Source: Opitutia bacterium | GTDB taxonomy: Bacteria; Verrucomicrobiota; Verrucomicrobiia; Opitutales; Opitutaceae | DNA length: 64,000 bases | Assembly (NCBI GenBank): GCA_947478395.1 | Contig: CANJVR010000004.1 | Location: forward strand, 128,001 to 192,000 | Direction of reading: 5' to 3' | In this document: positions 1-64,000 of the stretch, one piece after another | Layout: each line of letters starts with the position of its first letter | How positions within the stretch are numbered: position 1 is the first letter of the stretch | Notes under the pieces: generated by a model | Database searches by the model: none | Told to the model about the DNA's origin: nothing | Seen by the model: only the letters and a program-made list of their open reading frames with translations | Program-made: the position numbers and the translations under genes

Positions 1-1129
1 GGGCGAAGTGCTTCATGTAGTGGAGATCGATGTCTCCGATCTTCGCCACGAGTTCCGGGTTGTTCCGGTGGTGGGAGCAATAGTGGTGGCCTTCGGGAAT
101 TCCGATTTCGGCGAACGAACGATTGCTGCCGTCATTGGCGAGGAGCAGCGTGGCGATGCGGGTGGAATCGGTCTGGAACGCCATCGCCAGGAGATCGAAC
201 ATGATATCCATGTGTTCGCCGAAGTTCTCCGGAATGCCATTGGGCGCCTCGGAGCCTGGGACAGGGAGTTTGCCGAAACTCTCAGCGCGTTGGATGCGTT
301 GTTCGATCGTGCGCACGCCCGTGAGGTATTCGTCGAGCTTGTCGCGATCCTTTGCGCCCATCTTGTTTTGGAGCGAGCGGGTATCGTCCATTACCAGATC
401 CAGAAGCGACTTCTGGGTTTGCTGGCGCTGTTCGAAATTTTTCTGGCGTTCGCCCGCCGAGCCGGCGCCGAAGAGACGTTCAAAAACCAAGCGCGGATTG
501 GGCTCGGGGGTCATCGGCGTTGTGGCCGAGCGCCAGGCGAGGTTATACTGATAAGCGCAGGAATAACCGCTATCGCACGTGCCGGACTTCCGGACATTAT
601 CGCATGAGAGTTCGAGCGACGAGAATCGTGTGAGGTGGCCGATCTGCTGGGCGGCGACTTGGTCGACGGAGGCGCCGACATGGATGTCCACGCTGTCGGT
701 TTTGCGGGCGCGGGCCCCGGTGAGGAACGTGGCATTGGCGCGCGCGTGATCGCCGGCGCCGTCGTTGCCGGGAGCCGCGTTTTTATGATCGAGGCCGCCC
801 ACCACTTGAATCGAGCCCTTCACCGCCGCGAGCGGTTGCATCGTGCGAGCGAGTTCAAAAGAGGTGCCTTCGCCGGTGGGCCACCAATATTGCTGGTGGA
901 CGCCGTTCGGCACGTACACGTAAGCGGTGCGCAGCGGCGCGCCGGTGCTCGTTACCGCGAGCGGTGCGCCTGCGGCGTCCGTGGCCTTGGTTGCGGCCCG
1001 GAGAACCGGCGCCATGGAGGATTCGAAGACCGGGAGGGCCATGCATACGCCAACACCGCGCAAGAATTGACGGCGGTTGAGTGCGAGCTGACGTTGATCT
1101 TCTGGTTGGGTGGGCAAATGTTTTTTCAT
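1..1129 (-). CDS. DUF1552 domain-containing protein (partial, runs off window start)
   Basis: Manual translation from ATG at 1129: MKKHLPTQ...LNRRQFLRGVGVCMALP...AYVYVPNGV...GDHARANATFLTG...CDSGYSCAY. Typical of DUF1552 with a Tat-like motif; lies directly downstream of a DUF1592 gene. Missing from the ORF track because no stop falls in the window. Confidence 0.85.
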   Translation of the reverse strand, partial: MKKHLPTQPEDQRQLALNRRQFLRGVGVCMALPVFESSMAPVLRAATKATDAAGAPLAVTSTGAPLRTAYVYVPNGVHQQYWWPTGEGTSFELARTMQPLAAVKGSIQVVGGLDHKNAAPGNDGAGDHARANATFLTGARARKTDSVDIHVGASVDQVAAQQIGHLTRFSSLELSCDNVRKSGTCDSGYSCAYQYNLAWRSATTPMTPEPNPRLVFERLFGAGSAGERQKNFEQRQQTQKSLLDLVMDDTRSLQNKMGAKDRDKLDEYLTGVRTIEQRIQRAESFGKLPVPGSEAPNGIPENFGEHMDIMFDLLAMAFQTDSTRIATLLLANDGSNRSFAEIGIPEGHHYCSHHRNNPELVAKIGDIDLHYMKHFA

Positions 1130-1162
1130 GGGGCGGCTAAGGTCAGGATGGGATTAAATAGG

Positions 1163-3823
1163 TCAGTGAAATGAGGCCTGCGCAACTGCGGAAGCGGACG
1201 AGGAGGAAGTCGAAACGGTCGCAGCCGGGACTTTCAGATTCCGCTGTTTTTGAAACGGCGTGGATTCGATGATGCCATTCAAAAGAGCGGAAAACCGTCC
1301 CTCGTTTTGCTCCAGCCGTATCACGATCTGATCGACCGCGTACACATCGTGGTAGTCGAGGCTGCGGCCGAGCGCGTAAGTGAGCATTTTTTCCGTGAGA
1401 CAGCGGTAATAGTCGAGGCGGCGCTCGTGGGTCAGAATGCGTTTCAATTCCTGAATGTTGGCGAACGGCTCGCCCGTCGCGAGTTTGCCGGAGGCGTCGA
1501 TGGGCTGTTTCATGTCCACATCCCGCCAGTTGCCCATCGCGTTGAAATTCTCCAACGCAAACCCAAGGGGGTCCATGCGCGCGTGACAGGAGGCGCAGAG
1601 CGGCTTCTCCCGGTGAGCGGCCAGCGCCTCGCGTTGGGTCAGGATTCGGCCGTCAGCACTCTTCGCCGCTTCGTCTAATGGCGGAATATCGGGCGGCGGC
1701 GGCGGCGGGGGAGTTCCGAGGAAATTCTCGAGTACGAACAGGCCGCGTTTCACGGGTGAAGTACGCGTGGGATTGGAGGTCACCGCCAAGACCGTGCCTT
1801 GCGTCAACATGCCGCCACGCGGGCTGTCGGCGGGAAGTGTCACGCGGTGGACGTCATCGCCGGTCACATCTTTGACGCCGTAGTGGGTGGCGAGCTTGGC
1901 GTTAAGAAACGCGTAATCGCTTTCGATGAACTCGAGCACGCTGCGATCCTCGCGCAGCACGTAATCGAAATACATTTCGGTTTCGCTGCGCATATTTTTG
2001 CGCAAGGCGGCGTTGAGATCGACCGGGCTCGCGACGTTGGCGCGAATGTCACCCAAACCGAGCACGGCGCGCGCGTTGATCTCCACCGTCTCGATGTCGC
2101 GGGCTTGGAGCCACTGGCCGGGGAAATTCTTCACGAAAGCCTGCGACTTTGAATCCTTGAGCATCCGGGCAATTTGCGCGGGGAGCTGCTGGCGTAATTC
2201 ACCCTTCTTTGCGAGGCCGAAGAGTTCTTCATCGGGCATCGTCGACCAAAGGAAATAGGATAGGCGACTGGCCAAGGCGTACTCGTCGATGGCGGCGAAT
2301 TTTTCACTGGCCTCCGCGGGTGCGGCATCTTCCACGCGGAAAAGGAAACGCGGCGAAGCCAGTACGCCCATCATGGCGTGGGCCACGCCGTCTTCGAATT
2401 TCTTGCCCGGTTGGGAATATATGTTTCGGGCGATGCCGGCCAACTGATTGACTTTCGCATCCTCGACCGGCCGGCGGAACGCGCGTTCGGCGAAGTCACG
2501 AATTACTTTGCGCGCAAACGCGTCACGGGCTTCGGGTTCGGTGGGAACATCCTCGGCGAAGAAACGACGATAGTTCTCGGGTGGCACCCAGAATTTTTTG
2601 TCCAAGGGCCCAAGCACTTCCACCGCGGTGAGCGAGAAATCGACCGAGCGCGCAACGGGAGGCCGGGCGCGTTGTTCACGAGCGGCGGCCGGCGGAGTTG
2701 CGGCGGGAGTGCCTGGGGTGGCCCCGGCGTTGGCGATGACCGCACCAGGAAGAACCGGGGGTAGAGGCGCGGGTACGACCGCGACTTCGGCGGGAGGGAT
2801 GACAGGCTCGGGCTTTACCGCGTCGCCGCCGACGGGCTCCAGCGGCTGAATTTCCACCGTGATCCGATGGTCGCCCTCGGACCAGGTATTCTCCGACGAG
2901 ATGCGGACGGGTTTTGAGCCCCACACGATTTCCTGCCGCGATTTTTCCTGATCGTCGACTGCGACAATTAACGTCGCGCGGCCGGCGTCGAAATCGAACG
3001 TGCTCTTCACATCAGCCTTCAACTCGAACGAGTAAGCGCCCGCCTCCTTGAGCGTGAACGTGCGGGTGAGCTTGCCGGCTTTGCGGACGTTTAGATCGAC
3101 ATTGCGACCGCCGCGACCGCCGCCCCGGGCTGGAGTAGCAGGTTTGTCGGCCGAATCGGCCGCGACGACCGCCGGTTCTTCTTTTTTGAAATCACGGCCG
3201 GTAAATGTGCGCTTGATCGGAACGCGACCGACGCGGGGGACTGCCTTGTCCACGATTTCCTCGGCCGCCTGGAGATATTTCTCCATCAGCAAGGGCGACA
3301 CCGTCAGCACTTCGCCGATGTTGTCGAAGCCGTGACCGGTATCGTCGGGCGGAAATTCGACCTCGCTGTTGAATTCGGTCCCCATCAGATCGCGGATCGT
3401 GTTGCGGTACTCGACGCGATTGAGGCGGCGGACGGTCACGCGGCCCGGATCGGGCTTTTCCGGATCGATGTCAAAGGGCGCGAACTTGATCCAATTCTCG
3501 AGCTCCTTCACTTCTGCGGCAGTCGGACGTGCGACGTCCTCGGTCGGCGGCGGCATCATGCCGGCGCGGACGTTCTTCAGCGCGGCGAGCCAAAGTTTCG
3601 TTTTGCCCATCATTTCAGCGTTCGAGGAAAATTCGTCGAAGCTCACCTGACCTTTTTTCGCGCCGTCCCCATGGCAATCGAAGCAGTATTTTACGAGGAT
3701 GGGCTGGACGGTGTCATGAAACGTTTTGACCTTCGTCTCCTCCGACATCGGGACGGCTCGGGCGGTGGCAGCGGCGCAACAAACAAGGGCGAAGCGACGG
3801 AGAAAATTGTACGGGGGCGTCAT
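1163..3823 (-). CDS. DUF1592/DUF1588/DUF1585 (PSD-domain) planctomycete cytochrome c protein
   Basis: CFDCH and CASCH heme motifs, RRLNRVEYRNTIRDL, LASRLSYFLWSTMPD, RTSPVKRG. Start may be 3880 or 3823. Confidence 0.9.
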   Translation of the reverse strand: MTPPYNFLRRFALVCCAAATARAVPMSEETKVKTFHDTVQPILVKYCFDCHGDGAKKGQVSFDEFSSNAEMMGKTKLWLAALKNVRAGMMPPPTEDVARPTAAEVKELENWIKFAPFDIDPEKPDPGRVTVRRLNRVEYRNTIRDLMGTEFNSEVEFPPDDTGHGFDNIGEVLTVSPLLMEKYLQAAEEIVDKAVPRVGRVPIKRTFTGRDFKKEEPAVVAADSADKPATPARGGGRGGRNVDLNVRKAGKLTRTFTLKEAGAYSFELKADVKSTFDFDAGRATLIVAVDDQEKSRQEIVWGSKPVRISSENTWSEGDHRITVEIQPLEPVGGDAVKPEPVIPPAEVAVVPAPLPPVLPGAVIANAGATPGTPAATPPAAAREQRARPPVARSVDFSLTAVEVLGPLDKKFWVPPENYRRFFAEDVPTEPEARDAFARKVIRDFAERAFRRPVEDAKVNQLAGIARNIYSQPGKKFEDGVAHAMMGVLASPRFLFRVEDAAPAEASEKFAAIDEYALASRLSYFLWSTMPDEELFGLAKKGELRQQLPAQIARMLKDSKSQAFVKNFPGQWLQARDIETVEINARAVLGLGDIRANVASPVDLNAALRKNMRSETEMYFDYVLREDRSVLEFIESDYAFLNAKLATHYGVKDVTGDDVHRVTLPADSPRGGMLTQGTVLAVTSNPTRTSPVKRGLFVLENFLGTPPPPPPPDIPPLDEAAKSADGRILTQREALAAHREKPLCASCHARMDPLGFALENFNAMGNWRDVDMKQPIDASGKLATGEPFANIQELKRILTHERRLDYYRCLTEKMLTYALGRSLDYHDVYAVDQIVIRLEQNEGRFSALLNGIIESTPFQKQRNLKVPAATVSTSSSSASAVAQASFH

Positions 3824-4218
3824 GATTTTTACGATGGGCGAGCGCAAGACGGTCTTTGAAAAGAAAGGTGACGTAAGCAAATGGGGTGGGGTGGGGCGGC
3901 TCGGTTCGAGCTGGTCGCACGGAACAGTAAATGGGTTGAAGTCATGGTCAAATTTTAAGTCCCAAGCCAGCCTTCATTCGACCACGAAAGCTTTTAGGCC
4001 GACGACGACCCTGGGACGTTTTTAAACGATGGGTCTTTCGCGTTCTGGCAACTACCAGCCGCAAGTTTTCGGTAAATTGAGGCGGGGTGCTGCCGGCTTC
4101 CGGGCCTTCGCATGGCGAAACTCCGGTGAAATCCCGGAGCTTTCGTGGCGGGGCGGCGAATCCACACTTGCCCCTCGATCAAAGGTTGCGTTGTGCTGGT
4201 TCCTTTCCCAGCCGCTTC

Positions 4219-5757
4219 ATGCCACAGATCATCGCCGTCCTCGACTTCGGTTCTCAGTACACGCAGGTCATCGCGCGTCGCATCCGGGAGTGCCAAGTCT
4301 ACTCGAAAATCTACCCGTTTGCCACGACCGCCGCGCAACTCAAGGCCGACGGGGTGATCGGCATTATACTTTCTGGCGGGCCGAGCAGCGTGTTCGCGAA
4401 AACGGCGCCGATTCCGGACCGCGCGATCTTCGAGCTCGGGGTTCCGGTTTTGGGGGTTTGCTATGGCATCCAATTGATGGGGCATTTGCTCGGCGGGACC
4501 GTCTCCCAGAGCGCGCATCGCGAGTACGGAAACGGGACGCTCACGATTCAAAAGGCCGGCCGCCTTTTTGCGAAGCTACCGAAAAAGCTCCGCGTCTGGA
4601 ATTCGCACGGCGACCGGTTGATCGCGTTGCCGCCTGGGTTCGCGGCGATCGGCACCACGGAGAACTCTGAGTTCGCCGCGATCGAGGACCGGAAGCGAAA
4701 TTTCTACGGCATCCAGTTTCACCCGGAGGTTTTTCACACCGAGCGCGGGATCGAGGTTTATAAGAATTTCCTGTTCGGGATCTGCCGCGCGCGCGCCGAC
4801 TGGACGATGAAGGATTTCATCGCGCAAGCCATCGCGGACATCCGGGCGCGGGTCGGCAAATCGCGCGTGCTGCTCGGTCTTTCTGGTGGCGTGGATTCCT
4901 CCGTCGCGGCGGCCCTGATCCATCGCGCGATTGGGAAGCAACTCACGTGTGTCTTCGTCGACAACGGCCTGCTGCGGCGCGGTGAACGCGAATACGTCGA
5001 GTCGCTGTACCAGCGTAACTTCAAGATCGATCTCCGCGTCGTGGACGCCTCGGCGCTGTTTCTGCGGCGTTTGAAGGGCATCTCGGATCCGGAGCATAAG
5101 CGCAAAATCATCGGCAATACTTTCGTTAACGTGTTTGAGCGGTCGCTCAAATCCATTGGCCACGCGGACTTTCTCGCCCAGGGCACACTTTATCCCGATG
5201 TGATCGAAAGTGTGGCCATCGCCGGAAATCCGGCCGCGTTGATCAAGTCCCACCATAATGTCGGCGGACTGCCGGCCCGCATGAAGCTCAAGCTGCTCGA
5301 GCCGCTGCGCGAACTGTTCAAAGACGAGGTGCGCGCCGTCGGCAGTTCGCTCGGTCTGCCGCGCGAAGTGGTCTGGCGCCAGCCGTTCCCCGGCCCGGGC
5401 CTGGGCGTGCGCGTCGCGGGTGACATCACGGCGGCTCGGCTCGAGGTGCTGCGCGCGGCCGATGCCATCCTGCAGGAGGAAATGATGGACTCTGGCTGGT
5501 ACTGGAAAGTCTGGCAGTCATTCGCCGTTTACCTGCCCGTGAAATCCGTGGGCGTGGTGGGCGATGAGCGTAACTACGCCGACGTCATCGCGCTCCGCAT
5601 CGTCGAGAGCAAGGATGCGATGACGGCCGACTGGACCCGTCTGCCTTACGATCTGCTCCAGAAAATTTCCTCGCGGATTACCAACGAAGTCCGGGGCGTT
5701 TCCCGCGTCGTGCTCGACATCAGCTCCAAGCCTCCCGCAACGATCGAATGGGAGTAG
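4219..5757 (+). CDS. guaA: GMP synthase (glutamine-hydrolysing)
   Basis: [46 protein letters not shown]. Start taken at the ATG at 4219. Confidence 0.98.
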
Positions 5758-5800
5758 TCTCCGCCTTTTCCTCCGGGGTATTCCTCCTTCAACGTTCGCC

Positions 5801-7096
5801 ATGCCTTCGCTCCGTTTCTCCGACAAAAATTTTCAGGCTGAACTGGCGGCATTTTGTCGCAACTCGATCGTTCCGCCTGAAATCGCCGAGGCCGTCCGCT
5901 CGATTCTCGCGGATGTCCGCTCCCGCGGTGATGAAGCCGTGGCGCACTACGCGGCGAAATTTGATGGCGCCAAGCTGAGGGCCGGGGAGTTTCGCGTGAA
6001 GCCGGCCGACCTTGCGGCCGCCGCGAAACGACTTCCAGCGGGTGAACGCCGCGCGCTGGTCGCCGCGCACGCGAGTATCGTCGCGTTCAACCGCCGCGCC
6101 TTGCCGAAAAACTGGATGGCAAAAAACCCGCAGGGCGCCCTCGTGGGCGAGAAATTCGACCCGATCCGCCGGGTCGGCCTTTACGTTCCCGGTGGCCAGG
6201 TGCCGTTGGTCTCGACGGTGTTGATGACCGTCACGCTGGCCCGGATCGCCGGCTGCCCTGAGATCGCGGTGTTCACCCCTTCCAATTCCTCCGGTAAAAT
6301 TGCCGACGGACTGCTCGCCGCCCTTCATCTCGTCGGGATCGACGAAGTGTATCGTATCGGCGGCGTGCAGGCGATCGGCGCCATGGCCTTTGGCACGACG
6401 ACGATTCCCGCGGTCGATAAAGTTTACGGCCCGGGCAACGCGTACGTCTGCGAGGCGAAGCGCCAGGTGTTTGGTACCGTAGGCGTCGACTCCTTGCCGG
6501 GTCCCAGCGAGGTGATGATCATTGCCGACGACACCGCGCGCGCCGATTTCGCCGCGGCCGATCTGCTGGCGCAGGCCGAGCACGGCTCCGGGCGGGAAAA
6601 AATCTATTTGGTCGGCACTTCCGCGCGGGTGATCGCGGCCATCGTCGCTGAAATCGACGTCCAGCTGCCGGCGCTGACGCGTTCCGAAAAAACGGCGCAG
6701 GTACTTGCCGCGGGTTTCCTGACGATCGAGGTCGCGACCGCCGACCAAGCCGCCGAGATCGCGAACTACGTCGCCCCCGAGCACCTCGAGCTTTTGGTGA
6801 AGGATTCGACCGCGAAAAAACTCACGCGCGCGATCACCACCGCAGGCGCGATCATGCTGGGCAACCACACGCCCACGGCCTTGGGTGATTTTACCGCGGG
6901 TCCGAGCCATGTGCTGCCCACCGGTCGCGCCGGACGGTTTTTCAGCGGTTTGCGCGTCGCTGATTTCCAACGGCGCACGAGCCTCATTCGTTACGACCGC
7001 GCCAGCGTGAAACGCGGCGCACCGGTCGTGGCCGCGTTTGCGGCCATGGAACGCCTTGATGCGCACGGCCGCTCGGTGAAAATTCGGACACTCTAG
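5801..7096 (+). CDS. hisD: histidinol dehydrogenase
   Basis: GLYVPGG, GPGNAYV, GPSEV, DLLAQAEH, APEHLEL, AGPSHVLPT. Confidence 0.97.
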   Translation: MPSLRFSDKNFQAELAAFCRNSIVPPEIAEAVRSILADVRSRGDEAVAHYAAKFDGAKLRAGEFRVKPADLAAAAKRLPAGERRALVAAHASIVAFNRRALPKNWMAKNPQGALVGEKFDPIRRVGLYVPGGQVPLVSTVLMTVTLARIAGCPEIAVFTPSNSSGKIADGLLAALHLVGIDEVYRIGGVQAIGAMAFGTTTIPAVDKVYGPGNAYVCEAKRQVFGTVGVDSLPGPSEVMIIADDTARADFAAADLLAQAEHGSGREKIYLVGTSARVIAAIVAEIDVQLPALTRSEKTAQVLAAGFLTIEVATADQAAEIANYVAPEHLELLVKDSTAKKLTRAITTAGAIMLGNHTPTALGDFTAGPSHVLPTGRAGRFFSGLRVADFQRRTSLIRYDRASVKRGAPVVAAFAAMERLDAHGRSVKIRTL

Positions 7097-7174
7097 TCAG
7101 CCGCGAAGACGATCGGGGGGCGTAGAGCCCTTCCGGTTTTCTGTGACCCCAGCGCCTTTTGCCGCGATTTTAAA

Positions 7175-8290
7175 ATGTCGGAATTAACCTCTCTCGCTCT
7201 CCCGCACGTGGCCAAGCTCCGCGCCTACACGCCGGGCCTGCAGCCCGGCGAATCCGGCTGGGTGAAACTCAACACCAACGAGTGCCCTTATCCGCCCAGC
7301 CCGCGCGTGGTCGAGGCGTTGCGCCGTGAAATCGGGGACGATGGGGCTTCGCTCCGCCTTTATCCGAATCCCAAGAGCGCGGCGTTGCGTGCCGCGATCG
7401 CCCAACACCACGGCCAAGGTTTGCGCGAGGAAAACGTGATCGTGGGCAACGGCTCCGACGATATTCTCAATCTGCTGGTCCGCGCGTTTTGCGCGCCCGA
7501 AGCCAGCGCGGGTTTCACGTTTCCCAGTTACTCGCTCTATCCCGTGCTGGTCGAAATTCAGCACGGCCGGACGAGCATCATCGAGTTCGACCGCACGATG
7601 CGTCTGCCGCTGGATCGCATTGCGGCGTCGGGCGCGCGCGCGTTTTTTCTTACGTCGCCGAACGCGCCCACGGGCGTGGCTTTCACGAACGCGGAACTCG
7701 AACAGGTCCTGACGACGTTTCCGGGTTTGCTCGTCATCGACGAAGCCTACGCGCCCTTCGCCCGGGAGAGCGCCGTGGCGCTGCTCGCGCGGCACCCGCG
7801 GCTGGTCGTCGTGCGTACGCTTTCGAAGGCGTATGCGCTCGCGGGCATTCGCGTCGGCTATGCGCTCGCGCATCCGGAAATCGTCGGCCTGCTCGATGGC
7901 GTGCGCGACAGCTATAACGTCAACCGGCTCTCGCAGGCCGCGGCGCTCGCCGCGCTCGGCGACGAACCTTATTACGCGGCACTCATTGCGAAAATTAAAG
8001 GCACGCGCGATTTCTACGTCGCCGATTTTGTGCGGCGGCGCGGCTGGTTCACGTACGAATCGTCGGCCAATTTTATCTTTACCGAGCCGAAAAATGCGCG
8101 CGGTGAGTCCGGCCCGGCCGTGGCGAAATCCGCTTACGATTTCCTCTGTGCGCACCAGGTGCTCGTGCGGCTCTTCCCGAGCCACGCCTTGACCGCGCCG
8201 TTTCTGCGAATCAGCGTCGGATCTGACGACGAAATGCTCGTCCTCTCCGACACCCTCGACGCATGGCTAAAACTACCACCCAAGTCATAA
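7175..8290 (+). CDS. hisC: histidinol-phosphate aminotransferase
   Basis: [43 protein letters not shown] (PLP lysine); his operon context. Confidence 0.95.
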
Positions 8291-8892
8291 GCGGCCGGCT
8301 CATCCCCCGGGTCGCGACGGTTTCCCGCGTCACGGCGGAGACAAATATTGCTCTGACGCTGGCGATCGACGGCCGGGGCCAGTCCAAAATCGACACCGGC
8401 GTGCCGTTTTTCGATCACATGCTGACGCTCTTCGCCAAGCACGGCCTCTTCGACCTCACGGTGAAAGCCAAGGGCGACACCGACGTCGATTATCACCACA
8501 CCGTTGAGGATGTGGGCCTCGTGCTCGGCCAGGCCTTCAAGGAAGCGCTCGGCGATAAAGTCGGCATCACACGCTACGGTTTTTTTATTCTGCCGATGGA
8601 TGAGTCGCTCGCCCGCGTGGCGGTGGACGTCGGCGGACGCCCGCACCTCGTCTATAGCGCGGATGCGCCCACGATGTTCGTGCGTGATTTTAATATCATC
8701 CTCGTGAAGGAATTTTGCCGCGCCTTCAGCAATGCGCTCGGGGCGAACCTCCATGTTCAACTGGTGTATGGCGAAGAGCCGCATCATGTCGCGGAGGCGA
8801 TTTTCAAGTGCCTTGCGCGCGCGCTGGACGCCGCGACGCGCATCGAACCGCGCGCCGCTGACCAGTTGCCGAGCACCAAGGGTAAGATTTGA
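8263..8892 (+). CDS. hisB: imidazoleglycerol-phosphate dehydratase
   Basis: [33 protein letters not shown]. Confidence 0.97.
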
Positions 8893-9236
8893 CGCGAGCG
8901 ATCCGGGGTGGGCCACAAGGTGGCCGGTGCGATCGGCCGGAGGCGCTGGGTGCAAGTGGTTCGCGGCCCGACGAAGCGCTTAATCGCGCGGCAGTTCAGG
9001 CGGCGAAAGACACGGCGCTCCCGCGCGGGATGGTGAAATGGACGGCGCTCGCTGGAGCGCATCCGAAGTTCAGGCGCCGCGGTCCCGTCCGCAAAATCGT
9101 CGAGACGATGAATGGGATCGATGGAAAACGGAATTTTTGGGCCGAGCGGAAGCCGTGGGCTTTTCGCGGGCCTCCGCCGGAACGCGCACGCGTTCCGCTC
9201 GCTGGAAATTCAGATTCGCGACTTTTCCCGTCCCGC

Positions 9237-10367
9237 TTACGCCTCGCGGCGTAATTGCTGGAGCAGCGCTTGGATGTAGCCGAAGCAAAACGCGAAGGCC
9301 TTTTGACCGTTGGGATCGCCGAGGATCTGCGGCACGTGATCGGGCATGATCAATCCGTCGTAGCCGATTTCCCGGTAGACGCGCAACGCGCGGGGCATGT
9401 CGACATCGCCGTCGTCGGGAAACGTCTCCTCGAATTTGAGCATGGCGCCACGGATATTGCGGAAGTGGACGTTGAAGATTTTCCCGCGGCGGCCAAAGTC
9501 CCGGATTACATCGTAGATTTGCTCGCCGGGTTTCGTGAGCATTTCGGCCACCGTGCCCTGGCAGAAATTCAGGCCGTGGTAGGCGCTCGGCACGGTCTCG
9601 ACGAAACGCCGCAAGCCCTCCGGTGTGCCGAGCACTGTTTCGACGCCGCGCCAACCGGTGCCGGCGGGCATGCGTGGATCTTGCGGATGACAGGCGATTT
9701 TCACCTTGGCCTCGGTGGCGACGGGGACCACGCGTTTGAGAAAATACTCGATGCGGTCCCAATAGATTTCCTCGGTGATGCGGCCGGCTTCCGTGAGCGC
9801 GGGCTCTTGTTTCGACTTGGCATAGTCGAACGAACTCAGGCTCGCGCCGCCGCGCCCGACGGTGCGTTCCGTGCGCACGACGCCGATGAACGTGAGGTTA
9901 TATTTCGCCATCGGGATGCCGGCTTTGCCGCAGTTGCGGATCATCGTGCAGATGTCCTCGATGGCCCGATCGCGCTGGGGATCTTTGCCCAGCAGGATTT
10001 CCGGCATTTCCGCCTTCGCGATGTCCTGCGAGTTCATCGGCAGCGGTACGCAGTCGAGCTTGATCCCGAACGACTCGACATGCCGCCGCAGTGCGACCAA
10101 CGCATCCACGCTCCAATCCTTGGCGACATCGCGGGTGAGTTGCCCGCTGCAAATATTCGTGACGCCGAATGCCGCCAGGGCCCGCAGCGTGGTCTCAGAG
10201 TGATCGTGCTGGTGGCCGGCCTTCATCAAAACGGGCTTGCCTGCGCCGCTGTCCGGCCGGTCGGCCGCGGTGGCGCCTGGCATCGGTCGCGCGAGACTCA
10301 GCGCGGTGGCGCCCATCGCGGCGCTGCCAAGGAAATGACGACGTGAAATTCGGGGGGACGTTGTCAT
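9237..10367 (-). CDS. mannonate dehydratase (UxuA) family protein with Tat signal peptide
   Basis: SRRHFL Tat motif; ACHPQDP, GLNFCQG, VHFRN, ETFPDDGDVDM, MPDHVP. Confidence 0.85.
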   Translation of the reverse strand: MTTSPRISRRHFLGSAAMGATALSLARPMPGATAADRPDSGAGKPVLMKAGHQHDHSETTLRALAAFGVTNICSGQLTRDVAKDWSVDALVALRRHVESFGIKLDCVPLPMNSQDIAKAEMPEILLGKDPQRDRAIEDICTMIRNCGKAGIPMAKYNLTFIGVVRTERTVGRGGASLSSFDYAKSKQEPALTEAGRITEEIYWDRIEYFLKRVVPVATEAKVKIACHPQDPRMPAGTGWRGVETVLGTPEGLRRFVETVPSAYHGLNFCQGTVAEMLTKPGEQIYDVIRDFGRRGKIFNVHFRNIRGAMLKFEETFPDDGDVDMPRALRVYREIGYDGLIMPDHVPQILGDPNGQKAFAFCFGYIQALLQQLRREA

Positions 10368-10528
10368 GGGGTGGCGAGTTTTCTGGCCCGGCGCACGATG
10401 GGCGTCAACTGGTGACCGGCACGGCGGGACGCGCTAAACGAATTCTCGGCGCTTGGGTTTCATGGCGCCTAATCTGAATTCAATTGGCTCGACGAGGGCC
10501 GAGGTCCGCGAAGAGTAGCGCGTGATCC

Positions 10529-10571
10529 GGGCCTATAGCTCAACGGTTAGAGCAGAGGACTCATAATCCTT
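10529..10571 (+). pseudogene. 5' fragment (43 nt) of host tRNA-Ile2(CAU); left island junction (att)
   Basis: GGGCCTATAGCTCAACGGTTAGAGCAGAGGACTCATAATCCTT is identical to the first 43 nt of the spliced island tRNA. No T-arm or 3' acceptor strand follows. Confidence 0.9.
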
Positions 10572-10619
10572 AGTCGAGCCGAACTTTTCTCCTCTGAAAC
10601 GAGTTTTGCCGGAAGCCTG

Positions 10620-10640
10620 CTTGGACACTTCTTGGACACT
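10620..10640 (+). repeat. tandem 10-bp direct repeat CTTGGACACT, candidate integrase arm-type binding sites
   Basis: CTTGGACACT-T-CTTGGACACT about 50 bp inside the left junction. The arm-site function is inferred from position. Confidence 0.55.
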
Positions 10641-10725
10641 CGCCAGTGCCTCGACGGGCTAACCGGCGTGAAACGGCCTGCAACAGTGGCAACCACTTGT
10701 CGGGGGAATCCGCTTTTTCCAAAGA

Positions 10726-11058
10726 GTGGAGATGAACACTCCTACGCCAGTTGATGAGGAACGTCAGCTTGCTCCTCTCGTTTCCACCGCCCGCTTTGCA
10801 GCCGCCTACGGTCACCCCATTTGGGTCCGCATCGAGACTCGGGCTGGCGCGACGGTTGCAGATGAATACACGAACCAGCTTCGGGTTGGGTATCGTCTCA
10901 TGGTCAACAAATGCAGCGAGCGCATCTTTGCCGAGGTGCTCACGCCAATCTGCCGTGTCGCCCGACTTGAGTTTTTTCCGACGCGTCCGCCGCTGCTTTT
11001 CGGAACGTTCCTAATCAAGCTGGTCGCTCACGGACGTTTTAGCGGTAACGGCAGATGA
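10726..11058 (+). CDS. hypothetical protein
   Basis: 110-aa ORF converging on the 11083 ORF; no motif recognised. Confidence 0.4.
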   Translation: MEMNTPTPVDEERQLAPLVSTARFAAAYGHPIWVRIETRAGATVADEYTNQLRVGYRLMVNKCSERIFAEVLTPICRVARLEFFPTRPPLLFGTFLIKLVAHGRFSGNGR

Positions 11059-11082
11059 CAGCCCGATTTTTGGATTCGGTTG

Positions 11083-11550
11083 CTATGCGTTCGTTCGAAC
11101 CGCTGCGGACCCCAATCGATGATTCCTCGGGCGCATTGCTCCACCCCGTCGTTCTCCGATAAGGTAAAGGAGATTGGGGCGAATTTCGTCTTTGAGCGCG
11201 AAACGAGGCACGTCGGGCAGATCGGCAACGTAGAATCGCGCGGCGTCGAACGCTGCGGGGGGCAGGCAAATTCCCACCACCGGAGAGCCTGTTTCACGGA
11301 GGACTGCGATGTGCGGACCGCGCACTGGCGTTCGAATTTCCAAGCCTCGTTCGAATGTCATGCCTCGTCTTTGGAGGAAGCTGAGCAGCACGGCCGAGTT
11401 GAAGCTTATGCCAGCGAGCGGATGGGACGACTCTCTTTCAGATCGCAGAGTGAAGGTTGTCGAGCGGGTATCGCATAGGAGCGTCAGGGCTCCGTCAGGG
11501 GTGCGGGCAATTACGGTAAGTGGCCCCACGGATGAATCGATGGTATGCAT
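11083..11550 (-). CDS. hypothetical protein
   Basis: 155-aa ORF, 3 nt downstream of the 11554 ORF on the same strand. Confidence 0.55.
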   Translation of the reverse strand: MHTIDSSVGPLTVIARTPDGALTLLCDTRSTTFTLRSERESSHPLAGISFNSAVLLSFLQRRGMTFERGLEIRTPVRGPHIAVLRETGSPVVGICLPPAAFDAARFYVADLPDVPRFALKDEIRPNLLYLIGERRGGAMRPRNHRLGSAAVRTNA

Positions 11551-11553
11551 GGT

Positions 11554-11967
11554 TCAATTGCGTCCGACGGACATGACGCGGTTATAAATTCTTCCGTTGG
11601 CCAACACTGAGTCGTTGGAGATGACCATCGGGAGGAATGGTAAGGCCTCAAAAATAGCATCTGCCTCGATGCTGTCGCGGAGCGTCGGAACGCAGGCGAG
11701 AACGACGCGGTCGCAGATGCTCAAGAAGGCCATGAGCGGTATCTCGTGATTTACTCCAGGGATCTGTGGGAGCGGTTCCACATGGAGTGAAAGGCGTCGT
11801 CGTTTCTCGATCGTCCTCAGCATGGCGGCGAAGAGCGGGCAATTGAGGAAGCACGAAGCCGGAGTTTCGTGGCGAAGAAAGAGGTAGGCGCGATCGTCAG
11901 CGGTGACGCAGAGGTCGATGTGGTTGGCCTCGTCGGAGGCGATAATTGTGTCGGTAGAGTTGAGCAT
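11554..11967 (-). CDS. hypothetical protein
   Basis: 137-aa ORF with an AT-rich leader. Confidence 0.6.
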   Translation of the reverse strand: MLNSTDTIIASDEANHIDLCVTADDRAYLFLRHETPASCFLNCPLFAAMLRTIEKRRRLSLHVEPLPQIPGVNHEIPLMAFLSICDRVVLACVPTLRDSIEADAIFEALPFLPMVISNDSVLANGRIYNRVMSVGRN

Positions 11968-11981
11968 AAAATTTGAAATAA

Positions 11982-12015
11982 AAAGGCCGGCACCGCGTGT
12001 GCGGTGCCGGCCTTT
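11982..12015 (-). terminator. rho-independent terminator
   Basis: AAAGGCCGGCACCGC-GTGT-GCGGTGCCGGCCTTT perfect hairpin followed by a T-tract on the minus strand, downstream of the 12034 ORF. Confidence 0.85.
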
Positions 12016-12033
12016 AGTTGGGGGCGGTTGAGG

Positions 12034-12597
12034 TTAGGATTGGTCCTCGTCAATTCGCGCTTCGACCCAACCCTGAAGGTCATCGAGGATCGGGGGGAGG
12101 TATCGCTCGATCAGCATGCGCTCGATGAGCCGAGACACCGAAATCGTGTGCAGTCGCGGCAACTCAGCGTTGGGCGTGAAGTCGAGGAACTTCCGGAGCG
12201 CTGCGAGCTGTTTCGGGGTCGCCTCCGCGTTGGGGTCTGCGGCGGACATGGCGCGTTTCGGCAACGCGGCGAGGATGAATTCGCCGCGGCGCGTGAGCGT
12301 GCGGCGTGTCCAGATGTCGCCGCTGCCATCGTAGACGGCGTAGTTGAGATCGTCGGGAGCTTTCAGGAACAGACGGCGCTGTTTTCCGAAAGCGGAGGCC
12401 ACGAACGGCGGCAGGTTTTCCGAGATGGGACTGGACCAGTGCGTCGGGAGGCCCGCCACTACGATGATTTGGCGACCCGCGGTGGCTTGGTCCGCGAGAT
12501 CGAGCGAGCTGAGTCTTTGCAGTTCAGCGAGCATTTCGGTTTTGGCAACGCGGTTGGGGTTGAGGACTAACGGTTCAGACGATGTTAGAATCGGCAT
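12034..12597 (-). CDS. hypothetical protein
   Basis: 187-aa ORF with an A/C-rich leader (AAACAAAAACAAAAACACC-ATG) and a downstream terminator. Confidence 0.7.
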   Translation of the reverse strand: MPILTSSEPLVLNPNRVAKTEMLAELQRLSSLDLADQATAGRQIIVVAGLPTHWSSPISENLPPFVASAFGKQRRLFLKAPDDLNYAVYDGSGDIWTRRTLTRRGEFILAALPKRAMSAADPNAEATPKQLAALRKFLDFTPNAELPRLHTISVSRLIERMLIERYLPPILDDLQGWVEARIDEDQS

Positions 12598-12944
12598 GGT
12601 GTTTTTGTTTTTGTTTTTTGGTTTGGGAATGCGTGTGCCGCCGTAGTGGCGGAATCACGCGCGATGGGTGCACGGGCTCGTTGGCCCGGTCATTAATGCC
12701 ATCTCCGGTATTCGGATCAGAAACAGCCGGAACGGCTGCTCATCTCTGAGGATCGGTGATTGGAATCATCTCCCGGCTTTTCTGGCGGCGGGGCGTTGAG
12801 GCGAAGCCCAATGTCCCGCCGCATAACAGCGAAAACGCCCAGAAAGCATCCAACTCGAACGTGTCACACCTCTGGAACACGAGCCCGCTCTTACGAGCGG
12901 GCTTTGTATAACGCGCTTGAAGTCTGATCCGCCGTGCGCGTCCG

Positions 12945-13451
12945 CTATTCTCCCGCAACCGGTGCTGGCCGAGATTTTTTCTTCGTGTTCGAATCACGGC
13001 GCGCCGCGTTAATCACGCAGCGAACCGCAGCGATGGACGTATCTCCAGTAGGCGCCAGATCGATCGCACGAGCGATTCGTCTCACCAACAAAAGCTTGGT
13101 GCATCGTTCAAGTTTAGCGCAATGGGCGATGGTGCGGCAGGCATGCATATAAGACCACGGATAACTACGGCTAGGGAGGCGATAGCGACCGGTATCGAGC
13201 CCTTCACTTTCGTTTGGATACCATCGGCCGCCGGAGTCCTGCCATCCGTCGGGATGTTCGAGTCGGTCACGTCGAGAAATGTAACGCACCGCCGCCCGGG
13301 CAGGGGCCGACGTGGCGAACATTACGAGGAGCTTTTCGTAGATTTCACGGCGGCTTTGTGGCGAGGTCGACTCGCACGGGGAATCAGCGTTAATTTGGGT
13401 TGCTGGTGGGTTGGCCGGAATTTGATCTCCGGATACTTGGGTGTCGTTCAT
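12945..13451 (-). CDS. hypothetical protein (mobile-element type)
   Basis: Conserved-looking block HPDGWQDSGGRWYP...RLPSRSYPWSYMHACRTIAHCA. Start placed at MNDTQ, downstream of the 13575 terminator. Confidence 0.65.
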   Translation of the reverse strand: MNDTQVSGDQIPANPPATQINADSPCESTSPQSRREIYEKLLVMFATSAPARAAVRYISRRDRLEHPDGWQDSGGRWYPNESEGLDTGRYRLPSRSYPWSYMHACRTIAHCAKLERCTKLLLVRRIARAIDLAPTGDTSIAAVRCVINAARRDSNTKKKSRPAPVAGE

Positions 13452-13574
13452 GATGTTTGTTATTTGCCAGCGTTCCGCGATGGCACGGTCCTCTACTTGC
13501 GATTTTGTGTTAATGCCTGCCGGCATCGGCCTGAGGCCGGTCGATGCGGCAGAAAAGTGACTGGGCAGAAAAAT

Positions 13575-13599
13575 GCCCGGCTCTGTGACAGAGCCGGGC
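13575..13599 (-). terminator. rho-independent terminator after the radical SAM gene
   Basis: GCCCGGCTCTG-TGA-CAGAGCCGGGC followed by ATTTTT on the minus strand. Confidence 0.75.
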
Positions 13600-13633
13600 G
13601 TGTTGATTTGTGGTTGCCTTGATCCGTCCGCGA

Positions 13634-14740
13634 TCAAGCCGATGGCGTGGGGTTAGCGGGCCACGCGCTAACAAGGCCCCACCAACGTGCGAGCCATGCG
13701 GCATGCGTGCCACGCTCGGCTTCGGGCATGCGTTTCAACGCCGCTTGTGTCCCGAGAGATTTGTCGGGCCAGAGGTGAAGTCTATTGGCGACGCCGATTT
13801 CGGCGGCGATGCGCTCGATCATCCGAAGCGAATCGAGCGCGTATTTCTGCCATTCTTCTGGGGTTTTGAAGACATCCGTGCGAAGAGCGCACCCCAATTC
13901 GCGAGCACGCGCTTCGATCCGACTTACGTTCTCCGCCCGAATGTTAATCGGTTCGTGGAAGATCGTCATTGGACTCAAGGGAGCAAGCGCACCCATTGTA
14001 GCGCGGAGATCATTCTCGTCGCATTCCGGGTATGTCGGAGCCATCGCCACAAATACAGGGATGCCCAAGGCTGCGGCATCTTTTAACGTCGCCAGTCGAA
14101 GGCTCGGGGCGGGCGCTTTCGGTTCGTAGATTTTCGACAAATCTGCCCGAAGCGTGGGGATGGACATGCCCAACAGGACGCGACTGCCGAACGATTGAAG
14201 GAGATCGAAGTCTTGTCGAACGAGCGGACTGCGCGTGAGGATGCGAACATTCAGCGTCGAGCGATCCCGGATCAGTTCCAGGGAACGCCTAACGACAAAC
14301 CGCAAATGGTTTTGGAGATCTCGCCGTCTTTTAGGATCCGGGTGGCGAATGACTTGGTAAGCATCGGTCGTGCTGCAAAGCAGAATAGCCCGGTTGCCGT
14401 CAGGCTTTAGCTCTTGTGCGGGGGTGGCCTGGGCGCGATTGAGAGACTTGAGGAATGCCTTCTCATCCCAAGTGCGGAGGAACACATAGTCGCCCCAGTT
14501 GAGATCGGGATCAGCGACTCCGAGCGATCGGAGCTTGGGCGCCTGTTTGTTGGCGCTGACACTCGGGACGTAGCAGAAATCACAGCCGTGTCCGCAGCCG
14601 ACAGCGAAGTTGAGAGCCCAATCTGAGAGGCTTTTGTAAACGAAGCCGTTCGACGTGATAACGCTTGGCGCCGGTTTTATGCCGGTTTGCCAGAGACCTG
14701 TGACAGTTGGAGTTGAGGGGTTGGAGGAATTGGTTTCCAT
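13634..14740 (-). CDS. radical SAM protein, spore-photoproduct-lyase-like (SplB/Rv2578c-like)
   Basis: LNFAVGCGHGCDFCYV (CxxxCxxC), STTDAYQ, ILTRSPLV, EPKAPAPSLRL. Confidence 0.85.
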   Translation of the reverse strand: METNSSNPSTPTVTGLWQTGIKPAPSVITSNGFVYKSLSDWALNFAVGCGHGCDFCYVPSVSANKQAPKLRSLGVADPDLNWGDYVFLRTWDEKAFLKSLNRAQATPAQELKPDGNRAILLCSTTDAYQVIRHPDPKRRRDLQNHLRFVVRRSLELIRDRSTLNVRILTRSPLVRQDFDLLQSFGSRVLLGMSIPTLRADLSKIYEPKAPAPSLRLATLKDAAALGIPVFVAMAPTYPECDENDLRATMGALAPLSPMTIFHEPINIRAENVSRIEARARELGCALRTDVFKTPEEWQKYALDSLRMIERIAAEIGVANRLHLWPDKSLGTQAALKRMPEAERGTHAAWLARWWGLVSAWPANPTPSA

Positions 14741-15506
14741 GGTTTATCTTTCTATTTATCGATCCGCCGCGAGGGCGGGTTGGTTTTGAGTTGTTAGAGG
14801 TGGCAGAGAGCGCGGGTGTGTCGTGAGCGAACCATTCACTCGCGTTCACCTGCCGATGCGCGGCCTAAGGGCCGCCCGAGGAGACGCCCTGCGCGATTTC
14901 GCGCGGACGATCTAACCTTGGCAGTTATTGAATTCGGTCGCTGCCTCCCTGCGGAGGCGTCGGACCTTTTACGGCGATGGAGTTAGACTCCACGACCGGC
15001 CTTCGTTCACCACGAGAGGCGCCTTGCGGCATTCAATCAGCTTTACAGCGGACACCTGGCCCTTCTTCGATACTGGCTGCGTCTGGCGCAGTTACCCTCG
15101 AAGGCTACCAAGCTCTTGATCCGTGTGGAGTGAACCACGTCGGGACGACCAAGTCTCGTCTCAGACACCATAACCCGTCCGTAAACCCGCTCGGATCCCG
15201 CGATCCCAGAAGGGACTGCTAGAGACAAAAAATGTCTCTAGTCAGCCGACTTTCGGCCTGAGCTATGAGACATTGTTAACCGCCCCGGAAGGGCAGCCGT
15301 CATTGAAGACGTGTGCAGGAAGGCAAATTCTGCGACGTTTGTCAAGTGAGGCACTCTTTGGTGACAATATGTATTTATTAATGGATACAGTTTTTGACCG
15401 CTTGTTAATTCCAGTTTTCGTTCGACCGCGTCCGAGCGCGACAACCAACCCCGTTACCTCTAAAACGAATCAATTGGCCTCGGAGCGACCGCTTGTTTCG
15501 GCACCA

Positions 15507-15863
15507 TCACTCTAATTTCGTCACGACGACCGACGCTTCAAATTGGCCTGTCGGCTGCCGCCGGTATTTTTTACCCAAGCGGATGCGATGAGCCGCAATT
15601 TGATCCAGTTCGTCCGCCAAGTAAGCCTCGATCAACCGGCAGGCTTCAGCGGCAGGCAGGAATACGGTTGCTCTCCCGATGACGGCCGGACCGACCGGGG
15701 TCTTGCCTGAGAGGACTCGGGATAAATACGCCGGATCGAGCTTCAGCGCGGTCGCCAAGGTCAACTGATCCGAAACGTCGTCTCCCAGCCTACCGGGTTG
15801 GTCACGCAAATGTTGCAGGAAATTCATCACGCGAGTCGGGGGCGCTTTCTCGGTTTTCGGCAT
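15507..15863 (-). CDS. putative XRE-like helix-turn-helix regulator
   Basis: QLTLATALKLDPAYLSRVLSGK HTH-like pattern; divergent from the nuclease/AAA genes. Confidence 0.65.
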   Translation of the reverse strand: MPKTEKAPPTRVMNFLQHLRDQPGRLGDDVSDQLTLATALKLDPAYLSRVLSGKTPVGPAVIGRATVFLPAAEACRLIEAYLADELDQIAAHRIRLGKKYRRQPTGQFEASVVVTKLE

Positions 15864-15968
15864 CAGCCCAACGGACCATAAATTGACATTAGTGACAAGT
15901 CTTCTTGACGCCGATGAATTTTGCCGTTTTCTAGTAATTGTTACTACTGTCATTTACATCGACCGACC

Positions 15969-16577
15969 ATGAATCAGAACGCCAGCCCTCGCTGCGACAC
16001 GAATTCCGTTGTTGCCGCCATTCAGTCTCTGCCATTCGACATCCTTCAGACCGCCTTCCAGGGTGTCGCTTCTACCGAACATATCATTCTCCCAGTGCCC
16101 GGTGCGAAGCCGTTAGAGCACGTTTGGGATATTTTTCGATTCGGAGACCGCCTCCATAAAGCCTTCACGCGGTATTACCACACTGGGGAATGCCAGCCGA
16201 TTTTTAAGCCCTATGCCAAGGCGCTCACCGACTGGCTGGACAATGCGGCCGTCGGTCGACTCAAAACCGACTGGAAATACTGGGCCCGTCGCGGCGTGCC
16301 TGCCGGCATACTGGATGCGCTAATGATCGGCAACGGCGCTCGCCGCGGAGTGCTTGAACTAAAAACAACCGAAGGCAGTGGCGCCACACCTCGCCCCGCC
16401 CATCTCTGCCAGGTCGGCGGATATCTCCACCTCCAGTCGGCTTGGGATCGCACCGAGATGCATGATCAGTGGGCAATTTTGGCATACGCGTGTCCCCTCG
16501 AACAACGGTGGCACCTGCACGAGTTTCAGGACATCAGTCGCGTGATCGAACCGGCCGTAACCTTGCTCGCAGGCTGA
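15969..16577 (+). CDS. PD-(D/E)XK nuclease superfamily protein
   Basis: GILDAL...VLELKT...HLCQVGGY matches the RecB-family D...ExK...QxxxY pattern. Confidence 0.75.
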   Translation: MNQNASPRCDTNSVVAAIQSLPFDILQTAFQGVASTEHIILPVPGAKPLEHVWDIFRFGDRLHKAFTRYYHTGECQPIFKPYAKALTDWLDNAAVGRLKTDWKYWARRGVPAGILDALMIGNGARRGVLELKTTEGSGATPRPAHLCQVGGYLHLQSAWDRTEMHDQWAILAYACPLEQRWHLHEFQDISRVIEPAVTLLAG

Positions 16578-16583
16578 ACACCC

Positions 16584-17858
16584 ATGGCCTGGCAAACTCA
16601 CAACGTATGGGTGCGATGGTTGGTCGTCTGCGCCTGTGCGCGGAAGCCGGTCAATGGACGAATTTCGTTGAGCGAGGTCGGAAGCGACTTGGATTTTCTA
16701 GCGCTCTCCCGAGCGATCGTCCCCGCAATCGTCCCGAAGGACGCCGACGCTGATTGGATCGATGCACTGTGGCAACAGGCCCCCGACGACGCCACGCGAG
16801 CGGAGCTGGTAAGATTTCTGGAGTGGCTGGTGCATTCCGATGCTGAAAGCGCCCGTCGATTTGTTGAGCTGACTCCAGCGGTGCTCACGAACGCCGAAGC
16901 GTGGCGCGCCACCGGCGTCTTCGCGGCATGCAGCGATGCCCCAGCCCAAGCTGAACTGATCCGAGTCGCGCAACAGCATATTCATGACCACCTGCGTCCG
17001 GTGCCCTTGGCCCACGACGACACTCTCACCGTCAGCCAGACCACGGCTCATCGGCGCATTTCGGCCATGGCCCGTGCATATTTTCACCGCGCCACGGCTT
17101 CCTGTTCCGTCACGCCAAGGCTCGCGCCGTTGCTGATGGGGCCGACTGGGTCCGGCAAGAGCAGTCTGCTACGGCGCACAGCGAAGGACCATCAGGCGGC
17201 GTTCCTGAGGATGAGTGTTGGTGAGTGGATTCCGCTGGGAGCCAAAGATGTGCGGCCCACCGTTAAGACTATCGTCGATATGCTCGCCAAGTCGCCCAAC
17301 GGCCGTCTGGTGCTTTTCATCGACGAGTTGGACAAAGCTGGCGTCGATGCATCGGGTTGGACGAGATCCGCGCTGAATGAGATTTTCGCCGTGTTGGACC
17401 GCTCATTTCCAGCGGCGGCACTGGAGGCGGCGAATTCGAGTCTCGGGATTTCAGGGGAGGAACTCGAAGAGCGCATCCAACAAAAACTATTTTTCGCCGG
17501 AGCGGGCACGTGGCAGCGACTCTGGTCGAACGGCGGGTCGCTGGGCTTCGGCGCCGGCAACAACAGGAACGCGCAGGTGATCGACTACGTCGCAACGGAG
17601 AAAGTTGTGCCGGTGGAATTGCTCCTGCGCTTCTCGTGGCCGCCCGTTCTGCTCGAGTATCCGAGCCCCGAGGAAACGATCACGTTGTTCGATAAGACCG
17701 GACTCACCCGACTGGCCGAATACGTCGGGGTGACACTCGATCCCGTCAAACATGACTGGTCACGAGGAGGAATGAGGAGCTTGGAGTCGCTCGCTGGCGA
17801 ACTGCTGATTCGGCAGCACGAGCAGCCGACCGCATCTTGGAATGCCGACGCACCCTGA
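16584..17858 (+). CDS. AAA+ ATPase
   Basis: Walker A GPTGSGKS and Walker B LFIDELDK; 6 nt downstream of the nuclease gene. Confidence 0.85.
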   Translation: MAWQTHNVWVRWLVVCACARKPVNGRISLSEVGSDLDFLALSRAIVPAIVPKDADADWIDALWQQAPDDATRAELVRFLEWLVHSDAESARRFVELTPAVLTNAEAWRATGVFAACSDAPAQAELIRVAQQHIHDHLRPVPLAHDDTLTVSQTTAHRRISAMARAYFHRATASCSVTPRLAPLLMGPTGSGKSSLLRRTAKDHQAAFLRMSVGEWIPLGAKDVRPTVKTIVDMLAKSPNGRLVLFIDELDKAGVDASGWTRSALNEIFAVLDRSFPAAALEAANSSLGISGEELEERIQQKLFFAGAGTWQRLWSNGGSLGFGAGNNRNAQVIDYVATEKVVPVELLLRFSWPPVLLEYPSPEETITLFDKTGLTRLAEYVGVTLDPVKHDWSRGGMRSLESLAGELLIRQHEQPTASWNADAP

Positions 17859-18026
17859 ACTTTCCACCCGCGACGCCTCGGCGGGATAACGAGTCCGACG
17901 TGATCAGCTTTTCATTGTATTCGACGCTAGGAGCGGACGTTGCATATCCTGCCACCTTTCAGCGATTTCTCGCCTCCTGCATCACTTCGCAGCAGCCTTG
18001 AGATGCGCGGGCCAGCGTCTATTGCC

Positions 18027-19259
18027 ATGAAAAAATCAGTATTCAGGGATCTCCTAAAGGAGCACATCGCTCCGATGTTTTCAGGCTGCAAAGTGCTGAA
18101 GGCCACCGACGCCATCAACCGGTCTGCCAAGCGGGCTTCTTTGACCAATGCGCAGCACATCAAGGTGCGTTGGGACAAAGAAACAAAATTCCAATTCAAT
18201 CTGCGGCGCTCACAAGAGTTCTCCCAACAGGATGCCTCGTTTGTTAACAACGTAATCGGAAATCTTAATTCCGTCGCGGCCGTTGAGGGCACGCCGTATT
18301 TCGACGAACTAATTGGCGCCGCAATCCGTCGAGCGGTGGCATCACTTGCGGCTCCTAAATCAACCAACTTAGCAAACAACGTGCTGAGGGATCTAGAACA
18401 GTGGTCTGAGGAAACCTACGAAGGAAGGCCGATCAGCGCGCTCGCAGGAATAACAACGGAAGTGGTCGGGAAAAAGGGTGTTTCGCTCAGGTCAATACTT
18501 CGGCAATCATTCGGTAAAGTTGCAGCTTGCAGCATGGAGGTTGCTGCGACCATGAGTGCGGACGGCCGCTTCACCGGCTACGAACACTTGGAGCAACCCA
18601 AGGAGGTTGCCGACGTTATGGCTCCCCACCGATTTGCAGCGATCGCCCGATGGGCGAACAAAGGCAAGGTAGCCTTGGCTTTATCGCGTAACGGTGAGAT
18701 TCTGGTATTTTTCCAAGAGGGGCTGGGGTTTGCGCGGCGTCGCGGGAGGTGGCGGCATTTTAATCATGACGCACTTATAAAAAGGCTGCGGCAAAACAAG
18801 GCGTTCCCAACGCCACTGTGTGCCGCGGTCTACCAGAGTTGCCTCGATGTTTCTTTTGCAAAGGTCGGCGGTGGCATCGCACTTATCCACGCCGACAAAA
18901 CGCAGGAGTTTGATGGGGCTGATCGTGTTAGCGGAAATGACCGAGTGTCGGGCAATTCAAAGAAGGCTCAGTTCCTGAGAGATGCGATCAGTGATCGCAA
19001 ATTTCAGGATTTACCGAGACCCCTCCGGCAAACCTTGCTCGCCATGGATGGCACCACCGTGTTGCAGCGCGATGGTTCTGTCGTAGCCGTCGGAGCGATC
19101 GTTCGAGTCGAGGCGGGTAGCAAAACGGGTGGTGGCCGAAAGGCTGCTGCGATGGTGATGGGCCAGTATGGACTGGGAATCAAGGTGTCTAGCGACGGGG
19201 AAATCGCGGGTTTTAATCAGTCAGGAGACGACCAGGAGGCACTTTTCACCTTCGGCTAA
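18027..19259 (+). CDS. protein with C-terminal divergent diadenylate-cyclase-like (DisA_N/DAC) domain
   Basis: LLAMDGTTVL...VVAVGAIV...GGGRKAAA...IKVSSDGEI follows the DAC motif order (DGA / RHR / VSxDG) with substitutions. Confidence 0.65.
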   Translation: MKKSVFRDLLKEHIAPMFSGCKVLKATDAINRSAKRASLTNAQHIKVRWDKETKFQFNLRRSQEFSQQDASFVNNVIGNLNSVAAVEGTPYFDELIGAAIRRAVASLAAPKSTNLANNVLRDLEQWSEETYEGRPISALAGITTEVVGKKGVSLRSILRQSFGKVAACSMEVAATMSADGRFTGYEHLEQPKEVADVMAPHRFAAIARWANKGKVALALSRNGEILVFFQEGLGFARRRGRWRHFNHDALIKRLRQNKAFPTPLCAAVYQSCLDVSFAKVGGGIALIHADKTQEFDGADRVSGNDRVSGNSKKAQFLRDAISDRKFQDLPRPLRQTLLAMDGTTVLQRDGSVVAVGAIVRVEAGSKTGGGRKAAAMVMGQYGLGIKVSSDGEIAGFNQSGDDQEALFTFG

Positions 19260-19325
19260 ATGCCATGTTATTCTACCAACCCTGAATAACTACTAACAGT
19301 AAAACGGTAAGAATTTCGACCAGCC

Positions 19326-22300
19326 ATGAAGCAAATCCATCAAGTAGAGGCCGAGCACATTGATCGTCTACAACCCGCCCAACTCGTCGATCTGCTGCGC
19401 AAATTGCTCTACGCAGAGGCAAATGGTCAAAAAGTTGTGGTGCACGTTCCTGAGCAAATCACTGTGGCCGATGGGGGCGAGGACGGGCGATGGGAGGGGG
19501 CGGCCACTACGAGTGAATACATCCCCAACGCGTTCACGATTTACCAGTCGAAGGCTCAGGATATCGGAATCGCTGAATGCGGATACGCCGCGCTCACAAA
19601 AAAGAAGGATGCGGTGGTCCGAGCCATCGATGAAGTCCTGAATCGAGGCGGGTGCTATGTTTTCTTCTGTAGCCACCCATATGTGCAGGAGGGCATCGAC
19701 GACAGAATCGCTGCCGTAAAAAAAGAGCTTACAGCAATCGGTCGCGTCCTAGGCACCGACCAATCCATCCGATTTCTCGATGGCAATAAGATTGCCGCGT
19801 GGACGAATCAACACGCTGCCGCAGTCGCGCATGTCTGTGAGTGTTGCCGACTGCCGCCCGTCGGTGAGCTTCGGACATGGTCCGACTGGAATCGCGACAC
19901 CATTTTTCGCACAGCCTTTCATTCGAACAAAGCGCTCGACAACCACATCCTTTCGATTCGCCAGCATCTATCAACGGCAGGTAGTGTAGCTCGGATTACC
20001 GGTCACTCGGGACTGGGGAAAACGAGACTCGCATTTGAAGCTCTGCGACCGTCGCCGGATCAATCAGACATCCAGCAGAAAAGCCTTAGTCACTCCGTGG
20101 CATACCTCGACATGGAGCATTCGGCCGATCGGGTTCTGTCGCTGGTGAGTTCAATTGAAGCGTCCCAAATGGCTGGACTAATTGTCGTCGATAACTGCGA
20201 AAGAAGTTTTCATCAGAAACTGGTTGATATCGTCCAGCGACAGGACTCCAGGCTGCGACTACTGACATTGGACTACGTCCCTGAAAGTCCTATACCTGGC
20301 ACACTACAGGTTCCGCTAGAGCCCGGTATGATGGAAGACGTAGTCCCCAAGATTCTACAAGATCTGCCGCAGGCGAGGCGGCTAACCGAACAGCAGCTCA
20401 AGCACATCGCATCCTACGCGCACGGCTTTCCACAGATTGCATCGCTCATGGCCGAAGTCGGCGACACCTTGGATTGGACTAAGCTCGATCAACGCGGGCT
20501 CGCAAAAAAACTGCTCTGGGGCCGGGGCACAGGGACTGAGAGTGAGCAGAAAGTGATACGTGCACTTTCAATCTTTGGTCACGTCGGTTTTGAGGGAGAA
20601 AGAAAGACCCAAAAGACATTTGTGCGAGAGCAGCTCTGTGGTCCGCCGCCCCTCAGCGAGCGAGACTTCGAACAAATGCTGTTACCATTCCTTGGACGCC
20701 GCATCTTGCAGAAGGCAGGAGGGTATCGCTTGGTAGCGCCGCTTCCGCTTGCCGTAGCTCTCGCTGCGGAATGGTGGGAAGTCGCTACGGCAGAGGAGCT
20801 GGAAAAACTGTTGCCTCTCATAGAAGCGGCCGGTCTAACCGAGTCCTTTTGCATCCGGGCTAAGCAGCTTCATTTTTCGGCAAACGCTTCAACTCTGGCA
20901 GCTCAACTATGCGGGGCCTCCGGCCCTCTTTCCGATGCGGGAGTGCTAAATTCTGGGCCGGGTTCTAGGCTCTTCCGCGCGTTTGTCGAATTGAACCCGG
21001 CTGCTGCGAGCGACTGTTTGTGGCGTGTGTTTGGGGCATCAAGCATCGATGACCTCAGCAAAGTTAAGGCAGGGAGGCGAAGTCTCATCTGGGCGCTTGA
21101 GAAGATCTGTTGGAACAGGGAACTCTTCCATCAGGGAGCCCAACTCCTCCTGCGCTTCGCCTCCGCCGAGATCGAAACATTTTCCAACAACGCAACCGGT
21201 CAGTTCAAACATCTCTTTCAACTTTATCTTTCGGGCACACAGATGCCCGCCGTTGAACGCCTGGCAGTGATTGAAGTTGGTCTCGCCAGCAGTGAACCGC
21301 AGATCCGGAGTGTATGTGTAGAGGCCCTTGGGGTCGGACTCGTGACTCACCACTTTTCGCGGACAGGAGGCGTGGAAGTTCGAGGCTCTGGGCTGCCCGA
21401 AGAAGATTGGAGCCCGAAGTTGAATGGCGAGGTCGCCGAATATTGGGCTAGATGCTTTTCACTTCTCACCGGGGTTGTGCTCGAACGTTCTCCCGAGTCT
21501 CCGCTGGCGCAGGCCGAATTGGGACGTCATTTACGCGGCGTCCTCAAGCCTGCCCTGCTTGAACGATTCGAACCTGAATTCCGAAAGATTGCTGAAGCGC
21601 TTAACGGGTATTGGCCAGAAGCCCTTTCATCGCTTCGCAGCATTTTCGAGTTCGATACCGCCGCCTATCCAGCGGAATCGCTCGACCGACTGAAGCAATG
21701 GATTATTTGGATTACTCCGGCCGACCTGCCAAATCGGCTAACCTTGGTGGTTATTGAGGCACCTTACGAGCACGAGGAAGGCCCAGATGGGACGATAGTG
21801 GACCTGTCAGCGAAGAAGGCAGAGCAACTGGCCGACGAGCTTGTCGAACAAGCCGCTGATTTGCGTGAGCATTTGGATCATCTCCAACAGGGAGATCAAC
21901 GGCAGTCCTATGTTTTTGGGCGCCGTCTGGGGCAGCACGAAAAGAATTCCAGCAACCTGATTGAACAGTGCCTAACCTCCCTAGAAAATATTCCGGCCGA
22001 GAAGAGGAACGTCGCTTTTTTGGCGGGCGTCTTGGCTGGTATCCAAGACCGCTCTCGCGTGCGACCGATTCTCGAACGAGTGGCCACATCTCCTCAGTTG
22101 ATCGACATCTTGGTTCCGTTGACACGCCTGACTCAGCCTAATGTGGACGACATCAAACGCATCGTTGATTTGGTCGCAGCAGGGAAAATTCCGGCGACAC
22201 AACTGCGCCAGTTCAGTTTCGGCAGCGTGCTGGACGAACTAGCGCCTCAGCCATTGTTGGACCTTTTTCAGCCCTTGGCAGCCAATCTGCCGGTTGCTCG

Positions 22301-23084
22301 TGCCGCAGTATTTGACGTGCTGAGCATGTATACCTACAGGTCTGAAGAGCGATGGAACGCTTGCCGTAAGTTCATCCGGGAGTTGCTCATCAGTCCGCAA
22401 TTTTCGTTGGGGCTGGAGAACACGATGGATATGCACCATTGGGAGCAATCGTCGAAAAAACTACTGAAAGAGGCCCCGGACGAAGACCTAGCGCGGGAGT
22501 TGACCGCTCAAATTATCGCGGCCGAAAAATCATCAGATTTGACTGTGCGGGGAGACACCGACCGTCGTTCCCTACTGGCTACGCTTTTGGCGGAGTATCC
22601 TAGCCCGTGCTGGCCCTTGGTCGGAGCGGAGTTGCTTTCCCCGAATCACTACCGAATGGACATGATTCTTGGGGGGCACGGTTTCGACGATCAGCAAGCG
22701 TCTATCGTTTGGAACGTCCCGCGTGAGATGCTGGTTTCGTGGGTTCGTCAAAATCCGGCGGCAAAGTCGAGGCTCCTCGACGCCATCTCGCTTTTCTACA
22801 CCGAGAAATCAGGTGAGTGCCACTGGCATCCGACCACGCTCGCACTTCTTGACGACGGATTGGACGCTGAAAGTAGACAGGCCGTTGGGCGGAACCTCTA
22901 CAGTTATGGGTCGAGCGGCTCTCGGGTTCCATACATCGCAAAACGACTGAAGCTGTTACGCGAACTGGAGCAGCACCCGCAGCCGACGGTGAAAGAAATG
23001 GCCCGGGAACTCCTCAAAGCCTTCGAAGCGGAAAAGGCGCAGGAACAGATGAGCGATCAGGAGGAGGCAGCCGGGATCTATTGA
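19326..23084 (+). CDS. large STAND-like P-loop NTPase with N-terminal REase (Mrr-like) domain; Avs/NLR-like defence candidate
   Basis: N-terminal DGGEDG...YQSKA, Walker A GHSGLGKT, Walker B LIVVDNC, long Leu-rich helical C-terminus; 1252 aa. Confidence 0.7.
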   Translation: MKQIHQVEAEHIDRLQPAQLVDLLRKLLYAEANGQKVVVHVPEQITVADGGEDGRWEGAATTSEYIPNAFTIYQSKAQDIGIAECGYAALTKKKDAVVRAIDEVLNRGGCYVFFCSHPYVQEGIDDRIAAVKKELTAIGRVLGTDQSIRFLDGNKIAAWTNQHAAAVAHVCECCRLPPVGELRTWSDWNRDTIFRTAFHSNKALDNHILSIRQHLSTAGSVARITGHSGLGKTRLAFEALRPSPDQSDIQQKSLSHSVAYLDMEHSADRVLSLVSSIEASQMAGLIVVDNCERSFHQKLVDIVQRQDSRLRLLTLDYVPESPIPGTLQVPLEPGMMEDVVPKILQDLPQARRLTEQQLKHIASYAHGFPQIASLMAEVGDTLDWTKLDQRGLAKKLLWGRGTGTESEQKVIRALSIFGHVGFEGERKTQKTFVREQLCGPPPLSERDFEQMLLPFLGRRILQKAGGYRLVAPLPLAVALAAEWWEVATAEELEKLLPLIEAAGLTESFCIRAKQLHFSANASTLAAQLCGASGPLSDAGVLNSGPGSRLFRAFVELNPAAASDCLWRVFGASSIDDLSKVKAGRRSLIWALEKICWNRELFHQGAQLLLRFASAEIETFSNNATGQFKHLFQLYLSGTQMPAVERLAVIEVGLASSEPQIRSVCVEALGVGLVTHHFSRTGGVEVRGSGLPEEDWSPKLNGEVAEYWARCFSLLTGVVLERSPESPLAQAELGRHLRGVLKPALLERFEPEFRKIAEALNGYWPEALSSLRSIFEFDTAAYPAESLDRLKQWIIWITPADLPNRLTLVVIEAPYEHEEGPDGTIVDLSAKKAEQLADELVEQAADLREHLDHLQQGDQRQSYVFGRRLGQHEKNSSNLIEQCLTSLENIPAEKRNVAFLAGVLAGIQDRSRVRPILERVATSPQLIDILVPLTRLTQPNVDDIKRIVDLVAAGKIPATQLRQFSFGSVLDELAPQPLLDLFQPLAANLPVARAAVFDVLSMYTYRSEERWNACRKFIRELLISPQFSLGLENTMDMHHWEQSSKKLLKEAPDEDLARELTAQIIAAEKSSDLTVRGDTDRRSLLATLLAEYPSPCWPLVGAELLSPNHYRMDMILGGHGFDDQQASIVWNVPREMLVSWVRQNPAAKSRLLDAISLFYTEKSGECHWHPTTLALLDDGLDAESRQAVGRNLYSYGSSGSRVPYIAKRLKLLRELEQHPQPTVKEMARELLKAFEAEKAQEQMSDQEEAAGIY

Positions 23085-23303
23085 CGAGTGGACGACCATG
23101 CCCAAGAATTCTCGTTCCAAGATAACGAAGGGTAAGCGTCGTCCCGGACTTTCGATTACCCACATTTCAGGGCTATGTGGCGTAGAGTCGCTGGGACTCA
23201 ATCGGTGAGGAGATAGCCATTTATGATACCGCAATCCCAGCGCCGTGAACACCGCTCCTTCGATGTCGCACAAAAGCGCCGCAGATTGTGGCGCCGCGAG
23301 CCG

Positions 23304-24257
23304 TTACTTCGTGTAAGGCCACGTCTCGCCTTTGCGGGAGAGCGCGATCTCGGGCGAGGTCATCTCGCGGCACCAGAGGCTGGCTTTCACCCGGTCGACA
23401 TCGATGTCCGACTCGCAAAACAAACCGTGAGGCGAATAGGTGATTTTGCGCCACTCCCCTGCTGGCCATGTCTCGACATAGTAGAGATGCAGGTAGCTTT
23501 CTCCCGAAGATTGTGACAATCGCACTGTCACCACGCATCGGGTGAGATTTTGTCCGGACAGATTGCGCAGGCGCAGGGTTTGGGTGGCGTCGGTCGTGTG
23601 CTCATCCCCAAGCACACGGCTTACCAACGAGGGTCTCTCCTCAGTGAGTTCGCATTCGAACAACGGCTTTGCCGCGAGTGGCCCGCTATAGCTCGGCGCG
23701 AGCTGAGCCAGACGGACACGCGCCATTTCGATGCGAGCGCGGGAGGCCTTCATCGTCTCCCAAATCTCGGCGTATCCTTTGAGTTCTTGGAGAACACCTT
23801 TGCTGCCCGACTCGAGCATATCCCTGCTTTTCAATCCGTAACCCACGGCGGTTTCGGTCCCGCTCAGGATCAACTTGGACAACGACGGCTGACTCTGGCG
23901 TTGGGATAATTTCTCCAATCCGGTCAATTCCCGCGAAACGTCCGTCGCGATCGGCGCGAGTCGCCGACATTGACGGGAAACATCATCAAGTTCCTGCCGG
24001 AAATCCTGCAACCAGACGGCTTGCTCGGCAGCAGTCACTTTCGCACCAGGTGCAGCAGTCTCGGGAGGCAACGAGGCCAGTAACAACCCACAGAGCCGGG
24101 CATACCGTTCGGGTGTATCTTCGCGCCTAGCTTCACGCCACGCGTAGTTCAAAAGCGGCAGCACAATCACGACCGCGATCAGCGCCAGCGCGATTTTCCA
24201 TTTACCGACTCCGCTACGAGGGTTTGGTGGCGGAACGAGGGGAGGCGGAGCATTCAT
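23304..24257 (-). CDS. hypothetical membrane-anchored protein
   Basis: Single hydrophobic N-terminal segment IALALIAVVIVLPLL; 317 aa. Confidence 0.65.
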   Translation of the reverse strand: MNAPPPLVPPPNPRSGVGKWKIALALIAVVIVLPLLNYAWREARREDTPERYARLCGLLLASLPPETAAPGAKVTAAEQAVWLQDFRQELDDVSRQCRRLAPIATDVSRELTGLEKLSQRQSQPSLSKLILSGTETAVGYGLKSRDMLESGSKGVLQELKGYAEIWETMKASRARIEMARVRLAQLAPSYSGPLAAKPLFECELTEERPSLVSRVLGDEHTTDATQTLRLRNLSGQNLTRCVVTVRLSQSSGESYLHLYYVETWPAGEWRKITYSPHGLFCESDIDVDRVKASLWCREMTSPEIALSRKGETWPYTK

Positions 24258-24282
24258 GGGCTAAGAACATTGTCGCTCTCGC

Positions 24283-24630
24283 TTACCGGGCAGCGGGCGC
24301 GCGTCGATAAGCGTCCTCCAACTGTTCGACGGATGGTGCAGTCGCATCGAGCCATTGGTGCTCGAACACCTGAATGTGTGCTTTCGGAACATCGGCGGCT
24401 GCGATGAAGCCATCGCCGGGCAATCCGGTCTGGTCGCTGACGATGAGGCTGGTGAGCGGTGGAAGGTGCTGCTCGGTGCAAAACTGCTGAATGGGTCGGA
24501 GGAAGTCGCCGATGCTGGGGCGCACAACGCCCGTCGCTCGCGCAACGATGTCGTAGGTGAGGATCTGGCGGCTGTTCGCCGCTAGGACGAGAACACTCCA
24601 AAGCTGCTGCGCTCGTTCGGCTCTTGTCAT
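24283..24630 (-). CDS. hypothetical protein (possible winged-helix DNA-binding domain)
   Basis: QILTYDIVARATG...LPPLTSLIVSDQTGLPGDGF, a pattern I associate with small genes in restriction/defence neighbourhoods. Confidence 0.65.
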   Translation of the reverse strand: MTRAERAQQLWSVLVLAANSRQILTYDIVARATGVVRPSIGDFLRPIQQFCTEQHLPPLTSLIVSDQTGLPGDGFIAAADVPKAHIQVFEHQWLDATAPSVEQLEDAYRRAPAAR

Positions 24631-24653
24631 GGGTAGATTCGATTCAAGATCGT

Positions 24654-25334
24654 TTAGCGCCGCGCAGGTTTCCAGTGACAAGCGGTGCGCGTGTGGTGCA
24701 GGTGAAAATTTCCGTCAGCGATTCGGACCTCGATGGGATCGACGCGGTCGGGTGGATCGAGCAACCACGCAAATACCACCTTCGCCGGCACAATGGCAGC
24801 GCCGGGCCAATCACCGCTGGCGGGCGCCACAAACGCGGCGTCGCCACAGTCGAACGCGACATGGCCGTCGGCGAATGTGACGCTCACTTTGCCCGAACGG
24901 CGTGCCTTGCGAGTCCGAAGCACGGGGAGCGCAGCGGCGAGCAATGCCGCGCGCGGCACCGTGAGACGGGCTGCTGACAAGGGCGAAACTTCCGTTCTCA
25001 GGGGCTTCTGGCTGACAGCGGGCGAGACCGGTGCGGGTCCGATTGAGAAAGAACCAAGGGAAGGCTCCTGCTCGGCCGCGGCGGTCGCTCGTTCGGCGTG
25101 GAGCCGGCGGACTCGCTCGCGAAGTTTCGCGCTGGCACCAGCGGCGTTGAGATATTTGCGGGCTTCCACCGTGAGACGACGTTGAAACGCCTCTCCTCCG
25201 GCAGTGTTGAGCACAGCGGCTTCGGTTGTCAGAGCTGAATCAAGAGCGGCGAACGCGCTTTCTACCGCGGCGGCGGCATCAACGGTAGCAAACATATCGG
25301 CGAAGCCACCTGGTGTTGGGGATGGTTTCTTCAC
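24654..25334 (-). CDS. hypothetical protein
   Basis: 226-aa ORF co-oriented with the flanking minus-strand genes. Confidence 0.5.
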   Translation of the reverse strand: MKKPSPTPGGFADMFATVDAAAAVESAFAALDSALTTEAAVLNTAGGEAFQRRLTVEARKYLNAAGASAKLRERVRRLHAERATAAAEQEPSLGSFSIGPAPVSPAVSQKPLRTEVSPLSAARLTVPRAALLAAALPVLRTRKARRSGKVSVTFADGHVAFDCGDAAFVAPASGDWPGAAIVPAKVVFAWLLDPPDRVDPIEVRIADGNFHLHHTRTACHWKPARR

Positions 25335-25434
25335 GATTGCGAGAGTAAGATAGTCACTTTGTTTTTGGCGACTGCTACACGATTTTGATTTCGGCGAGGG
25401 CCAGGCCCCAGCCCAGTGATTTCACCCCAGCGTG

Positions 25435-27219
25435 CTAGGGCAACGCGTCGGCCTTCGGCTTTTCGTTTAGTTGCTGGAGCAGCCATTCGAGCTGAGTGCG
25501 GGCGGTGGCTATGACAGATCGATAGGCGAGGAACTTGGTGCGTTTCCCGGAGTAGTCTGACTGAAGTTTTGGGTCAACTTGGCCGCCTACGATTAGGATG
25601 TCCAAGTTGATGCCGAGTTGGCCGGTCAGAGTATCGGCATACGTTACCGCCTGAAGTTCCGCCGCGCGACCGACCGTGAGCGAGGGGCGCTTGAACTCGA
25701 CCAAGAGGTGGCGGTTTTCGACATTGGCTGCCAAAAGGAGGTCCGGACGGTCGGTTGCGTCTTGGCCTTTGTAGAGTTTTTCGGTGAAGTCTTTGATGAT
25801 CGTCTGGAGCTGGCGGTTGCTCGCCATGACGCTGTATTCGTTGCCGAAGATCCACAGGCTGTGCTGCAAGGCCGTGTGCATTTGTGCCTCGGTGGTCGTG
25901 GCGTCACCCGCGAGTTTGTAGAGATTGTCGAGATAGGTTCTACGGCGCTCCGCCTGCTGGGCGATGAAAGCGAGATCGGTGAGGCCAAATTTATCGAGCG
26001 CTTGGGCAAAGATGAAAACGTCCGCCTTTTCAGCGGCTTCCACTTCACGGCACACCGTCCAGTATTCGTCCATCTCCAGCGCATCCAGTGCGAGGTTGAT
26101 CAAGACGGTGATGCGCTCTTCTTTTTCGCCTTCTTGGTAGCTGCGGGAGATGAGTTTTTCGAGGCGCTCCTCGACAATCTCGCGACGATGCTCGGGCACT
26201 GATTCGAGCCGGCGCTTCATCAACTGTGTCCAGCGGCCCTTCGCGAGGTTCACCTCATTGGTGTGAACCTGCGTGAGACTGGCTTTGACGTCGTCCTGTA
26301 TGGCCTTGGTGAGGTATTCAAAGCCTTTGTCGCTCTCGATCACGTCGCCGCCGGCGGCAGTCAGCTCAATTGCCTCGGCCTCAATTTTGATTTCACCGAC
26401 GACGCGGTTTCGAAGGCGATCAGTGAGTTGCTCCTCGCGTTCGAGGCCCCAGTGGTGGGGCTTGCCAATGGCTTTTTCGCCAGCTCGGAGGATGAGCCCG
26501 GCATTGCGGCCGGCCACGGGTTTTTCGCTGATGGTGTAGGTGGCGGTGGCCTTGCTGCCGTTTGGCAGAGTATAATGCTTGGTGAAGGTTTCGCCTTGAA
26601 TGTCGTGACGGGCTACTTTTTCGCCGTTGATAAACAGCTCAATGCCGGACTCGCGTCCGTAGTCGTAGGCAAGGATTTCGCGGAGCTTGTCGGGCTGGGG
26701 AAAGTTGAGGCGGGGGTTGAGGTGGCGTAGAGTGACGGTCGTGCCCCGGTTTTCTTTCGGACAAGCGGTGACATCGACCGGCAGGGGGACCTGTTCAATA
26801 TCCTTGCCGGCAGCCATGAGTGCGGACCTGGAAATAAAGATGGTCGTCTCAACGCCGAATGCTTGGGTAACGACCTCCATCTCGTCCGCGAGGATGAGTC
26901 CGGAGAATTTACCTACACCGCGCCGACCCTTGACCACGCGATTGAGGTTGGGGGTGCGGTCACCTTTGCGCGTGGTGCGTGGGCTGGCGATGTTGAGATA
27001 TTCTTGGCGAAGCTCCTGCTCCTTCATGCCGTTTCCATCATCGGCGATCACGATGGGGTCTTCCGTCATCGCTGCTGGCAGGGTGATGCGCACAGTCTTG
27101 GCCTCCGCATCCCATGCGTTGTCGATCAGTTCGCGCAGGGCACGTTCGCTTGAAGAGTAATTTTCACCCAAAATGGTAGCGACACGCGGATCGACGGAGA
27201 AGTGGGCGGGCAGGCTCAT
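25435..27219 (-). CDS. GHKL (MORC-like) ATPase fused to C-terminal PD-(D/E)XK nuclease
   Basis: RELIDNAWDA, ADDGNGM, GRRGVGKF, GTTV (GHKL motifs); C-terminal LWIFG...RPDLLL...LVEFKRP. Confidence 0.85.
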   Translation of the reverse strand: MSLPAHFSVDPRVATILGENYSSSERALRELIDNAWDAEAKTVRITLPAAMTEDPIVIADDGNGMKEQELRQEYLNIASPRTTRKGDRTPNLNRVVKGRRGVGKFSGLILADEMEVVTQAFGVETTIFISRSALMAAGKDIEQVPLPVDVTACPKENRGTTVTLRHLNPRLNFPQPDKLREILAYDYGRESGIELFINGEKVARHDIQGETFTKHYTLPNGSKATATYTISEKPVAGRNAGLILRAGEKAIGKPHHWGLEREEQLTDRLRNRVVGEIKIEAEAIELTAAGGDVIESDKGFEYLTKAIQDDVKASLTQVHTNEVNLAKGRWTQLMKRRLESVPEHRREIVEERLEKLISRSYQEGEKEERITVLINLALDALEMDEYWTVCREVEAAEKADVFIFAQALDKFGLTDLAFIAQQAERRRTYLDNLYKLAGDATTTEAQMHTALQHSLWIFGNEYSVMASNRQLQTIIKDFTEKLYKGQDATDRPDLLLAANVENRHLLVEFKRPSLTVGRAAELQAVTYADTLTGQLGINLDILIVGGQVDPKLQSDYSGKRTKFLAYRSVIATARTQLEWLLQQLNEKPKADALP

Positions 27220-28799
27220 GGTTTTATAAAACTGAACCCGGCAATTTTTAGTTTTCCCAGGAAATCTTGCCCACAGGCGATCAACTGCTCGGCTGTGTAA
27301 ACTTGATAGAGCAAAAGCCAGAAACGATCTTGCTCACGTTGTTCTAGAAGCTGAAGCGACAAAGCCTTTTCTTCTATTTTAGTGATAATATTAGCGAGAT
27401 TATGTCGCAGGGCGTATTCACGAAATAGAACGAGAACGATACAGTCGTCGATAGCTAGAATGCTGGACTCGATTTCTTGCGACAGCGTGGGTTGGATGGT
27501 GTAATTTAGCGCGAGGTAGAGCCCGTGGGCAATTGCATCTGGGTAGAGTTTTCGAATCCCTATCTCTAGCAATTGATCGGCGAGCAGCTTAACCTTTTCG
27601 TTCCTTAGCTCAGGTTTAAATATAGAAAAGACACACCGCTCTACAACAGGCGCAAGGTAGGGGAATGCTATGGCTAGATTAATCGCCTCTTGGATAAATA
27701 GTCGTTTAGCTCGGGAATTGTAACGAGAAACCCGTTCGTCGTCGTTTCCGACCATTTGCATCGCGTAATTTAGCGGGGTGGAGACCGCGTGTTTTTCTGA
27801 TAATTCGAGTGCAAGGTCGAGCAGGCTGCGAATAGCGCTGTAGCGGATTTCGCCAGCGGCCGGGAATTGAAACCGTTTTAACGTCTGAACCCAGGATTCT
27901 TCGCTGGTCTGGGGCATCCGTGAGATCCGAGTCTTTTTTTCGTTTATATTGAGTTCGAATTTGCGTAGGGCCAGGCCGAGGTCGTGGATGAACTTCTCCG
28001 CCTCGTCATGGGATTGGGCGTAGAAACAATAGTCGTCGATGTGACGTGATAACTTAACGTAGCCTTTGCCGACAAGCTCAGCATCGACGCGCGTCAAAAC
28101 GATTTCGGCTATTATATTAGAAGCGTGCGGGCCAATGAGCAGGCCATTCGTCTGGCCATCACGTGTGATTTGAGTGCATTTATCTAAAACGTTTCCGGGG
28201 AGTTTTATGAGGCTTGTTCGATGTTCCTTCGCCTCTTCTTGGGTATGGAGCGCCCACGGAATTGAATGGGTATAAATGCTAGAAAAGCAGGATGAAATAT
28301 CGGCATCCACTCTATATTGGGCGCCGGCCTGCCACTCTAAGTCCTCTTCCTCAAGTTCGAAGCGTTCGGGTCCCTTGTAGGACATCTCAAAAATATGCTC
28401 ACCTTTTGTGTGGCGAACATAAATACGGCTGATTTGGGGATAGCCTTGGAGGCAGTGCTCTTTGATCAGGTTCCAGTTTTTTTTAACGGCCAAAGCCTGA
28501 ACGAAGTAACTTTCGGGGTGCGGCACTCCCAGGTGGCGAGGGACGTTTGTTTCGCGCAATGCCGCATAGCGTATGAAATCGTGGGATCGGTTGCCTATGG
28601 CCTTTGCTAGTTTCTTGTCGGTATCGGCATCAAGGGTGGCGCGAATTTCAGGATCATTGATGGCCGACAGTCCTTGCGTCGAAAAACAGGGTGGAAGTTT
28701 TTCGCCGAATAGTCCGTAGTCTAACAAGCCAGTGAATACCTCATCGGGCGTTAGGCCGATGTCTTCGATGGTGAGTTGAGAATTTAAGTCGATGCTCAC
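27216..28799 (-). CDS. reverse transcriptase, Abi/UG class (DRT4-like candidate)
   Basis: PRHLGVPHP, ADISSCFSSIYTHSIPWA, GLLIGPHASNIIAEI, RHIDDY (YxDD variant), LNINEKKT, helical C-terminus. GTG start overlaps the upstream stop. Subtype is tentative. Confidence 0.88.
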   Translation of the reverse strand: MSIDLNSQLTIEDIGLTPDEVFTGLLDYGLFGEKLPPCFSTQGLSAINDPEIRATLDADTDKKLAKAIGNRSHDFIRYAALRETNVPRHLGVPHPESYFVQALAVKKNWNLIKEHCLQGYPQISRIYVRHTKGEHIFEMSYKGPERFELEEEDLEWQAGAQYRVDADISSCFSSIYTHSIPWALHTQEEAKEHRTSLIKLPGNVLDKCTQITRDGQTNGLLIGPHASNIIAEIVLTRVDAELVGKGYVKLSRHIDDYCFYAQSHDEAEKFIHDLGLALRKFELNINEKKTRISRMPQTSEESWVQTLKRFQFPAAGEIRYSAIRSLLDLALELSEKHAVSTPLNYAMQMVGNDDERVSRYNSRAKRLFIQEAINLAIAFPYLAPVVERCVFSIFKPELRNEKVKLLADQLLEIGIRKLYPDAIAHGLYLALNYTIQPTLSQEIESSILAIDDCIVLVLFREYALRHNLANIITKIEEKALSLQLLEQREQDRFWLLLYQVYTAEQLIACGQDFLGKLKIAGFSFIKP

Positions 28800-31700
28800 C
28801 GTGCAGCGGATTCCACGATGGCGATTTCCTCAGGCGTCAGGCCGTAGAGAGCGTAAACCTGTTGGTCGATCTCGCGCTCCAAGGCGCTCGTGTCGGCGGC
28901 GGCGTTCGCCTGCTTGGAGGCGAGGATACGGTCAATCAGATGCTCCAACCCCTCTTGCTGCTCTGGGGTCGCAGTTGGGATGGGAATATTTTTGATATCA
29001 CTGGGATTAAGCTTTGGAAAAATGTCCTTTGCGAAATTTGGGCAGCGCAACCCAGCATACCAACTCGCTGCGGTAGAATTGACTACACCTAGCAAGTATT
29101 TTAGCTTAACCTTCTTGCCCGGTTTTGCTACGAGAGGACTTATAGCGTGGCCGCAATAAATTGTGCCTGAATGGAACGCGGCTTGGATCCGTTTTCCTGC
29201 ACCGGGAACTTCACGACAAAGAAGTTTTTCTTGGGTAAAAAAGCGGGGCTCGCGGGGTGCCCCGAGCCAATCACCATACGACAGCCACTCTCCACGCCAG
29301 TTAATGCTGTATCGCGATATGTCGCGACCGTTTAGCCATGGCCCATAGGTTTCATCGCGCTTCTCGTCGGCGTGGAAAGCACGCTTAGAAATCAGGTTTG
29401 CATCATGACCGCGGTATTTGTCGTAGGGTGTAATTCCTTGCGACACATCACACAACTCACCGAGTCGCTTGCACTGAGTTTCGATTTTCTTCAGTAAACC
29501 CTCTTCGCCATCGTTAGATTGGAAATCGATCTGTAAGTATGGTCTTTTCCGAACTGATTCGACTGAAATGCATTTGTCTCCCGAATCAGTCCGCACCTGA
29601 ATTGAGGAGCTTGATTTTTCCTTTTCATGATCAAGCTTTTCGAAAAAAACGGTTTGGGTGCTTACCACCGCATTTTTAAAGACGCCTTCTCCCCAGATGC
29701 GTATTTCTGAAATACTGGTTTCGTCCAGAAGTAGTTTACGCAAAGGCTGGCTGTTTTGCAGTGTTAGCCAGACGACGGGTGTGATGTATGAAGCAATGCC
29801 CCTTGGTTTTAGCAACAAAACCGTGCGTTCTAAAAACAATTCATATAGATCGGCTTTGTAACAAAAAGATTTAAAGAGTTTGAGCGCCGCAATGTTCGCT
29901 TCCGAAAACTTATCTTTTGTTACCTGAACATAAGGAGGGTTGGCGATTACGACATCGAAACCGTCCTTCAAGGCCCGTCCGAACATCCAATGCGGGTCAA
30001 AAAAGTCAGCACTGGACTGAGGGTCGAAAGGGTCCCACTCGGCGAGGTGCCTGGACTTCGCGGAGTTCACGGCTCCAAGACTGCCTGCGAGCGTTTCGGC
30101 CAGCTTGAGGCGGAGGGCCTTGATTTTCTTCTGCAAGGCGAGCTTCTGGTCGCGCCGCTGGATGGTGAAGTGGCCGTGGTAGGCGTCTTCGATTTCCCTT
30201 TCGATGGGCGCGATGAGAGATTCGATGAAGAGGTCTTTGTCCGAGATAGGCAGGCCGATGAGAGTGTCAGCGGCGACGAACTTGGTTTCTAGATTGGGCA
30301 GCGGACGGATGCCGTGGTTGTCCTTTTTGTTGCGGTTGGTCTTCTGGTCGCAGACGAGGGAGATGAAGAAGCGGAGTTTGGTGATCTGGATGGCGATGGG
30401 CTGGATATCCACGCCATAGAGGCAGTTTTCAATCAGGTAGAGCTTGCGACCGTAGTCGTCGTTGTTGTCGACAAAGGCGCGTTCGAGTTCCTCGCGCATG
30501 GGAGCGGAGTCGAGCTTAGCGAGCTGCGTCTGTTTCCAGCGATCGTTGTCGGGGTCGAGCTTGCCGAGGATATAGACGAGCTTGTGGAGGACGCCCATGG
30601 GGAAGGCGCCGGAGCCGCACGCGGGGTCGAGGATTTTCAGCGCGTCGATGGCAGCGATCAGCGTAGCGACCTCGCTGGGCGTAAAAGCGTGCTCTTTCTC
30701 GGTGTAGGCGAAGAGGAGGTCGAGGCCGGCGCGGGCGTCGTGTTCCTTCATGCGGGCCTTTTCCACGAGGGCGCGGGTAAGGTGGGCCTTTAGGGACTCG
30801 TCCACCATGTAGTCCACGATGGGGCGCGGGGTGTAGAAGGAGCCGGTCTGCTTGCGGGCGGTGGTTTTGGTTTCCTCGTTGTAGGACGCGAGAAGATTTT
30901 CGAAGACTTTGCCGAGGAGTTCGGGATCGAGGGCGATTTCCTGATCGATAGGAGTGTTCTCGACGATGGTGAACTTGTAGCGGTTCAGGATGGTAATCAG
31001 GCCGGTGACCTTTTCGGCCTTGCGCTTCTTGTCGTCATAAACTTCCGAGAGGTCGGCGACTTCCCCGCTGTCGAAGAAGAGGCGATCGGGGACGTGGGGA
31101 CGCTTTTTGGCGTTGCGGGAAAACCCGTCGAGGTAACGCTTTTTGTTGGTGCCATCCTCCGTGCGGTCGAGGCACTCGAAGAGGCCGCCATTAAGGAAAG
31201 GGATGTCGGCGAAGTGGCTTAGCGCGGCGTCGGGCTCTTCGCGGAAGAAAGCTTCGTAGCGGTAGAGGTTGTTGACGTCGTAAGTGGCGCGGTTCTTGGC
31301 GAAGCCTTCATCCTTAGCGAAGACGCGGTAGGACTTGCCGTTGCCGTCCTTGCCCATGCGCTGGTTGAGCGTGGCGAAGAAGAGGTTTTGCAGGATGGCC
31401 TGATAGTAGGTGGAGCTGGTCTCGCTCTCGGGATCGAAGCCTTTGAGGAGTTTGGCGAGGTCGGCGGGGTGGAAGAGCTTCTCGGGGATGAGGCCCTTTT
31501 CCTTGAGGAACCAGCAGAAGATGAGGCGGGTGAGCAACCGGATGAGGCCGGTTGCGCGGCGTTTCTCTTCGTCGGGCTCGAGGTCGGCGGGGAACCCCAC
31601 CTGCGGGAGCGCCCAGAAATACCAGTTGGCCAGCTCACGGTAGAAGCGTTCGTTGAGCAGCTCGACGTTAAAGATTTGCTCCCACGCGGTGTGGAGGGAG

Positions 31701-32296
31701 TCGAAGTCGATAATGGGCTGCTTCTGCGGGTGGACGAGATTGGGCAGCGCGAGAGAAGCGAGAATGTCGAGGTGGCCGCGGTGGGGCTGGGCGAAAGCGA
31801 TGTCTCGGATGAGCGTGGCTTTTTCGAGGACGTCCTTGCTGTCGTCGGTCTTGTTCCGTCGCCGGTTGATGACGGCGATGGTGAGCCGGTCTCCGTGCTT
31901 GAAGATCACCATGACGGGCATGGGAAAGAGGCGGTTAATCTGCCGGGCGATGGCGGAGAACGTGCCTCGGGCGTAGTCAGCGCCCTTCAGCTCGATAGCG
32001 ATGAAGACGTAGGATTGGAGAAAAGATTGCCGAACGTCGGTCTCATTAAAAAGCGAGGCCGTGCGATTAAGTTCGGCATCCGTGAGCTGGAAGAGGAGAT
32101 CGGCAGATTTCCACTCGTGGAAGAGTGCCTTTGTCTGGTCGAACGCGTGACCGGAGCCGAAGTCACTGAGGAAGTCCTGGGGTTTTGAGCCTGCGCCGAC
32201 GAGGAACTTGTCGCTCTTATAACCGAGCTTAAAGAGAAGCTGCCGGGCGGCGTCCTTGAGCGGGAGGGTTTGGAAATTGGCGAGAGCGGACTTCAT
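28796..32296 (-). CDS. type IIG/Eco57I-like N6-adenine DNA methyltransferase with C-terminal target-recognition domain
   Basis: PFLNGGLF, TGSFYTP, LDPACGSGAF, ANPPY, TaqI-C-like TRD, C-terminal EIDQQVYALYGLTPEEI. Confidence 0.92.
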   Translation of the reverse strand: MKSALANFQTLPLKDAARQLLFKLGYKSDKFLVGAGSKPQDFLSDFGSGHAFDQTKALFHEWKSADLLFQLTDAELNRTASLFNETDVRQSFLQSYVFIAIELKGADYARGTFSAIARQINRLFPMPVMVIFKHGDRLTIAVINRRRNKTDDSKDVLEKATLIRDIAFAQPHRGHLDILASLALPNLVHPQKQPIIDFDSLHTAWEQIFNVELLNERFYRELANWYFWALPQVGFPADLEPDEEKRRATGLIRLLTRLIFCWFLKEKGLIPEKLFHPADLAKLLKGFDPESETSSTYYQAILQNLFFATLNQRMGKDGNGKSYRVFAKDEGFAKNRATYDVNNLYRYEAFFREEPDAALSHFADIPFLNGGLFECLDRTEDGTNKKRYLDGFSRNAKKRPHVPDRLFFDSGEVADLSEVYDDKKRKAEKVTGLITILNRYKFTIVENTPIDQEIALDPELLGKVFENLLASYNEETKTTARKQTGSFYTPRPIVDYMVDESLKAHLTRALVEKARMKEHDARAGLDLLFAYTEKEHAFTPSEVATLIAAIDALKILDPACGSGAFPMGVLHKLVYILGKLDPDNDRWKQTQLAKLDSAPMREELERAFVDNNDDYGRKLYLIENCLYGVDIQPIAIQITKLRFFISLVCDQKTNRNKKDNHGIRPLPNLETKFVAADTLIGLPISDKDLFIESLIAPIEREIEDAYHGHFTIQRRDQKLALQKKIKALRLKLAETLAGSLGAVNSAKSRHLAEWDPFDPQSSADFFDPHWMFGRALKDGFDVVIANPPYVQVTKDKFSEANIAALKLFKSFCYKADLYELFLERTVLLLKPRGIASYITPVVWLTLQNSQPLRKLLLDETSISEIRIWGEGVFKNAVVSTQTVFFEKLDHEKEKSSSSIQVRTDSGDKCISVESVRKRPYLQIDFQSNDGEEGLLKKIETQCKRLGELCDVSQGITPYDKYRGHDANLISKRAFHADEKRDETYGPWLNGRDISRYSINWRGEWLSYGDWLGAPREPRFFTQEKLLCREVPGAGKRIQAAFHSGTIYCGHAISPLVAKPGKKVKLKYLLGVVNSTAASWYAGLRCPNFAKDIFPKLNPSDIKNIPIPTATPEQQEGLEHLIDRILASKQANAAADTSALEREIDQQVYALYGLTPEEIAIVESAAR

Positions 32297-35200
32297 GGTG
32301 CTTTGATGACGAGCCAAGTGACGAGTTCGAGGTCAGTCTTCTCGTGAACCTGTTCCTTCGCATTCGGCAGGACGAAGCCGCGCCCGGACTGGAGCCCAGC
32401 GGCGGCGCGCTTGCGAAAAGTGACTGCGAGGGAGTCTACGGCTTTTTGCAGGAGCTGGTCGTAAGCTTTCATGTCCGCGCCGTGATTGGTCTGCTGGTCG
32501 AAGAGATCGCAAAGCTGTCCGTAGGCTTCCGCTTTGCCGGTGCAAAGGATGCGGTAGATGTCGAGGATCTGCTTGGGATGTGCGAAACCGAAGCGGACGT
32601 TGCCATCGTCCAGCACGTAGACGAGGAAGTAGGGATGGAGCGGATTGATGGACTCACTCGGCACGGGCTTGGTGTCGGTGGTTCCGCCGCGCTGGCCTTC
32701 CTGCCGGAAGCAGAAGATCACGCCGGGGCCGATGACTTTGTAGTCGGGATGCGTCGGAACACAGGTGTAGAGACCGAAGGGGGCGTCCTCTAGAGCGGCC
32801 TTGTTCGCCTCGATGTATTTCAGGAGTTCGAGCCGGAAGTCATCGAGCGTGAACTCGGTGAGGGAGATGCTGTCGCCAAGATCTTCGATGTCCAGAACCT
32901 CGTCCTTCAGCCGGAGAAGCTGCTTGTCGCGATAGCGGAGGTCTTCGGAAATGATGTCTTCGATTTCCTCGTTCTTGAGGACGTTGTCCTCGAACGTGGC
33001 GGAGAGATCCACGAGGGCCATGCGGGCTTCGACGCGGTTCTTGAGATTGATGTATTTGTTGAGATCCTCGGTGGGCCAGAAATTGACGAGCTGCACAGTG
33101 TGGCTGGCGCTACCGATTCGATCGATGCGGCCGAATCGCTGGATGATACGGACAGGGTTCCAGTGGATGTCGTAGTTGATGAGGTAATCGCAGTCCTGGA
33201 GATTCTGGCCTTCGCTAATGCAGTCCGTGGCGATGAGGAGATCGATCTCTCCCTGCTGCGGCATACTGGGAATCTTGGCGCGATGCTTGGAGCGCGGTGA
33301 GAAGTTGGTGAGAATGTGGTCGTAAGCGCTATTCCCGAAGGTCGCGCGGGTGTCGCCTCCACCGCACACGAGGGCCATGTGAATGCCGAGTTGCTTGGAG
33401 CCCCATTCTAGGAGCGATTCATAGAGGTAGGTGGCGGTGTCGGCGAACGCGGTGAAGACGAGGATTTTTTTGTTCGGCTCGCCGAGTTTGTTGGTGGTGG
33501 GTTTGGCAACTTTGGCGGCGATGAGCTTTTTCAATTCCGCGAGCTTGGCGTCGGTCGCGGGCGTCACGCTCTGCGCGGCGTTGTAGAGGATATTGAGCTG
33601 GTCCTTGTCCTTCTTGAGGTCCTTCAGCCAATTCTTCCCGGCATCGAGTTCCAGATGCTCGAGTTTATATTTGAACTTACCACCTACGAGCATGGCTTCT
33701 TCGAGTTCCTCGTCGTGGCCGGGGTCGTCGAGTTCGAGTTCAAGCGCCTCAGACTCGGGGTTCTGATTGGGCAACGTCTGGTAGTTCTTAATCTTCTTTT
33801 CCAATCCTTCGATCTTGGCGATGGTGCGCTCCATCGTGATCTCGAACGACTTCACGGAGCTTTCGAGCCGTTTGAGGAAGTTAACCTTCATCATGCCGAT
33901 GAGAAATTTTTCGCGGTCGGCCTGAGTGAAAGGATCGCGGGTGGGCGTCTGATAGAGGCGCTTGAACTCTTCTTTGACGTATTTCGAGGGGTTGAAGAGC
34001 GAGAGTTTGTAGCCGGCGATTTCGTCGTTGAGCTTATCGTAGGAAAGGAACCGTCCGCGCAGGTCGATCTCGGGATAGATTGAGATTGGTTTCTTGCGCT
34101 CGGGGAAGCCGCCGAGCTGAGCGATGGTGGCCTTGTAATATTTCTGGATGTGCTTGCGTGAGCGGGCGATGGTCAGCTCGTCGAGCAGCTTGAAAAACGA
34201 CGCATTGAGTTTCTCCAGTAGTTCGCCGGTCTTGCGCTCGGCGCTGTGCTTTTTTGCCCAGTGGGTGAAAACCTTCTGCGCGGTGGCGAGGGTCTCCTTG
34301 AGACTGCCAATGCCGAGAGATTCCGTGAACGCGTCGTCGCGGTTCTCGGTCAGAAAATAGAGCTGGTTGCGAAGGTCTTTTAGGTCGTTGTTGACCGGAG
34401 TGGCGGAGAGCAGGAGGACCTTGGTGCGAACGCCGGCCTTGATGATGTCGTCCATGAGCCGCTGGTAGCGGCTTCGGCGGATGATGTTGCCCTCGTCGTC
34501 GCGCTTGCCGGGGGTGTTGTTCCGGAAGTTGTGCGACTCGTCGATGACGACGAGGTCGTAGTTGCCCCAATTAAGGGTCGCGAGGTTGATGTCGCCGGAG
34601 TAGCCGGTCTCACGGCTGAGGTCGGTGTGGGAGACAACATCGTAGCGGAAGCGGTCTGAGCCGAACGGATTCAGGAGACTGTTGGCCCGGTAAACGGTCC
34701 AGTTGTCGCGTAGTTTCTTCGGGCAGAGAACGAGGATGCGCTCATTCTTCAGTTCGAAATATTTGATGACGGCCAGCGCCTCGTAGGTTTTGCCCAAGCC
34801 AACGCTGTCTGCGATAATGCAGCCGTTGTGGCGGAGGATTTTGTTGATGGCACCTTTGGCCCCGTCCTTTTGAAATTCGAATAGAGCCTTCCAAATGTCC
34901 GTCTCAAACAGGCTGGTCTTGCCCAGATCCGCGTCGGTCTTACCAGTGTCGCCGAGGAACTTCTCGAAGATGTGGAAGAGGGTCTTGTAGTAGATGAACT
35001 CTGGGGTGTTGTTCTCGTAGAGTTGCTTGAGGTAATTGAGCACCTCCTGCTTTACGTCCTTCACGAGGGCCTCGTTGCCCCAAAGTTCATCGAACCACTG
35101 CTTGAGTTCGTGACGGTCGCGGTTGCCGTCAACGATCAGGTTTAGCTCGATGTTGTTGCCCGCCGCGCCAAGGCCCAAGCCGCGCACCGTGAAGTTGGAA

Positions 35201-35622
35201 CTACCAAGGATGGCATCGTCCACGCCAGCGGTGGCGACGTGATACATTTTCCCGTGAAGGAGGTTGGACTGCTTGATGGTCTTGATGTCCACCTTGCGCT
35301 CGATCCAGTCGGCGCATTCCTTCGCGACGCGTTTTTGCTGGAGCTTGTTGGCGAGTTCCAAGCCGTCGGCGTCGATAATGAAAGCCTTCTTTTCGGTCTT
35401 GGTCGGATCGAGCCGGTTGACGAACGACGGTTCACCGAAAAGAAAATCCAGGTGCTCAACTCGTTCGAGAGCTTCCTTGAGCGCATCGTAGGCGTAGATG
35501 GTGAAGTAGGCGGAGACGATGGAGAGTTTTGATCGATCTCGGATTTTCGAGTCCAGGAAATCGGCGACTGTTCCACGCGTGTGATTATCGCGAAGGCCGG
35601 AGTTGTTTGGGGACGGGGGCAT
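32293..35622 (-). CDS. PLD-like nuclease domain fused to SNF2-family helicase
   Basis: LHGKMY...GSSNFT (PLD); ADSVGLGKT, IDESHNFRN, LSATP, SEGQNLQ, QRFGRIDRIG. Confidence 0.92.
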   Translation of the reverse strand: MPPSPNNSGLRDNHTRGTVADFLDSKIRDRSKLSIVSAYFTIYAYDALKEALERVEHLDFLFGEPSFVNRLDPTKTEKKAFIIDADGLELANKLQQKRVAKECADWIERKVDIKTIKQSNLLHGKMYHVATAGVDDAILGSSNFTVRGLGLGAAGNNIELNLIVDGNRDRHELKQWFDELWGNEALVKDVKQEVLNYLKQLYENNTPEFIYYKTLFHIFEKFLGDTGKTDADLGKTSLFETDIWKALFEFQKDGAKGAINKILRHNGCIIADSVGLGKTYEALAVIKYFELKNERILVLCPKKLRDNWTVYRANSLLNPFGSDRFRYDVVSHTDLSRETGYSGDINLATLNWGNYDLVVIDESHNFRNNTPGKRDDEGNIIRRSRYQRLMDDIIKAGVRTKVLLLSATPVNNDLKDLRNQLYFLTENRDDAFTESLGIGSLKETLATAQKVFTHWAKKHSAERKTGELLEKLNASFFKLLDELTIARSRKHIQKYYKATIAQLGGFPERKKPISIYPEIDLRGRFLSYDKLNDEIAGYKLSLFNPSKYVKEEFKRLYQTPTRDPFTQADREKFLIGMMKVNFLKRLESSVKSFEITMERTIAKIEGLEKKIKNYQTLPNQNPESEALELELDDPGHDEELEEAMLVGGKFKYKLEHLELDAGKNWLKDLKKDKDQLNILYNAAQSVTPATDAKLAELKKLIAAKVAKPTTNKLGEPNKKILVFTAFADTATYLYESLLEWGSKQLGIHMALVCGGGDTRATFGNSAYDHILTNFSPRSKHRAKIPSMPQQGEIDLLIATDCISEGQNLQDCDYLINYDIHWNPVRIIQRFGRIDRIGSASHTVQLVNFWPTEDLNKYINLKNRVEARMALVDLSATFEDNVLKNEEIEDIISEDLRYRDKQLLRLKDEVLDIEDLGDSISLTEFTLDDFRLELLKYIEANKAALEDAPFGLYTCVPTHPDYKVIGPGVIFCFRQEGQRGGTTDTKPVPSESINPLHPYFLVYVLDDGNVRFGFAHPKQILDIYRILCTGKAEAYGQLCDLFDQQTNHGADMKAYDQLLQKAVDSLAVTFRKRAAAGLQSGRGFVLPNAKEQVHEKTDLELVTWLVIKAP

Positions 35623-36009
35623 CTAGTTGAACGATTTACTCCTGCAATGCTGGCAGTGGCGCGTTTTGCGACAACGGCGGGCTTCGGCGAGAAGCCGGTC
35701 GGTATGTGCGCGTGCAGTAGCTGTTTGGGGTCATGCTGGAGTCCGCGTTTTTACCAGCGCACCCCGCCAGGGCAATCTTTCAAGGAGCAATCTCGCCCCA
35801 CATCACTATCGTGGCCTCGCGTTGAATTTCTGGTGGAGAGAGGGCGTTTTCGGGGTGATCTGGCTTACCCACTGCGCGCGTGGTGGGGAATCCTTCCGCT
35901 CTCCCGTGAATGACTCCGAGCGGCTTATTTTGGAGACGTCCGGAGATGATGAGGGCGGGCTCGTGGTTTGAAGAGCCGGGGTGAAGAATATCACGGGCGC
36001 AAAAAGCAG

Positions 36010-36153
36010 ATTGTCCCGCTTGGACAATGCTCTCTGTCGTCATTGTCCCAGAGCTGAGGACGCGGACAATCCCCTCCGAAACGATTGTCCGAAATTGAAG
36101 CCGAGGACAATGCGCTCCCGGCTACATTATGAGGGCTACAATGCCTGGACAAT
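36010..36153. repeat. phased array of GGACAAT/ATTGTCC heptamers (iteron- or oriT-like protein-binding array)
   Basis: GGACAAT at 36022, 36064, 36105 and 36147; ATTGTCC at 36010, 36042 and 36084; intergenic. Confidence 0.75.
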
Positions 36154-36601
36154 GAGCCCGAAAGGGCCGGCTGGAGCCGCAAAGGCAGGCGACTATACTA
36201 ATCGCACGCATGACGAGAAATTCCAGCGAAAGCACGGCTTCCGGTCGGGTAGCGATGACCGGAGAAAAAGAGACTGACCCCCAACGGGCCTCACTACCGA
36301 ACGTTGCAGTGAACCCTGGTCTCACATCTTTTCCGCTAGACTTCTTCAGCACTCAAGGCCGACCGGGTGGAAGGAGAACTTGTTCTGGAGTTGCGCATGG
36401 TCACGACGGCCGCTTCGAAGAGATTTCTGCCTATCATTCTGTAACAATCAATGTGAGGACCATCGAACTGGCGGCGTAATATCGCGACGTTCCAGGCGCT
36501 ATTTTTTGCAGTTTCTCCACTCGCAGCAGTAAAAGGTGAAAAATGAAATAAACATCAGATTCCGCTACCCATACCGTTTCCAAATTTCCCATTTAGGGGA
36601 C

Positions 36602-37849
36602 ATGATTAGCTGTTGCAGCATAACACGGTCGTCATTCTGGCAGACGCTCGCTCACCTCAAGTCGTGGTCCAAACGACACAAGGCAGACAAGGAATACTTT
36701 GGCCTCCAGAATGGATCATGTCCGCTACAACCATTCCTCCACGCCATCTACGATGACCTCGGCTACTACGAGGCTGTCCACGGACTTCTCGCTCCCTTTG
36801 ACGAGGACGACTTTCCGAAGATGATCTATGCCCGGGATCAGTGGGGACGTCAGAGAAAAGGAACGGTTGCCTACCACGTGGTCGCTTCGCCGTCTGACCG
36901 GGTGCAGGGTTTTTTCCACGCGGTTAGGGAGCCGAAATTACTCTCGGACCTATTGAAGGCAGCCCATTGGGCAATGCTGAGGCCCATCGCCGCCGAACTC
37001 GGCGGATGCCTCGTGACGGCTCCCCATTGCGACACGGCCCGATTTCACACGGAAATTCTTTGTCCGAAATACAACGCGGACGGTGCTCGAATTAGGAAGG
37101 GGTTCACCTGGGACAATAAATGGCTGTCCTGTCTAGCGTCGCGGCAAGTCGCCGGGTTAGGCGAGACCCGCTTCAAAATGGAAGCGCCGCGTTGGAACAC
37201 GACCATCGCAATGCGCCTGGAGCATGAACTCCTCGCCCTCTGCCGGAAGTTTTTCGTGACCCACGGATTGGATCTATCGAAGGCCGCCGAAGCCACCGTC
37301 ATGCTCCAAACAGAGTGGCGCGCTGAGAAGGGGAAGGCTGAAGCCCGCGAGCGCCAGGCGCAGAATCCCTCCTCGGAGAGGCCGGTCGAGTTGGTCATCC
37401 ATGCCGAACCAGAAACAGCATCCACCGTTCCCGCGTCGGTCCCCGAGGTGGAGCTTTCGAAGGCGGCATCATTGCCGTCGACAACCCCGCTCACGGTCAT
37501 ACCGGAAGTTGCGGCACTGGCACCAGCGTCGGAGAAAGAGGTGACGACGCCAGCGACACCTATCCGTCAGGTCATTCGGCAGCCCCGCCCCCCCCGGTGG
37601 GAGGAGTTGACTAAGGAACTGGTGGCTTTCCACAGCGATGATAAAAAACGAGCCCGGCCGTCTGCGTCTTGGGTTGTCGCCGACGACGGCTGGCCGCGCC
37701 TCGCGGCGGCGCTGGCGATCGCGCTGGCCGCGGCCGAGGCGAGCAACGACGAAGCGTCTGAATTCAAGAGGACATACGGCCTCTACCTATCTGCGCGGAG
37801 CCACGATCTTGATCGGACCAGTGCCGAGATGGAGCCCGAGACGCCCTGA
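36602..37849 (+). CDS. putative degenerate MOBP-like relaxase
   Basis: AYHVVASPSD (motif II-like) and VTAPHCDTARFHTEIL (HxDxxxxHxH-like, last His replaced by Glu); low-complexity tail. Start uncertain (ORF opens at 36536). Confidence 0.45.
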   Translation: MISCCSITRSSFWQTLAHLKSWSKRHKADKEYFGLQNGSCPLQPFLHAIYDDLGYYEAVHGLLAPFDEDDFPKMIYARDQWGRQRKGTVAYHVVASPSDRVQGFFHAVREPKLLSDLLKAAHWAMLRPIAAELGGCLVTAPHCDTARFHTEILCPKYNADGARIRKGFTWDNKWLSCLASRQVAGLGETRFKMEAPRWNTTIAMRLEHELLALCRKFFVTHGLDLSKAAEATVMLQTEWRAEKGKAEARERQAQNPSSERPVELVIHAEPETASTVPASVPEVELSKAASLPSTTPLTVIPEVAALAPASEKEVTTPATPIRQVIRQPRPPRWEELTKELVAFHSDDKKRARPSASWVVADDGWPRLAAALAIALAAAEASNDEASEFKRTYGLYLSARSHDLDRTSAEMEPETP

Positions 37850-37873
37850 GAGCATGGGTGACCCGGAAACTTC

Positions 37874-38284
37874 TTAGGGCGATTCCGAGAGCCGGAAAAG
37901 CAAATGCCCTATCAGCCCACCGAGCGCCGTAACCGAAACAAAAAAAAGGTAGTATCCGATTTCTTGGCTTGGTTTCAAAGAATACCGCAAGGCCTGACAC
38001 CAGACTCGTTCCATCACCCACAGTCGGATTGAAGGGGGAAGCAGTTCCAACAGGTCGAAGAGCCGCCCCAGGCGCACGTCACCAGCCCCCTTTCGACGGA
38101 CGCGCACGTAGAGGCCGCCGTCGATGACCAGCCAAAGGTTCGGACTGGTAGGACACGGGTGTCGTTCGCCGAGGGAAGCGTCGCCCACGATCAACTGAAC
38201 CGTAAGGCCGTGGAGCCAGTCCCGTTCCGTCGCCGTAAGCGCGCTTAGGCGTGCCTGGATTTCGTTGGGATCGAGGGGGAGCAT
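37874..38284 (-). CDS. hypothetical protein
   Basis: 136-aa ORF 7 nt downstream of the 38292 ORF. Confidence 0.5.
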   Translation of the reverse strand: MLPLDPNEIQARLSALTATERDWLHGLTVQLIVGDASLGERHPCPTSPNLWLVIDGGLYVRVRRKGAGDVRLGRLFDLLELLPPSIRLWVMERVWCQALRYSLKPSQEIGYYLFFVSVTALGGLIGHLLFRLSESP

Positions 38285-38291
38285 GATGGGA

Positions 38292-38975
38292 TTACTCCGC
38301 TTTTGCTTTCGCCCGTTCAGTTTTTAGTTTCTCCGCCACGAAAGCTTTGGCCAATTTCCGCGCTTCGCCGACGGAAGCCCCGAAGGCATCAGCGAGCATT
38401 TTTTCCGCTTCGTCGATCACACGCAGGAAGGAGGCAAAGACCACAGAGGGCGGATGCTGCTTCGAGTGGTTAAATTCATAGCCATCGTGCAGCGCTCTTT
38501 CAATTTTATCAGTGGACTCGACCAGCAGATCTCTGAGCTTCTCGTATTCCGGGTCGGCAAAATTGTCTTTTTCGGGTTGGCTTTGCTCTGGGGCGACCTG
38601 ACGCGCAATTTGCTTGGTGGTGTGGTGCGTCAACCGGGTGCCGGTCGCGATGTGCGATTTAAGGATTTTAACGGCCTGCTCTTTCTGCTCCGCGGTTTCG
38701 AGGCGGTGAAGGTAACGGTATGCGCCTTCACGGAGATGGCGTTCTAGGTGCGGAATATTCGACTCCGAGATGAACTGAACATACCCAATCAGACGATAGC
38801 CTTGGCCCTTAGAATAGCCCCAGACTTCGTCGAGGTATTCCTCGAAACTCTTGAAATCGATCGAGTAGAGCTTTTGCTCCCAGATTTCGAAAAGGCCGGC
38901 GTAGGCCTGTAGCAGGCCTTTTTCGATCGACGCTTCGATTTTTTTACGGGCAAGAAGTTTGGTTTCTGTGGACAT
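38292..38975 (-). CDS. mobile-element DNA-binding-type hypothetical protein
   Basis: LYSIDFKSFEEYLDEVWGYSKGQGYRLI, an HTH-like block common in phage/plasmid proteins. Confidence 0.65.
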   Translation of the reverse strand: MSTETKLLARKKIEASIEKGLLQAYAGLFEIWEQKLYSIDFKSFEEYLDEVWGYSKGQGYRLIGYVQFISESNIPHLERHLREGAYRYLHRLETAEQKEQAVKILKSHIATGTRLTHHTTKQIARQVAPEQSQPEKDNFADPEYEKLRDLLVESTDKIERALHDGYEFNHSKQHPPSVVFASFLRVIDEAEKMLADAFGASVGEARKLAKAFVAEKLKTERAKAKAE

Positions 38976-39173
38976 AGGTTTTATTTCTGATTTCGCGGGC
39001 GCGTGATTGCGTCCGGTAATCCTGCCTATGACGGGGGTATCCCAAAATGTAAGAGGGACTCGCCCCATTTACACTTCCTTCAGATTTGGACTCCACGGTG
39101 GGAGGCTTCGCTCCGTGTGATGTCGCCAATTGGCGACACTGCCTAAGGCGAAATCGCCTCGAAAAGGGTTCTT

Positions 39174-39478
39174 TGGTGGGCCCACTGGGATTCGAACCCA
39201 GAACCAAAGGATTCAGTTGGTCCGGACGTTTCCGTCTGGTCTGGACTATGTCTTCACCCGCCTTGGAGGCGGGGACGGGAGTTACGCGGGAATTAAGGGG
39301 ACTAAACCCCTCCGCTAGTCTCTACACCTTCCACCGCTGTAGCGGTGGCTCGGCTCGGCGTTCCCATGCCACACTCGCGGCGAAGGGTTCTCCGAATTTC
39401 CCCGTATCCCGCCGGCAATCACTCACCGGCGGCACCATTTTGATGAGTCCTCTGCTCTAACCGTTGAGCTATAGGCCC
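39174..39478 (-). tRNA. tRNA-Ile2 (anticodon CAU, lysidine type) interrupted by a group I intron; exons 39478-39443 and 39213-39174
   Basis: Joined exons give a 76-nt cloverleaf GGGCCTATAGCTCAACGGTTAGAGCAGAGGACTCAT^AATCCTTTGGTTCTGGGTTCGAATCCCAGTGGGCCCACCA with encoded CCA. C4:G69 and C5:G68 are TilS determinants. Confidence 0.93.
39214..39442 (-). ncRNA. group I self-splicing intron (IC3, Azoarcus tRNA-Ile type), 229 nt, no ORF
   Basis: P1 pairs exon CAU with IGS GUG (U.G wobble). P2 has a GUGA tetraloop. Core motifs AAAUUCGG, AACGCCGAGCC, GAAGGUGUAGAGACUA and GUGAAGACAUAGUCCAG are present. P9 is GACG-GAAA-CGUC, followed by a terminal omega-G before AAUCC. Confidence 0.93.
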
Positions 39479-39550
39479 AAATCCAAAGAACGCCACGTTT
39501 GTCGCCTCACACGGGGGCCACTGCAACCTTCGTTTCGCGCGGCGCTGACG

Positions 39551-39982
39551 TTATTCGTCGCGCGGGAGCTTGGCTTCTCGAATCAGCGTGCGAAATTCAG
39601 CTCTGACACGAGCGTCCTTTAAGGCTTCGAGGAGAAGTTCCGAAAGGAGCGAACTGGCCGCGCGTTCGTTCTCCTTGGCCACCGGCAAAGAGGGAATTGG
39701 CGGCTTGGGAGCGATACGCGGCGCGAACTCCGAAATATTCACGCCGAGGCGCTCCGCTTCCATCAATTCCAATTGGTATCCCAATTTGACCATGCTCCGG
39801 ACGTCGGCTTCCGAGTATCGCAAGACCCGTTGGTTTAGGTGCACAGGGTCGAGCTGCCGGTGGTCATTTGTGAGACGCTTGATGGTGCCATCAGAAACGC
39901 GGAACAGGAGAGCCATTTCCTTTCGAGTGAAGGACGGCGATGGTGAACCTAAATCGGTGGATGGATCTGTGAGGCCGAACAT
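39551..39982 (-). CDS. excisionase/recombination-directionality-factor-like HTH protein
   Basis: FTRKEMALLFRVSDGTIKRL...RVLRYSEADV Xis/MerR-like pattern; adjacent to the integrase. Confidence 0.7.
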   Translation of the reverse strand: MFGLTDPSTDLGSPSPSFTRKEMALLFRVSDGTIKRLTNDHRQLDPVHLNQRVLRYSEADVRSMVKLGYQLELMEAERLGVNISEFAPRIAPKPPIPSLPVAKENERAASSLLSELLLEALKDARVRAEFRTLIREAKLPRDE

Positions 39983-40054
39983 CTAACCCCCTTTGAATCG
40001 GTTCGAGCGGTTGTCCAAGGAATGTTGGCCGATCGCACCCATAGGATGCAAAAA

Positions 40055-40078
40055 GGCCGACCCGGCTTCGGGTCGGCC
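40055..40078 (-). terminator. rho-independent terminator after the integrase
   Basis: GGCCGACCCG-GCTT-CGGGTCGGCC followed by TTTTT on the minus strand. Confidence 0.8.
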
Positions 40079-40102
40079 AATCTTGCTGGAGCTACCCGGC
40101 GC

Positions 40103-41228
40103 TTAAGCGGCGCCCTTTTCTTTCCCCTTGGGAAGAAGGGCCCCCAAGCCCGTCGTGGTTTTCCGACGCTCGGCCACGTAGTAGGTCGCCGTGATCTTTA
40201 TTGAGGCGTGGCGAAGGCTTTTGCTCGCAGCGACCAAACCCCATTTTTCATTAATCAACGAGCCGCACTCTTTCCGCAATGTGTGTAGGGGGCACCGCGC
40301 TTTGACACCGTGATCGCGCAGCCACTGATTGAGGTTCTTAAAGCTACTTTCACAGCGGTAGTGCCGGTAGTTTTTCGGGCGCCGTGAGTTGTTCTTAGAC
40401 TCAACGATGTAGGGCCCCGTGGCGCGTTCTTTGAAGATTCGAAGGACATCCAGGAGTTCCTGCTCGATCGCGACGTCCCCGCCCGACGCGACGGTCTTCA
40501 GCTCGAGGAATTCATGCGCTTCAATACTCATATGGCTGCGCTCCCAGTTGATCCACGTCCACAGGGCCTGATCAATTTCCCCGCGACGCAGACCTAGGAG
40601 GAGACCAAAAATGAAGATTTTGAATTCCTCAGGGCGGTCGGTCGACAGCTCGGCGATCGCCAAACGCGTGAGTGCCTGGGCCTCGATTTTCGAAGAGTAG
40701 GCAAAGCCGCTCAAGCCTTTCACCGACATCGATACCTCGTGGAATGGCATGGGTGGGACGATGACGCCCAACTGCGCGATTTCCTTGATTACTTCCTCAC
40801 GGAACAGCGCCCGCAAATTGCGGATATATCCGTCCATTGTGACTTGAGCGTGCCTAAGTTGCACGGGTTGGTCGACGAACCGGGCGAGGTATGCCCGCTT
40901 GAAGTCCTTCACCTTGGTAAGCGTGATCGTATTCAGCAACTGCTCGTCAACCTTCGCTCTCCATTCCCGAATCCGAACGCCCTTGGCTTTGCCAGAGCCG
41001 ATACCGGACATCCAAGCTACCAGGGTTCTGAGTTTCGAAATGTAGCTGATAAAGGTTGTCCCCGACGTGAAGAGACCCGTGAGAAGAGCCAGGCGAATAA
41101 ATTCGCCGACCGTGAGAACGGGAGCCGGTTTAACGGCCTTCGGTTTGTAACGCTTTACGGTTTCATCCCAGCCTACGCCGATGACGCTGAGATAGATCTC
41201 ACGGGCCTTACGGGCTGCGGCGTCTGAG
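40103..41228 (-). pseudogene. tyrosine integrase, 5'-truncated
   Basis: GLRRGEI, LKT, HTLRK and LRHASIKITATYY catalytic motifs. The frame stays open upstream of the 41011 ATG (DAAARKAREIYLS...TVGEFI), then enters the 41229 repeat and meets an in-frame TGA with no start codon. Confidence 0.8.
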
Positions 41229-41241
41229 GGAAGCCCCGGAC

Positions 41242-41412
41242 GGGGTCAGGTTGCCCATTTCCCCCTGTTGACCGGAGACCGTTCGAGGAGCTGCGGGCGG
41301 AAGTTTTAGGCTGCGGCTCCGAATAGCTTTTCAAGCGACGGTCGACGCGGAGATTTTCTTGGAGTCACTTCGCGCTCCGTTGGTCGGGGCGGGAAATGGG
41401 CAACCTGACTCC
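41242..41412. mobile_element. MITE-like element with 22-bp terminal inverted repeats
   Basis: GGGGTCAGGTTGCCCATTTCCC (41242-41263) versus GGGAAATGGGCAACCTGACTCC (41391-41412), one mismatch. Confidence 0.65.
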
Positions 41413-41599
41413 CTCCGACAACTCAATTTATTTTTTCACAAACCGAATTTCAAATTCATCTTAATTGTTATATAACCGAATTAAATCACTCGTCGAAAAT
41501 TTAATCGAATAAGGGGTAGCCGACATATAACAAATCACATCGCTAAAAAGTTTTTCGGAAGCACATTAGCATCCTTCGTGAGTCACTATATTGCGAAAT

Positions 41600-42469
41600 T
41601 TACGCGAGCTCAACGCGGGCGTTTGTTTCAATTATGTTTTTTAACCAAGCACGGAGTTTTTTCTGATCAAAGCAGCCCGCAATTTCCACATTGCCAGCGA
41701 TATATCCAGTCGCGCCGTCAAGCTGTAGTTCCGTAACGGTTACTCTTGCGACTTCGTCGTCACAAGTCAAAAGGTCTGGTCTTGCTGAAAAATCGAGTAT
41801 AAAAGTAAAGAAATATGTTGAGTTTGTATCAACCGATGATTTGCCATAAATTTCCTTGGCGCTACCACTCATGTTGCGATATCCGATTTGCTCCTTGTAA
41901 TATACCGCAAACTCTTTGAGGTCAGATATAGCTACTTCATCATACATGACTTTAACTCCATCTTGAAAGACAAAGTCCGCTGGAGTTCCATTGCTATTCC
42001 AGCCTTCCTCATACATGTTGAACATGTTGCTATCAAACAGTTGCTGGATTGAATCTTCCTCGTAGTTTTTTGGTATTTTCATATCAATTTCGTTTTCTTC
42101 GTCTTCAACTTGATTTTCTACTACTAATTCTTCTAAACTATTTTCATCAGTATCCGGTTTCGACATAAGACTAGATTTACCTGAGGCATTAATTTTTGTT
42201 TTTCCAGACAACCATGCGGGCAAGGTCTCGACGGTTTCAGCTAAATATCCATCCGCTATTTTTCTTAACACAAAGTTCTTATTGTAAGTTAACGCTAAAT
42301 ATAAATTCCAAAACCATAATAGGAAAACATTAGGAATAATATTTAAGACGAAAACCTTGGGCTCGCCTTTTAGTAATGGGATAAATGAACCGATCAATAG
42401 GCAGCCGATATTAAAACCAATTGGCGCATATACATCCTTTTTTTCGGGGTGGGTTAATTTGATTTTCAT
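41600..42469 (-). CDS. hypothetical membrane protein (AT-rich)
   Basis: N-terminal hydrophobic hairpin (APIGFNIGCLLIGSFIPLL...FLLWFWNLYLAL) and acidic C-terminal region. Confidence 0.7.
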   Translation of the reverse strand: MKIKLTHPEKKDVYAPIGFNIGCLLIGSFIPLLKGEPKVFVLNIIPNVFLLWFWNLYLALTYNKNFVLRKIADGYLAETVETLPAWLSGKTKINASGKSSLMSKPDTDENSLEELVVENQVEDEENEIDMKIPKNYEEDSIQQLFDSNMFNMYEEGWNSNGTPADFVFQDGVKVMYDEVAISDLKEFAVYYKEQIGYRNMSGSAKEIYGKSSVDTNSTYFFTFILDFSARPDLLTCDDEVARVTVTELQLDGATGYIAGNVEIAGCFDQKKLRAWLKNIIETNARVELA

Positions 42470-42765
42470 AAACTTTTTTAAGGCTTAAAATAGATCATAA
42501 CGGTGTTTGGCGACGCGGTATTCCGAAAGGGGCAAATCGAATAAGGGGGTGATCGATTCGTAATCTATCAAACAGCTGCATTTTTTCGCGTAAAGCCAAT
42601 TAGGCTCTTCTTAAACTATTGTTCGAAATTACTTGCTGCCCATATAACGTAACTGTGCATCAACGATATGCACTAATAAGCTAATAATAATTAGGCGATT
42701 TCACACTCGAACAAGCGTCCTCCTGACCTTTTCACAAAGAGCGAAGCTCTAGTTCATACCGACTT

Positions 42766-43200
42766 TCACGGTCCTGTTTTCTTGCTTTCCCCCTGAAGTA
42801 TTTTTCGTAGCTCAGACGCAACATCTGCATCTTGGAGCATACCTAAATCCTGAGCCAAGACTACGACGTTTTTACTCCTCAATCCCACAGCAAACCCCGA
42901 CAAATAACCGCCGCTTCCTGCGCTGCGAACGGAAATGATCAGTACATTGGTCGAATCACCATTAAGGTCGAGCAACTCAACCTTTTCAATCTGACCATCC
43001 CGTTCTATGAGGATTCCACCCGCAAAATCATCGGCGTCTAATCCTTTTTTCGCCTCTTCGTCGTCAGCTTGGTAAAACCTAACTGTGAAAGACCCAGTTG
43101 AGAGCGGTTCGAAGTTACCTTCCGCAACAACCGCCGTCAGCTCCTTGGAAATCCTGATTTTTTTCACATATCGGCCTTCGGCTCCTTGAGTTGAAGCCAT
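42766..43200 (-). CDS. PliI-family inhibitor of I-type lysozyme (signal peptide possibly frameshifted)
   Basis: VVAEGNFEPLSTGSF, RDGQIE, DLNGD, RSAGSGGYLS. Confidence 0.75.
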   Translation of the reverse strand: MASTQGAEGRYVKKIRISKELTAVVAEGNFEPLSTGSFTVRFYQADDEEAKKGLDADDFAGGILIERDGQIEKVELLDLNGDSTNVLIISVRSAGSGGYLSGFAVGLRSKNVVVLAQDLGMLQDADVASELRKILQGESKKTGP

Positions 43201-43617
43201 AAAACAAAGAGCTAAAAAAATAGGGCCTATTTCATAGTTGATTCAAAGATTACCAGACTAGCTGAGACATTTACAGGTACACCCCAAAGAAATTAGCCCC
43301 AGCAAAGCCCGTCTAAGCCAAAATATGGCAGAAATCGCAAATCTCGCAGTCCAGCCTCAAGTCCGCTTTCTCTGCACTCATTTCCAATCCGTTCCACTCA
43401 TCCATTTTTAATTCGAAGTAAGAACGTCGCCCTGCCCCCGATTGAATTAAACTTTTTTGGGATCTTTTGGAAATACAGGGGCGTCTAGGTGGTGATTACT
43501 CGGAAGGTGGGTCCAAAAATAAATTTAAGCCGATAAAGTTCTTGATTTAATTAAATGTCCGTGAACGTTCAAAATAGTACCAATCACGAAGGTTTTGCTA
43601 GGGAGCCGTTAAAAATT

Positions 43618-44058
43618 ATGGATCAAACAACAATTCTCAAAGAGGTGTCCGAATCAGTGGAAGCTTATCGAGAACATCCAGAATTCTTCGACGATGCTGA
43701 AATCACCATGGCGGCTGTTCGATATAGCGGAAGTTCGCTTGAGTTCGCCTCAACGAGACTTCGAGATAATGATAAGATTGTGCTTGCCGCTATAAGCGAA
43801 GATAAAGACGCACTAGAATTTGCGTCAGACCGGTTAAAGGCGCATAAAAAGACCGTTTTACATTCTGTCAAAATCTGGGGGTCTTCGCTACAATTCGCGA
43901 GTCTTGATCTTCAGGGTGATAAAACTTTAGTTCTTACGGCAATCAAAGTGAGAGCATCTGCCATTCAATACGCTTCCCCTGAATTAAAAGCCGATAAAGC
44001 GTTTATTAAGTCGGCTAGGAAGATTGACGACGGTGTCGATGAATATTTGCAAGTTTGA
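43618..44058 (+). CDS. DUF4116-type repeat protein
   Basis: Repeated (S/A)LEFASxxLxxDKxxVLxA units. Confidence 0.8.
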   Translation: MDQTTILKEVSESVEAYREHPEFFDDAEITMAAVRYSGSSLEFASTRLRDNDKIVLAAISEDKDALEFASDRLKAHKKTVLHSVKIWGSSLQFASLDLQGDKTLVLTAIKVRASAIQYASPELKADKAFIKSARKIDDGVDEYLQV

Positions 44059-44334
44059 ATGTAGGTTCTCATTGGCGAAACTAGTCATCAGGTGTAGAGA
44101 CCAGCTGCGGTGATCCCCCGAAATCCGGGCCGATCCGAAAATCAGAGAGAACCGTCGAAAGATCCTTCTGCAGTATTGCGAGGTCGATGCGGCCGCAATG
44201 GTCATGATCTGGAAGCATTGGATTACGCAGCTGCTTGAACTGACCGCAAAAACTAAACAACCCCCTCCCATTTATGTAACCTAATTTAGTTGATCCATTG
44301 TCCAAAGGAAGGGGTCTGCCTCACAAATATACAC

Positions 44335-45210
44335 ATGAATTTACATCCAATCAACGAGTCCATACTGGATTTGTATCAGTCATATCGTGACGGCAGTACA
44401 AGTGATCTTTTTGACCTGAAAATTCCTATGTTTTACGGAGTAATGGCACCTCGAAAGATGCTCATAATTGGCGCAAACCCATCCTTTTCCAAGGCAGAGG
44501 AACAGCATGAAAACATCATCAAATGGTCTGCGGAGCTGAATGGGCAGAAGCCATTTAAAACAAAGGAGGACTTTGATACTTTTTTTGGGTCAAGAGATAA
44601 TTTAGACGCAGTAGACAAAAACACAGCAGTGCAAGTTCAGGAGCTTTTCGTTCTGAAGTACAAAAATTATTTCCATGAAAAACTCGATCATCTTGCATAC
44701 GCGTGGGGGCAAGATAGAGAATCTATCAGTTTCAACACTCGGCCATGGAACTATATAGATGTCTTTCAGAGTAGGATCACGAAGTTGGACGAGCTGAAAC
44801 GGCGAATTCAGAAGGAGGAGCGGTCACCCAAGGTCGCGGGAACCACGTTCCAGAAGGAATCGGTAAAGATGGCATGTGAGCTTGTTTTGTCTGCTAATCC
44901 CGAGGTTATCGTAGTTTTGAACGCGTATTCCTGCAAGGTTTTGACGAAGCATGCTAGTGACCTTTTCCCTCCGATGTGCAGAGTCGACGTTAGGACAGGA
45001 GCCGTGCACAGCAACGGCCGGAATGGGCAGCTACGCGGTGTTCCAATATTTTACGCTTCGATGGTCACAGGACAGAGGGCCATCGACTTGGGAAGTTATC
45101 TGCGCTTGCAATGGTCAATAGCCCACGCGTCTGGCCGTCTCGCTCAGGATCCTTCCTGGAAACCTGTGCTTCCGAGCAAGGACGATGGTGAAAATACTCA
45201 TGATTCTTAG
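44335..45210 (+). CDS. hypothetical protein (weak UDG-superfamily-like LIIGANPS motif)
   Basis: 291-aa AT-rich ORF. The fold guess rests on one motif. Confidence 0.6.
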   Translation: MNLHPINESILDLYQSYRDGSTSDLFDLKIPMFYGVMAPRKMLIIGANPSFSKAEEQHENIIKWSAELNGQKPFKTKEDFDTFFGSRDNLDAVDKNTAVQVQELFVLKYKNYFHEKLDHLAYAWGQDRESISFNTRPWNYIDVFQSRITKLDELKRRIQKEERSPKVAGTTFQKESVKMACELVLSANPEVIVVLNAYSCKVLTKHASDLFPPMCRVDVRTGAVHSNGRNGQLRGVPIFYASMVTGQRAIDLGSYLRLQWSIAHASGRLAQDPSWKPVLPSKDDGENTHDS

Positions 45211-45341
45211 GTAAGTTACGGGGCCTAGTGGCACAGCTGCACGGTGGCCAATTCCTGTCACTGAAATCCAGTCATTGGGTTCGGCTATGACCGTAACCGC
45301 GATCACGCCGTTGGGGCCGGACGCTGGACAACGTCTTCGTC

Positions 45342-45475
45342 GGAAGCCCCGGACGTGGTCAAGTTGCCCATTTCCCCTATTGACCGGAGAATTTTCGAGA
45401 AGCTGCGGGCGGAACATTGCGTGGCGAAGGCTAAGGCCGCGATCGAGCGTTTTTCAAACGACGTGGATATTTTCC
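45342..45475 (+). repeat. diverged direct-repeat copy of 41229-41370
   Basis: Shared blocks GGAAGCCCCGGACG, GTTGCCCATTTCCCC, TTGACCGGAGA, AGCTGCGGGCGGAA and TTTTCAA.CGACG in the same order. Confidence 0.8.
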
Positions 45476-45518
45476 ATGGCTCGTGATCGAGCTGGAGGCG
45501 CGGAGGATAAGTGGCTTA

Positions 45519-45596
45519 ATCTCCGCGCAAAATGCGGAGATGGTTCTTGTTTGTGCGGAGATAACGGAGCAGATTCGCCGCATAACCTGCGGAGAT
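45519..45596 (+). promoter_or_regulatory. candidate operator array upstream of the Fic gene
   Basis: ATCTCCGC-N7-GCGGAGAT palindrome plus two further TGCGGAGAT copies at 45554 and 45588. Confidence 0.6.
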
Positions 45597-45600
45597 TAAA

Positions 45601-46719
45601 ATGTACATCCACCAACGCCAAAATTGGCCTCACTTTACCTGGAACGATGCCGTCATCACAACGCTGCTGAGCGATGTTCGGCATGCTCAAGGTCGCCTGC
45701 TCGGCCAGATGGAAGCTTTGGGTTTCCCTCTTCGACAGGAAGCGTCCTGGGTGACCCTCACTCAGGACGTGCTCAAGACAAGCGAGATTGAGGGTGAGAA
45801 ACTGGATACGCAGCAGGTGCGCTCTTCCATTGCTCGGCGCATGGGTATTGAGATCGCGGCTTTACCCTCTGTGGATCGCAGCGTTGAGGGGATCGTTGAA
45901 GTCATGCTTGATGCAACGGGCCGCCAGCGGGAGCCGCTGGATGAAGAGCGGCTTTTTGGGTGGCATGCCGCCTTGTTTCCCACGGGAAGAAGCGGCTCTG
46001 TGCGCATCACGGTCGGGAATTGGCGCAACGAGCAGAGCGGTCCGATGCAAGTCGTCTCGGGCGCCGATGGACGCGAAAGAGTTCATTTCGAGGCGCCTTC
46101 GCACGACAGGCTAAAACCTGAAATGACCCAGTTTCTCGCATGGCTAAATTCCACGCCGGCAACGGATCTAGTCCTCATGTCTGCCCTGGCGCATTTCTAC
46201 TTCGTTACGATCCATCCCTTCGACGACGGCAATGGGCGTATCGCCCGCGCCATTGCGGACATGATCCTTGCTCGCTCGGAGAACAGCTCACAGCGGTTTT
46301 ATAGCATGTCTGCTCAAATCCTGCAGGAGCGAAACGCTTACTACGATATCCTGGAGGCCTGTCAGCGAGGCGGCCTGAACATCTCGGCTTGGATTGAATG
46401 GTATCTTAACTGCCTCAAACGGGCGATAGGTTCGTCAAACGAAGTCCTCGGCCTCGTCTTGAAAAAGGCGACATTTTGGCAGCGTCGCGAGGGCGAGACG
46501 TTCAACGAGCGTCAGCGGGCCATCCTCAATCGGCTGTTCGACGGTTTTGAGGGAAAGCTCACCTCGTCCAAATGGGCGAAGCTGGCAAAATGCTCTCAGG
46601 ATACGGCTAACCGTGACATTTCTGATCTGATAAAGCGGCGGGTCCTCGTGAAAGATGAAGCGGGGGGGCGCAGCACCAGCTATTCGCTAAAAGAAGGTGC
46701 CGAGCCGGCAAAATCCTAG
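45601..46719 (+). CDS. Fic family protein (DUF4172 N-terminus, C-terminal HTH)
   Basis: Canonical HPFDDGNGRIAR motif; N-terminus MYIHQRQNWPHFTW. Confidence 0.93.
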   Translation: MYIHQRQNWPHFTWNDAVITTLLSDVRHAQGRLLGQMEALGFPLRQEASWVTLTQDVLKTSEIEGEKLDTQQVRSSIARRMGIEIAALPSVDRSVEGIVEVMLDATGRQREPLDEERLFGWHAALFPTGRSGSVRITVGNWRNEQSGPMQVVSGADGRERVHFEAPSHDRLKPEMTQFLAWLNSTPATDLVLMSALAHFYFVTIHPFDDGNGRIARAIADMILARSENSSQRFYSMSAQILQERNAYYDILEACQRGGLNISAWIEWYLNCLKRAIGSSNEVLGLVLKKATFWQRREGETFNERQRAILNRLFDGFEGKLTSSKWAKLAKCSQDTANRDISDLIKRRVLVKDEAGGRSTSYSLKEGAEPAKS

Positions 46720-46809
46720 AACGGATCAGCGTCGAAAATCCGCGGTCGCTGCGATTGAAGTCGTCAAAAGTGGTCAGCGGTTGGCGCTGCTGCGGAATGT
46801 AGGCAGGCC

Positions 46810-46845
46810 TTGACTACTCGCACATTTAAATGTCATTTTAAGTGC
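46810..46845 (+). promoter_or_regulatory. candidate promoter/operator of the TA pair
   Basis: TTGACT -35-like box followed by the palindrome ACATTTAAATGT just upstream of the antitoxin ATG. Confidence 0.5.
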
Positions 46846-47205
46846 ATGGAAACTGTTTCTGTCACCACCGCCCGCCAGAATCTTGGGGCTTGGTTGGCCC
46901 GCGCCGCCAAGGGCGAGGAAATCGGCATCATCTCCGGCTCGCAAATCATCGCCCTGCGCCCGGTGGCAGTAACCGCAGCAGACTACGCCTTCCAGGAATA
47001 CGGCCTCAAGCCGGACGAGATGAACCGCATCACCGCTAAGCTCCATGAAGAAGTTTCTACCGCCGCCGCCATCCCCTACGCCGGCAGCCTCGCCGCCGCC
47101 CTCGCAGCAGCAGGTGCTGCTGACCAAAAGGTTTCTCGCCCTAGCAAAGGATCTGCCCGCCACCGCGCATCCAGCAATCGACGCCGCGCTCCGCTTACTG
47201 CCTGA
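46846..47205 (+). CDS. Phd/YefM-like antitoxin
   Basis: METVSVTTARQNLGAWLARAAKGEEIGI Phd-type N-terminus; overlaps the toxin ORF. Confidence 0.7.
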   Translation: METVSVTTARQNLGAWLARAAKGEEIGIISGSQIIALRPVAVTAADYAFQEYGLKPDEMNRITAKLHEEVSTAAAIPYAGSLAAALAAAGAADQKVSRPSKGSARHRASSNRRRAPLTA

Positions 47206-47386
47206 AACGTGGGGACGACCCCACGCGCACCGGGGCGCTAGCGTGCGCGTGCTCTCACGCGGTGCCTATGAGATACGGGCCGGCCTTGCCCTACGTATCA
47301 TTTTTCTACCCATCGGCGACGAATTGCGCTGCGACTTCATCGGCACTCACGCCGAGGTTGAACGGTACCTGCGGAATCGCGCTTGA
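47114..47386 (+). CDS. RelE/ParE-superfamily-like toxin
   Basis: LLTKRFL...AYEIRAGLALRIIF...FIGTHAEV. Start is GTG 47114 or ATG 47045. Confidence 0.65.
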   Translation: MLLTKRFLALAKDLPATAHPAIDAALRLLPETWGRPHAHRGASVRVLSRGAYEIRAGLALRIIFLPIGDELRCDFIGTHAEVERYLRNRA

Positions 47387-47414
47387 GCGTATATCCGGCC
47401 CCCCCCAAAAGCCT

Positions 47415-47426
47415 GTGGGCCCACCA
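47415..47426 (+). other. 12-nt tRNA-Ile2 3'-end remnant (GTGGGCCCACCA), probable right island junction
   Basis: Exact match to the last 12 nt of the tRNA, in the same orientation as the 10529 fragment, at the switch from island genes to host-like genes. Confidence 0.7.
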
Positions 47427-47624
47427 TTGTCGCGAAGTGGATTATGAAAATGAGGCGATCGAAGTCCCGAGATGAAGACCATGGCCCCCCTCTAATTAGG
47501 GGTGAAATCCCGCGCGCAGCTGCTAGTGCGTCCGCGCGGTCGCTCTCCTTTGGCCGCCCCGGTTTTACCCGTCCCCGAATCCAGCGTTCTGCGAACTATT
47601 CATCCCGTTAAAAGATTTCTCTGT

Positions 47625-50600
47625 ATGCGCTTACTCCCCGGTTATCCCATTTTTCAACGTCTCCGGCTGGTCTTGGCCGGGTTGTTTGTTGCCACGACGA
47701 TTCGGGCGGCAGAGGCCGAGGTCAGCGTTATGCGTCCCGCCGACTGGCAGGACCGCACGACGCTCACGAGCGGTTGGCAATTCGTGCGGAAGGATTTGGG
47801 CGGGGTATGGGAAACTTTGCGCAGCAAGGATCGCGCCCTCGATCTGCCCGCATGGTCCACGGTTGAACTCCCGCACTGTTACAACGCGACCGACGCCGTC
47901 GATCCGGACGGAGCGTACTACCAAGGTCCGGCGTGGTATCGCACCGAACTCAAAATTGAAAATCCCCACGTCAACGGTCGGACGCTGCTTCACTTCGAGG
48001 GGGCGGGACAAAAGGCGCAAATCTGGATCGGAGACGAGAAAGTCTCGGAGCACGTCGGCGGCTACGATGAATTCACGGTCGATATCACTGACGCGATCGC
48101 GCGGTATCGTTCCTCCGCGTTGGCGAAACTTCCCGCCACGGAATCTCGCATCGCCCCCGGATCGGTGCCGTTGGCGGTGCGGTGTGACAACTCACGCGAC
48201 CTGGAAGCGATCCCGTCAAATCTCAGCGATTTTAATCTCTATGGCGGACTCTATCGTCCGGTCCACTTGGTTTACCTGCCTGCCGGGGGTATCACGCGCA
48301 TTCACGCCAAACCGGAACGCCAATCGGACGGTTCATGGCAAGTGAGCGTCTCAGGGCGCTTTGAATCGTCGGTCGTCCAAGACGGACTGCGGTTGGTGAA
48401 AATGCACCTTGTGGGGCCGGACGGGAAAATTCTCGCGGAGGCCGAAGCGCGCATTAACTCCGCCGATGGCGAACAAGCTCTGGCGACGTTCCGGATTCCT
48501 CGCCCCGAGTTGTGGTCGCCCGAAGCGCCTTCGCTTTACGGCATCGAAGTCACGGCGGTCACGTCGGGTGGTCGGAGTCGCGCGTGGGAACGGTTCGGGC
48601 TGCGTTGGTTTGAATTTGTCGATCAAGGGCCGTTCAAGCTGAACGGCACACGCTTGTTATTGCGCGGGACGCATCGCCACGAAGATCACGTGGGTGTTGG
48701 CGCCGCGATGAGTGAGACGCAAATGGAGGCGGAGATGCGACTGATGAAATCGATGGGCGTTAATTTCATTCGGCTCGGACATTATCAACAGTCGCGCCGG
48801 ATTCTGGAGTTGTGCGACGAGTTGGGCATCATCGTGTGGGAGGAAATTCCCTGGTGTCGCGGCGGTCTTGGCGGCGACCGCTACCGCGAGCAAGCGCTCG
48901 CCATGCTGCGCGCCATGATCGGCCAGCACTTCAACCATCCCGCCGTGGTCTTGTGGGGATTGGGGAACGAGAACGACTGGCCCGGCGATTTTGAGGTTTT
49001 CGAACAGGAAAAAATTCGCGCCTTCATGAGTGAGTTGAATGCGCTGGCGCACCGGCTCGATCCCTCGCGGGTCACGGCGATCCGCCGCTGCGATTTTTGC
49101 CGCGATATTCCGGACGTTTACTCGCCTTCCATTTGGGCGGGTTGGTATCGGGGGCAGTTCACCGAGTATCGCGACGTATCGCTCAAGGAGTCGAAGACGG
49201 TGAAACATTTTCTGCACGTCGAATGGGGCGGAGACAGTCACGCGGGGCGATTTGCGGAGGATCCTTATTCCCTTTTGCGCGAGGTGAAGAAGACCGGTGC
49301 GGCGGACGAGCGCGGACTCGAGTTCATGGACATCGGCGGCAATGCGCGCGTTTCGCGCGACGGAGACTGGTCCGAGACCTACATCTGCGACCTAATCGAC
49401 TGGCATCTGAAAGAGCAGGAGAAAATGGATTGGCTCACGGGCTCGGCGATGTGGCCATTCAAGGATTTTTCGACGCCGCTGCGGCCGGACAATCCCGTCC
49501 CGTTCATGAACCAGAAGGGCGCGGTCGAGCGCGATCTGACGCCGAAGGAATCATTTTACGTTTACCAATCCTATTGGACCCGCGAGCCCATGGTGCGAAT
49601 TCACGGCCACGCGTGGGCGGTGCGCTGGGGGAAGGCCGGCGAAAAGCGGATGATGCGAATCTATTCCAATTGCGACGAAGTGGAGCTGTGGCTGAACGGG
49701 ATTTCGCAAGGCGTCCATCGGCGCGATAGTCAGGATTTTCCGGCCGCTGGGCTCCGCTGGCAGTTGGCGTTCGAGGAAGGAATGAACACCGTGCGCACGG
49801 TCGGACGCATAAAAGAAAAAACGGTGAGCGACGAAGTCACCTTTCGGTACGAGACCAGGGCGCCCGGGAAGCCCCACCATTTGCGGCTGCAGGCCTTCGC
49901 GCTGCCCAATCAAGCGTGGCGCATCCAGGCTGAGCTGCTCGACGCCGCCGGCGTCGTCTGCGTCGAGGCGCGCGATTTCGTTCGTTTTGGCCAGACCGGC
50001 GACGGGAAATTATTGGACAATCTGGGTACCGCGCGTGGCTCGCGTTACGTCCAGTTTGCCAACGGTCGCGCCCAGATCGATATCGTGCTCGCCGCGTCGA
50101 TGCATGCGGTCGTGAGTGCGCAGGTGACGGGGATGCCCACCGCATTTATGGGCGTGGACCAGCCGGATGAATCCAAAATTAAGGCGGCAGCGCGGTTGCA
50201 GGCGTCTCCCTCGGCTCAGCTCTTCGCGGACGTGGTAAAAATCGAACGTGACCGCGCCTTGCGGCTGGGGGCCGTGGCGATGAAGGCCGAGCCCGTTTCG
50301 ATCCGATCGGTGCCGTTGCCCGAATTTGCGCGCAAGAGTGGGGCGGTGCCCGGCGACTTTCTTTCCATGGGCGACTACTGGTGGCCGAATCCGGCGAGTA
50401 AAGACGGACTGCCCTACGTGCGGCGCGATGGAGAAACCAACCCCGAGAATTTTGAAACGCATCGGCTCCAGTTGCGCGAAATGCGTGACACCGTGGCGGC
50501 GCTGGCGGCCGCATATTTGGTGTCGAACGACGCGAGCTATGCGAATCGGGCCTCGGCCTGGCTGAAAATGTTCTTCGTCGACCCGGCCACCCGCATGAAT

Positions 50601-51353
50601 CCGAATTTGCGTTTCGCCCAGGCGATTCCCGGCGTGTCGACGGGTCGCGGTATCGGCATTATCGACACCCTGCATTTGGCGGAAGTCGCGTTGGCCGTCG
50701 ATGCCATCGCCTCGGCCCCGGGTGTCGACGTCGATACGCTCGAGGGCGTCAGGCATTGGTTTGCCGACTATCTCCATTGGATGTTGACCGATCCCAATGG
50801 AAAGGAAGAGGGCGCGACCAAGAACAACCATAGCGTGGCGTACACGCTGCAGGTGGCGGTGTTCGCGCGGTTCACGCGGGACGAGACGGCCCTGAGCCAG
50901 GCCCGGCGGACATTTTTGGAAGTTCTACTGCCGGGGCAGCTCGCGCCGGATGGAAGTTTCCCGCGCGAACTGTCTCGCACGAAGCCTTACGGTTACTCGA
51001 TCTTCCAATTGGATAATGTCGCTCTGCTCGCCGAGATCCTGTCCACGCCGGAAAAAAATCTCTGGGTCGTAAACTTGTCCGACGGACGGAGTGTGGCCCA
51101 AGCCGTCGCTTATCTTTTCCCGTACCTCAAGAATCGCGCCGACTGGCCCTTCGCCCCGGACGTCGCGCATTTCGAGGCGTGGCCGGCGCGTCAACCCGCG
51201 TTGCTGCTGGCAGGATATCGTCTCGGTCATCCTGATTATCTCGAGCTGTGGAAACAGCTGCCCTCCGATCCCGCCGACATCGAGGTGCGGCGAAATATGG
51301 CGGTTACCCAACCCTTGCTCTGGATTCAGCCGGTCACGGCCCGCGCGCCCTGA
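47625..51353 (+). CDS. glycoside hydrolase family 2 fused to C-terminal alginate-lyase-family domain
   Basis: GH2: HVGGY, YGGLYR, GTHRHED, IRLGHY, WGLGNE. Lyase: GDYWWPNP, PYVRRDGETNP, GRGIGIIDT, NNHS. Confidence 0.88.
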   Translation: MRLLPGYPIFQRLRLVLAGLFVATTIRAAEAEVSVMRPADWQDRTTLTSGWQFVRKDLGGVWETLRSKDRALDLPAWSTVELPHCYNATDAVDPDGAYYQGPAWYRTELKIENPHVNGRTLLHFEGAGQKAQIWIGDEKVSEHVGGYDEFTVDITDAIARYRSSALAKLPATESRIAPGSVPLAVRCDNSRDLEAIPSNLSDFNLYGGLYRPVHLVYLPAGGITRIHAKPERQSDGSWQVSVSGRFESSVVQDGLRLVKMHLVGPDGKILAEAEARINSADGEQALATFRIPRPELWSPEAPSLYGIEVTAVTSGGRSRAWERFGLRWFEFVDQGPFKLNGTRLLLRGTHRHEDHVGVGAAMSETQMEAEMRLMKSMGVNFIRLGHYQQSRRILELCDELGIIVWEEIPWCRGGLGGDRYREQALAMLRAMIGQHFNHPAVVLWGLGNENDWPGDFEVFEQEKIRAFMSELNALAHRLDPSRVTAIRRCDFCRDIPDVYSPSIWAGWYRGQFTEYRDVSLKESKTVKHFLHVEWGGDSHAGRFAEDPYSLLREVKKTGAADERGLEFMDIGGNARVSRDGDWSETYICDLIDWHLKEQEKMDWLTGSAMWPFKDFSTPLRPDNPVPFMNQKGAVERDLTPKESFYVYQSYWTREPMVRIHGHAWAVRWGKAGEKRMMRIYSNCDEVELWLNGISQGVHRRDSQDFPAAGLRWQLAFEEGMNTVRTVGRIKEKTVSDEVTFRYETRAPGKPHHLRLQAFALPNQAWRIQAELLDAAGVVCVEARDFVRFGQTGDGKLLDNLGTARGSRYVQFANGRAQIDIVLAASMHAVVSAQVTGMPTAFMGVDQPDESKIKAAARLQASPSAQLFADVVKIERDRALRLGAVAMKAEPVSIRSVPLPEFARKSGAVPGDFLSMGDYWWPNPASKDGLPYVRRDGETNPENFETHRLQLREMRDTVAALAAAYLVSNDASYANRASAWLKMFFVDPATRMNPNLRFAQAIPGVSTGRGIGIIDTLHLAEVALAVDAIASAPGVDVDTLEGVRHWFADYLHWMLTDPNGKEEGATKNNHSVAYTLQVAVFARFTRDETALSQARRTFLEVLLPGQLAPDGSFPRELSRTKPYGYSIFQLDNVALLAEILSTPEKNLWVVNLSDGRSVAQAVAYLFPYLKNRADWPFAPDVAHFEAWPARQPALLLAGYRLGHPDYLELWKQLPSDPADIEVRRNMAVTQPLLWIQPVTARAP

Positions 51354-51422
51354 CGATTTCGCAAAGAAAGTTTGGAATATGGGGACGGCGCAATTTCCCT
51401 CGCTCCGCCCCCTTCCTGCACC

Positions 51423-51735
51423 ATGCGCCAATCGACCACCTCTCGTTTGGCCACGATCACCGTCGCGTGGTTCGTCACGATCTTTACTGCTTTCCCCTCA
51501 ACTCAGGCAGCCGAGACTGAAACGCTCACGTCGGCGGCCCAGGTCAGGGCGCTTCCCGCGGCTGTCGCCGAGTCCAAAATCCCCGCTAAAATCCGCGGCG
51601 TTGTCACGGCGGCCGAACCCGATTGGCAGGGCAAGTTTGTCATCCAGGACGACAGCGCCGGCATCTTCGTTCAAAACGTCGGTGAGCAACCCAGGATCGG
51701 CGACTACATCGAAGTCTCGGGCTGGACCGGGAAAA
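51423..51735 (+). pseudogene. truncated N-terminal fragment of a secreted OB-fold-repeat protein (sensor-kinase type)
   Basis: Signal peptide then TSAAQVRAL...IRGVVT...FVIQDDSAGIFV...GDYIEVSG; the frame then runs antisense into the MFS gene. Confidence 0.55.
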
Positions 51736-51763
51736 CCTCAACCGTGCTCGTGCCGCGGGGCCA

Positions 51764-52984
51764 TCAGCTGGCGTGCGGCACGTCGCGCGCGAAGCGCCAG
51801 TACACGGCCACGAACACCAGGGCGATCGCGACCGCGGCCAATTGGCTCGTGGCCAGCGAAAGACTGGTCGCCCACACCAGCGGCGCGAACACGGCGACGA
51901 GGGCTGCTCCGCCGGTTGAAATAAAACTCTGGCACGACGCCGCGAGCCCGCGCTGTTCGGGGAAAAGATCCAGTGCCAGCAGCGTCAACGTCGGGAACGC
52001 CAGCGCCATGCCGAACGAATAAAGCATAATCGGGGTTAGGCTCCACGGCAGTACCGGCGGGTGCACCCGATGAAACCAGAGATTTCCCGCGGCAGCGGCC
52101 CCCATGCACCCCACGCCCCAGCTCAAGGTTCGAGTCGGCGAGATCCGGCCGGCGAAACGCCCCGACAGCCACGCGCCCAGCGCCATGCCCACGGTCAGGG
52201 GGCCGAACAGCCAGAAGAAACCCGTGGACGCGATGCCCAGCTGATGCATGAGAAATTCCGGGGCCGCGGCCACGTACAAAAACAAACCGGCGAAACAAAA
52301 CGTTGAGCCGAGGCACACCGCTAAAAACCGCGGGGAGGAGAGCACGGTCCAGTAGGCCTTCAGAAGGTAAATTGGGTGCAGCGTCTGGCGCTTTTCCCGC
52401 GGCAAGGTCTCGGGCAGGATGCGCCGGCAGATCAGCCAGATCACGCCCGAATACAGCACGAGGAAGAAGAAAACCGACCGCCAGCCGAAGGCCGATTGCA
52501 GCCAGCCGCCGATCACCGGTGCGATCGCGGGCGCGAGGGCGAAGGTCATCGACACCTGCGACATGACCCGCTGCGCATCCGGACCGTGAAAGCGATCACG
52601 CACGATGGCGCGGCCCACGACCATGCCCGCGCCCGCGGTGGCGCCTTGCAGGGCGCGAAACACGAGCAGCATCGCGATGTTCTGCGCGCACGCGCACGCG
52701 ATCGACGCGAGGGCAAACAACGCCATGCCCCAGAGCACGACGCGACGGCGTCCGACGGCATCCGAGATCGCTCCGTGCCACAGCGTCATGAGCGCGAACG
52801 GTCCCATGTAGGCGGTGAGTGTCATCTGCAACGCGTACGGCGAGGTGTGCATCACCGTTTGAATTTCCCCCATCGACGGCAGGTACGCGTCGATCGAAAA
52901 CGGCCCGATCGCCGACAACGAAGCCAGCAACAGCGGCAGTCCGCCGCTGGTGGTGCTGGATTGAGTCGGATGCGATGATGGCAT
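51764..52984 (-). CDS. Bcr/CflA-family multidrug efflux MFS transporter
   Basis: PFSIDAYLP, GAISDAVGRRRV, RALQG, RAIVRD, LAPAIAPVIGG, LPETL. Confidence 0.93.
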   Translation of the reverse strand: MPSSHPTQSSTTSGGLPLLLASLSAIGPFSIDAYLPSMGEIQTVMHTSPYALQMTLTAYMGPFALMTLWHGAISDAVGRRRVVLWGMALFALASIACACAQNIAMLLVFRALQGATAGAGMVVGRAIVRDRFHGPDAQRVMSQVSMTFALAPAIAPVIGGWLQSAFGWRSVFFFLVLYSGVIWLICRRILPETLPREKRQTLHPIYLLKAYWTVLSSPRFLAVCLGSTFCFAGLFLYVAAAPEFLMHQLGIASTGFFWLFGPLTVGMALGAWLSGRFAGRISPTRTLSWGVGCMGAAAAGNLWFHRVHPPVLPWSLTPIMLYSFGMALAFPTLTLLALDLFPEQRGLAASCQSFISTGGAALVAVFAPLVWATSLSLATSQLAAVAIALVFVAVYWRFARDVPHAS

Positions 52985-53123
52985 GACGAAAAACCGTGAG
53001 CGTGGAGCGCCCGCCCCGCCGAGCGCAACTGCGGAGGCAGGCGCAACGCGCCCAGGCCGCCCTCGATTTTCCGTGAAATCGAAACCACCTGAAGCGATTC
53101 GATTTTTCCCGCGGCCGTTTTGG

Positions 53124-53193
53124 GTAGCGGCAGGCGTCCCTGCCTGTCGCGGTCGGCGTCCTTGTTTCGGCAGGCAGGGACGCCTGCCGCTAC
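53124..53193. repeat. REP-like inverted pair (family A)
   Basis: GTAGCGGCAGGCGTCCCTGCCTG...CAGGCAGGGACGCCTGCCGCTAC; near-identical copy at 62993. Confidence 0.85.
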
Positions 53194-53323
53194 GCTTTCA
53201 TTTAAACCGCTCGAGCGCCCAAACTCCGCTGCTCGCTCAACGGTAATCTCGCAATGACAAGCGCGCGAAAACGCGATTTAAGAAACAGCTTAGAATAATT
53301 TAAACCGTCGTTCGCCCCGTATT

Positions 53324-53845
53324 ATGCGCCTCCGAATTCTTTTCCTCAGTCTCATGCTTGCGAGCGGACTGCTCCGCGCGGCCACCAACCCTCCCGTCGT
53401 GCAGGAGGGGAAATCGGCCACAGTGCTGGTGCTTGGCATCAGCCGGCTCGAGCCGGCTAGCGCCGACGATGCGCCCGATGGCGTGGTTATGATGTTTCTG
53501 GTTCGGCGGCGCGACGGAGTCAGCGGACAGATAGCGCTCCCCCATGAAACCCGCGATGCAACGGTCGACGCGAAGAGTTACGTGGAACTCACGCGCGAGG
53601 CTCTCGGTAAGACGTTCGAACCCTCGACGGTCGTGGATGCGCCCGCGAATTTTTTCGCGCGTCACACGGAACTGGCTCCGCCCGCCAACGCGAAATTGAA
53701 CAATGCCCTCGTGGTGTCGGTTGCGCTGCGCGGGGCGGCGCTCAAGCCCGGTCAGACGGTGCAGGCCGTGTTGCACGTCGGCTTCGGCGACGACGCCGGA
53801 GATTTCGCGTTTACGTTTGCGGTGCCGGCGGCGGCGCGGAGGTAG
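53324..53845 (+). CDS. hypothetical secreted protein
   Basis: Signal peptide MRLRILFLSLMLASGLLRA; 173 aa. Confidence 0.7.
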   Translation: MRLRILFLSLMLASGLLRAATNPPVVQEGKSATVLVLGISRLEPASADDAPDGVVMMFLVRRRDGVSGQIALPHETRDATVDAKSYVELTREALGKTFEPSTVVDAPANFFARHTELAPPANAKLNNALVVSVALRGAALKPGQTVQAVLHVGFGDDAGDFAFTFAVPAAARR

Positions 53846-53931
53846 GGCGGGTTATCCCTAACCCGCCGTTACGGCTCAGCGTCCAAGTAAGTCCCGCGCC
53901 CAATCGGCGCGTTAAGGATAACGCGCCCTAC
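53842..53931. repeat. REP-like inverted pair (family B) between convergent genes
   Basis: GTAGGGCGGGTTATCCCTAACCCGCC...GGCGCGTTAAGGATAACGCGCCCTAC. Confidence 0.75.
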
Positions 53932-53933
53932 CT

Positions 53934-55415
53934 TCACTTCGCCAGCGCCGCCTCGATCTGTTTGTACGAGCTCTTGATGATCTCGAGCCGCGCGAAGCGT
54001 TTGTTGTTCGCCGGAATCAGGTGCCACGGCGCGAACCGCGTCTGCGTGAGCGCGAGCATGTCGCCGACCGCGGTTTCGTAGGCCGACCACTTGCGCCGGT
54101 TGCGCCAGTCCTCGGCATTGATCTTGTGCTGCTTGTACTCTGTTTCTTCACGATTTCTGAACCGGCGGAGCTGCTCCTCCTTGCTGATGTGGAGCCAATA
54201 CTTGATCACGATCACGCCGTGTTCGACGAGTTCGCGCTCGAATTCGTTGATCTCGGAAAACGCGCGGCGCCATTCCTGGTCGCGGGCAAAACCTTCGAGA
54301 CGTTCCACGAGCACGCGGCCATACCACGAACGGTCGTAAATCGTCGTCATGCCGGCGCGCGGCACGTGACGCCAGAAACGCCAGAGATAATGATGCGCTT
54401 TTTCCTCGTCGGTGGGCTTCGCCACCGGAATCACGCGTGAATCGCGCGCGTCGATCGCATCGGTCAGACGCCGGATGGCCCCGCCCTTGCCGGCGGCGTC
54501 CCAGCCTTCGAAGACCCACACGATCGAGCGGCGGGCGACCGCGGCGGCGCGAACGATGCGGTTGAGTTTGCCGAGCCATTTGTCGCGTTTCTCCTCGTAA
54601 TCGCCTTGCGCGAGCGACTGGTCGAGCGGCAGCGCGAGCAGTCGGCGCAAGCCGGCGGCGCGAAGCGGCGCGGTGCGTCGGGGTTTCGCGCGCGCCGCCA
54701 GGGTCTGGTGGGTGCGATAGTGGGCGTTAAAACGGGCGAGCAGGCGCTCGGCGACCGCGAGATTGCGCGCGCGCGGATCGCTGGCGTCGATCACGAGCCA
54801 CGGCGCTCCGGGGCGCTGCGTCGCGCGGCGCATGGTGTCGGCCAGTTTGGCGAGGCGATCGTAGTCGCGGTGGCTTTTCCAGTCATCGGCCGTCACGCGC
54901 CACGCCGTGCGTTCATCGTCCTCGAGCTCATGCAGACGCGCGCGTTGGCCGTCTTTCGAAAGGTGCAGCCAGACTTTCACGATGAGCACGCCGTCGGCGG
55001 TGAGTTGGTCCTCGAAGCGCGCGATCCGGCGGAGCGCGGTGTCGAATTCGGCGAAATCGCGCGGACTGCGCGGATCTTCGCGCAATGCCTCGGTGTGCCA
55101 GCCGCCCGCGTAAATGCCGAGGCGGCCGTGAGGCGGAAGACAGCGCCAGAAGCGCCACATCGGAGGACGCTCGCGCTCCTCGTCGGTGGGTTCGTGAAAC
55201 GCGAACGTCTCGACGCCGCGCGGATCGAGCCAGGCGTTGAGGACGTTGACGACGTCGCCTTTGCCGGAGGCATCGACGCCCGCCACGACCATCAGCACGG
55301 GGAACGGGGCATTCTTTAGCTGCACCTGCATGTGGACGAGGGCGGCGCGCACGTCGGCGACGCGGGCCTCGTAGGCTTTCTTCGACATGCGCTGTTCGGA
55401 GTCTGCTTTCGCCAT
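53934..55415 (-). CDS. pap: polyphosphate:AMP phosphotransferase (two-domain PPK2 family)
   Basis: Tandem PPK2 domains with AGVDASGKG and FEGWDAAGKGG; YDRSWYGRVLVER. Confidence 0.9.
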   Translation of the reverse strand: MAKADSEQRMSKKAYEARVADVRAALVHMQVQLKNAPFPVLMVVAGVDASGKGDVVNVLNAWLDPRGVETFAFHEPTDEERERPPMWRFWRCLPPHGRLGIYAGGWHTEALREDPRSPRDFAEFDTALRRIARFEDQLTADGVLIVKVWLHLSKDGQRARLHELEDDERTAWRVTADDWKSHRDYDRLAKLADTMRRATQRPGAPWLVIDASDPRARNLAVAERLLARFNAHYRTHQTLAARAKPRRTAPLRAAGLRRLLALPLDQSLAQGDYEEKRDKWLGKLNRIVRAAAVARRSIVWVFEGWDAAGKGGAIRRLTDAIDARDSRVIPVAKPTDEEKAHHYLWRFWRHVPRAGMTTIYDRSWYGRVLVERLEGFARDQEWRRAFSEINEFERELVEHGVIVIKYWLHISKEEQLRRFRNREETEYKQHKINAEDWRNRRKWSAYETAVGDMLALTQTRFAPWHLIPANNKRFARLEIIKSSYKQIEAALAK

Positions 55416-55593
55416 GCAGAGGAATCAGTGGGGGCGGCACTGGCGGTTGTCCAGCCGGGGCCGCGCGGCGGTTACCGCTGCGCGGAAATTGTAACATTCA
55501 GGCGAGATCCGCGGTCGCGCGCGGGCGTAAGTCGGGCGCGATCCGGACCATTGATTCGAGGCTGTTTGGCTCGCGAATCTTCTCCCGCATGGG

Positions 55594-56880
55594 TCACGGT
55601 CCAACCCGAGACCCGGTGATGGTGGTGGTGCCTCCACCCCTTGCGCCAGCGGGCCCGGTCGCCGGTCTCGGTTGAAGATTTTGCACCCACTGGCCGCCGT
55701 AGTTCTTGTACACATCGAAGCCGCGCGGGCCGAGTGTGGCAGTCAGTTTGGCCGCAGCCTCAGCGCTCAGGGCGGTGAGCTGGGCGTTGCGATCTTCCGG
55801 TGCGAGCTGGCGGTTTGTTTGGACGGCTTGAGCCCGTTGCTGAATATCTTTTTGCAGGGTCCACGCGTCCATGGCGGTAGTGGTCGGCAGACCGAGACGA
55901 TCCACGACTCGACTGATCATTTGATAGCTTCCATCGAGGGATCGCTGATATTCCGCGCCGCGTTCCGGCCCGAGCATCGCGGTGATATCGGACGTCAGTT
56001 GTTTCTGAGCGTCGGCCCGTTGGCGGAGTTCGTCCTGTGTTGGTGGCGCAGTTGGTCCCGCAGTAAACTGACCCACCAAGCTGCTCCCGTCGTAGCGTTC
56101 ATCGAAGGCGTGGCGCTTTTCGAAGATCGCGCGGAATTCGGCTTCGGTCGGATTGAACCCGATCAGCTGCGCGCGCATGGTCGAGGCCGTGTTACTGGTC
56201 TGCAGATCGTAGGTCAGCAATTCGTCTGGCGTCAGGGCGCGGACGATGTCGGCGCGCTGTTCCTTTTCGAGCAACGCGAGCTGCGTGCGGTCATCGGGCA
56301 ATGGAACGCCGCCAATAGCGTCCGCAAAGATGCCGTCACGCATTTCGCTGTAATCACGTTTGATGCTGGCGACGAGATTCGCCTTGCCGGGCGGGAGTCC
56401 GGTTCGGCCGTCATCGAGGGCACCTTGGAGCGGAATCGCCTGTGGGTCCGGTCCGAGCAGGTCGTTGATTGCCTTCCGCTGCTCGCGATTGAGCGCGCGG
56501 AGTTCGTTGACGATTTTCGGGTCGGTCGTTTGCGAATTTTTCCAGAACTCCTTCGTGGGATTGGTGACGGGATTGAGCCCTTTGCGCCGCGCGGCGAAGT
56601 TATCCTGAATTTGCGCCAGCAGGATCGCGCGCACGATGTCGGGGGGGAAATTCGCCGCGATTAGCCGGGCCTTTTGGGCGGTCAGATCAGAAGCTGAGAT
56701 GTTTTTCCAGAGGGTCGGACTGGCGGCGGTGGAAACGGAGTCCGCGGGCCGGCGAGCGTCGGTGGCGTTCTTCGCGGTTGACGATCCGGTTGCGGCCGAG
56801 GGCGAAAAAGCGAACAGAGCGGCGAGCAGCACGGCGTTTCCAACGAGCGACGCGGCGAGGAGAAGTGGGAGGGGTATCAT
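55594..56880 (-). CDS. hypothetical secreted helical protein (paralog 1)
   Basis: Signal anchor LAASLVGNAVL; shares blocks with the 56918 ORF. Confidence 0.8.
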   Translation of the reverse strand: MIPLPLLLAASLVGNAVLLAALFAFSPSAATGSSTAKNATDARRPADSVSTAASPTLWKNISASDLTAQKARLIAANFPPDIVRAILLAQIQDNFAARRKGLNPVTNPTKEFWKNSQTTDPKIVNELRALNREQRKAINDLLGPDPQAIPLQGALDDGRTGLPPGKANLVASIKRDYSEMRDGIFADAIGGVPLPDDRTQLALLEKEQRADIVRALTPDELLTYDLQTSNTASTMRAQLIGFNPTEAEFRAIFEKRHAFDERYDGSSLVGQFTAGPTAPPTQDELRQRADAQKQLTSDITAMLGPERGAEYQRSLDGSYQMISRVVDRLGLPTTTAMDAWTLQKDIQQRAQAVQTNRQLAPEDRNAQLTALSAEAAAKLTATLGPRGFDVYKNYGGQWVQNLQPRPATGPAGARGGGTTTITGSRVGP

Positions 56881-56917
56881 AGTGGGCGTGAGGCCAAAGT
56901 CAGAGAGCTAAATGGGG

Positions 56918-58222
56918 TCAAGGGATTGGTCGGCCCGCGACGGCGGGTCGAGGTACGGGTAGTCCGCGGGTGATGACGCCACCGAGAGTGAATGTGACGG
57001 CGGATCCTTGTTCAACCCGGTTGAGCCAGGTGGCCGACTGCAGGTAAGTGCGCGCCGCAGATTCGCCCAGCGTCGCCGTGACCTGACTGCGCATGGCTTG
57101 AGCGAGAGTTTGGAGCGCGGCGCGCTTTTGATCCGTGCTCAGGTTCGCGTCGGAAAAAATCCGATTGGATTCATTCGCGACGTTGGTGCGCAGGTCGTAG
57201 ACCTGAATGGCGGCGGACGTCGGCAGCTGGGCCTGTTGGGCGACTTGGCTGAGGATTTGAAATTCGCTATCGCTGGCGCGCGTGTAGTCGGCCAATCGGG
57301 CGTCGCCGAGCGCGTTCTTGATCTCTTCGGCGACTCGGGCCTGATCGGCCTGTCGGTCGTTCACCCGGGTGAGGCCGGCGTTGTAGTATTTTTCGTCGAA
57401 GGTGAGCTGGGCCCGGTAAATGACGCGAAATTCCTCCTCGGTCGCATTCATGGCGGTGAGCGCCGTGCGCAGTCGGGCGGTGGTAGGAGAGGATCGCACA
57501 AGGAATTCTTCCAGTTCCTGTGGGCTTAAAATCTTGGCCAGATCGGCGCGACGCTCTCTTTCCAAGAGATCGAGTTTCTCCTGGTCCTCGGGCAGGGTGA
57601 TGCCGTTGGCGCTGATTTTCACCTGGTTGGTGAGATCGCTGTAATCGCTGACAATTTTTTGCAGCTGTTCGATTTTTTCCCGAGGAAGGTCGCCATACTG
57701 TCGCCGGTTGGAGTCGTTGGTCTCTTCCGCTTGATCGCCTTCCGGTCCGAGCGCGTCTTTGAGGATCGCCGTGTACTCGCGGCCGATGTCGTTCAGGGCC
57801 GCGCGAAATTTCGGATCGGACGAAGTGCTTTGGTTTCGACCGGTGGCCCAGAACGGCTTTGGACCGACGGCCGCGGCCATTTCTTGGTAACGCGGCAGAA
57901 CGGATTGGATGAGACGCGACTGAATAACCGAGCGAATGACCGACGGTGGAAATCCGGCAGCCCTAAGTTTGGCGGCGAGCGTTTTGAGATCGGAGGCCTC
58001 GAGAGTGGACCAGACGGCCGGCGGTAGTTCGCCGTTGCCGGGCGATTTTGAGTTCGAGGTTCCGGGTTTAGAGCGGTCGGAACCGACGGAGTTGGACAAG
58101 GCAGGTCCGGTGTCTGTTACGGACTTTGGCGCGGTCGCGGAAGTGGAGCGGTTGAAGCAGACGAAGCCGAGAGCGGCGTTGGCAGCGAGAGAGCCGGCGA
58201 GGACGAGGGGGGGAATTTTCAT
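56918..58222 (-). CDS. hypothetical secreted helical protein (paralog 2)
   Basis: LAGSLAANAAL, LRAAGFPPSVIR, LPEDQEKLDLLERERRADL, TEEEFRVIY. Confidence 0.8.
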   Translation of the reverse strand: MKIPPLVLAGSLAANAALGFVCFNRSTSATAPKSVTDTGPALSNSVGSDRSKPGTSNSKSPGNGELPPAVWSTLEASDLKTLAAKLRAAGFPPSVIRSVIQSRLIQSVLPRYQEMAAAVGPKPFWATGRNQSTSSDPKFRAALNDIGREYTAILKDALGPEGDQAEETNDSNRRQYGDLPREKIEQLQKIVSDYSDLTNQVKISANGITLPEDQEKLDLLERERRADLAKILSPQELEEFLVRSSPTTARLRTALTAMNATEEEFRVIYRAQLTFDEKYYNAGLTRVNDRQADQARVAEEIKNALGDARLADYTRASDSEFQILSQVAQQAQLPTSAAIQVYDLRTNVANESNRIFSDANLSTDQKRAALQTLAQAMRSQVTATLGESAARTYLQSATWLNRVEQGSAVTFTLGGVITRGLPVPRPAVAGRPIP

Positions 58223-58682
58223 GCGGGGCGGGGAAGTGATGAGATGGGGCCTGAAATTTCGCCCTTGTGGCGGCCGTTGGGCGGCGAGGGCGACTTTCCG
58301 TGCGGCGTCTGGCGAGGGCGGCGCCGTATCGCGGGCAAAGGAGTAAACGGCAAACGCGGCGTTAGCCGCCGCAGAACCAAGCAAGCACGAGGGCGGGGAG
58401 TTTCATCGGAACCGGGGAACGAAAAAAAGTGGTCGGGGCGGCGGGATGAGTAAAGCGGCGAAAGTCGGAGCGCCATCACCCATTTGAGATTAAATCCATA
58501 AAGTCCTGAGGAAAACTCATGGCCGTGCCCCGGAGAGCCGATCTGAATCGCCTATGGGCATCCTCTGCGTAGGTCGGTGCGCCGGCGCGCGCGCGTCGAC
58601 GGGCGGAGGGCTATTTGGATTGGATTTTGCCGGACTTGCGGTGGAAGCCACCCACGCCACGCTGCGCGGTTTACATTTTACG

Positions 58683-59657
58683 ATGCCCGTTTCTTCCTCC
58701 GCCCACCCTCAACACGCACGTGCCGTGGGGATGCTGCTCGTGGCGAATTTTTTCTGGGGACTGAGTTTTCCCCTCATCAAGGCGTTGCTCTTGCTCAGCG
58801 CCCGCCTGGTGCCTGAAGCCGGCCCGTGGTTTCTCGCCGTGTACACGGTCGCGCCGCGATTCCTGTTGGCCGCAGCTGTGCTGGTTGCGCTGCGACCCCG
58901 GAGTTTTTGGCGCGTGACCACCGGAGAGCTGAAACAGGGCGGCGTGATCGGATTGTTCGCGGCCGCGGGACTGCTCCTGCAAAACGATGCGCTCCAATTC
59001 ACGTCGGCGAGCACCTCGGCTTTTCTCACCCAACTCTACGCCATCCTCATCCCGGTTTACGTCGCGCTGCGCGCATGGCGGAATCCGGGCTGGGCCGTCT
59101 GGTTCAGCTGTGGCCTCGTGCTTGCGGGCGTGGCGCTGCTGGGAAATTTCAACTGGAAGGAATTCACGCTGGGCCGGGGCGAATGGGAGACGTTGCTCAG
59201 TTCGGTGTTTTTCATGGGGCAGATTCTGTGGCTGGAGAAAAAAGAATTCGCGGCCAATCGCGCCTTCGAGCTGACGCTGGCGATGTTTGTAACCGAGGCC
59301 GTGGTGTTTTGCGCGCTGGCGGGAGCGCTGACGCCGAATGGGCATGCCTTGGTGGTGCCGTGGACATCAGGCCCGTGGCTGGGATTGACGGGAATGCTCG
59401 TGCTACTCTGCACGCTCGGTGCGTATGGGATCATGAACGCGTGGCAGCCGAAAATCTCGGCGACCGAGGCCGGGCTGATTTATTGCGTCGAGCCGTTGTT
59501 TGGTTCGGCGCTCGCGCTGTTTTTGCCGGCGCTGTTTTCGACGTGGGCGGCGATCAACTATCCGAATGAGACCGCGACGTGGACACTGCTCGTCGGTGGA
59601 GGACTGATCACCGCGGCGAATCTTTTGATCCAGATGAAGCCGCCGCAGAAAACCTGA
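58683..59657 (+). CDS. EamA/DMT family transporter
   Basis: FWGLSFP, RFLLAA, SASTSAFLT, AGLIYCVEPLFG; many transmembrane segments. Confidence 0.9.
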   Translation: MPVSSSAHPQHARAVGMLLVANFFWGLSFPLIKALLLLSARLVPEAGPWFLAVYTVAPRFLLAAAVLVALRPRSFWRVTTGELKQGGVIGLFAAAGLLLQNDALQFTSASTSAFLTQLYAILIPVYVALRAWRNPGWAVWFSCGLVLAGVALLGNFNWKEFTLGRGEWETLLSSVFFMGQILWLEKKEFAANRAFELTLAMFVTEAVVFCALAGALTPNGHALVVPWTSGPWLGLTGMLVLLCTLGAYGIMNAWQPKISATEAGLIYCVEPLFGSALALFLPALFSTWAAINYPNETATWTLLVGGGLITAANLLIQMKPPQKT

Positions 59658-59688
59658 GAAGTGCTGGGCGCGTCATCCAGAAATGGAA

Positions 59689-59762
59689 ACGGCGAAGAAC
59701 CAAAGCAACCAACCGGGGCGGTCGTTTTAGGGCGCTGCGGTTTCTTCGCTTCTTTGCCGTTA
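59689..59762. repeat. imperfect intergenic inverted repeat between convergent genes
   Basis: AACGGCGAAGAACCAAAGCAACC...GGTTTCTTCGCTTCTTTGCCGTT. Confidence 0.45.
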
Positions 59763-60578
59763 AAAGTTTCCGTTCCGCAGAAAACGCACGGCTCGTTTCG
59801 CGGTTTCGGCCCGAGCGGGTAGCCACGTATGCGAATAGGGCAGGACGATGTGCGCTGTCTCACCGGTAAGATGCGTGCTGGTCACCGCGACTTTTCCGTC
59901 GTCCGGTCCTCCGAGCCACGCGGAGAAGATCGGGTTAAACGAAAAATTACCGGCGATCACGCCCAGTTCACCGCGCGTGCCAGGCCACGGCCCTAGCGCG
60001 CGCGGCAAGCTCGCCGGCGCGGGATCAAGGCGCACCCCGTTCACTCCGGTGAGCCAGCGGAAGGGCGGGAAATTTTTCAGACGGGCCGAAACTTCGCTGC
60101 CTTGATTTGGCGGCGCGATCATCACGACCCGGTGAACCCGAGCCTCCGGATGTTCGCGCAAATAAAGCCGCAACAGAATGCCACCCATGGAATGGGTGAC
60201 GAAATGCAACCGCGTCGCCGGGTCCGAAACGTTCGTCCGGAGCTGCGCCGGCAGCCAGTCGCGCGCGAGCGTTTCGAGCGGGATGGTGCGGGAATCATAA
60301 CTTAGATTTACGACCCGAAAGCCCGACGCGGTCAGTGCTCTTTCGAGTCGAACCATCGACGCCCCGCTGCGGCCGAGGCCGTGGAGGAGTACAACGGTTT
60401 CGGGTTGGGCGTGCAGCATGGCGGCGAAAATAATCTGAATGATGAAAAAAAGAAAAATCGATCGGTGAGGGCGCCGGATTTTTTTACAGGAGTAAAACCG
60501 AGGGAGCGAAGGTCGGAACGATTGGTCCTTTTTTCCCTCGTTTGTCCTCCCGCGAAGATGGATTGAGTCCGGTATCAT
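59760..60578 (-). CDS. alpha/beta hydrolase (lipase/esterase-like)
   Basis: VVLLHGL, THSMGG nucleophile elbow, PPNQGS, DDGKV, SHTW. True start probably downstream of 60578. Confidence 0.88.
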   Translation of the reverse strand: MIPDSIHLRGRTNEGKKDQSFRPSLPRFYSCKKIRRPHRSIFLFFIIQIIFAAMLHAQPETVVLLHGLGRSGASMVRLERALTASGFRVVNLSYDSRTIPLETLARDWLPAQLRTNVSDPATRLHFVTHSMGGILLRLYLREHPEARVHRVVMIAPPNQGSEVSARLKNFPPFRWLTGVNGVRLDPAPASLPRALGPWPGTRGELGVIAGNFSFNPIFSAWLGGPDDGKVAVTSTHLTGETAHIVLPYSHTWLPARAETAKRAVRFLRNGNF

Positions 60579-61438
60579 CGCCGGTCCCGCAGCCCGACCG
60601 CGGCTCGCAGGGTGACGGCCACTAGCACCACTCCGCCGCCTAGTAACGCGCGCGGGCTCGGTCTTTCGCCGAAGGCGAGGAGCACCCAGATCGGATTGAG
60701 AATCGGTTCGATGACCGGGAGCAGCACGGCTTCCAGTGCGGTCACGTGCCGAATCGCCCGCGCGTAGAGTTGATAGGAGATGCCGAGTTGCACGACGCCG
60801 AGTAAAACGAGTGCGAGCCAGCCGCCGGGCGTGGGGAGATGCGGCGCCGTGAGCATGAATGGCAGGCCGATCCCGAACGCCAGGGCGTTGCCGAGGATGA
60901 TGGATTCAATGGCCGACGAATTCTTTTGTTTCCGCATGAGGAGCGTCATGGCCGCAAACGCGACTCCGCTGAGGACCGCGAGTGCGTTGCCCAACACGCC
61001 GCTGAATTGAAGGTCGTCGGAAAAAAACAAGCCCATCCCAACGAACACCGCCGCGATCGCGCCCCAGTCGGCGCGGGTCGTGCGCTCGCCGAGCAGCCAC
61101 GCGCCAAAGAGCGCGACCCAAACGGGCGCGGTGTATTGGAGCAGAATGGCGTTAGCCGCGGTCGTGAGTTTCGTGGCGGTGACGAAGAGAACGGTGCAAC
61201 CCGCATAAGCGACCGCGGCCCCAAGCTGGAGCGGCGACCACGTGAAACGCAGCGCCCGGCGATTCAGTGCAATTAGAAAAATTGCGGCAATTGCGCCGCG
61301 TCCGCCTGCCACCGCGAGCGGAGGCCAATCGGCGCGTTTGATGAGCAGGCCGCCGAGACTCCAGCACAGAGCGGCCAGAAACAGCTGGCCGACGGCGCGG
61401 GTGTGGTCGGCAGGTTTGCTCACGCGAAGCTCGTGCAT
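60575..61438 (-). CDS. EamA/DMT family transporter
   Basis: LCWSLGGLLIK, TTAANAILLQYTAP, IEPILNPIWV. Confidence 0.9.
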   Translation of the reverse strand: MHELRVSKPADHTRAVGQLFLAALCWSLGGLLIKRADWPPLAVAGGRGAIAAIFLIALNRRALRFTWSPLQLGAAVAYAGCTVLFVTATKLTTAANAILLQYTAPVWVALFGAWLLGERTTRADWGAIAAVFVGMGLFFSDDLQFSGVLGNALAVLSGVAFAAMTLLMRKQKNSSAIESIILGNALAFGIGLPFMLTAPHLPTPGGWLALVLLGVVQLGISYQLYARAIRHVTALEAVLLPVIEPILNPIWVLLAFGERPSPRALLGGGVVLVAVTLRAAVGLRDRR

Positions 61439-61891
61439 GGCGAAGACTGCGGATGTGCGCACGTCGAAAAATAAATCGGCCTGATCCACTCGGCACCGGA
61501 GCGCCATCGCTCGCACGACTGGACTCATGCGGTGGTTTGCGCGAACGCAGGTTTGGATTTCCTCCAGACAAAAGGTAAACGCAGGGTCGGTTGAGTCGCG
61601 CATCGGCAAACGCGGGCTTTCGCGCCTCGCGCGCAGTCTCGGTGTTCGTTTGGGCGCAATCGCGGCCCGTGCTCGCGGCGCGATAGGCCGCGATTTCCGG
61701 TGCCTTCGCGCGATGTCCCCACCACGCGCCCGCTGTGGCTCACGCTTGGATGGCGACCGCAAACCTGCCGCCCGAACTCAGGGCGATTTTGGCCAAACGA
61801 TCCGCGGTCCAATTGAGTGTGGCCGGACCAAACGCTGAGTTTGCCGACCGGAGAAAATTCAGTTCCGGTATTGGTTAGTTCCGTCGCACCC

Positions 61892-62941
61892 ATGAAGCGT
61901 TTTTTATCTCTGCTGATACGCATCGGCCTGATCTTGGGCTCCGTCGCGCAGGTGCTGGCCGCGGTCGCGGTCGATGACGGGCTGGCAAAATTCGGCCGGC
62001 TGACGCGTGGCGACGTCGCGCCCGCGTTTAAGGCCATGGGCCGCGAGGGTAAGGAGGTGAAGCTGGCCGATTTCAAGGGCCGCCCGGTATTGATCGCGTT
62101 TTGCGCGGCGACGGGTCCGCGCGATGCGTTGTTGCAACTCAACGCTGAGTTTCACGACCAAGGTCTCGCGCTGCTGTTAATTTTTTCCGGGACGCCGAAA
62201 GCCGTTTTTGAGGCGTGGGTGGCGAAGAACCCGCCGATTGACGGCGTCACCGTCGCCTGGGACGGCGCAGCGCGCACGGCGCCCGAGAGCATTGCTGGGG
62301 TCATTTTCGGACTGAGCGTGATTCCCGCCACGGGTGTAATCGACCAAGAGGGCAAGCTGGTTGGCGGCTTCGTCGGCTTCGGTTCGCAGTCGCCGCAGTT
62401 CGCGAGTTCGCTGCTGGTCGCGGCGGGATTGAAGTCCCCCACGCCGGTGTCGCCGCCTCCGGGCGCGGGTGAAAACGGTCCGCCTACGCTCGTCGTTGGA
62501 GCCGTCGCGCCGGATTTTTCCACGACCGATATCACCGCTAAGTTGGTCAAGATTTCTGATTACGCGGGAAAAATCGTCGTCTTGGATTTCTGGGCGACTT
62601 GGTGCGGCCCGTGCGTCGTCTCGATGCAGCACGCGGAAAAAGTTGGAGCGGCGACGAAAACGCAGGGCGTGGTTGTGCTCGCTTCGTGCACCAGCGACAC
62701 GCGCCAGGCTTTCGAGGAGTGGCTCAAGAAAAACCAGCCGACTTATCCGTCGCTCGTGTTTTCCCACGATGCGGCGGAGCGGGGTGAAGCGCGGGCGGCG
62801 CGCAAACTCTATGGGGTGACGGGCATCCCCACGCAGTTCGTGATCGGCCGTGACGGGAAGATTGTCGCGGTGAACGTCGGCTACGGCGAAGGGGATACGC
62901 GGCTCGAGGAAGAATTGAAATCGCTCGGCGTGAAATTCTGA
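61892..62941 (+). CDS. TlpA-like redoxin with two thioredoxin-fold domains
   Basis: Second domain LDFWATWCGPC...GIPT; first domain similar but lacks CxxC; signal peptide present. Confidence 0.88.
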   Translation: MKRFLSLLIRIGLILGSVAQVLAAVAVDDGLAKFGRLTRGDVAPAFKAMGREGKEVKLADFKGRPVLIAFCAATGPRDALLQLNAEFHDQGLALLLIFSGTPKAVFEAWVAKNPPIDGVTVAWDGAARTAPESIAGVIFGLSVIPATGVIDQEGKLVGGFVGFGSQSPQFASSLLVAAGLKSPTPVSPPPGAGENGPPTLVVGAVAPDFSTTDITAKLVKISDYAGKIVVLDFWATWCGPCVVSMQHAEKVGAATKTQGVVVLASCTSDTRQAFEEWLKKNQPTYPSLVFSHDAAERGEARAARKLYGVTGIPTQFVIGRDGKIVAVNVGYGEGDTRLEEELKSLGVKF

Positions 62942-62992
62942 AGCACGTAGCGCCGCGCTGGGGCGGTTTAATTTTTTCCGTGGCTGTATGGT

Positions 62993-63062
62993 ATAGCGGC
63001 AGGCGTCCCTGCCTGCCGGGTTCGGCGTCCTCGTTTCGGCAGGCAGGGACGCCTGCCGCTAC
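62993..63062. repeat. REP-like inverted pair (family A, second copy)
   Basis: TAGCGGCAGGCGTCCCTGCCTGCC...GGCAGGCAGGGACGCCTGCCGCTAC. Confidence 0.85.
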
Positions 63063-63115
63063 CTCGTTCGCGGCTACGCTTTTGCCTGAACCGCTCTAGT
63101 CGTGCCAAAATTTCA

Positions 63116-64000
63116 TCATCCCTTCACCGCATCGAGCACGACGCTCGGACGGAGTAGTTCGGGCAGAATGACGGGTTCGGTTTTCCCGGGGAGCCAGACG
63201 ACGTTGAACGGAACCGCACTGCGCTGGTATTTCGCGAGCTCGGCGGTGATCTGCGGATCTTTGTTCGTCCAGTCGCCGCGCAACGTGACGATTTTCTTGT
63301 CGCGGAAAGTTTTCAGCACCTCCTCCGAGTGGAATACGATCTTTTTGTTCGTCTGACAGGTGGCGCACCAGCGGGCCGTGAAATCGACGTACACCGTGCG
63401 GCCCTCGGCTTGAAGTTTGGCGACGGCTTCGGGGCTCCATTTTTCCCAGACGACATCGGTCGGCGTGGCGGGCATCGGCCAGCCAGTCCACAGGCCGAGC
63501 GCAAAAACCGCGGCGCCCGCGATAAAGCCGAAGCGCGTGCGCCCCGGTTTGGCCCCCGGCTGATTGTATCGGCCATAGACCCACACGCCGAGGGCGATGA
63601 GCACGAGGCCGAACAGCGCCATCAACGAACCGTTCTCGGTGGTCTGCCCGGCGAGCACCCACGCGAGGTAGGCGACAGTGGCATAAAGCGGGAAGGCCAT
63701 GAACTGCTTGAATGTTTCCATCCACGCGCCGGGGCGGGGGAGAATTTTAACGGCGGCGGGAAAAATCGAGAGGAGCAGATAAGGCGTCGCCAACCCGATC
63801 GCGATCGCGGTGAAAACCGCGAACGATTCGACCGTGCTCAACGTCAGCGCCGCGCCGAGAGCCGGGGCAAGAAAGGGTGCGCTGCAAGGCGTGGCGACAA
63901 CCGTCGCGAGCACGCCGGTGAAAAATGAACCGGCCAGCCCTGATTTGACCTGGAGATTTGAACCGACGCCGGTCGCCGCGAGACCGAACTCGAACACGCC
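63116..64000 (-). CDS. dsbD: DsbD-family protein-disulfide reductase (partial, C-terminal part)
   Basis: ATPCSAPFL, LPRPGAWM, VDFTARWCATC. Confidence 0.88.
   Translation of the reverse strand, partial: GVFEFGLAATGVGSNLQVKSGLAGSFFTGVLATVVATPCSAPFLAPALGAALTLSTVESFAVFTAIAIGLATPYLLLSIFPAAVKILPRPGAWMETFKQFMAFPLYATVAYLAWVLAGQTTENGSLMALFGLVLIALGVWVYGRYNQPGAKPGRTRFGFIAGAAVFALGLWTGWPMPATPTDVVWEKWSPEAVAKLQAEGRTVYVDFTARWCATCQTNKKIVFHSEEVLKTFRDKKIVTLRGDWTNKDPQITAELAKYQRSAVPFNVVWLPGKTEPVILPELLRPSVVLDAVKG

What the first reader, a model, noticed from the sequence alone, without database searches (positions are those of the whole stretch)
10529..47426. Island that breaks host tRNA-Ile2 and carries an intron-shielded replacement copy
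Seen: the host tRNA-Ile2 gene stops right after the anticodon arm (10529-10571). Inside the island, beside xis and int, is a full copy whose first 43 spliced nt are identical, but which is split by a group I intron at CAT^AATCC. Known: tyrosine integrases often cross over in the anticodon loop and normally rebuild the tRNA from attP; tRNA-Ile2 is usually single-copy and needed to read AUA. Inference: this element complements in trans instead of repairing in cis. The intron would destroy the att core in DNA, so the copy cannot be hit by its own or a rival integrase, while splicing restores the RNA. It would also give an ORF-less tRNA intron a vehicle for horizontal spread. Alternative: an intact tRNA once sat at the right junction and was later deleted.
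Basis: partly seen in the sequence, partly recalled or inferred. Interest (0 to 1): 0.93.

Follow-up and report, generated by a model that had tools for sequence, protein, structure and literature searches.

The report
Island breaks tRNA-Ile2, carries intron-split spare
A mobile defence island has cut this lake bacterium's only AUA-reading isoleucine tRNA gene in two without repairing it, and it carries its own working copy, whose self-splicing intron sits exactly in the short sequence that the island's integrase recombines.

Summary
The host tRNA-Ile2 gene survives as a 43-nt 5' piece (10529-10571) and a 12-nt 3' remnant (47417-47428). Between them lies a 36.8-kb low-GC defence island. The island holds a truncated integrase, xis, and a complete tRNA-Ile2 (39478-39174, minus strand) split after U36 by a 229-nt group I intron.

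New here: this is a decayed member of a family. In five other genomes of the same bacterial family, a shared arm motif marks a truncated tRNA-Ile2 (positions 1 to 43-47) at one end. At the other end it lies between the integrase and a 3' fragment (31/32 to 76). The common core is only 12-16 bp, so the gene is never rebuilt. Every one of these genomes, plus a seventh found later, has an intron-split tRNA-Ile2. In four of the seven (G000 included) it lies directly downstream of int or int-xis. Two intron classes occur (33/34 and 36/37), and both lie inside the core.

The arrangement works like tRNA-dependent lysogeny (Hatfull lab, 2024), but on non-phage islands and with an intron in the spare. 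Splicing, complementation and any shielding role are inferred, not shown. Intron-split tRNA-Ile2 genes also occur without any integrase nearby. Earlier notes of this scan describe the same arrangement on other DNA.

The parts
10529..10571 (+). attL: host tRNA-Ile2 positions 1-43, intron-less and truncated. The last 13 nt (10559-10571) correspond to the att common core.
   Evidence: Homologous truncated copies (1-43 to 1-47) occur in G624, G215, G570, G759 and G644.
10572..10660 (+). Island left end (P' arm), holding the arm-type motif TGGACACTTCTTGGACAC at 10622-10639.
   Evidence: The motif is unique in the window. It occurs in 10 of 401 family genomes and 0 times for the reversed control pattern. 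The junction is nearly identical to that of G624.
10661..39173 (.). Island cargo: radical SAM protein (13634-14740), AAA ATPase, PD-Lambda-4-like protein (19326-23084), HATPase/nuclease (25435-27219), DRT4 reverse transcriptase (27216-28799), type IIG R-M (28796-32317), HKD-Snf2 helicase (32293-35622), and unknowns.
   Evidence: Pfam, PADLOC, PHROGs. GC is 0.47-0.62, against 0.61-0.65 in the flanks. Not found in 40 relatives except for isolated cassettes.
39174..39213 (-). 3' exon of the island's tRNA-Ile2 (positions 37-76, CCA encoded).
   Evidence: 100% identical to the intron-less tRNA of G019.
39214..39442 (-). 229-nt ORF-less group I intron inserted after U36 (class Ile2.5Ug in Williams' scheme). 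It ends in G.
   Evidence: Rfam 29.4 bits. 20 of 88 predicted pairs show compensatory changes across 4 homologs, against 8.0 +/- 2.0 in shuffles. Intron-less contigs in metagenomes join exactly 39213|39443.
39443..39478 (-). 5' exon of the island's tRNA-Ile2 (positions 1-36, ends CAT).
39483..39491 (-). Leader motif GTTCTTTGG, shared by intron-split tRNA-Ile2 genes and complementary to CCA plus trailer (39176-39168).
   Evidence: Absent upstream of 7 intact intron-less genes and 6 broken host copies.
39551..39982 (-). xis-like HTH_17 protein (143 aa).
   Evidence: Pfam E 3.6e-4. 48% identical to the G624 protein in the same position and 43% to that of G567.
40103..41245 (-). Tyrosine integrase remnant. 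The frame is open for 380 codons and the first start codon is at 41011. About 80 N-terminal residues (the presumed arm-binding part) are missing.
   Evidence: Homologs are 436-505 aa and align from residue ~8. The G624 integrase is 459 aa.
41229..45418 (.). Nested low-GC insertion (GC 0.39-0.47) bounded by direct repeats 41229-41302 and 45342-45414. It carries PliI and DUF4116 genes and abuts the broken 5' end of int.
   Evidence: The repeat also occurs on contig C7 next to another integrase fragment.
45481..47386 (+). Two mobile cassettes: SoFic-like Fic protein (45601-46719) and a Phd-like antitoxin pair (46810-47386).
   Evidence: Pfam, PADLOC. 93% and 91% identical to isolated copies in G012 and G017, with different flanks there.
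47417..47428 (+). attR remnant: the last 12 nt of the host tRNA-Ile2 (positions 65-76). Positions 31-64 and the P arm are lost.
   Evidence: Intact attR (31/32-76) is present in 5 relatives. Metagenome contigs identical across 39449-48000 and beyond.

Best explanation
The window holds a decayed, probably immobile member of a family of non-phage integrative islands.

The family's tyrosine integrase recombines a 12-16 bp core. This core is the anticodon loop plus the 3' strand of the anticodon stem of an intron-less tRNA-Ile2(CAU) gene. Because attP carries only that core, integration leaves tRNA positions 1 to 43-47 at attL and positions 31/32 to 76 at attR, and no working gene at either junction. 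That much is read from the sequences.

The island carries a complete tRNA-Ile2 gene, in G000 directly downstream of int-xis. This copy would supply the essential AUA-decoding tRNA in trans after a group I intron removes itself from the transcript. Both steps are inferred.

The intron lies inside the core, so on DNA the spare gene no longer contains the integrase's target. This should protect it from the island's own integrase and from related ones. That step is also inferred.

In G000 later insertions removed the integrase N-terminus, the P arm and most of attR, fixing the island in place.
For: Broken host gene and intron-split spare in G000. No other tRNA-Ile2 in the 98.8%-complete assembly.

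TilS is present (151 bits, cut-off 93.6). ATA makes up 1.96 per 1000 codons and occurs in 746 of 1729 long ORFs.

Integrase homologs occur in 19 of 401 phylum genomes. Their 5' ends lie about 300-450 bp from tRNA 3' fragments that start near position 30 (Asn, Tyr, Lys, Met, Ile2).

The arm motif occurs in 10 of 401 family genomes, with 0 for the reversed control. In G215, G570, G759, G644 and G624 it marks both a truncated tRNA-Ile2 at attL and an int-proximal 3' fragment at attR, and ARAGORN calls no tRNA at either site.

The only full-length tRNA-Ile2 detected in those five genomes is intron-split.
- G624 has attL, radical SAM homolog, tRNA::intron, xis, int and attR on one contig, in the same order as G000.
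- G567 has attR-int-xis-tRNA::intron.
- G759 has attR-int-tRNA::intron.
- In the complete genome G215 the spare lies between attL and attR.

G248, sister species of G215, has an intact intron-less gene whose upstream region matches the G215 attL flank.

Intron structure is conserved with compensatory changes. The island is absent from 40 relatives and low in GC.
Against: No RNA data: splicing and expression of the spare are unobserved (one search lists no RNA holder).

No relative was close enough to show the empty site for G000 itself.

G000 lacks attR, the P arm and an intact integrase, so its membership rests on attL, the P' arm, the int/xis homology and the gene order.

The intron-split gene is not confined to islands. 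13 of 14 further genomes with the 36/37 intron show no int/xis homolog in the 8.7-17 kb fetched. The same holds for 6 genomes with the 33/34 intron.

G435 and G732 carry both an intron-less and an intron-split copy.

In G215 and G570 the spare lies 37-42 kb from attL and far from int.

The lower-scoring tRNA-like hits in the five genomes (76-86% identity) were assumed to be other tRNAs. Only one was checked (tRNA-Lys).

Confidence: 0.75

Rival explanations
1. Trans-complementation is real, but the intron is a mere passenger. Intron-split tRNA-Ile2 alleles are common in this bacterial family, the islands simply captured such alleles, and the intron gives no protection from integrases.
For: Intron-similar sequence occurs in 18 of 401 (36/37 class) and 52 of 401 (33/34 class) family genomes, mostly without a nearby integrase. 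Actinophages that use tRNA-dependent lysogeny manage with intron-less spare tRNAs (PMC10865867: abstract, section 6 and discussion read). An earlier scan note (e1-2365038, unchecked) says some related islands manage without an intron.
Against: All 8 spares seen here are intron-split: the 7 members (G000, G624, G644, G570, G567, G759, G215) and the decayed G705. The background is about 70 of 401 genomes. Two different intron classes occur at two sites, and both fall within the 7-nt anticodon loop that is part of the core. The loop sequence of a working tRNA-Ile2 cannot be changed freely, so an uninterrupted spare would necessarily carry much of the core. The captures are few and not independent, so this is suggestive only.
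Confidence: 0.3
2. The intron-split tRNA is the host's own second copy, not island cargo. The island could break the intron-less copy only because the host already had an integrase-proof copy, and the two later came to lie together.
For: G435 and G732 hold both kinds of gene at separate loci. In genus g203 the intron-split gene sits in a conserved chromosomal context in 4 genomes. 8 of 17 genomes of G000's genus have a resident intron-split gene of the 33/34 class.
Against: In G000 and G624 the gene lies between attL and attR on one contig. It follows xis by 72 nt in G000 and 64 nt in G624. The same int-xis-tRNA order is found in G567. G000's intron class was not found in the 17 other genomes of its genus, and the resident locus used by those relatives maps elsewhere in G000 (C3, C2, C5) and holds no tRNA-Ile2 there.
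Confidence: 0.1
3. One reading: the island originally rebuilt an intact tRNA at a junction, and that copy was later deleted. The internal intron-split gene would then be incidental.
For: G000's right junction has clearly suffered deletion, since only 12 nt of the tRNA are left. More distant integrase relatives do rebuild their target: G420 has a full tRNA-Asn plus a 30-75 fragment. An unrelated island rebuilds tRNA-Ile2 in G118.
Against: In 5 of 5 related Ile2 elements with both junctions preserved, neither junction is an intact tRNA. G000's attL junction is nearly base-for-base that of G624.
Confidence: 0.05
4. Assembly artefact: the contig is chimeric at the repeated tRNA exons.
For: Metagenome contigs break at the tRNA exons, where depth rises to hundreds because other organisms share them. 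The genome comes from lake metagenomes.
Against: The same attL architecture (truncated tRNA plus P' arm motif) is found in five other genomes, including one complete single-contig genome. Contigs from four runs of two studies are identical over 39449-48000 and run on beyond, and a 289-nt contig spans the intron. These runs may include the source sample.
Confidence: 0.02

Closest known systems
tRNA-dependent lysogeny of actinobacteriophages (Fionnbharth/K4, cluster L, Gaia; Guerrero-Bustamante & Hatfull, mBio 2024, PMC10865867: abstract, section 6, discussion and passages read)
   Same: A tyrosine integrase with flanking arm-type sites. attB lies in an essential, single-copy tRNA gene. The common core is short (about 8-17 bp there, 12-16 bp here), so the tRNA is not rebuilt. 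[quoted passage not shown]
   Different: Here the elements are non-phage defence islands: only the integrase matches a PHROG of known function. The host is a different phylum. The target is tRNA-Ile2(CAU). The spare is interrupted by a group I intron inside the core. In that paper the word 'intron' occurs only in its reference list. Requirement of the spare was shown by genetics there and is only inferred here.
Bacterial IC3 group I introns in tRNA anticodon loops, class Ile2.5Ug (the Azoarcus pre-tRNA-Ile type; Williams 2020, bioRxiv 10.1101/2020.01.27.920355, whole text read, tables are images; review PMC3984707, passages read)
   Same: Insertion after U36 of tRNA-Ile(CAU). U.G pair at the 5' splice site in a short P1 (CAU/GUG). 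Terminal G. ORF-less and about 230 nt, with a conserved core.
   Different: Williams maps introns only. His text says nothing about islands, integrases or broken second copies. The 33/34 class seen in relatives may be among his 17 new cases, but the table could not be read.
Randau & Soll hypothesis (EMBO Rep 2008) that disrupted archaeal tRNA genes resist integration of mobile elements. Seen only as cited in PMC4390854 (passage read).
   Same: The idea that an interruption in the anticodon loop removes the recombination target.
   Different: That proposal concerns archaea, protein-spliced introns and split genes, and protection of the host. Here it is a bacterial self-splicing intron, and the gene it would shield sits on the mobile element itself.
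Classical tRNA-targeting genomic islands (Islander-type; PMC4383910, abstract seen in a search listing)
   Same: Tyrosine integrase, crossover in the anticodon loop, and a displaced tRNA fragment next to int. Distant relatives of this integrase behave in this way (G420 tRNA-Asn).
   Different: Classical islands carry the whole 3' half of the tRNA in attP and regenerate the gene in cis. The Ile2 clade described here does not.

Membership tests
tRNA-dependent lysogeny / integration | Tyrosine integrase whose attB overlaps a host tRNA gene | tested here: met
   Pfam Phage_integrase 30.3 bits (cut-off 27.1) and PHROG 1. The att fragments are tRNA-Ile2.
tRNA-dependent lysogeny / integration | Short common core, so that no functional tRNA is rebuilt at attL or attR | tested here: met
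   The overlap of attL and attR is tRNA positions 31/32 to 43-47 in 5 relatives, and ARAGORN finds no tRNA at any of these junctions. G000's attL ends at position 43. G000's own attR is eroded.
tRNA-dependent lysogeny / integration | [quoted passage not shown] | tested here: met
   A complete tRNA-Ile2 lies between attL and attR in G000, G624 and G215, and next to int in G567, G759 and G644.
tRNA-dependent lysogeny / integration | The element's tRNA is required for viability of integrants | not testable with these tools
   Indirect only: no other tRNA-Ile2 in the assembly, TilS present and ATA codons in use.
tRNA-dependent lysogeny / integration | The element is a temperate phage | tested here: not met
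   Of 23 island proteins scanned against PHROGs, 4 had any hit and only the integrase hit a family with a phage life-cycle function. None hit a structural or lysis family. The cargo is defence systems. It works like the phage system but is not lysogeny.
Group I intron, IC3-type, class Ile2.5Ug | 5' splice site after U36 with a U.G pair in P1, and G as the last intron base | tested here: met
   Sequence. P1 CAU/GUG is conserved, with compensatory changes in its extension, in 4 of 4 homologs, and all 4 end in G.
Group I intron, IC3-type, class Ile2.5Ug | Catalytic core matching the family model | tested here: inconclusive
   RF00028 scores 29.4 bits against a gathering score of 50, with E 2.3e-5 in 1 kb. 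It is not reported at the gathering threshold on the whole window. Covariation does support a conserved fold. The IC3 subgroup label is recalled and taken from Williams' text, not tested.
Group I intron, IC3-type, class Ile2.5Ug | Self-splicing activity | not testable with these tools
   No RNA run holds the sequence.
tRNA-Ile2 (lysidine-modified, CAU) | CAU anticodon in a tRNA distinct from initiator and elongator tRNA-Met, with TilS present | tested here: met
   Three different CAT tRNAs are in the genome: two found by ARAGORN plus this one. TilS is above its cut-off. The C4-G69/C5-G68 TilS determinants are recalled, not tested. No isotype-specific model was run.
Arm-binding (lambda/P4-like) tyrosine integrases | N-terminal arm-binding part, and arm-type repeats on both sides of the core | tested here: not met
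   This applies to G000 only. The frame lacks about 80 N-terminal residues and a start codon, and only the P' arm motif remains. Relatives have 436-505 aa integrases and the motif on both arms.

The most novel reading that the evidence does not exclude
[quoted passage not shown] Islands of this kind are both the selective pressure and the vehicle. They destroy the intron-less host gene and install an intron-split one. When the island decays, the intron-split gene remains as the cell's only copy, now immune to the whole integrase family. On this reading, the patchy presence of intron-split tRNA-Ile2 in roughly 70 of 401 sampled genomes of this family would be the footprint of repeated gene replacement. 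Those genes all share a leader motif that intron-less genes lack.
Probability: 0.35. Interest if true: 0.9.

Novelty: new variant of a known kind. Interest (0 to 1): 0.78.

Why it matters
Why ORF-less group I introns persist in bacterial tRNA anticodon loops, and how they move between lineages, has had no good answer. This finding supplies a natural system with several intact members (G624, G567, G759). In it one can test directly whether an intron protects a tRNA gene from site-specific integration, an idea so far proposed only for archaea.

It also extends tRNA-dependent integration from actinophages to non-phage defence islands of another phylum.

A practical point for annotation: ARAGORN and Rfam at gathering threshold miss the functional gene, and Rfam calls the broken stump a tRNA. 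Pipelines would therefore report this genome as lacking tRNA-Ile2, or mis-assign it.

Tried and rejected
- Empty-site search. The left (uxuA-like) and right (GH2/alginate lyase) flanks have homologs in 11 and 5 of 41 genomes (G000 included), but none lies next to a tRNA. No relative is close enough.
- Inversion models. I tried to derive the layout from one tRNA gene by inversion between the 36-nt inverted repeats (I1). This cannot explain two copies of both tRNA ends, and it became unnecessary once the family was found.
- Peptide-pattern search for integrase relatives in genome contigs found nothing. The six-frame search of phylum genomes did find them.
- tblastx of the G215 element against the window gave only int and the attL junction as real matches. 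The rest was sum-statistics noise.
- Comparison of G215 with G248 showed rearranged flanks and did not give a clean empty site, only the intact intron-less gene with a matching upstream region.
- The TA cassette at the right end was checked as a possible att marker. Its flanks differ in G017.
- Sequencing runs: no RNA holder is listed, so nothing can be said on expression. The exon-exon joint 39213|39443 seen in DNA contigs at depth 77-117 comes from intron-less genes of other organisms and is not evidence of splicing.
- Not run: structure prediction, homologous-protein database searches, complex prediction and atlas searches. The question was settled by DNA comparison.

Full report
**1. Observation**

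The 36-nt sequence that starts the tRNA occurs exactly twice in the window, at 10529-10564 (+) and 39443-39478 (-), with none expected by chance. The + copy runs on through AATCCTT to 10571 and then diverges.

The minus-strand copy is interrupted after CAT by 229 nt and resumes with AATCC... to an encoded CCA at 39174. Rfam's group I intron model covers the insert at 29.4 bits. That is E 2.3e-5 in a 1-kb search, but below the gathering score of 50.

The last 12 nt of the tRNA recur on the + strand at 47417-47428. That point is exactly where low-GC DNA gives way to host-like DNA. The host gene is therefore present as positions 1-43 and 65-76, 36.8 kb apart.

ARAGORN sees no tRNA in the window. 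At gathering threshold, Rfam calls only the stump plus adjoining island DNA a tRNA (29.9 bits against 29).

**2. Is it tRNA-Ile2, and is it needed?**

The 9-contig, 98.8%-complete assembly has 44 ARAGORN tRNAs. Only two carry CAT, one initiator-like and one elongator-Met-like. Neither exon has another copy anywhere in the assembly.

TilS is present above its curated cut-off. ATA is used at 1.96 per 1000 codons and occurs in 746 of 1729 long ORFs. The rRNA-operon tRNAs are unassembled, so absence of a further copy is probable, not certain.

**3. The island**

Between the two tRNA remnants, Pfam, PADLOC and PHROGs find these genes:
- a radical SAM protein and an AAA ATPase
- a PD-Lambda-4-like protein
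- a DRT4 reverse transcriptase next to an HATPase/nuclease
- a type IIG R-M enzyme with an HKD-Snf2 helicase
- a SoFic-like protein and a Phd-like pair

No phage structural genes were found. GC is 0.39-0.62, against 0.61-0.65 outside. Forty relatives lack the region except for scattered cassettes.

The integrase frame is open for 380 codons (40103-41245), but its first possible start codon is at 41011. Homologs are 436-505 aa and align from its residue ~8. The G624 protein is 459 aa, with about 80 more N-terminal residues.

The break coincides with a 4.2-kb low-GC block (41229-45418). The block is bounded by direct repeats that recur on contig C7 next to another integrase fragment.

**4. The family**

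Integrase homologs (27-38% identity) occur in 19 of 401 sampled genomes of the phylum, G000 included. Next to the 5' end of most of them lies a tRNA 3' fragment starting near position 30: Asn five times, Tyr, Lys, Met, and Ile2 for the best hit, G215.

In G420 the far end of the island is an intact tRNA-Asn. The wider family therefore crosses over in the anticodon loop and classically rebuilds its target.

The Ile2 members do not. An 18-nt motif lies 50 nt inside G000's left junction (10622-10639). It is unique in the window and occurs in 10 of 401 genomes of the bacterial family, with 0 for the reversed control pattern.

In G215, G570, G759, G644 and G624 the motif appears twice:
- once about 45-50 nt after a truncated intron-less tRNA-Ile2 (positions 1 to 43-47);
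- once between the integrase start and a tRNA-Ile2 3' fragment (31/32 to 76).

ARAGORN finds no tRNA at any of these junctions. The two fragments overlap only in positions 31/32 to 43-47, which are the anticodon loop, the 3' stem strand and up to four more bases. That overlap is the common core.

G624's left junction is nearly base-for-base G000's. The remaining motif hits lie next to intact initiator or elongator CAT tRNAs (G558, G017, G478, G527), or look like chance.

**5. The spare gene**

In each of those five genomes, BLAST with an intron-less tRNA-Ile2 finds the att fragments plus one gene whose exons are 230-280 nt apart, and no contiguous full-length copy. Weaker hits (76-86% identity) were taken to be other tRNAs. 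The one I checked is tRNA-Lys.

- G624 (one contig, 26.4 kb) reads attL ... radical SAM homolog ... tRNA::intron - xis - int - attR. This is the same order and orientation as G000. Its integrase is 53% and its xis 48% identical to G000's.
- G567, found later through the intron, reads attR - int - xis - tRNA::intron.
- G759 reads attR - int - tRNA::intron.
- In G644 the gene lies about 360 nt beyond the int 3' end, on the opposite strand.
- In the complete genome G215 the gene lies between attL and attR, 37 kb from attL.
- In G570 it lies on the island side of attL, 42 kb in.
- G705 keeps an attR-like fragment 870 nt from the gene but has no integrase there, which looks like a later stage of decay.

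G248, sister species of G215, has an intact intron-less gene whose upstream 54 nt match G215's attL flank at 85%.

**6. Two introns, one core**

G000, G624, G644, G570 and G567 have the intron after U36. G759 and G215 have a different intron after U33. So do G527 and the same-genus relatives G004, G005, G009, G010, G014, G015 and G016. Both sites are inside the core.

For the four 36/37 pre-tRNAs, RNAalifold gives a P1 of CAU/GUG with the U.G pair at the splice site. Of 88 predicted pairs, 20 show compensatory changes. Shuffles gave 8.0 +/- 2.0, with 0 of 500 reaching 20, and slid controls gave 1-3. The structure was derived from the same alignment, which favours it somewhat.

In Williams' scheme the 36/37 class is Ile2.5Ug, one of the four classical bacterial tRNA intron classes (bioRxiv 10.1101/2020.01.27.920355, whole text read).

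**7. Distribution**

The 36/37 intron matches 18 of 401 sampled family genomes in 11 of 63 genera. It matches none of the 17 other genomes of G000's genus. The closest copy (90% identity) is in another genus.

The 33/34 intron matches 52 of 401 genomes, including 8 of 17 in G000's genus. I did not verify that every one of these hits lies in tRNA-Ile2.

The resident locus of those same-genus genes maps to other contigs of G000, where no tRNA-Ile2 is present. This fits horizontal arrival of G000's gene with the island.

Against an exclusive link to islands:
- 13 of the 14 further genomes with the 36/37 intron have no int/xis homolog in the 8.7-17 kb fetched.
- The same is true of G004, G009, G005, G010, G016 and G527.
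- G435 and G732 have an intron-less copy as well.
- Four genomes of one genus share the gene's chromosomal context.

**8. Mechanism and its status**

Shown by sequence: the broken host gene, the short core, the absence of a rebuilt gene, the spare inside the element, and the intron inside the core.

Inferred: that the spare is expressed, splices and supplies tRNA-Ile2, and that the intron prevents the integrase from using the spare as a target.

An argument for the shielding role is that a working tRNA-Ile2 cannot vary its anticodon loop. An uninterrupted spare would therefore always carry much of the core. In addition, all 8 spares seen are intron-split (the 7 members and the decayed G705), and they carry two unrelated intron insertions. 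These captures are few and related, so this is not a statistical test.

**9. Comparison with what is known**

The trans-complementation logic was described in 2024 as tRNA-dependent lysogeny (PMC10865867: abstract, section 6 and discussion read). That paper concerns phages, uses intron-less spares, and mentions introns only in its reference list.

The proposal that interrupted tRNA genes resist integration was made for archaea. I saw Randau & Soll only as cited in PMC4390854.

I found no paper combining the two. Of the 23 papers that mention tRNA-dependent lysogeny, 15 were listed, and none has a title concerning introns.

Earlier notes of this scan report the same arrangement on other DNA for tRNA-Ile2, tRNA-Leu and tRNA-Thr. 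They are unchecked AI notes and I did not use them as evidence.

**10. Assembly check**

Eight lake-water metagenome runs from two studies hold the int region. Contigs from four of these runs are identical to the window over 39449-48000 and continue beyond it. A 289-nt contig spans the intron. These runs may include the source sample.

Noticed in passing
window 39483-39491 (-) and 39168-39176 (-); L120, L121, L123, L125, L128, L131-L144: Nearly all intron-split tRNA-Ile2 genes examined, of both intron classes and whether island-borne or chromosomal, have GTTCTTT(GG) 5-12 nt before the tRNA start; G215 is the exception. None of 7 intact intron-less genes or 6 broken host copies has it. In G000, G624, G570 and G759 the motif is complementary to the CCA end plus trailer. 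This may be a leader-trailer helix or a shared promoter. It suggests common descent of the intron-split gene cassette.
   Followed up: partly
window 41229-45418; G000 contig C7 about 9964-12110: A 4.2-kb low-GC block (PliI lysozyme inhibitor, DUF4116 and unknowns) is bounded by roughly 75-190-nt repeats with internal inverted repeats. The same repeat flanks another truncated integrase fragment on contig C7. It may be a small mobile element that lands in or next to integrase genes.
   Followed up: partly
L103 (G215) and L114 (G570), about 100-145 nt upstream of attL: A second stump of tRNA-Ile2 (positions 1-22) followed by TTCCGAG... lies upstream of the attL stump in two genomes. This hints at another element family that cuts the same gene in the D arm, or at repeated rounds of integration.
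   Followed up: no
window 10529-10594: At gathering threshold Rfam reports the broken stump plus island DNA as a full tRNA (29.9 bits), while ARAGORN and Rfam miss the functional intron-split gene. Automatic annotation would get this genome's tRNA-Ile2 wrong.
   Followed up: yes
window 19326-35622: Dense defence cargo: PD-Lambda-4-like giant protein, HATPase/SduA-like nuclease with a DRT4 reverse transcriptase, and a type IIG R-M enzyme with an HKD-Snf2 helicase. A homolog of the helicase (40% identity) sits just outside attR of the G624 element, suggesting tandem islands at this site.
   Followed up: partly
window 39420-39425 (-): The P2 loop of the intron contains GUGAGU, fully complementary to the last six exon bases ACUCAU. 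This could be an alternative, longer P1-like pairing. The three homologs do not conserve it.
   Followed up: no
G435 (C10:37374-37449 and C3:143215-143522); G732 (C3:41312-41382 and C1:20286-20594): Two genomes hold both a contiguous intron-less tRNA-Ile2 and an intron-split one at different loci. This is the intermediate state expected if intron-split genes replace native ones. G732 is 83% complete with 4% contamination.
   Followed up: no
L095 (G118:C8), tRNA at 581-655, fragment at about 6917-6961: A 6.3-kb island at the same anticodon-loop site of tRNA-Ile2 that does rebuild the gene in cis. Its integrase shows no similarity to the G000/G624 proteins by tblastn at E 1e-3.
   Followed up: partly

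Follow-up and report, generated by a model that had tools for sequence, protein, structure and literature searches.

Introduction

The locus described here raises the question of what an additional hairpin means in an intron otherwise resembling the Azoarcus intron, a standard model for RNA folding and catalysis: whether the element is a real structure, whether it is a novelty, and whether it contributes to the removal of the intron from the transfer RNA (tRNA) in which it lies. The tRNA concerned, tRNA-Ile2, reads AUA after conversion of its C34 to lysidine. A preliminary description of the window (the whole stretch of 64,000 nucleotides that was analyzed) had proposed an Azoarcus-type group I intron with an extra hairpin between P7 and P3′, in a distant phylum and on a mobile element. 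As detailed below, the intron belongs to the classical tRNA-Ile2 class and additionally bears a P7.1-like module that is lacking in the Azoarcus model; it is a modest variant and not one-off.

The Split tRNA Gene and the Limits of the Intron

A 229-nt group I intron is located on the minus strand at 39442-39214, where it splits a tRNA(CAU) gene (39478-39174) after U36. The gene is composed of three parts:

39443..39478, minus strand: tRNA-Ile2(CAU) exon 1, positions 1-36, anticodon CAU at 39445-39443 (ARAGORN on the sequence spliced in silico)
39214..39442, minus strand: group I intron, 229 nt, with the 5′ splice site after U36 and the terminal G (omega G) at 39214, conserved in relatives
39174..39213, minus strand: tRNA exon 2, positions 37-76 with encoded CCA (ARAGORN on the spliced sequence)

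In its default mode, which allows no introns, ARAGORN reported zero tRNAs in the window, and the split gene was found once introns were allowed; since the default mode misses such a gene, a genome can seem to be without tRNA-Ile2. Excision of 39442-39214 in silico yields a regular 76-nt cloverleaf tRNA(CAU) with an encoded CCA, according to ARAGORN. The spliced tRNA shows C4-G69, C5-G68, and G27-U43, which presumably bear on TilS. The anticodon loop reads CUCAU/AA across the insertion point and the intron ends in G (CUCAU/...G/AA), the terminal guanosine of group I introns being present at 39214. The host tRNA-Ile2(CAU) and the insertion after the fifth anticodon-loop nucleotide (U36) agree with the Ile2.5Ug class, which is among four classical types of bacterial tRNA intron that are each assigned to IC3 in the group I intron database (Williams, 2020, bioRxiv 10.1101/2020.01.27.920355). 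The one open reading frame (ORF) overlapping the intron is a 124-aa frame (39086-39460) on the other strand, for which Pfam gave no match. The intron limits first proposed, 39214..39442, are exact, their strand (minus) having been left unstated, and the claim that no homing endonuclease ORF is present agrees with the Pfam result.

Core Structure of the Intron

The helices of the core were assigned primarily from an alignment, A1, produced with plain MAFFT from 31 distinct tRNA(CAU) introns with the hairpin. The assigned elements are as follows:

39433..39435, minus strand: internal guide GUG, the P1 partner of the exon CAU, with a wobble pair U36-G (RNAalifold)
39409..39432, minus strand: P2, 10 bp including three weak closing pairs, with a GUGA loop at 39422-39419 (read from the sequence)
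39400..39405, minus strand: P3 5′ strand ACGGGG, pairing with 39280-39275 (P3 in 31/31 relatives)
39331..39396, minus strand: P4-P5-P6-P6a domain, with P4 at 39396-39392 × 39358-39354, P5 at 39387-39363, and P6a at 39348-39331 (RNAalifold, pair counts)
39316..39320, minus strand: P7 5′ strand GACUA, pairing with 39248-39244 (invariant, 31/31)
39275..39280, minus strand: P3 3′ strand UCCCGU, 3′ of the extra hairpin (pair counts, RNAalifold)
39257..39273, minus strand: P8, CCCGCC-UCCAA-GGCGGG, 6 bp and a UCCAA loop (sequence, comparison)
39244..39248, minus strand: P7 3′ strand UAGUC, with J8/7 UGAAGACA (39256-39249) just before it (pair counts)
39222..39239, minus strand: P9 with a GAAA loop (double changes in 6/6 counted pairs)

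From the alignment alone, RNAalifold yields P1, P3, P4, P5, P6, P6a, both stems of the hairpin, P8, P9, and the tRNA stems. The P1 columns (37-39 × 77-79; n = 31) hold C-G in 30 sequences and A-U and U-G in all 31, and the U-G wobble that marks the 5′ splice site of group I introns is formed by U36 and the G of GUG. P3 (5-7 bp) is present in 31/31 relatives in 12 strand combinations, including ACGGGG/CCCCGU, UGGGA/UCCCA, UCGGA/UCCGA, and CUGGGUG/CGCCCAG, and three of its five RNAalifold pairs covary. P6a shows double changes in five of seven pairs. The 5′ strand of P7 is invariant, as it was fixed by the search pattern with which the sequences were collected. The P3-P9 core with the P3/P7 pseudoknot, as expected of group I introns, is found in the alignment to the Rfam model and by RNAalifold, with P7 paired in all 31 sequences. 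The window copy carries an A-C mismatch within P9, and its short P8, as originally noted, is present at 39273-39257.

The order of elements on the 3′ side of P7 depends on the position of P3′. In the Rfam alignment, P3′ coincides with the 3′ half of the inner hairpin. This placement was rejected on two grounds: the half in question covaries with its own 5′ counterpart, and the 5′ strand of P3 covaries with a stretch located 5-8 nt past the hairpin. In all 31 sequences, the 5-7 nt directly before J3/4 pair with that stretch. P3′ therefore lies past the hairpin, and the order is P7, extra hairpin, P3′, P8, and P7′.

The Extra Hairpin and Its Covariation

The hairpin between P7 and P3′ consists of two stems separated by a bulge on the 3′ side:

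39286..39315, minus strand: extra bipartite hairpin (P7.1-like), 30 nt, between P7 and P3′ (covariation, RNAalifold, single-sequence fold)
39315-39312 × 39289-39286, minus strand: outer stem, GCGG × CCGC (covariation)
39311-39296, minus strand: inner hairpin, AGGGG-UUUAGU-CCCCU (covariation)
39295-39290, minus strand: 3′ bulge UAAUUC, 6 nt (fold)

Folded alone, 39315-39286 reaches -13.8 kcal/mol (z = -2.1), and 7 of 200 shuffled sequences fold equally well. Across the 33 counted pairs of A1, 96.8% of cells are paired, as against 83.5% in shuffled alignments, where none of 500 shuffles reaches the observed value, and 31-47% when the partners are slid. The inner stem has 98.1% of cells paired and double changes in three of five pairs; pair 232-244 occurs as GC (15), CG (10), UA (4), and AU (2), and pair 233-243 as GC (18) and AU (12). 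The outer stem is invariant in A1, for which the search pattern had its 5′ strand GCGG fixed. Because of this constraint, viral contigs were scanned with those four bases free, and 79 loci comprising 67 distinct sequences were obtained, with all four outer pairs present in 65 of them in nine combinations: CUGG/CCAG (42), CCUG/CAGG (8), GCGG/CCGC (6), GUGG/CCAC (3), CUAG/CUAG (2), and GGGG/CCCC, ACGG/CCGU, CCGG/CCGG, and GAGG/CCUC (one each). The two sequences without full outer pairing are not intron-like in appearance. The proposed folding of the approximately 30-nt segment after GACUA into a P7.1-like hairpin is thus confirmed at 39315-39286 by covariation in both stems, and RNAalifold and the pair counts concur in its location between P7 and P3′.

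The single-stranded parts of the hairpin are partly conserved. The positions RG and CTTAAT were fixed by the pattern in the viral-contig scan, so that their invariance there is uninformative; the loop U-N-N-A-G-Y and the bulge UAAU-N-A are, however, also found in the sequences collected without constraint on the region (L003 and four hairpin loci), with one departure, in L149. The window copy has C at bulge column 252, where 30 of 31 sequences have A, and there is free variation at 237-238 in the loop and at 251 in the bulge. When the variable loop, bulge, and linker positions were compared with every column of A1, no helix-like partner (at least 85% pairing with at least two pair types) was detected, invariant bases being outside the reach of this method. 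Isolated correlations occur at 262-301 and 241-320 in A1, with neighboring columns unpaired. As no column behaves as a helix-like partner, there is no evidence for a P11-type pseudoknot as in IA1 introns.

Comparison With Known Group I Introns

The Azoarcus intron and the window intron are both inserted after U36 of tRNA-Ile(CAU), and share the CAU/GUG P1 and the GAAA loop of P9. The core motifs of P4, P6, J6/7, and P7 are nearly identical to those of Azoarcus-like introns, and the window pre-tRNA is 64-67% identical over 275 aligned positions to three Azoarcus-like pre-tRNAs (L133, L126, and L061, labeled Rhodocyclaceae, Sterolibacterium, and Proteobacteria), which are representatives and not the BH72 intron itself. 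This identity and the shared motifs uphold the reading as an Azoarcus-type (IC3-core) intron with the same host tRNA and insertion point, but the alignment also reveals the main difference, a single block of approximately 30 nt after GACUAG that is found only in the window and in L200 and is absent from the Azoarcus-like representatives. L200 is the closest relative of the window pre-tRNA (87.9% identical) and has the same short P8. On the absence of an extension between P7 and P3, a mark of IC3 introns, the window intron departs from the subgroup, with the 30-nt hairpin at this position.

Further differences concern the periphery and the host. The P8 of the window intron is a plain 6-bp hairpin, whereas that of Azoarcus-like introns has a CCUAAG/UAUGG-type motif, which we take to be the receptor for the L2 GAAA loop; L2 of the window intron is GUGA on a longer P2 than that of Azoarcus. 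With P8 of the window lacking a receptor-like motif, it is conceivable that the hairpin makes up for the missing receptor. The host probably belongs to Verrucomicrobiota, in contrast to the Betaproteobacteria that host the Azoarcus intron.

Extensions between P7 and P3 are known from other subgroups. In one account, the td ribozyme is likened to the Azoarcus and Synechococcus IC3 ribozymes save for P7.1/7.2, an insertion between P7 and P3 that associates with P7-P3-P8 (PMC4498298). As P7.1/7.2 of td occupies this position, "P7.1-like" is an apt name for the present hairpin. The window hairpin has the same topological place as P7.1/P7.2 of IA2 introns (phage T4 td and phage Twort), but it is a single bipartite hairpin with no second one and sits on an IC3-type core, the likeness being one of position. 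Likewise, the P7ext element (P7.1/7.1a) of the IA1 intron in the mitochondrial large-subunit (mtLSU) gene of C. albicans is described as bracing the active site and as anchored by a P11 pseudoknot to P6 and by P9.1 contacts (PMC12088405). The window intron similarly has a single extended helix after P7, but it has no P9.1, and no covarying partner of its loop or bulge was found.

The Rfam group I model RF00028 aligns over its full length (1-253) at 39455-39222 on the minus strand with E = 2.1e-5 in a 901-nt search and 1.8e-5 in the whole genome. Its score of 29.4 bits does not reach the gathering score of 50, and a search of the window at the gathering threshold (50 bits) returned no match for the intron. 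No other RF00028 match occurs in the genome (3.3 Mb, 98.8% complete). Among three Azoarcus-like introns, one scores 54.8 bits and two fall below the threshold at 47.4-47.7, and five other hairpin-bearing introns score 30.3-47.9 bits, with L064 and L083 falling short of E 0.001. Since scores range widely over the whole intron group, the low score is weak evidence against function; the majority of such introns score below the gathering threshold. None of the Rfam group I seeds is bacterial (Williams, 2020, bioRxiv 10.1101/2020.01.27.920355).

Distribution of the Hairpin

Relatives came from three sources: 60 related genomes and the window genome (G000), in which 30 loci were found; genomes taken one per species, where a core pattern that avoids the hairpin region matched at least 120 loci; and a motif scan with GCGG fixed, which yielded at least 120 metagenome loci and 12 viral loci. 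Of 138 loci passed to ARAGORN, 92 contained a tRNA split by an intron, and 33 of these (31 distinct) are tRNA(CAU) genes with the hairpin. The hairpin is accordingly present in at least 31 distinct introns of tRNA(CAU) genes, whose sources are Verrucomicrobiota-like, Fibrobacter, and metagenomic, and also in 65 distinct viral-contig sequences.

Its occurrence is uneven. About 20 introns in the core-pattern sample (at least 120 loci) are in tRNA(CAU) after U36; among the loci listed, 15-16 betaproteobacterial tRNA(CAU) introns run from GACUAG straight to P3′ with no hairpin, and four introns with the hairpin come from metagenome-assembled genomes (MAGs) labeled Fibrobacter (two), Opitutia, and Lacunisphaera. 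A simpler form, GCGGG with a 17-nt loop and CCCGC, is found in many of at least 59 further split tRNAs, assigned by ARAGORN mostly to tRNA-Phe(GAA) with the intron after U33. AT-rich introns of viral and metagenome contigs also carry the hairpin; their host is a protein-coding gene, which we take, from a motif read by eye, to be ribonucleotide-reductase-like. In these phage-type relatives, the upstream ORF extends into the ribozyme core. A blastn search of the window intron against 50,697 phage records gave no match at E 1e-3, the intron being too short and divergent for this test. Among the 60 related genomes, one relative (G026) has the same intron type, with 79% identity, and within the phylum the hairpin is rare: the pattern with a free outer strand occurs in two of 401 evenly drawn genomes, namely the window genome and one family-mate.

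The hairpin is, as judged from the sequences collected, a module standard across a broad lineage and absent from the classical Azoarcus model. As a novelty, the structural variant is consequently not upheld, as dozens of bacterial tRNA introns and phage introns carry the element, and the refuting condition set in the preliminary description, a hairpin standard in catalogued introns, is thereby borne out in part; the hairpin is nonetheless not standard in all IC3 tRNA introns, since the sampled betaproteobacterial ones are without it. The placement in a phylum distant from that of Azoarcus is likely, the nearest named relatives being the MAGs labeled Opitutia and Lacunisphaera. Within the literature consulted, which was covered in part and included few subscription papers, no described IC3 or tRNA intron with a P7.1 was encountered.

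Splicing and the Requirement for tRNA-Ile2

The genome contains 44 uninterrupted tRNAs, of which two have the anticodon CAU; typed by eye, one is of the elongator Met type (G1-C72 acceptor end) and the other of the initiator type. No tRNA-Ile2 candidate other than the split gene was found genome-wide, and because both other CAU tRNAs look Met-type, the split gene is the only candidate. The genome also has a gene matching PF01171, a domain that is found in TilS and covers other enzymes too. Splicing of the intron is very probable, given that the genome offers no other tRNA-Ile2 candidate; this status of the split gene and the gene with a TilS-type domain together suggest that the intron is probably functional in vivo. 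The signals for splicing are all present, namely P1 with the U36-G wobble, the terminal G, and intact core helices. The intron would remove itself by the usual guanosine-initiated two-step reaction, after which C34 would become lysidine and the tRNA would read AUA.

Role of the Hairpin

The reading that we consider likely is that an intron with an IC3 core removes itself from the sole tRNA-Ile2 candidate and that its hairpin is a conserved peripheral module, probably serving as a brace of the P3-P7-P8 domain. The bracing role is likely by analogy, in view of the position of the hairpin and of P7.1/7.2 in IA2 and P7ext in IA1 introns. As loop and bulge bases are conserved with no pairing partner, contacts other than Watson-Crick pairs are suggested. 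Azoarcus-type introns work without such a hairpin, and the module is therefore not needed by the core.

The same observation lends some weight to the idea that the hairpin is a passenger that the intron tolerates and that contributes nothing to folding or catalysis, i.e., a stable stem-loop at a permissive site, such as that of a former endonuclease-gene insertion, whose stems are kept only to avoid disturbing the core. The hairpin is missing from Azoarcus-like introns that occupy this very position of the same tRNA, loop positions 237-238 and bulge position 251 are free to vary and have no partner, and homing endonuclease genes occupy the "P7.1 region" of tmRNA introns (PMC11915505), which would make this a permissive place. 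Nevertheless, a passenger would hardly be expected to keep the loop U-N-N-A-G-Y and the bulge UAAU-N-A in the sample in which this region was unconstrained (L149 being the one departure), and the retention of the bipartite form in tRNA introns and phage mRNA-type introns alike, through nine outer and several inner combinations, exceeds what neutrality would need. We regard this explanation as unlikely.

Considerably less probable still is a handle for a protein or another RNA, for instance a splicing helper, a homing-related factor, or a tRNA-processing enzyme, in place of a brace. Conserved loop and bulge bases with no covarying RNA partner would suit such a handle, as would the upstream ORF that reaches into the ribozyme core of the phage relatives; the window intron, however, has no ORF of its own, no conserved neighbor gene is shared between the window and relatives, and nothing among the tests run suggests a partner. 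Finally, it is very improbable that the window copy is decaying and that its splicing is inefficient or absent: its Rfam score is the lowest of the copies that scored (29.4 against 30.3-47.9 bits for five others), a nearly invariant bulge base has changed from A to C, P8 is short, and P9 contains an A-C mismatch, but the gene is the sole tRNA-Ile2 candidate of a genome that is 98.8% complete, the core helices and both splice-site signals are intact, and L200, 87.9% identical, has the same short P8.

Genomic Surroundings

The tRNA gene lies within about 37 kb rich in defense-gene matches and adjoins an integrase gene. The principal features, among which the four between 19326 and 35622 match defense families, are as follows:

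Up to 10.4 kb: housekeeping genes, namely GMP synthase, hisD, hisC-like, hisB, and UxuA-like
10529..10573, plus strand: intron-less copy of this tRNA covering approximately its first 43 nt, in inverted orientation with respect to the gene and bordering the housekeeping genes
19326-23081: PD-Lambda-4_A match, between the tRNA fragment and the gene
27219-28799: Drt4 reverse transcriptase match, between the tRNA fragment and the gene
28799-32317: type IIG restriction-methylase match, between the tRNA fragment and the gene
32296-35622: HKD+Snf2 protein, between the tRNA fragment and the gene
40106..41011, minus strand: tyrosine-integrase-family gene, 628 nt past the 5′ end of the tRNA gene (Pfam PF00589, E 4.5e-7)
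42-44 kb: low-GC DNA (0.41), beyond the 5′ end of the tRNA gene
45601-46716: SoFic-like gene, beyond the 5′ end of the tRNA gene

Housekeeping-type genes resume from about 47.5 kb. A 21-nt match to the intron core at 44090-44110 was taken as chance. Direct repeats bounding an integrated element were sought in the window and none was found; because the only tRNA-derived repeat is inverted, no limits of an element can be drawn.

Conservation of the neighborhood was examined by tblastn. Fifteen window proteins searched against the 3-kb loci of 29 relatives gave only a UxuA-like match beside an intron-less tRNA (L022, 36% identity, in the other orientation), and 60 window proteins searched against seven loci of 11-19 kb gave this UxuA-like match again, in the same genome, plus a weak one to a thioredoxin-like protein. 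For four genus-mates and two genomes with the same intron type, the surroundings of tRNA-Ile2 thus showed no meaningful match to window proteins. Homologs of the genes flanking tRNA-Ile2 in the genus-mate G004 are located inside contigs C2 and C3 of the window genome, where no tRNA-Ile2 is present. Furthermore, a different IC3 intron interrupts the same tRNA in 7 of 17 genus-mates examined and in one further member of the family; it is inserted after U33 and has no hairpin and a longer 3′ domain.

Taken together, these observations make it plausible that island DNA brought in the intron-bearing gene or carried it to its present place. The view that the intron resides on a mobile element is to that extent plausible, in that the surrounding DNA is non-syntenic, dense in defense genes, and next to an integrase gene, but no element ends were found.

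Significance

Knowledge of how group I introns work is unchanged by this finding. What it provides is a natural relative of the Azoarcus intron that shares its host tRNA and insertion site and has one added module, which offers a ready gain/loss comparison for the peripheral stabilization of a minimal core. Moreover, one genus with one tRNA gene and two intron lineages at two sites makes a clean case of repeated invasion or gene replacement. More tentatively, the hairpin may be an unclassified portable domain on the IC3 core, shared by introns in tRNA-Ile2, by those mostly in tRNA-Phe, and by ribonucleotide-reductase-like phage introns, and the island-borne gene may here have replaced a resident gene that in genus-mates carries the U33-type intron. 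If this possibility were true, the portable hairpin domain would define a subgroup bridging IC3 and IA.

Surroundings of the intron-containing tRNA gene

The stretch between 10600 and 47400 of the window has a high density of defence-family matches, and its edge at the junction with housekeeping genes is marked by a partial, intron-less copy of the tRNA-Ile2 gene. This copy matches the gene over approximately its first 43 nt, beyond which the sequence is unrelated, and lies 29 kb from the intact gene in inverted orientation. It thus retains the 5′ portion of the tRNA, whereas integration into a tRNA gene does not usually leave that portion behind.

Features of the defence-dense stretch and its edge (window coordinates)
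10529-10594, plus strand: partial tRNA-Ile2 copy (Rfam tRNA score, 29.9 bits)
19326-23081: PD-Lambda-4_A-like defence-family match
25438-27219: HATPase_c_3 protein, adjoining the Drt4 gene
27219-28799: Drt4 reverse transcriptase, defence-family match
28799-32317: type IIG restriction-methylase, defence-family match
32296-35622: HKD+Snf2 helicase, defence-family match
40106-41011: integrase-family gene
41229-41302 and 45342-45414: direct repeat of ~75 nt (86-94% identical)
41391-41417: inverted partial copy of the repeat, 130 nt from its first copy
42769-43200: PliI lysozyme-inhibitor-family gene
45601-46716: SoFic-like gene, defence-family match

The direct repeat flanks the part of the window with the lowest GC content (0.41), and the arrangement may represent a small inserted element.

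The extra hairpin and its relatives

Hairpins at the same position are also found outside the tRNA(CAU) introns. Among the matches listed, metagenome contigs L154-L271 (e.g., L154, L155, and L156) include many split tRNAs, mostly called tRNA-Phe(GAA), in which a group I intron follows U33 and carries a hairpin of simpler form, with GCGGG and CCCGC on either side of a 17-nt loop, likewise between P7 and P3′; inspection by eye showed covariation in P3 for two of these introns. The bipartite form recurs in AT-rich introns of a protein-coding gene (loci L170, L172, L178, L183, L184, L192, L210, L239, L246, L250, L268, and L274-L280), which we take, from reading by eye, to be ribonucleotide-reductase-like. 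An upstream ORF enters the ribozyme core of these introns, several of which are carried by large viral contigs.

In the window, UAGUC at 39300-39304 (minus strand), which runs from the loop of the extra hairpin into its 3′ strand, is identical to the true P7 3′ strand (39248-39244), and its sequence would allow mispairing with GACUA, the P7 5′ strand next to the hairpin. The match is not conserved, since its U is replaced by C in 17 of the 31 distinct hairpin-bearing tRNA(CAU) introns aligned with MAFFT. At column 344 of this alignment, eight of the 31 (loci L064, L083, L165, L174, L225, L230, L252, and L283, including both Fibrobacter-labelled MAGs) have A instead of the terminal G of the intron (...ACGUA/AACCC), with a G two bases upstream. 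This reflects either an unusual 3′ splice site or a different reading of the anticodon loop.

Two intron lineages in one tRNA gene

A different group I intron occupies the same tRNA(CAU) gene in seven loci of the same genus (L013, L014, L016, L019, L021, L024, and L025) and in L004. It is inserted after U33 (CU/...G/CAUAA), whereas the intron of the window follows U36; it is 218-226 nt long, has no hairpin 3′ of P7, and possesses a longer 3′ domain. Thus, a single genus harbours two intron lineages in one tRNA gene, each at its own site.
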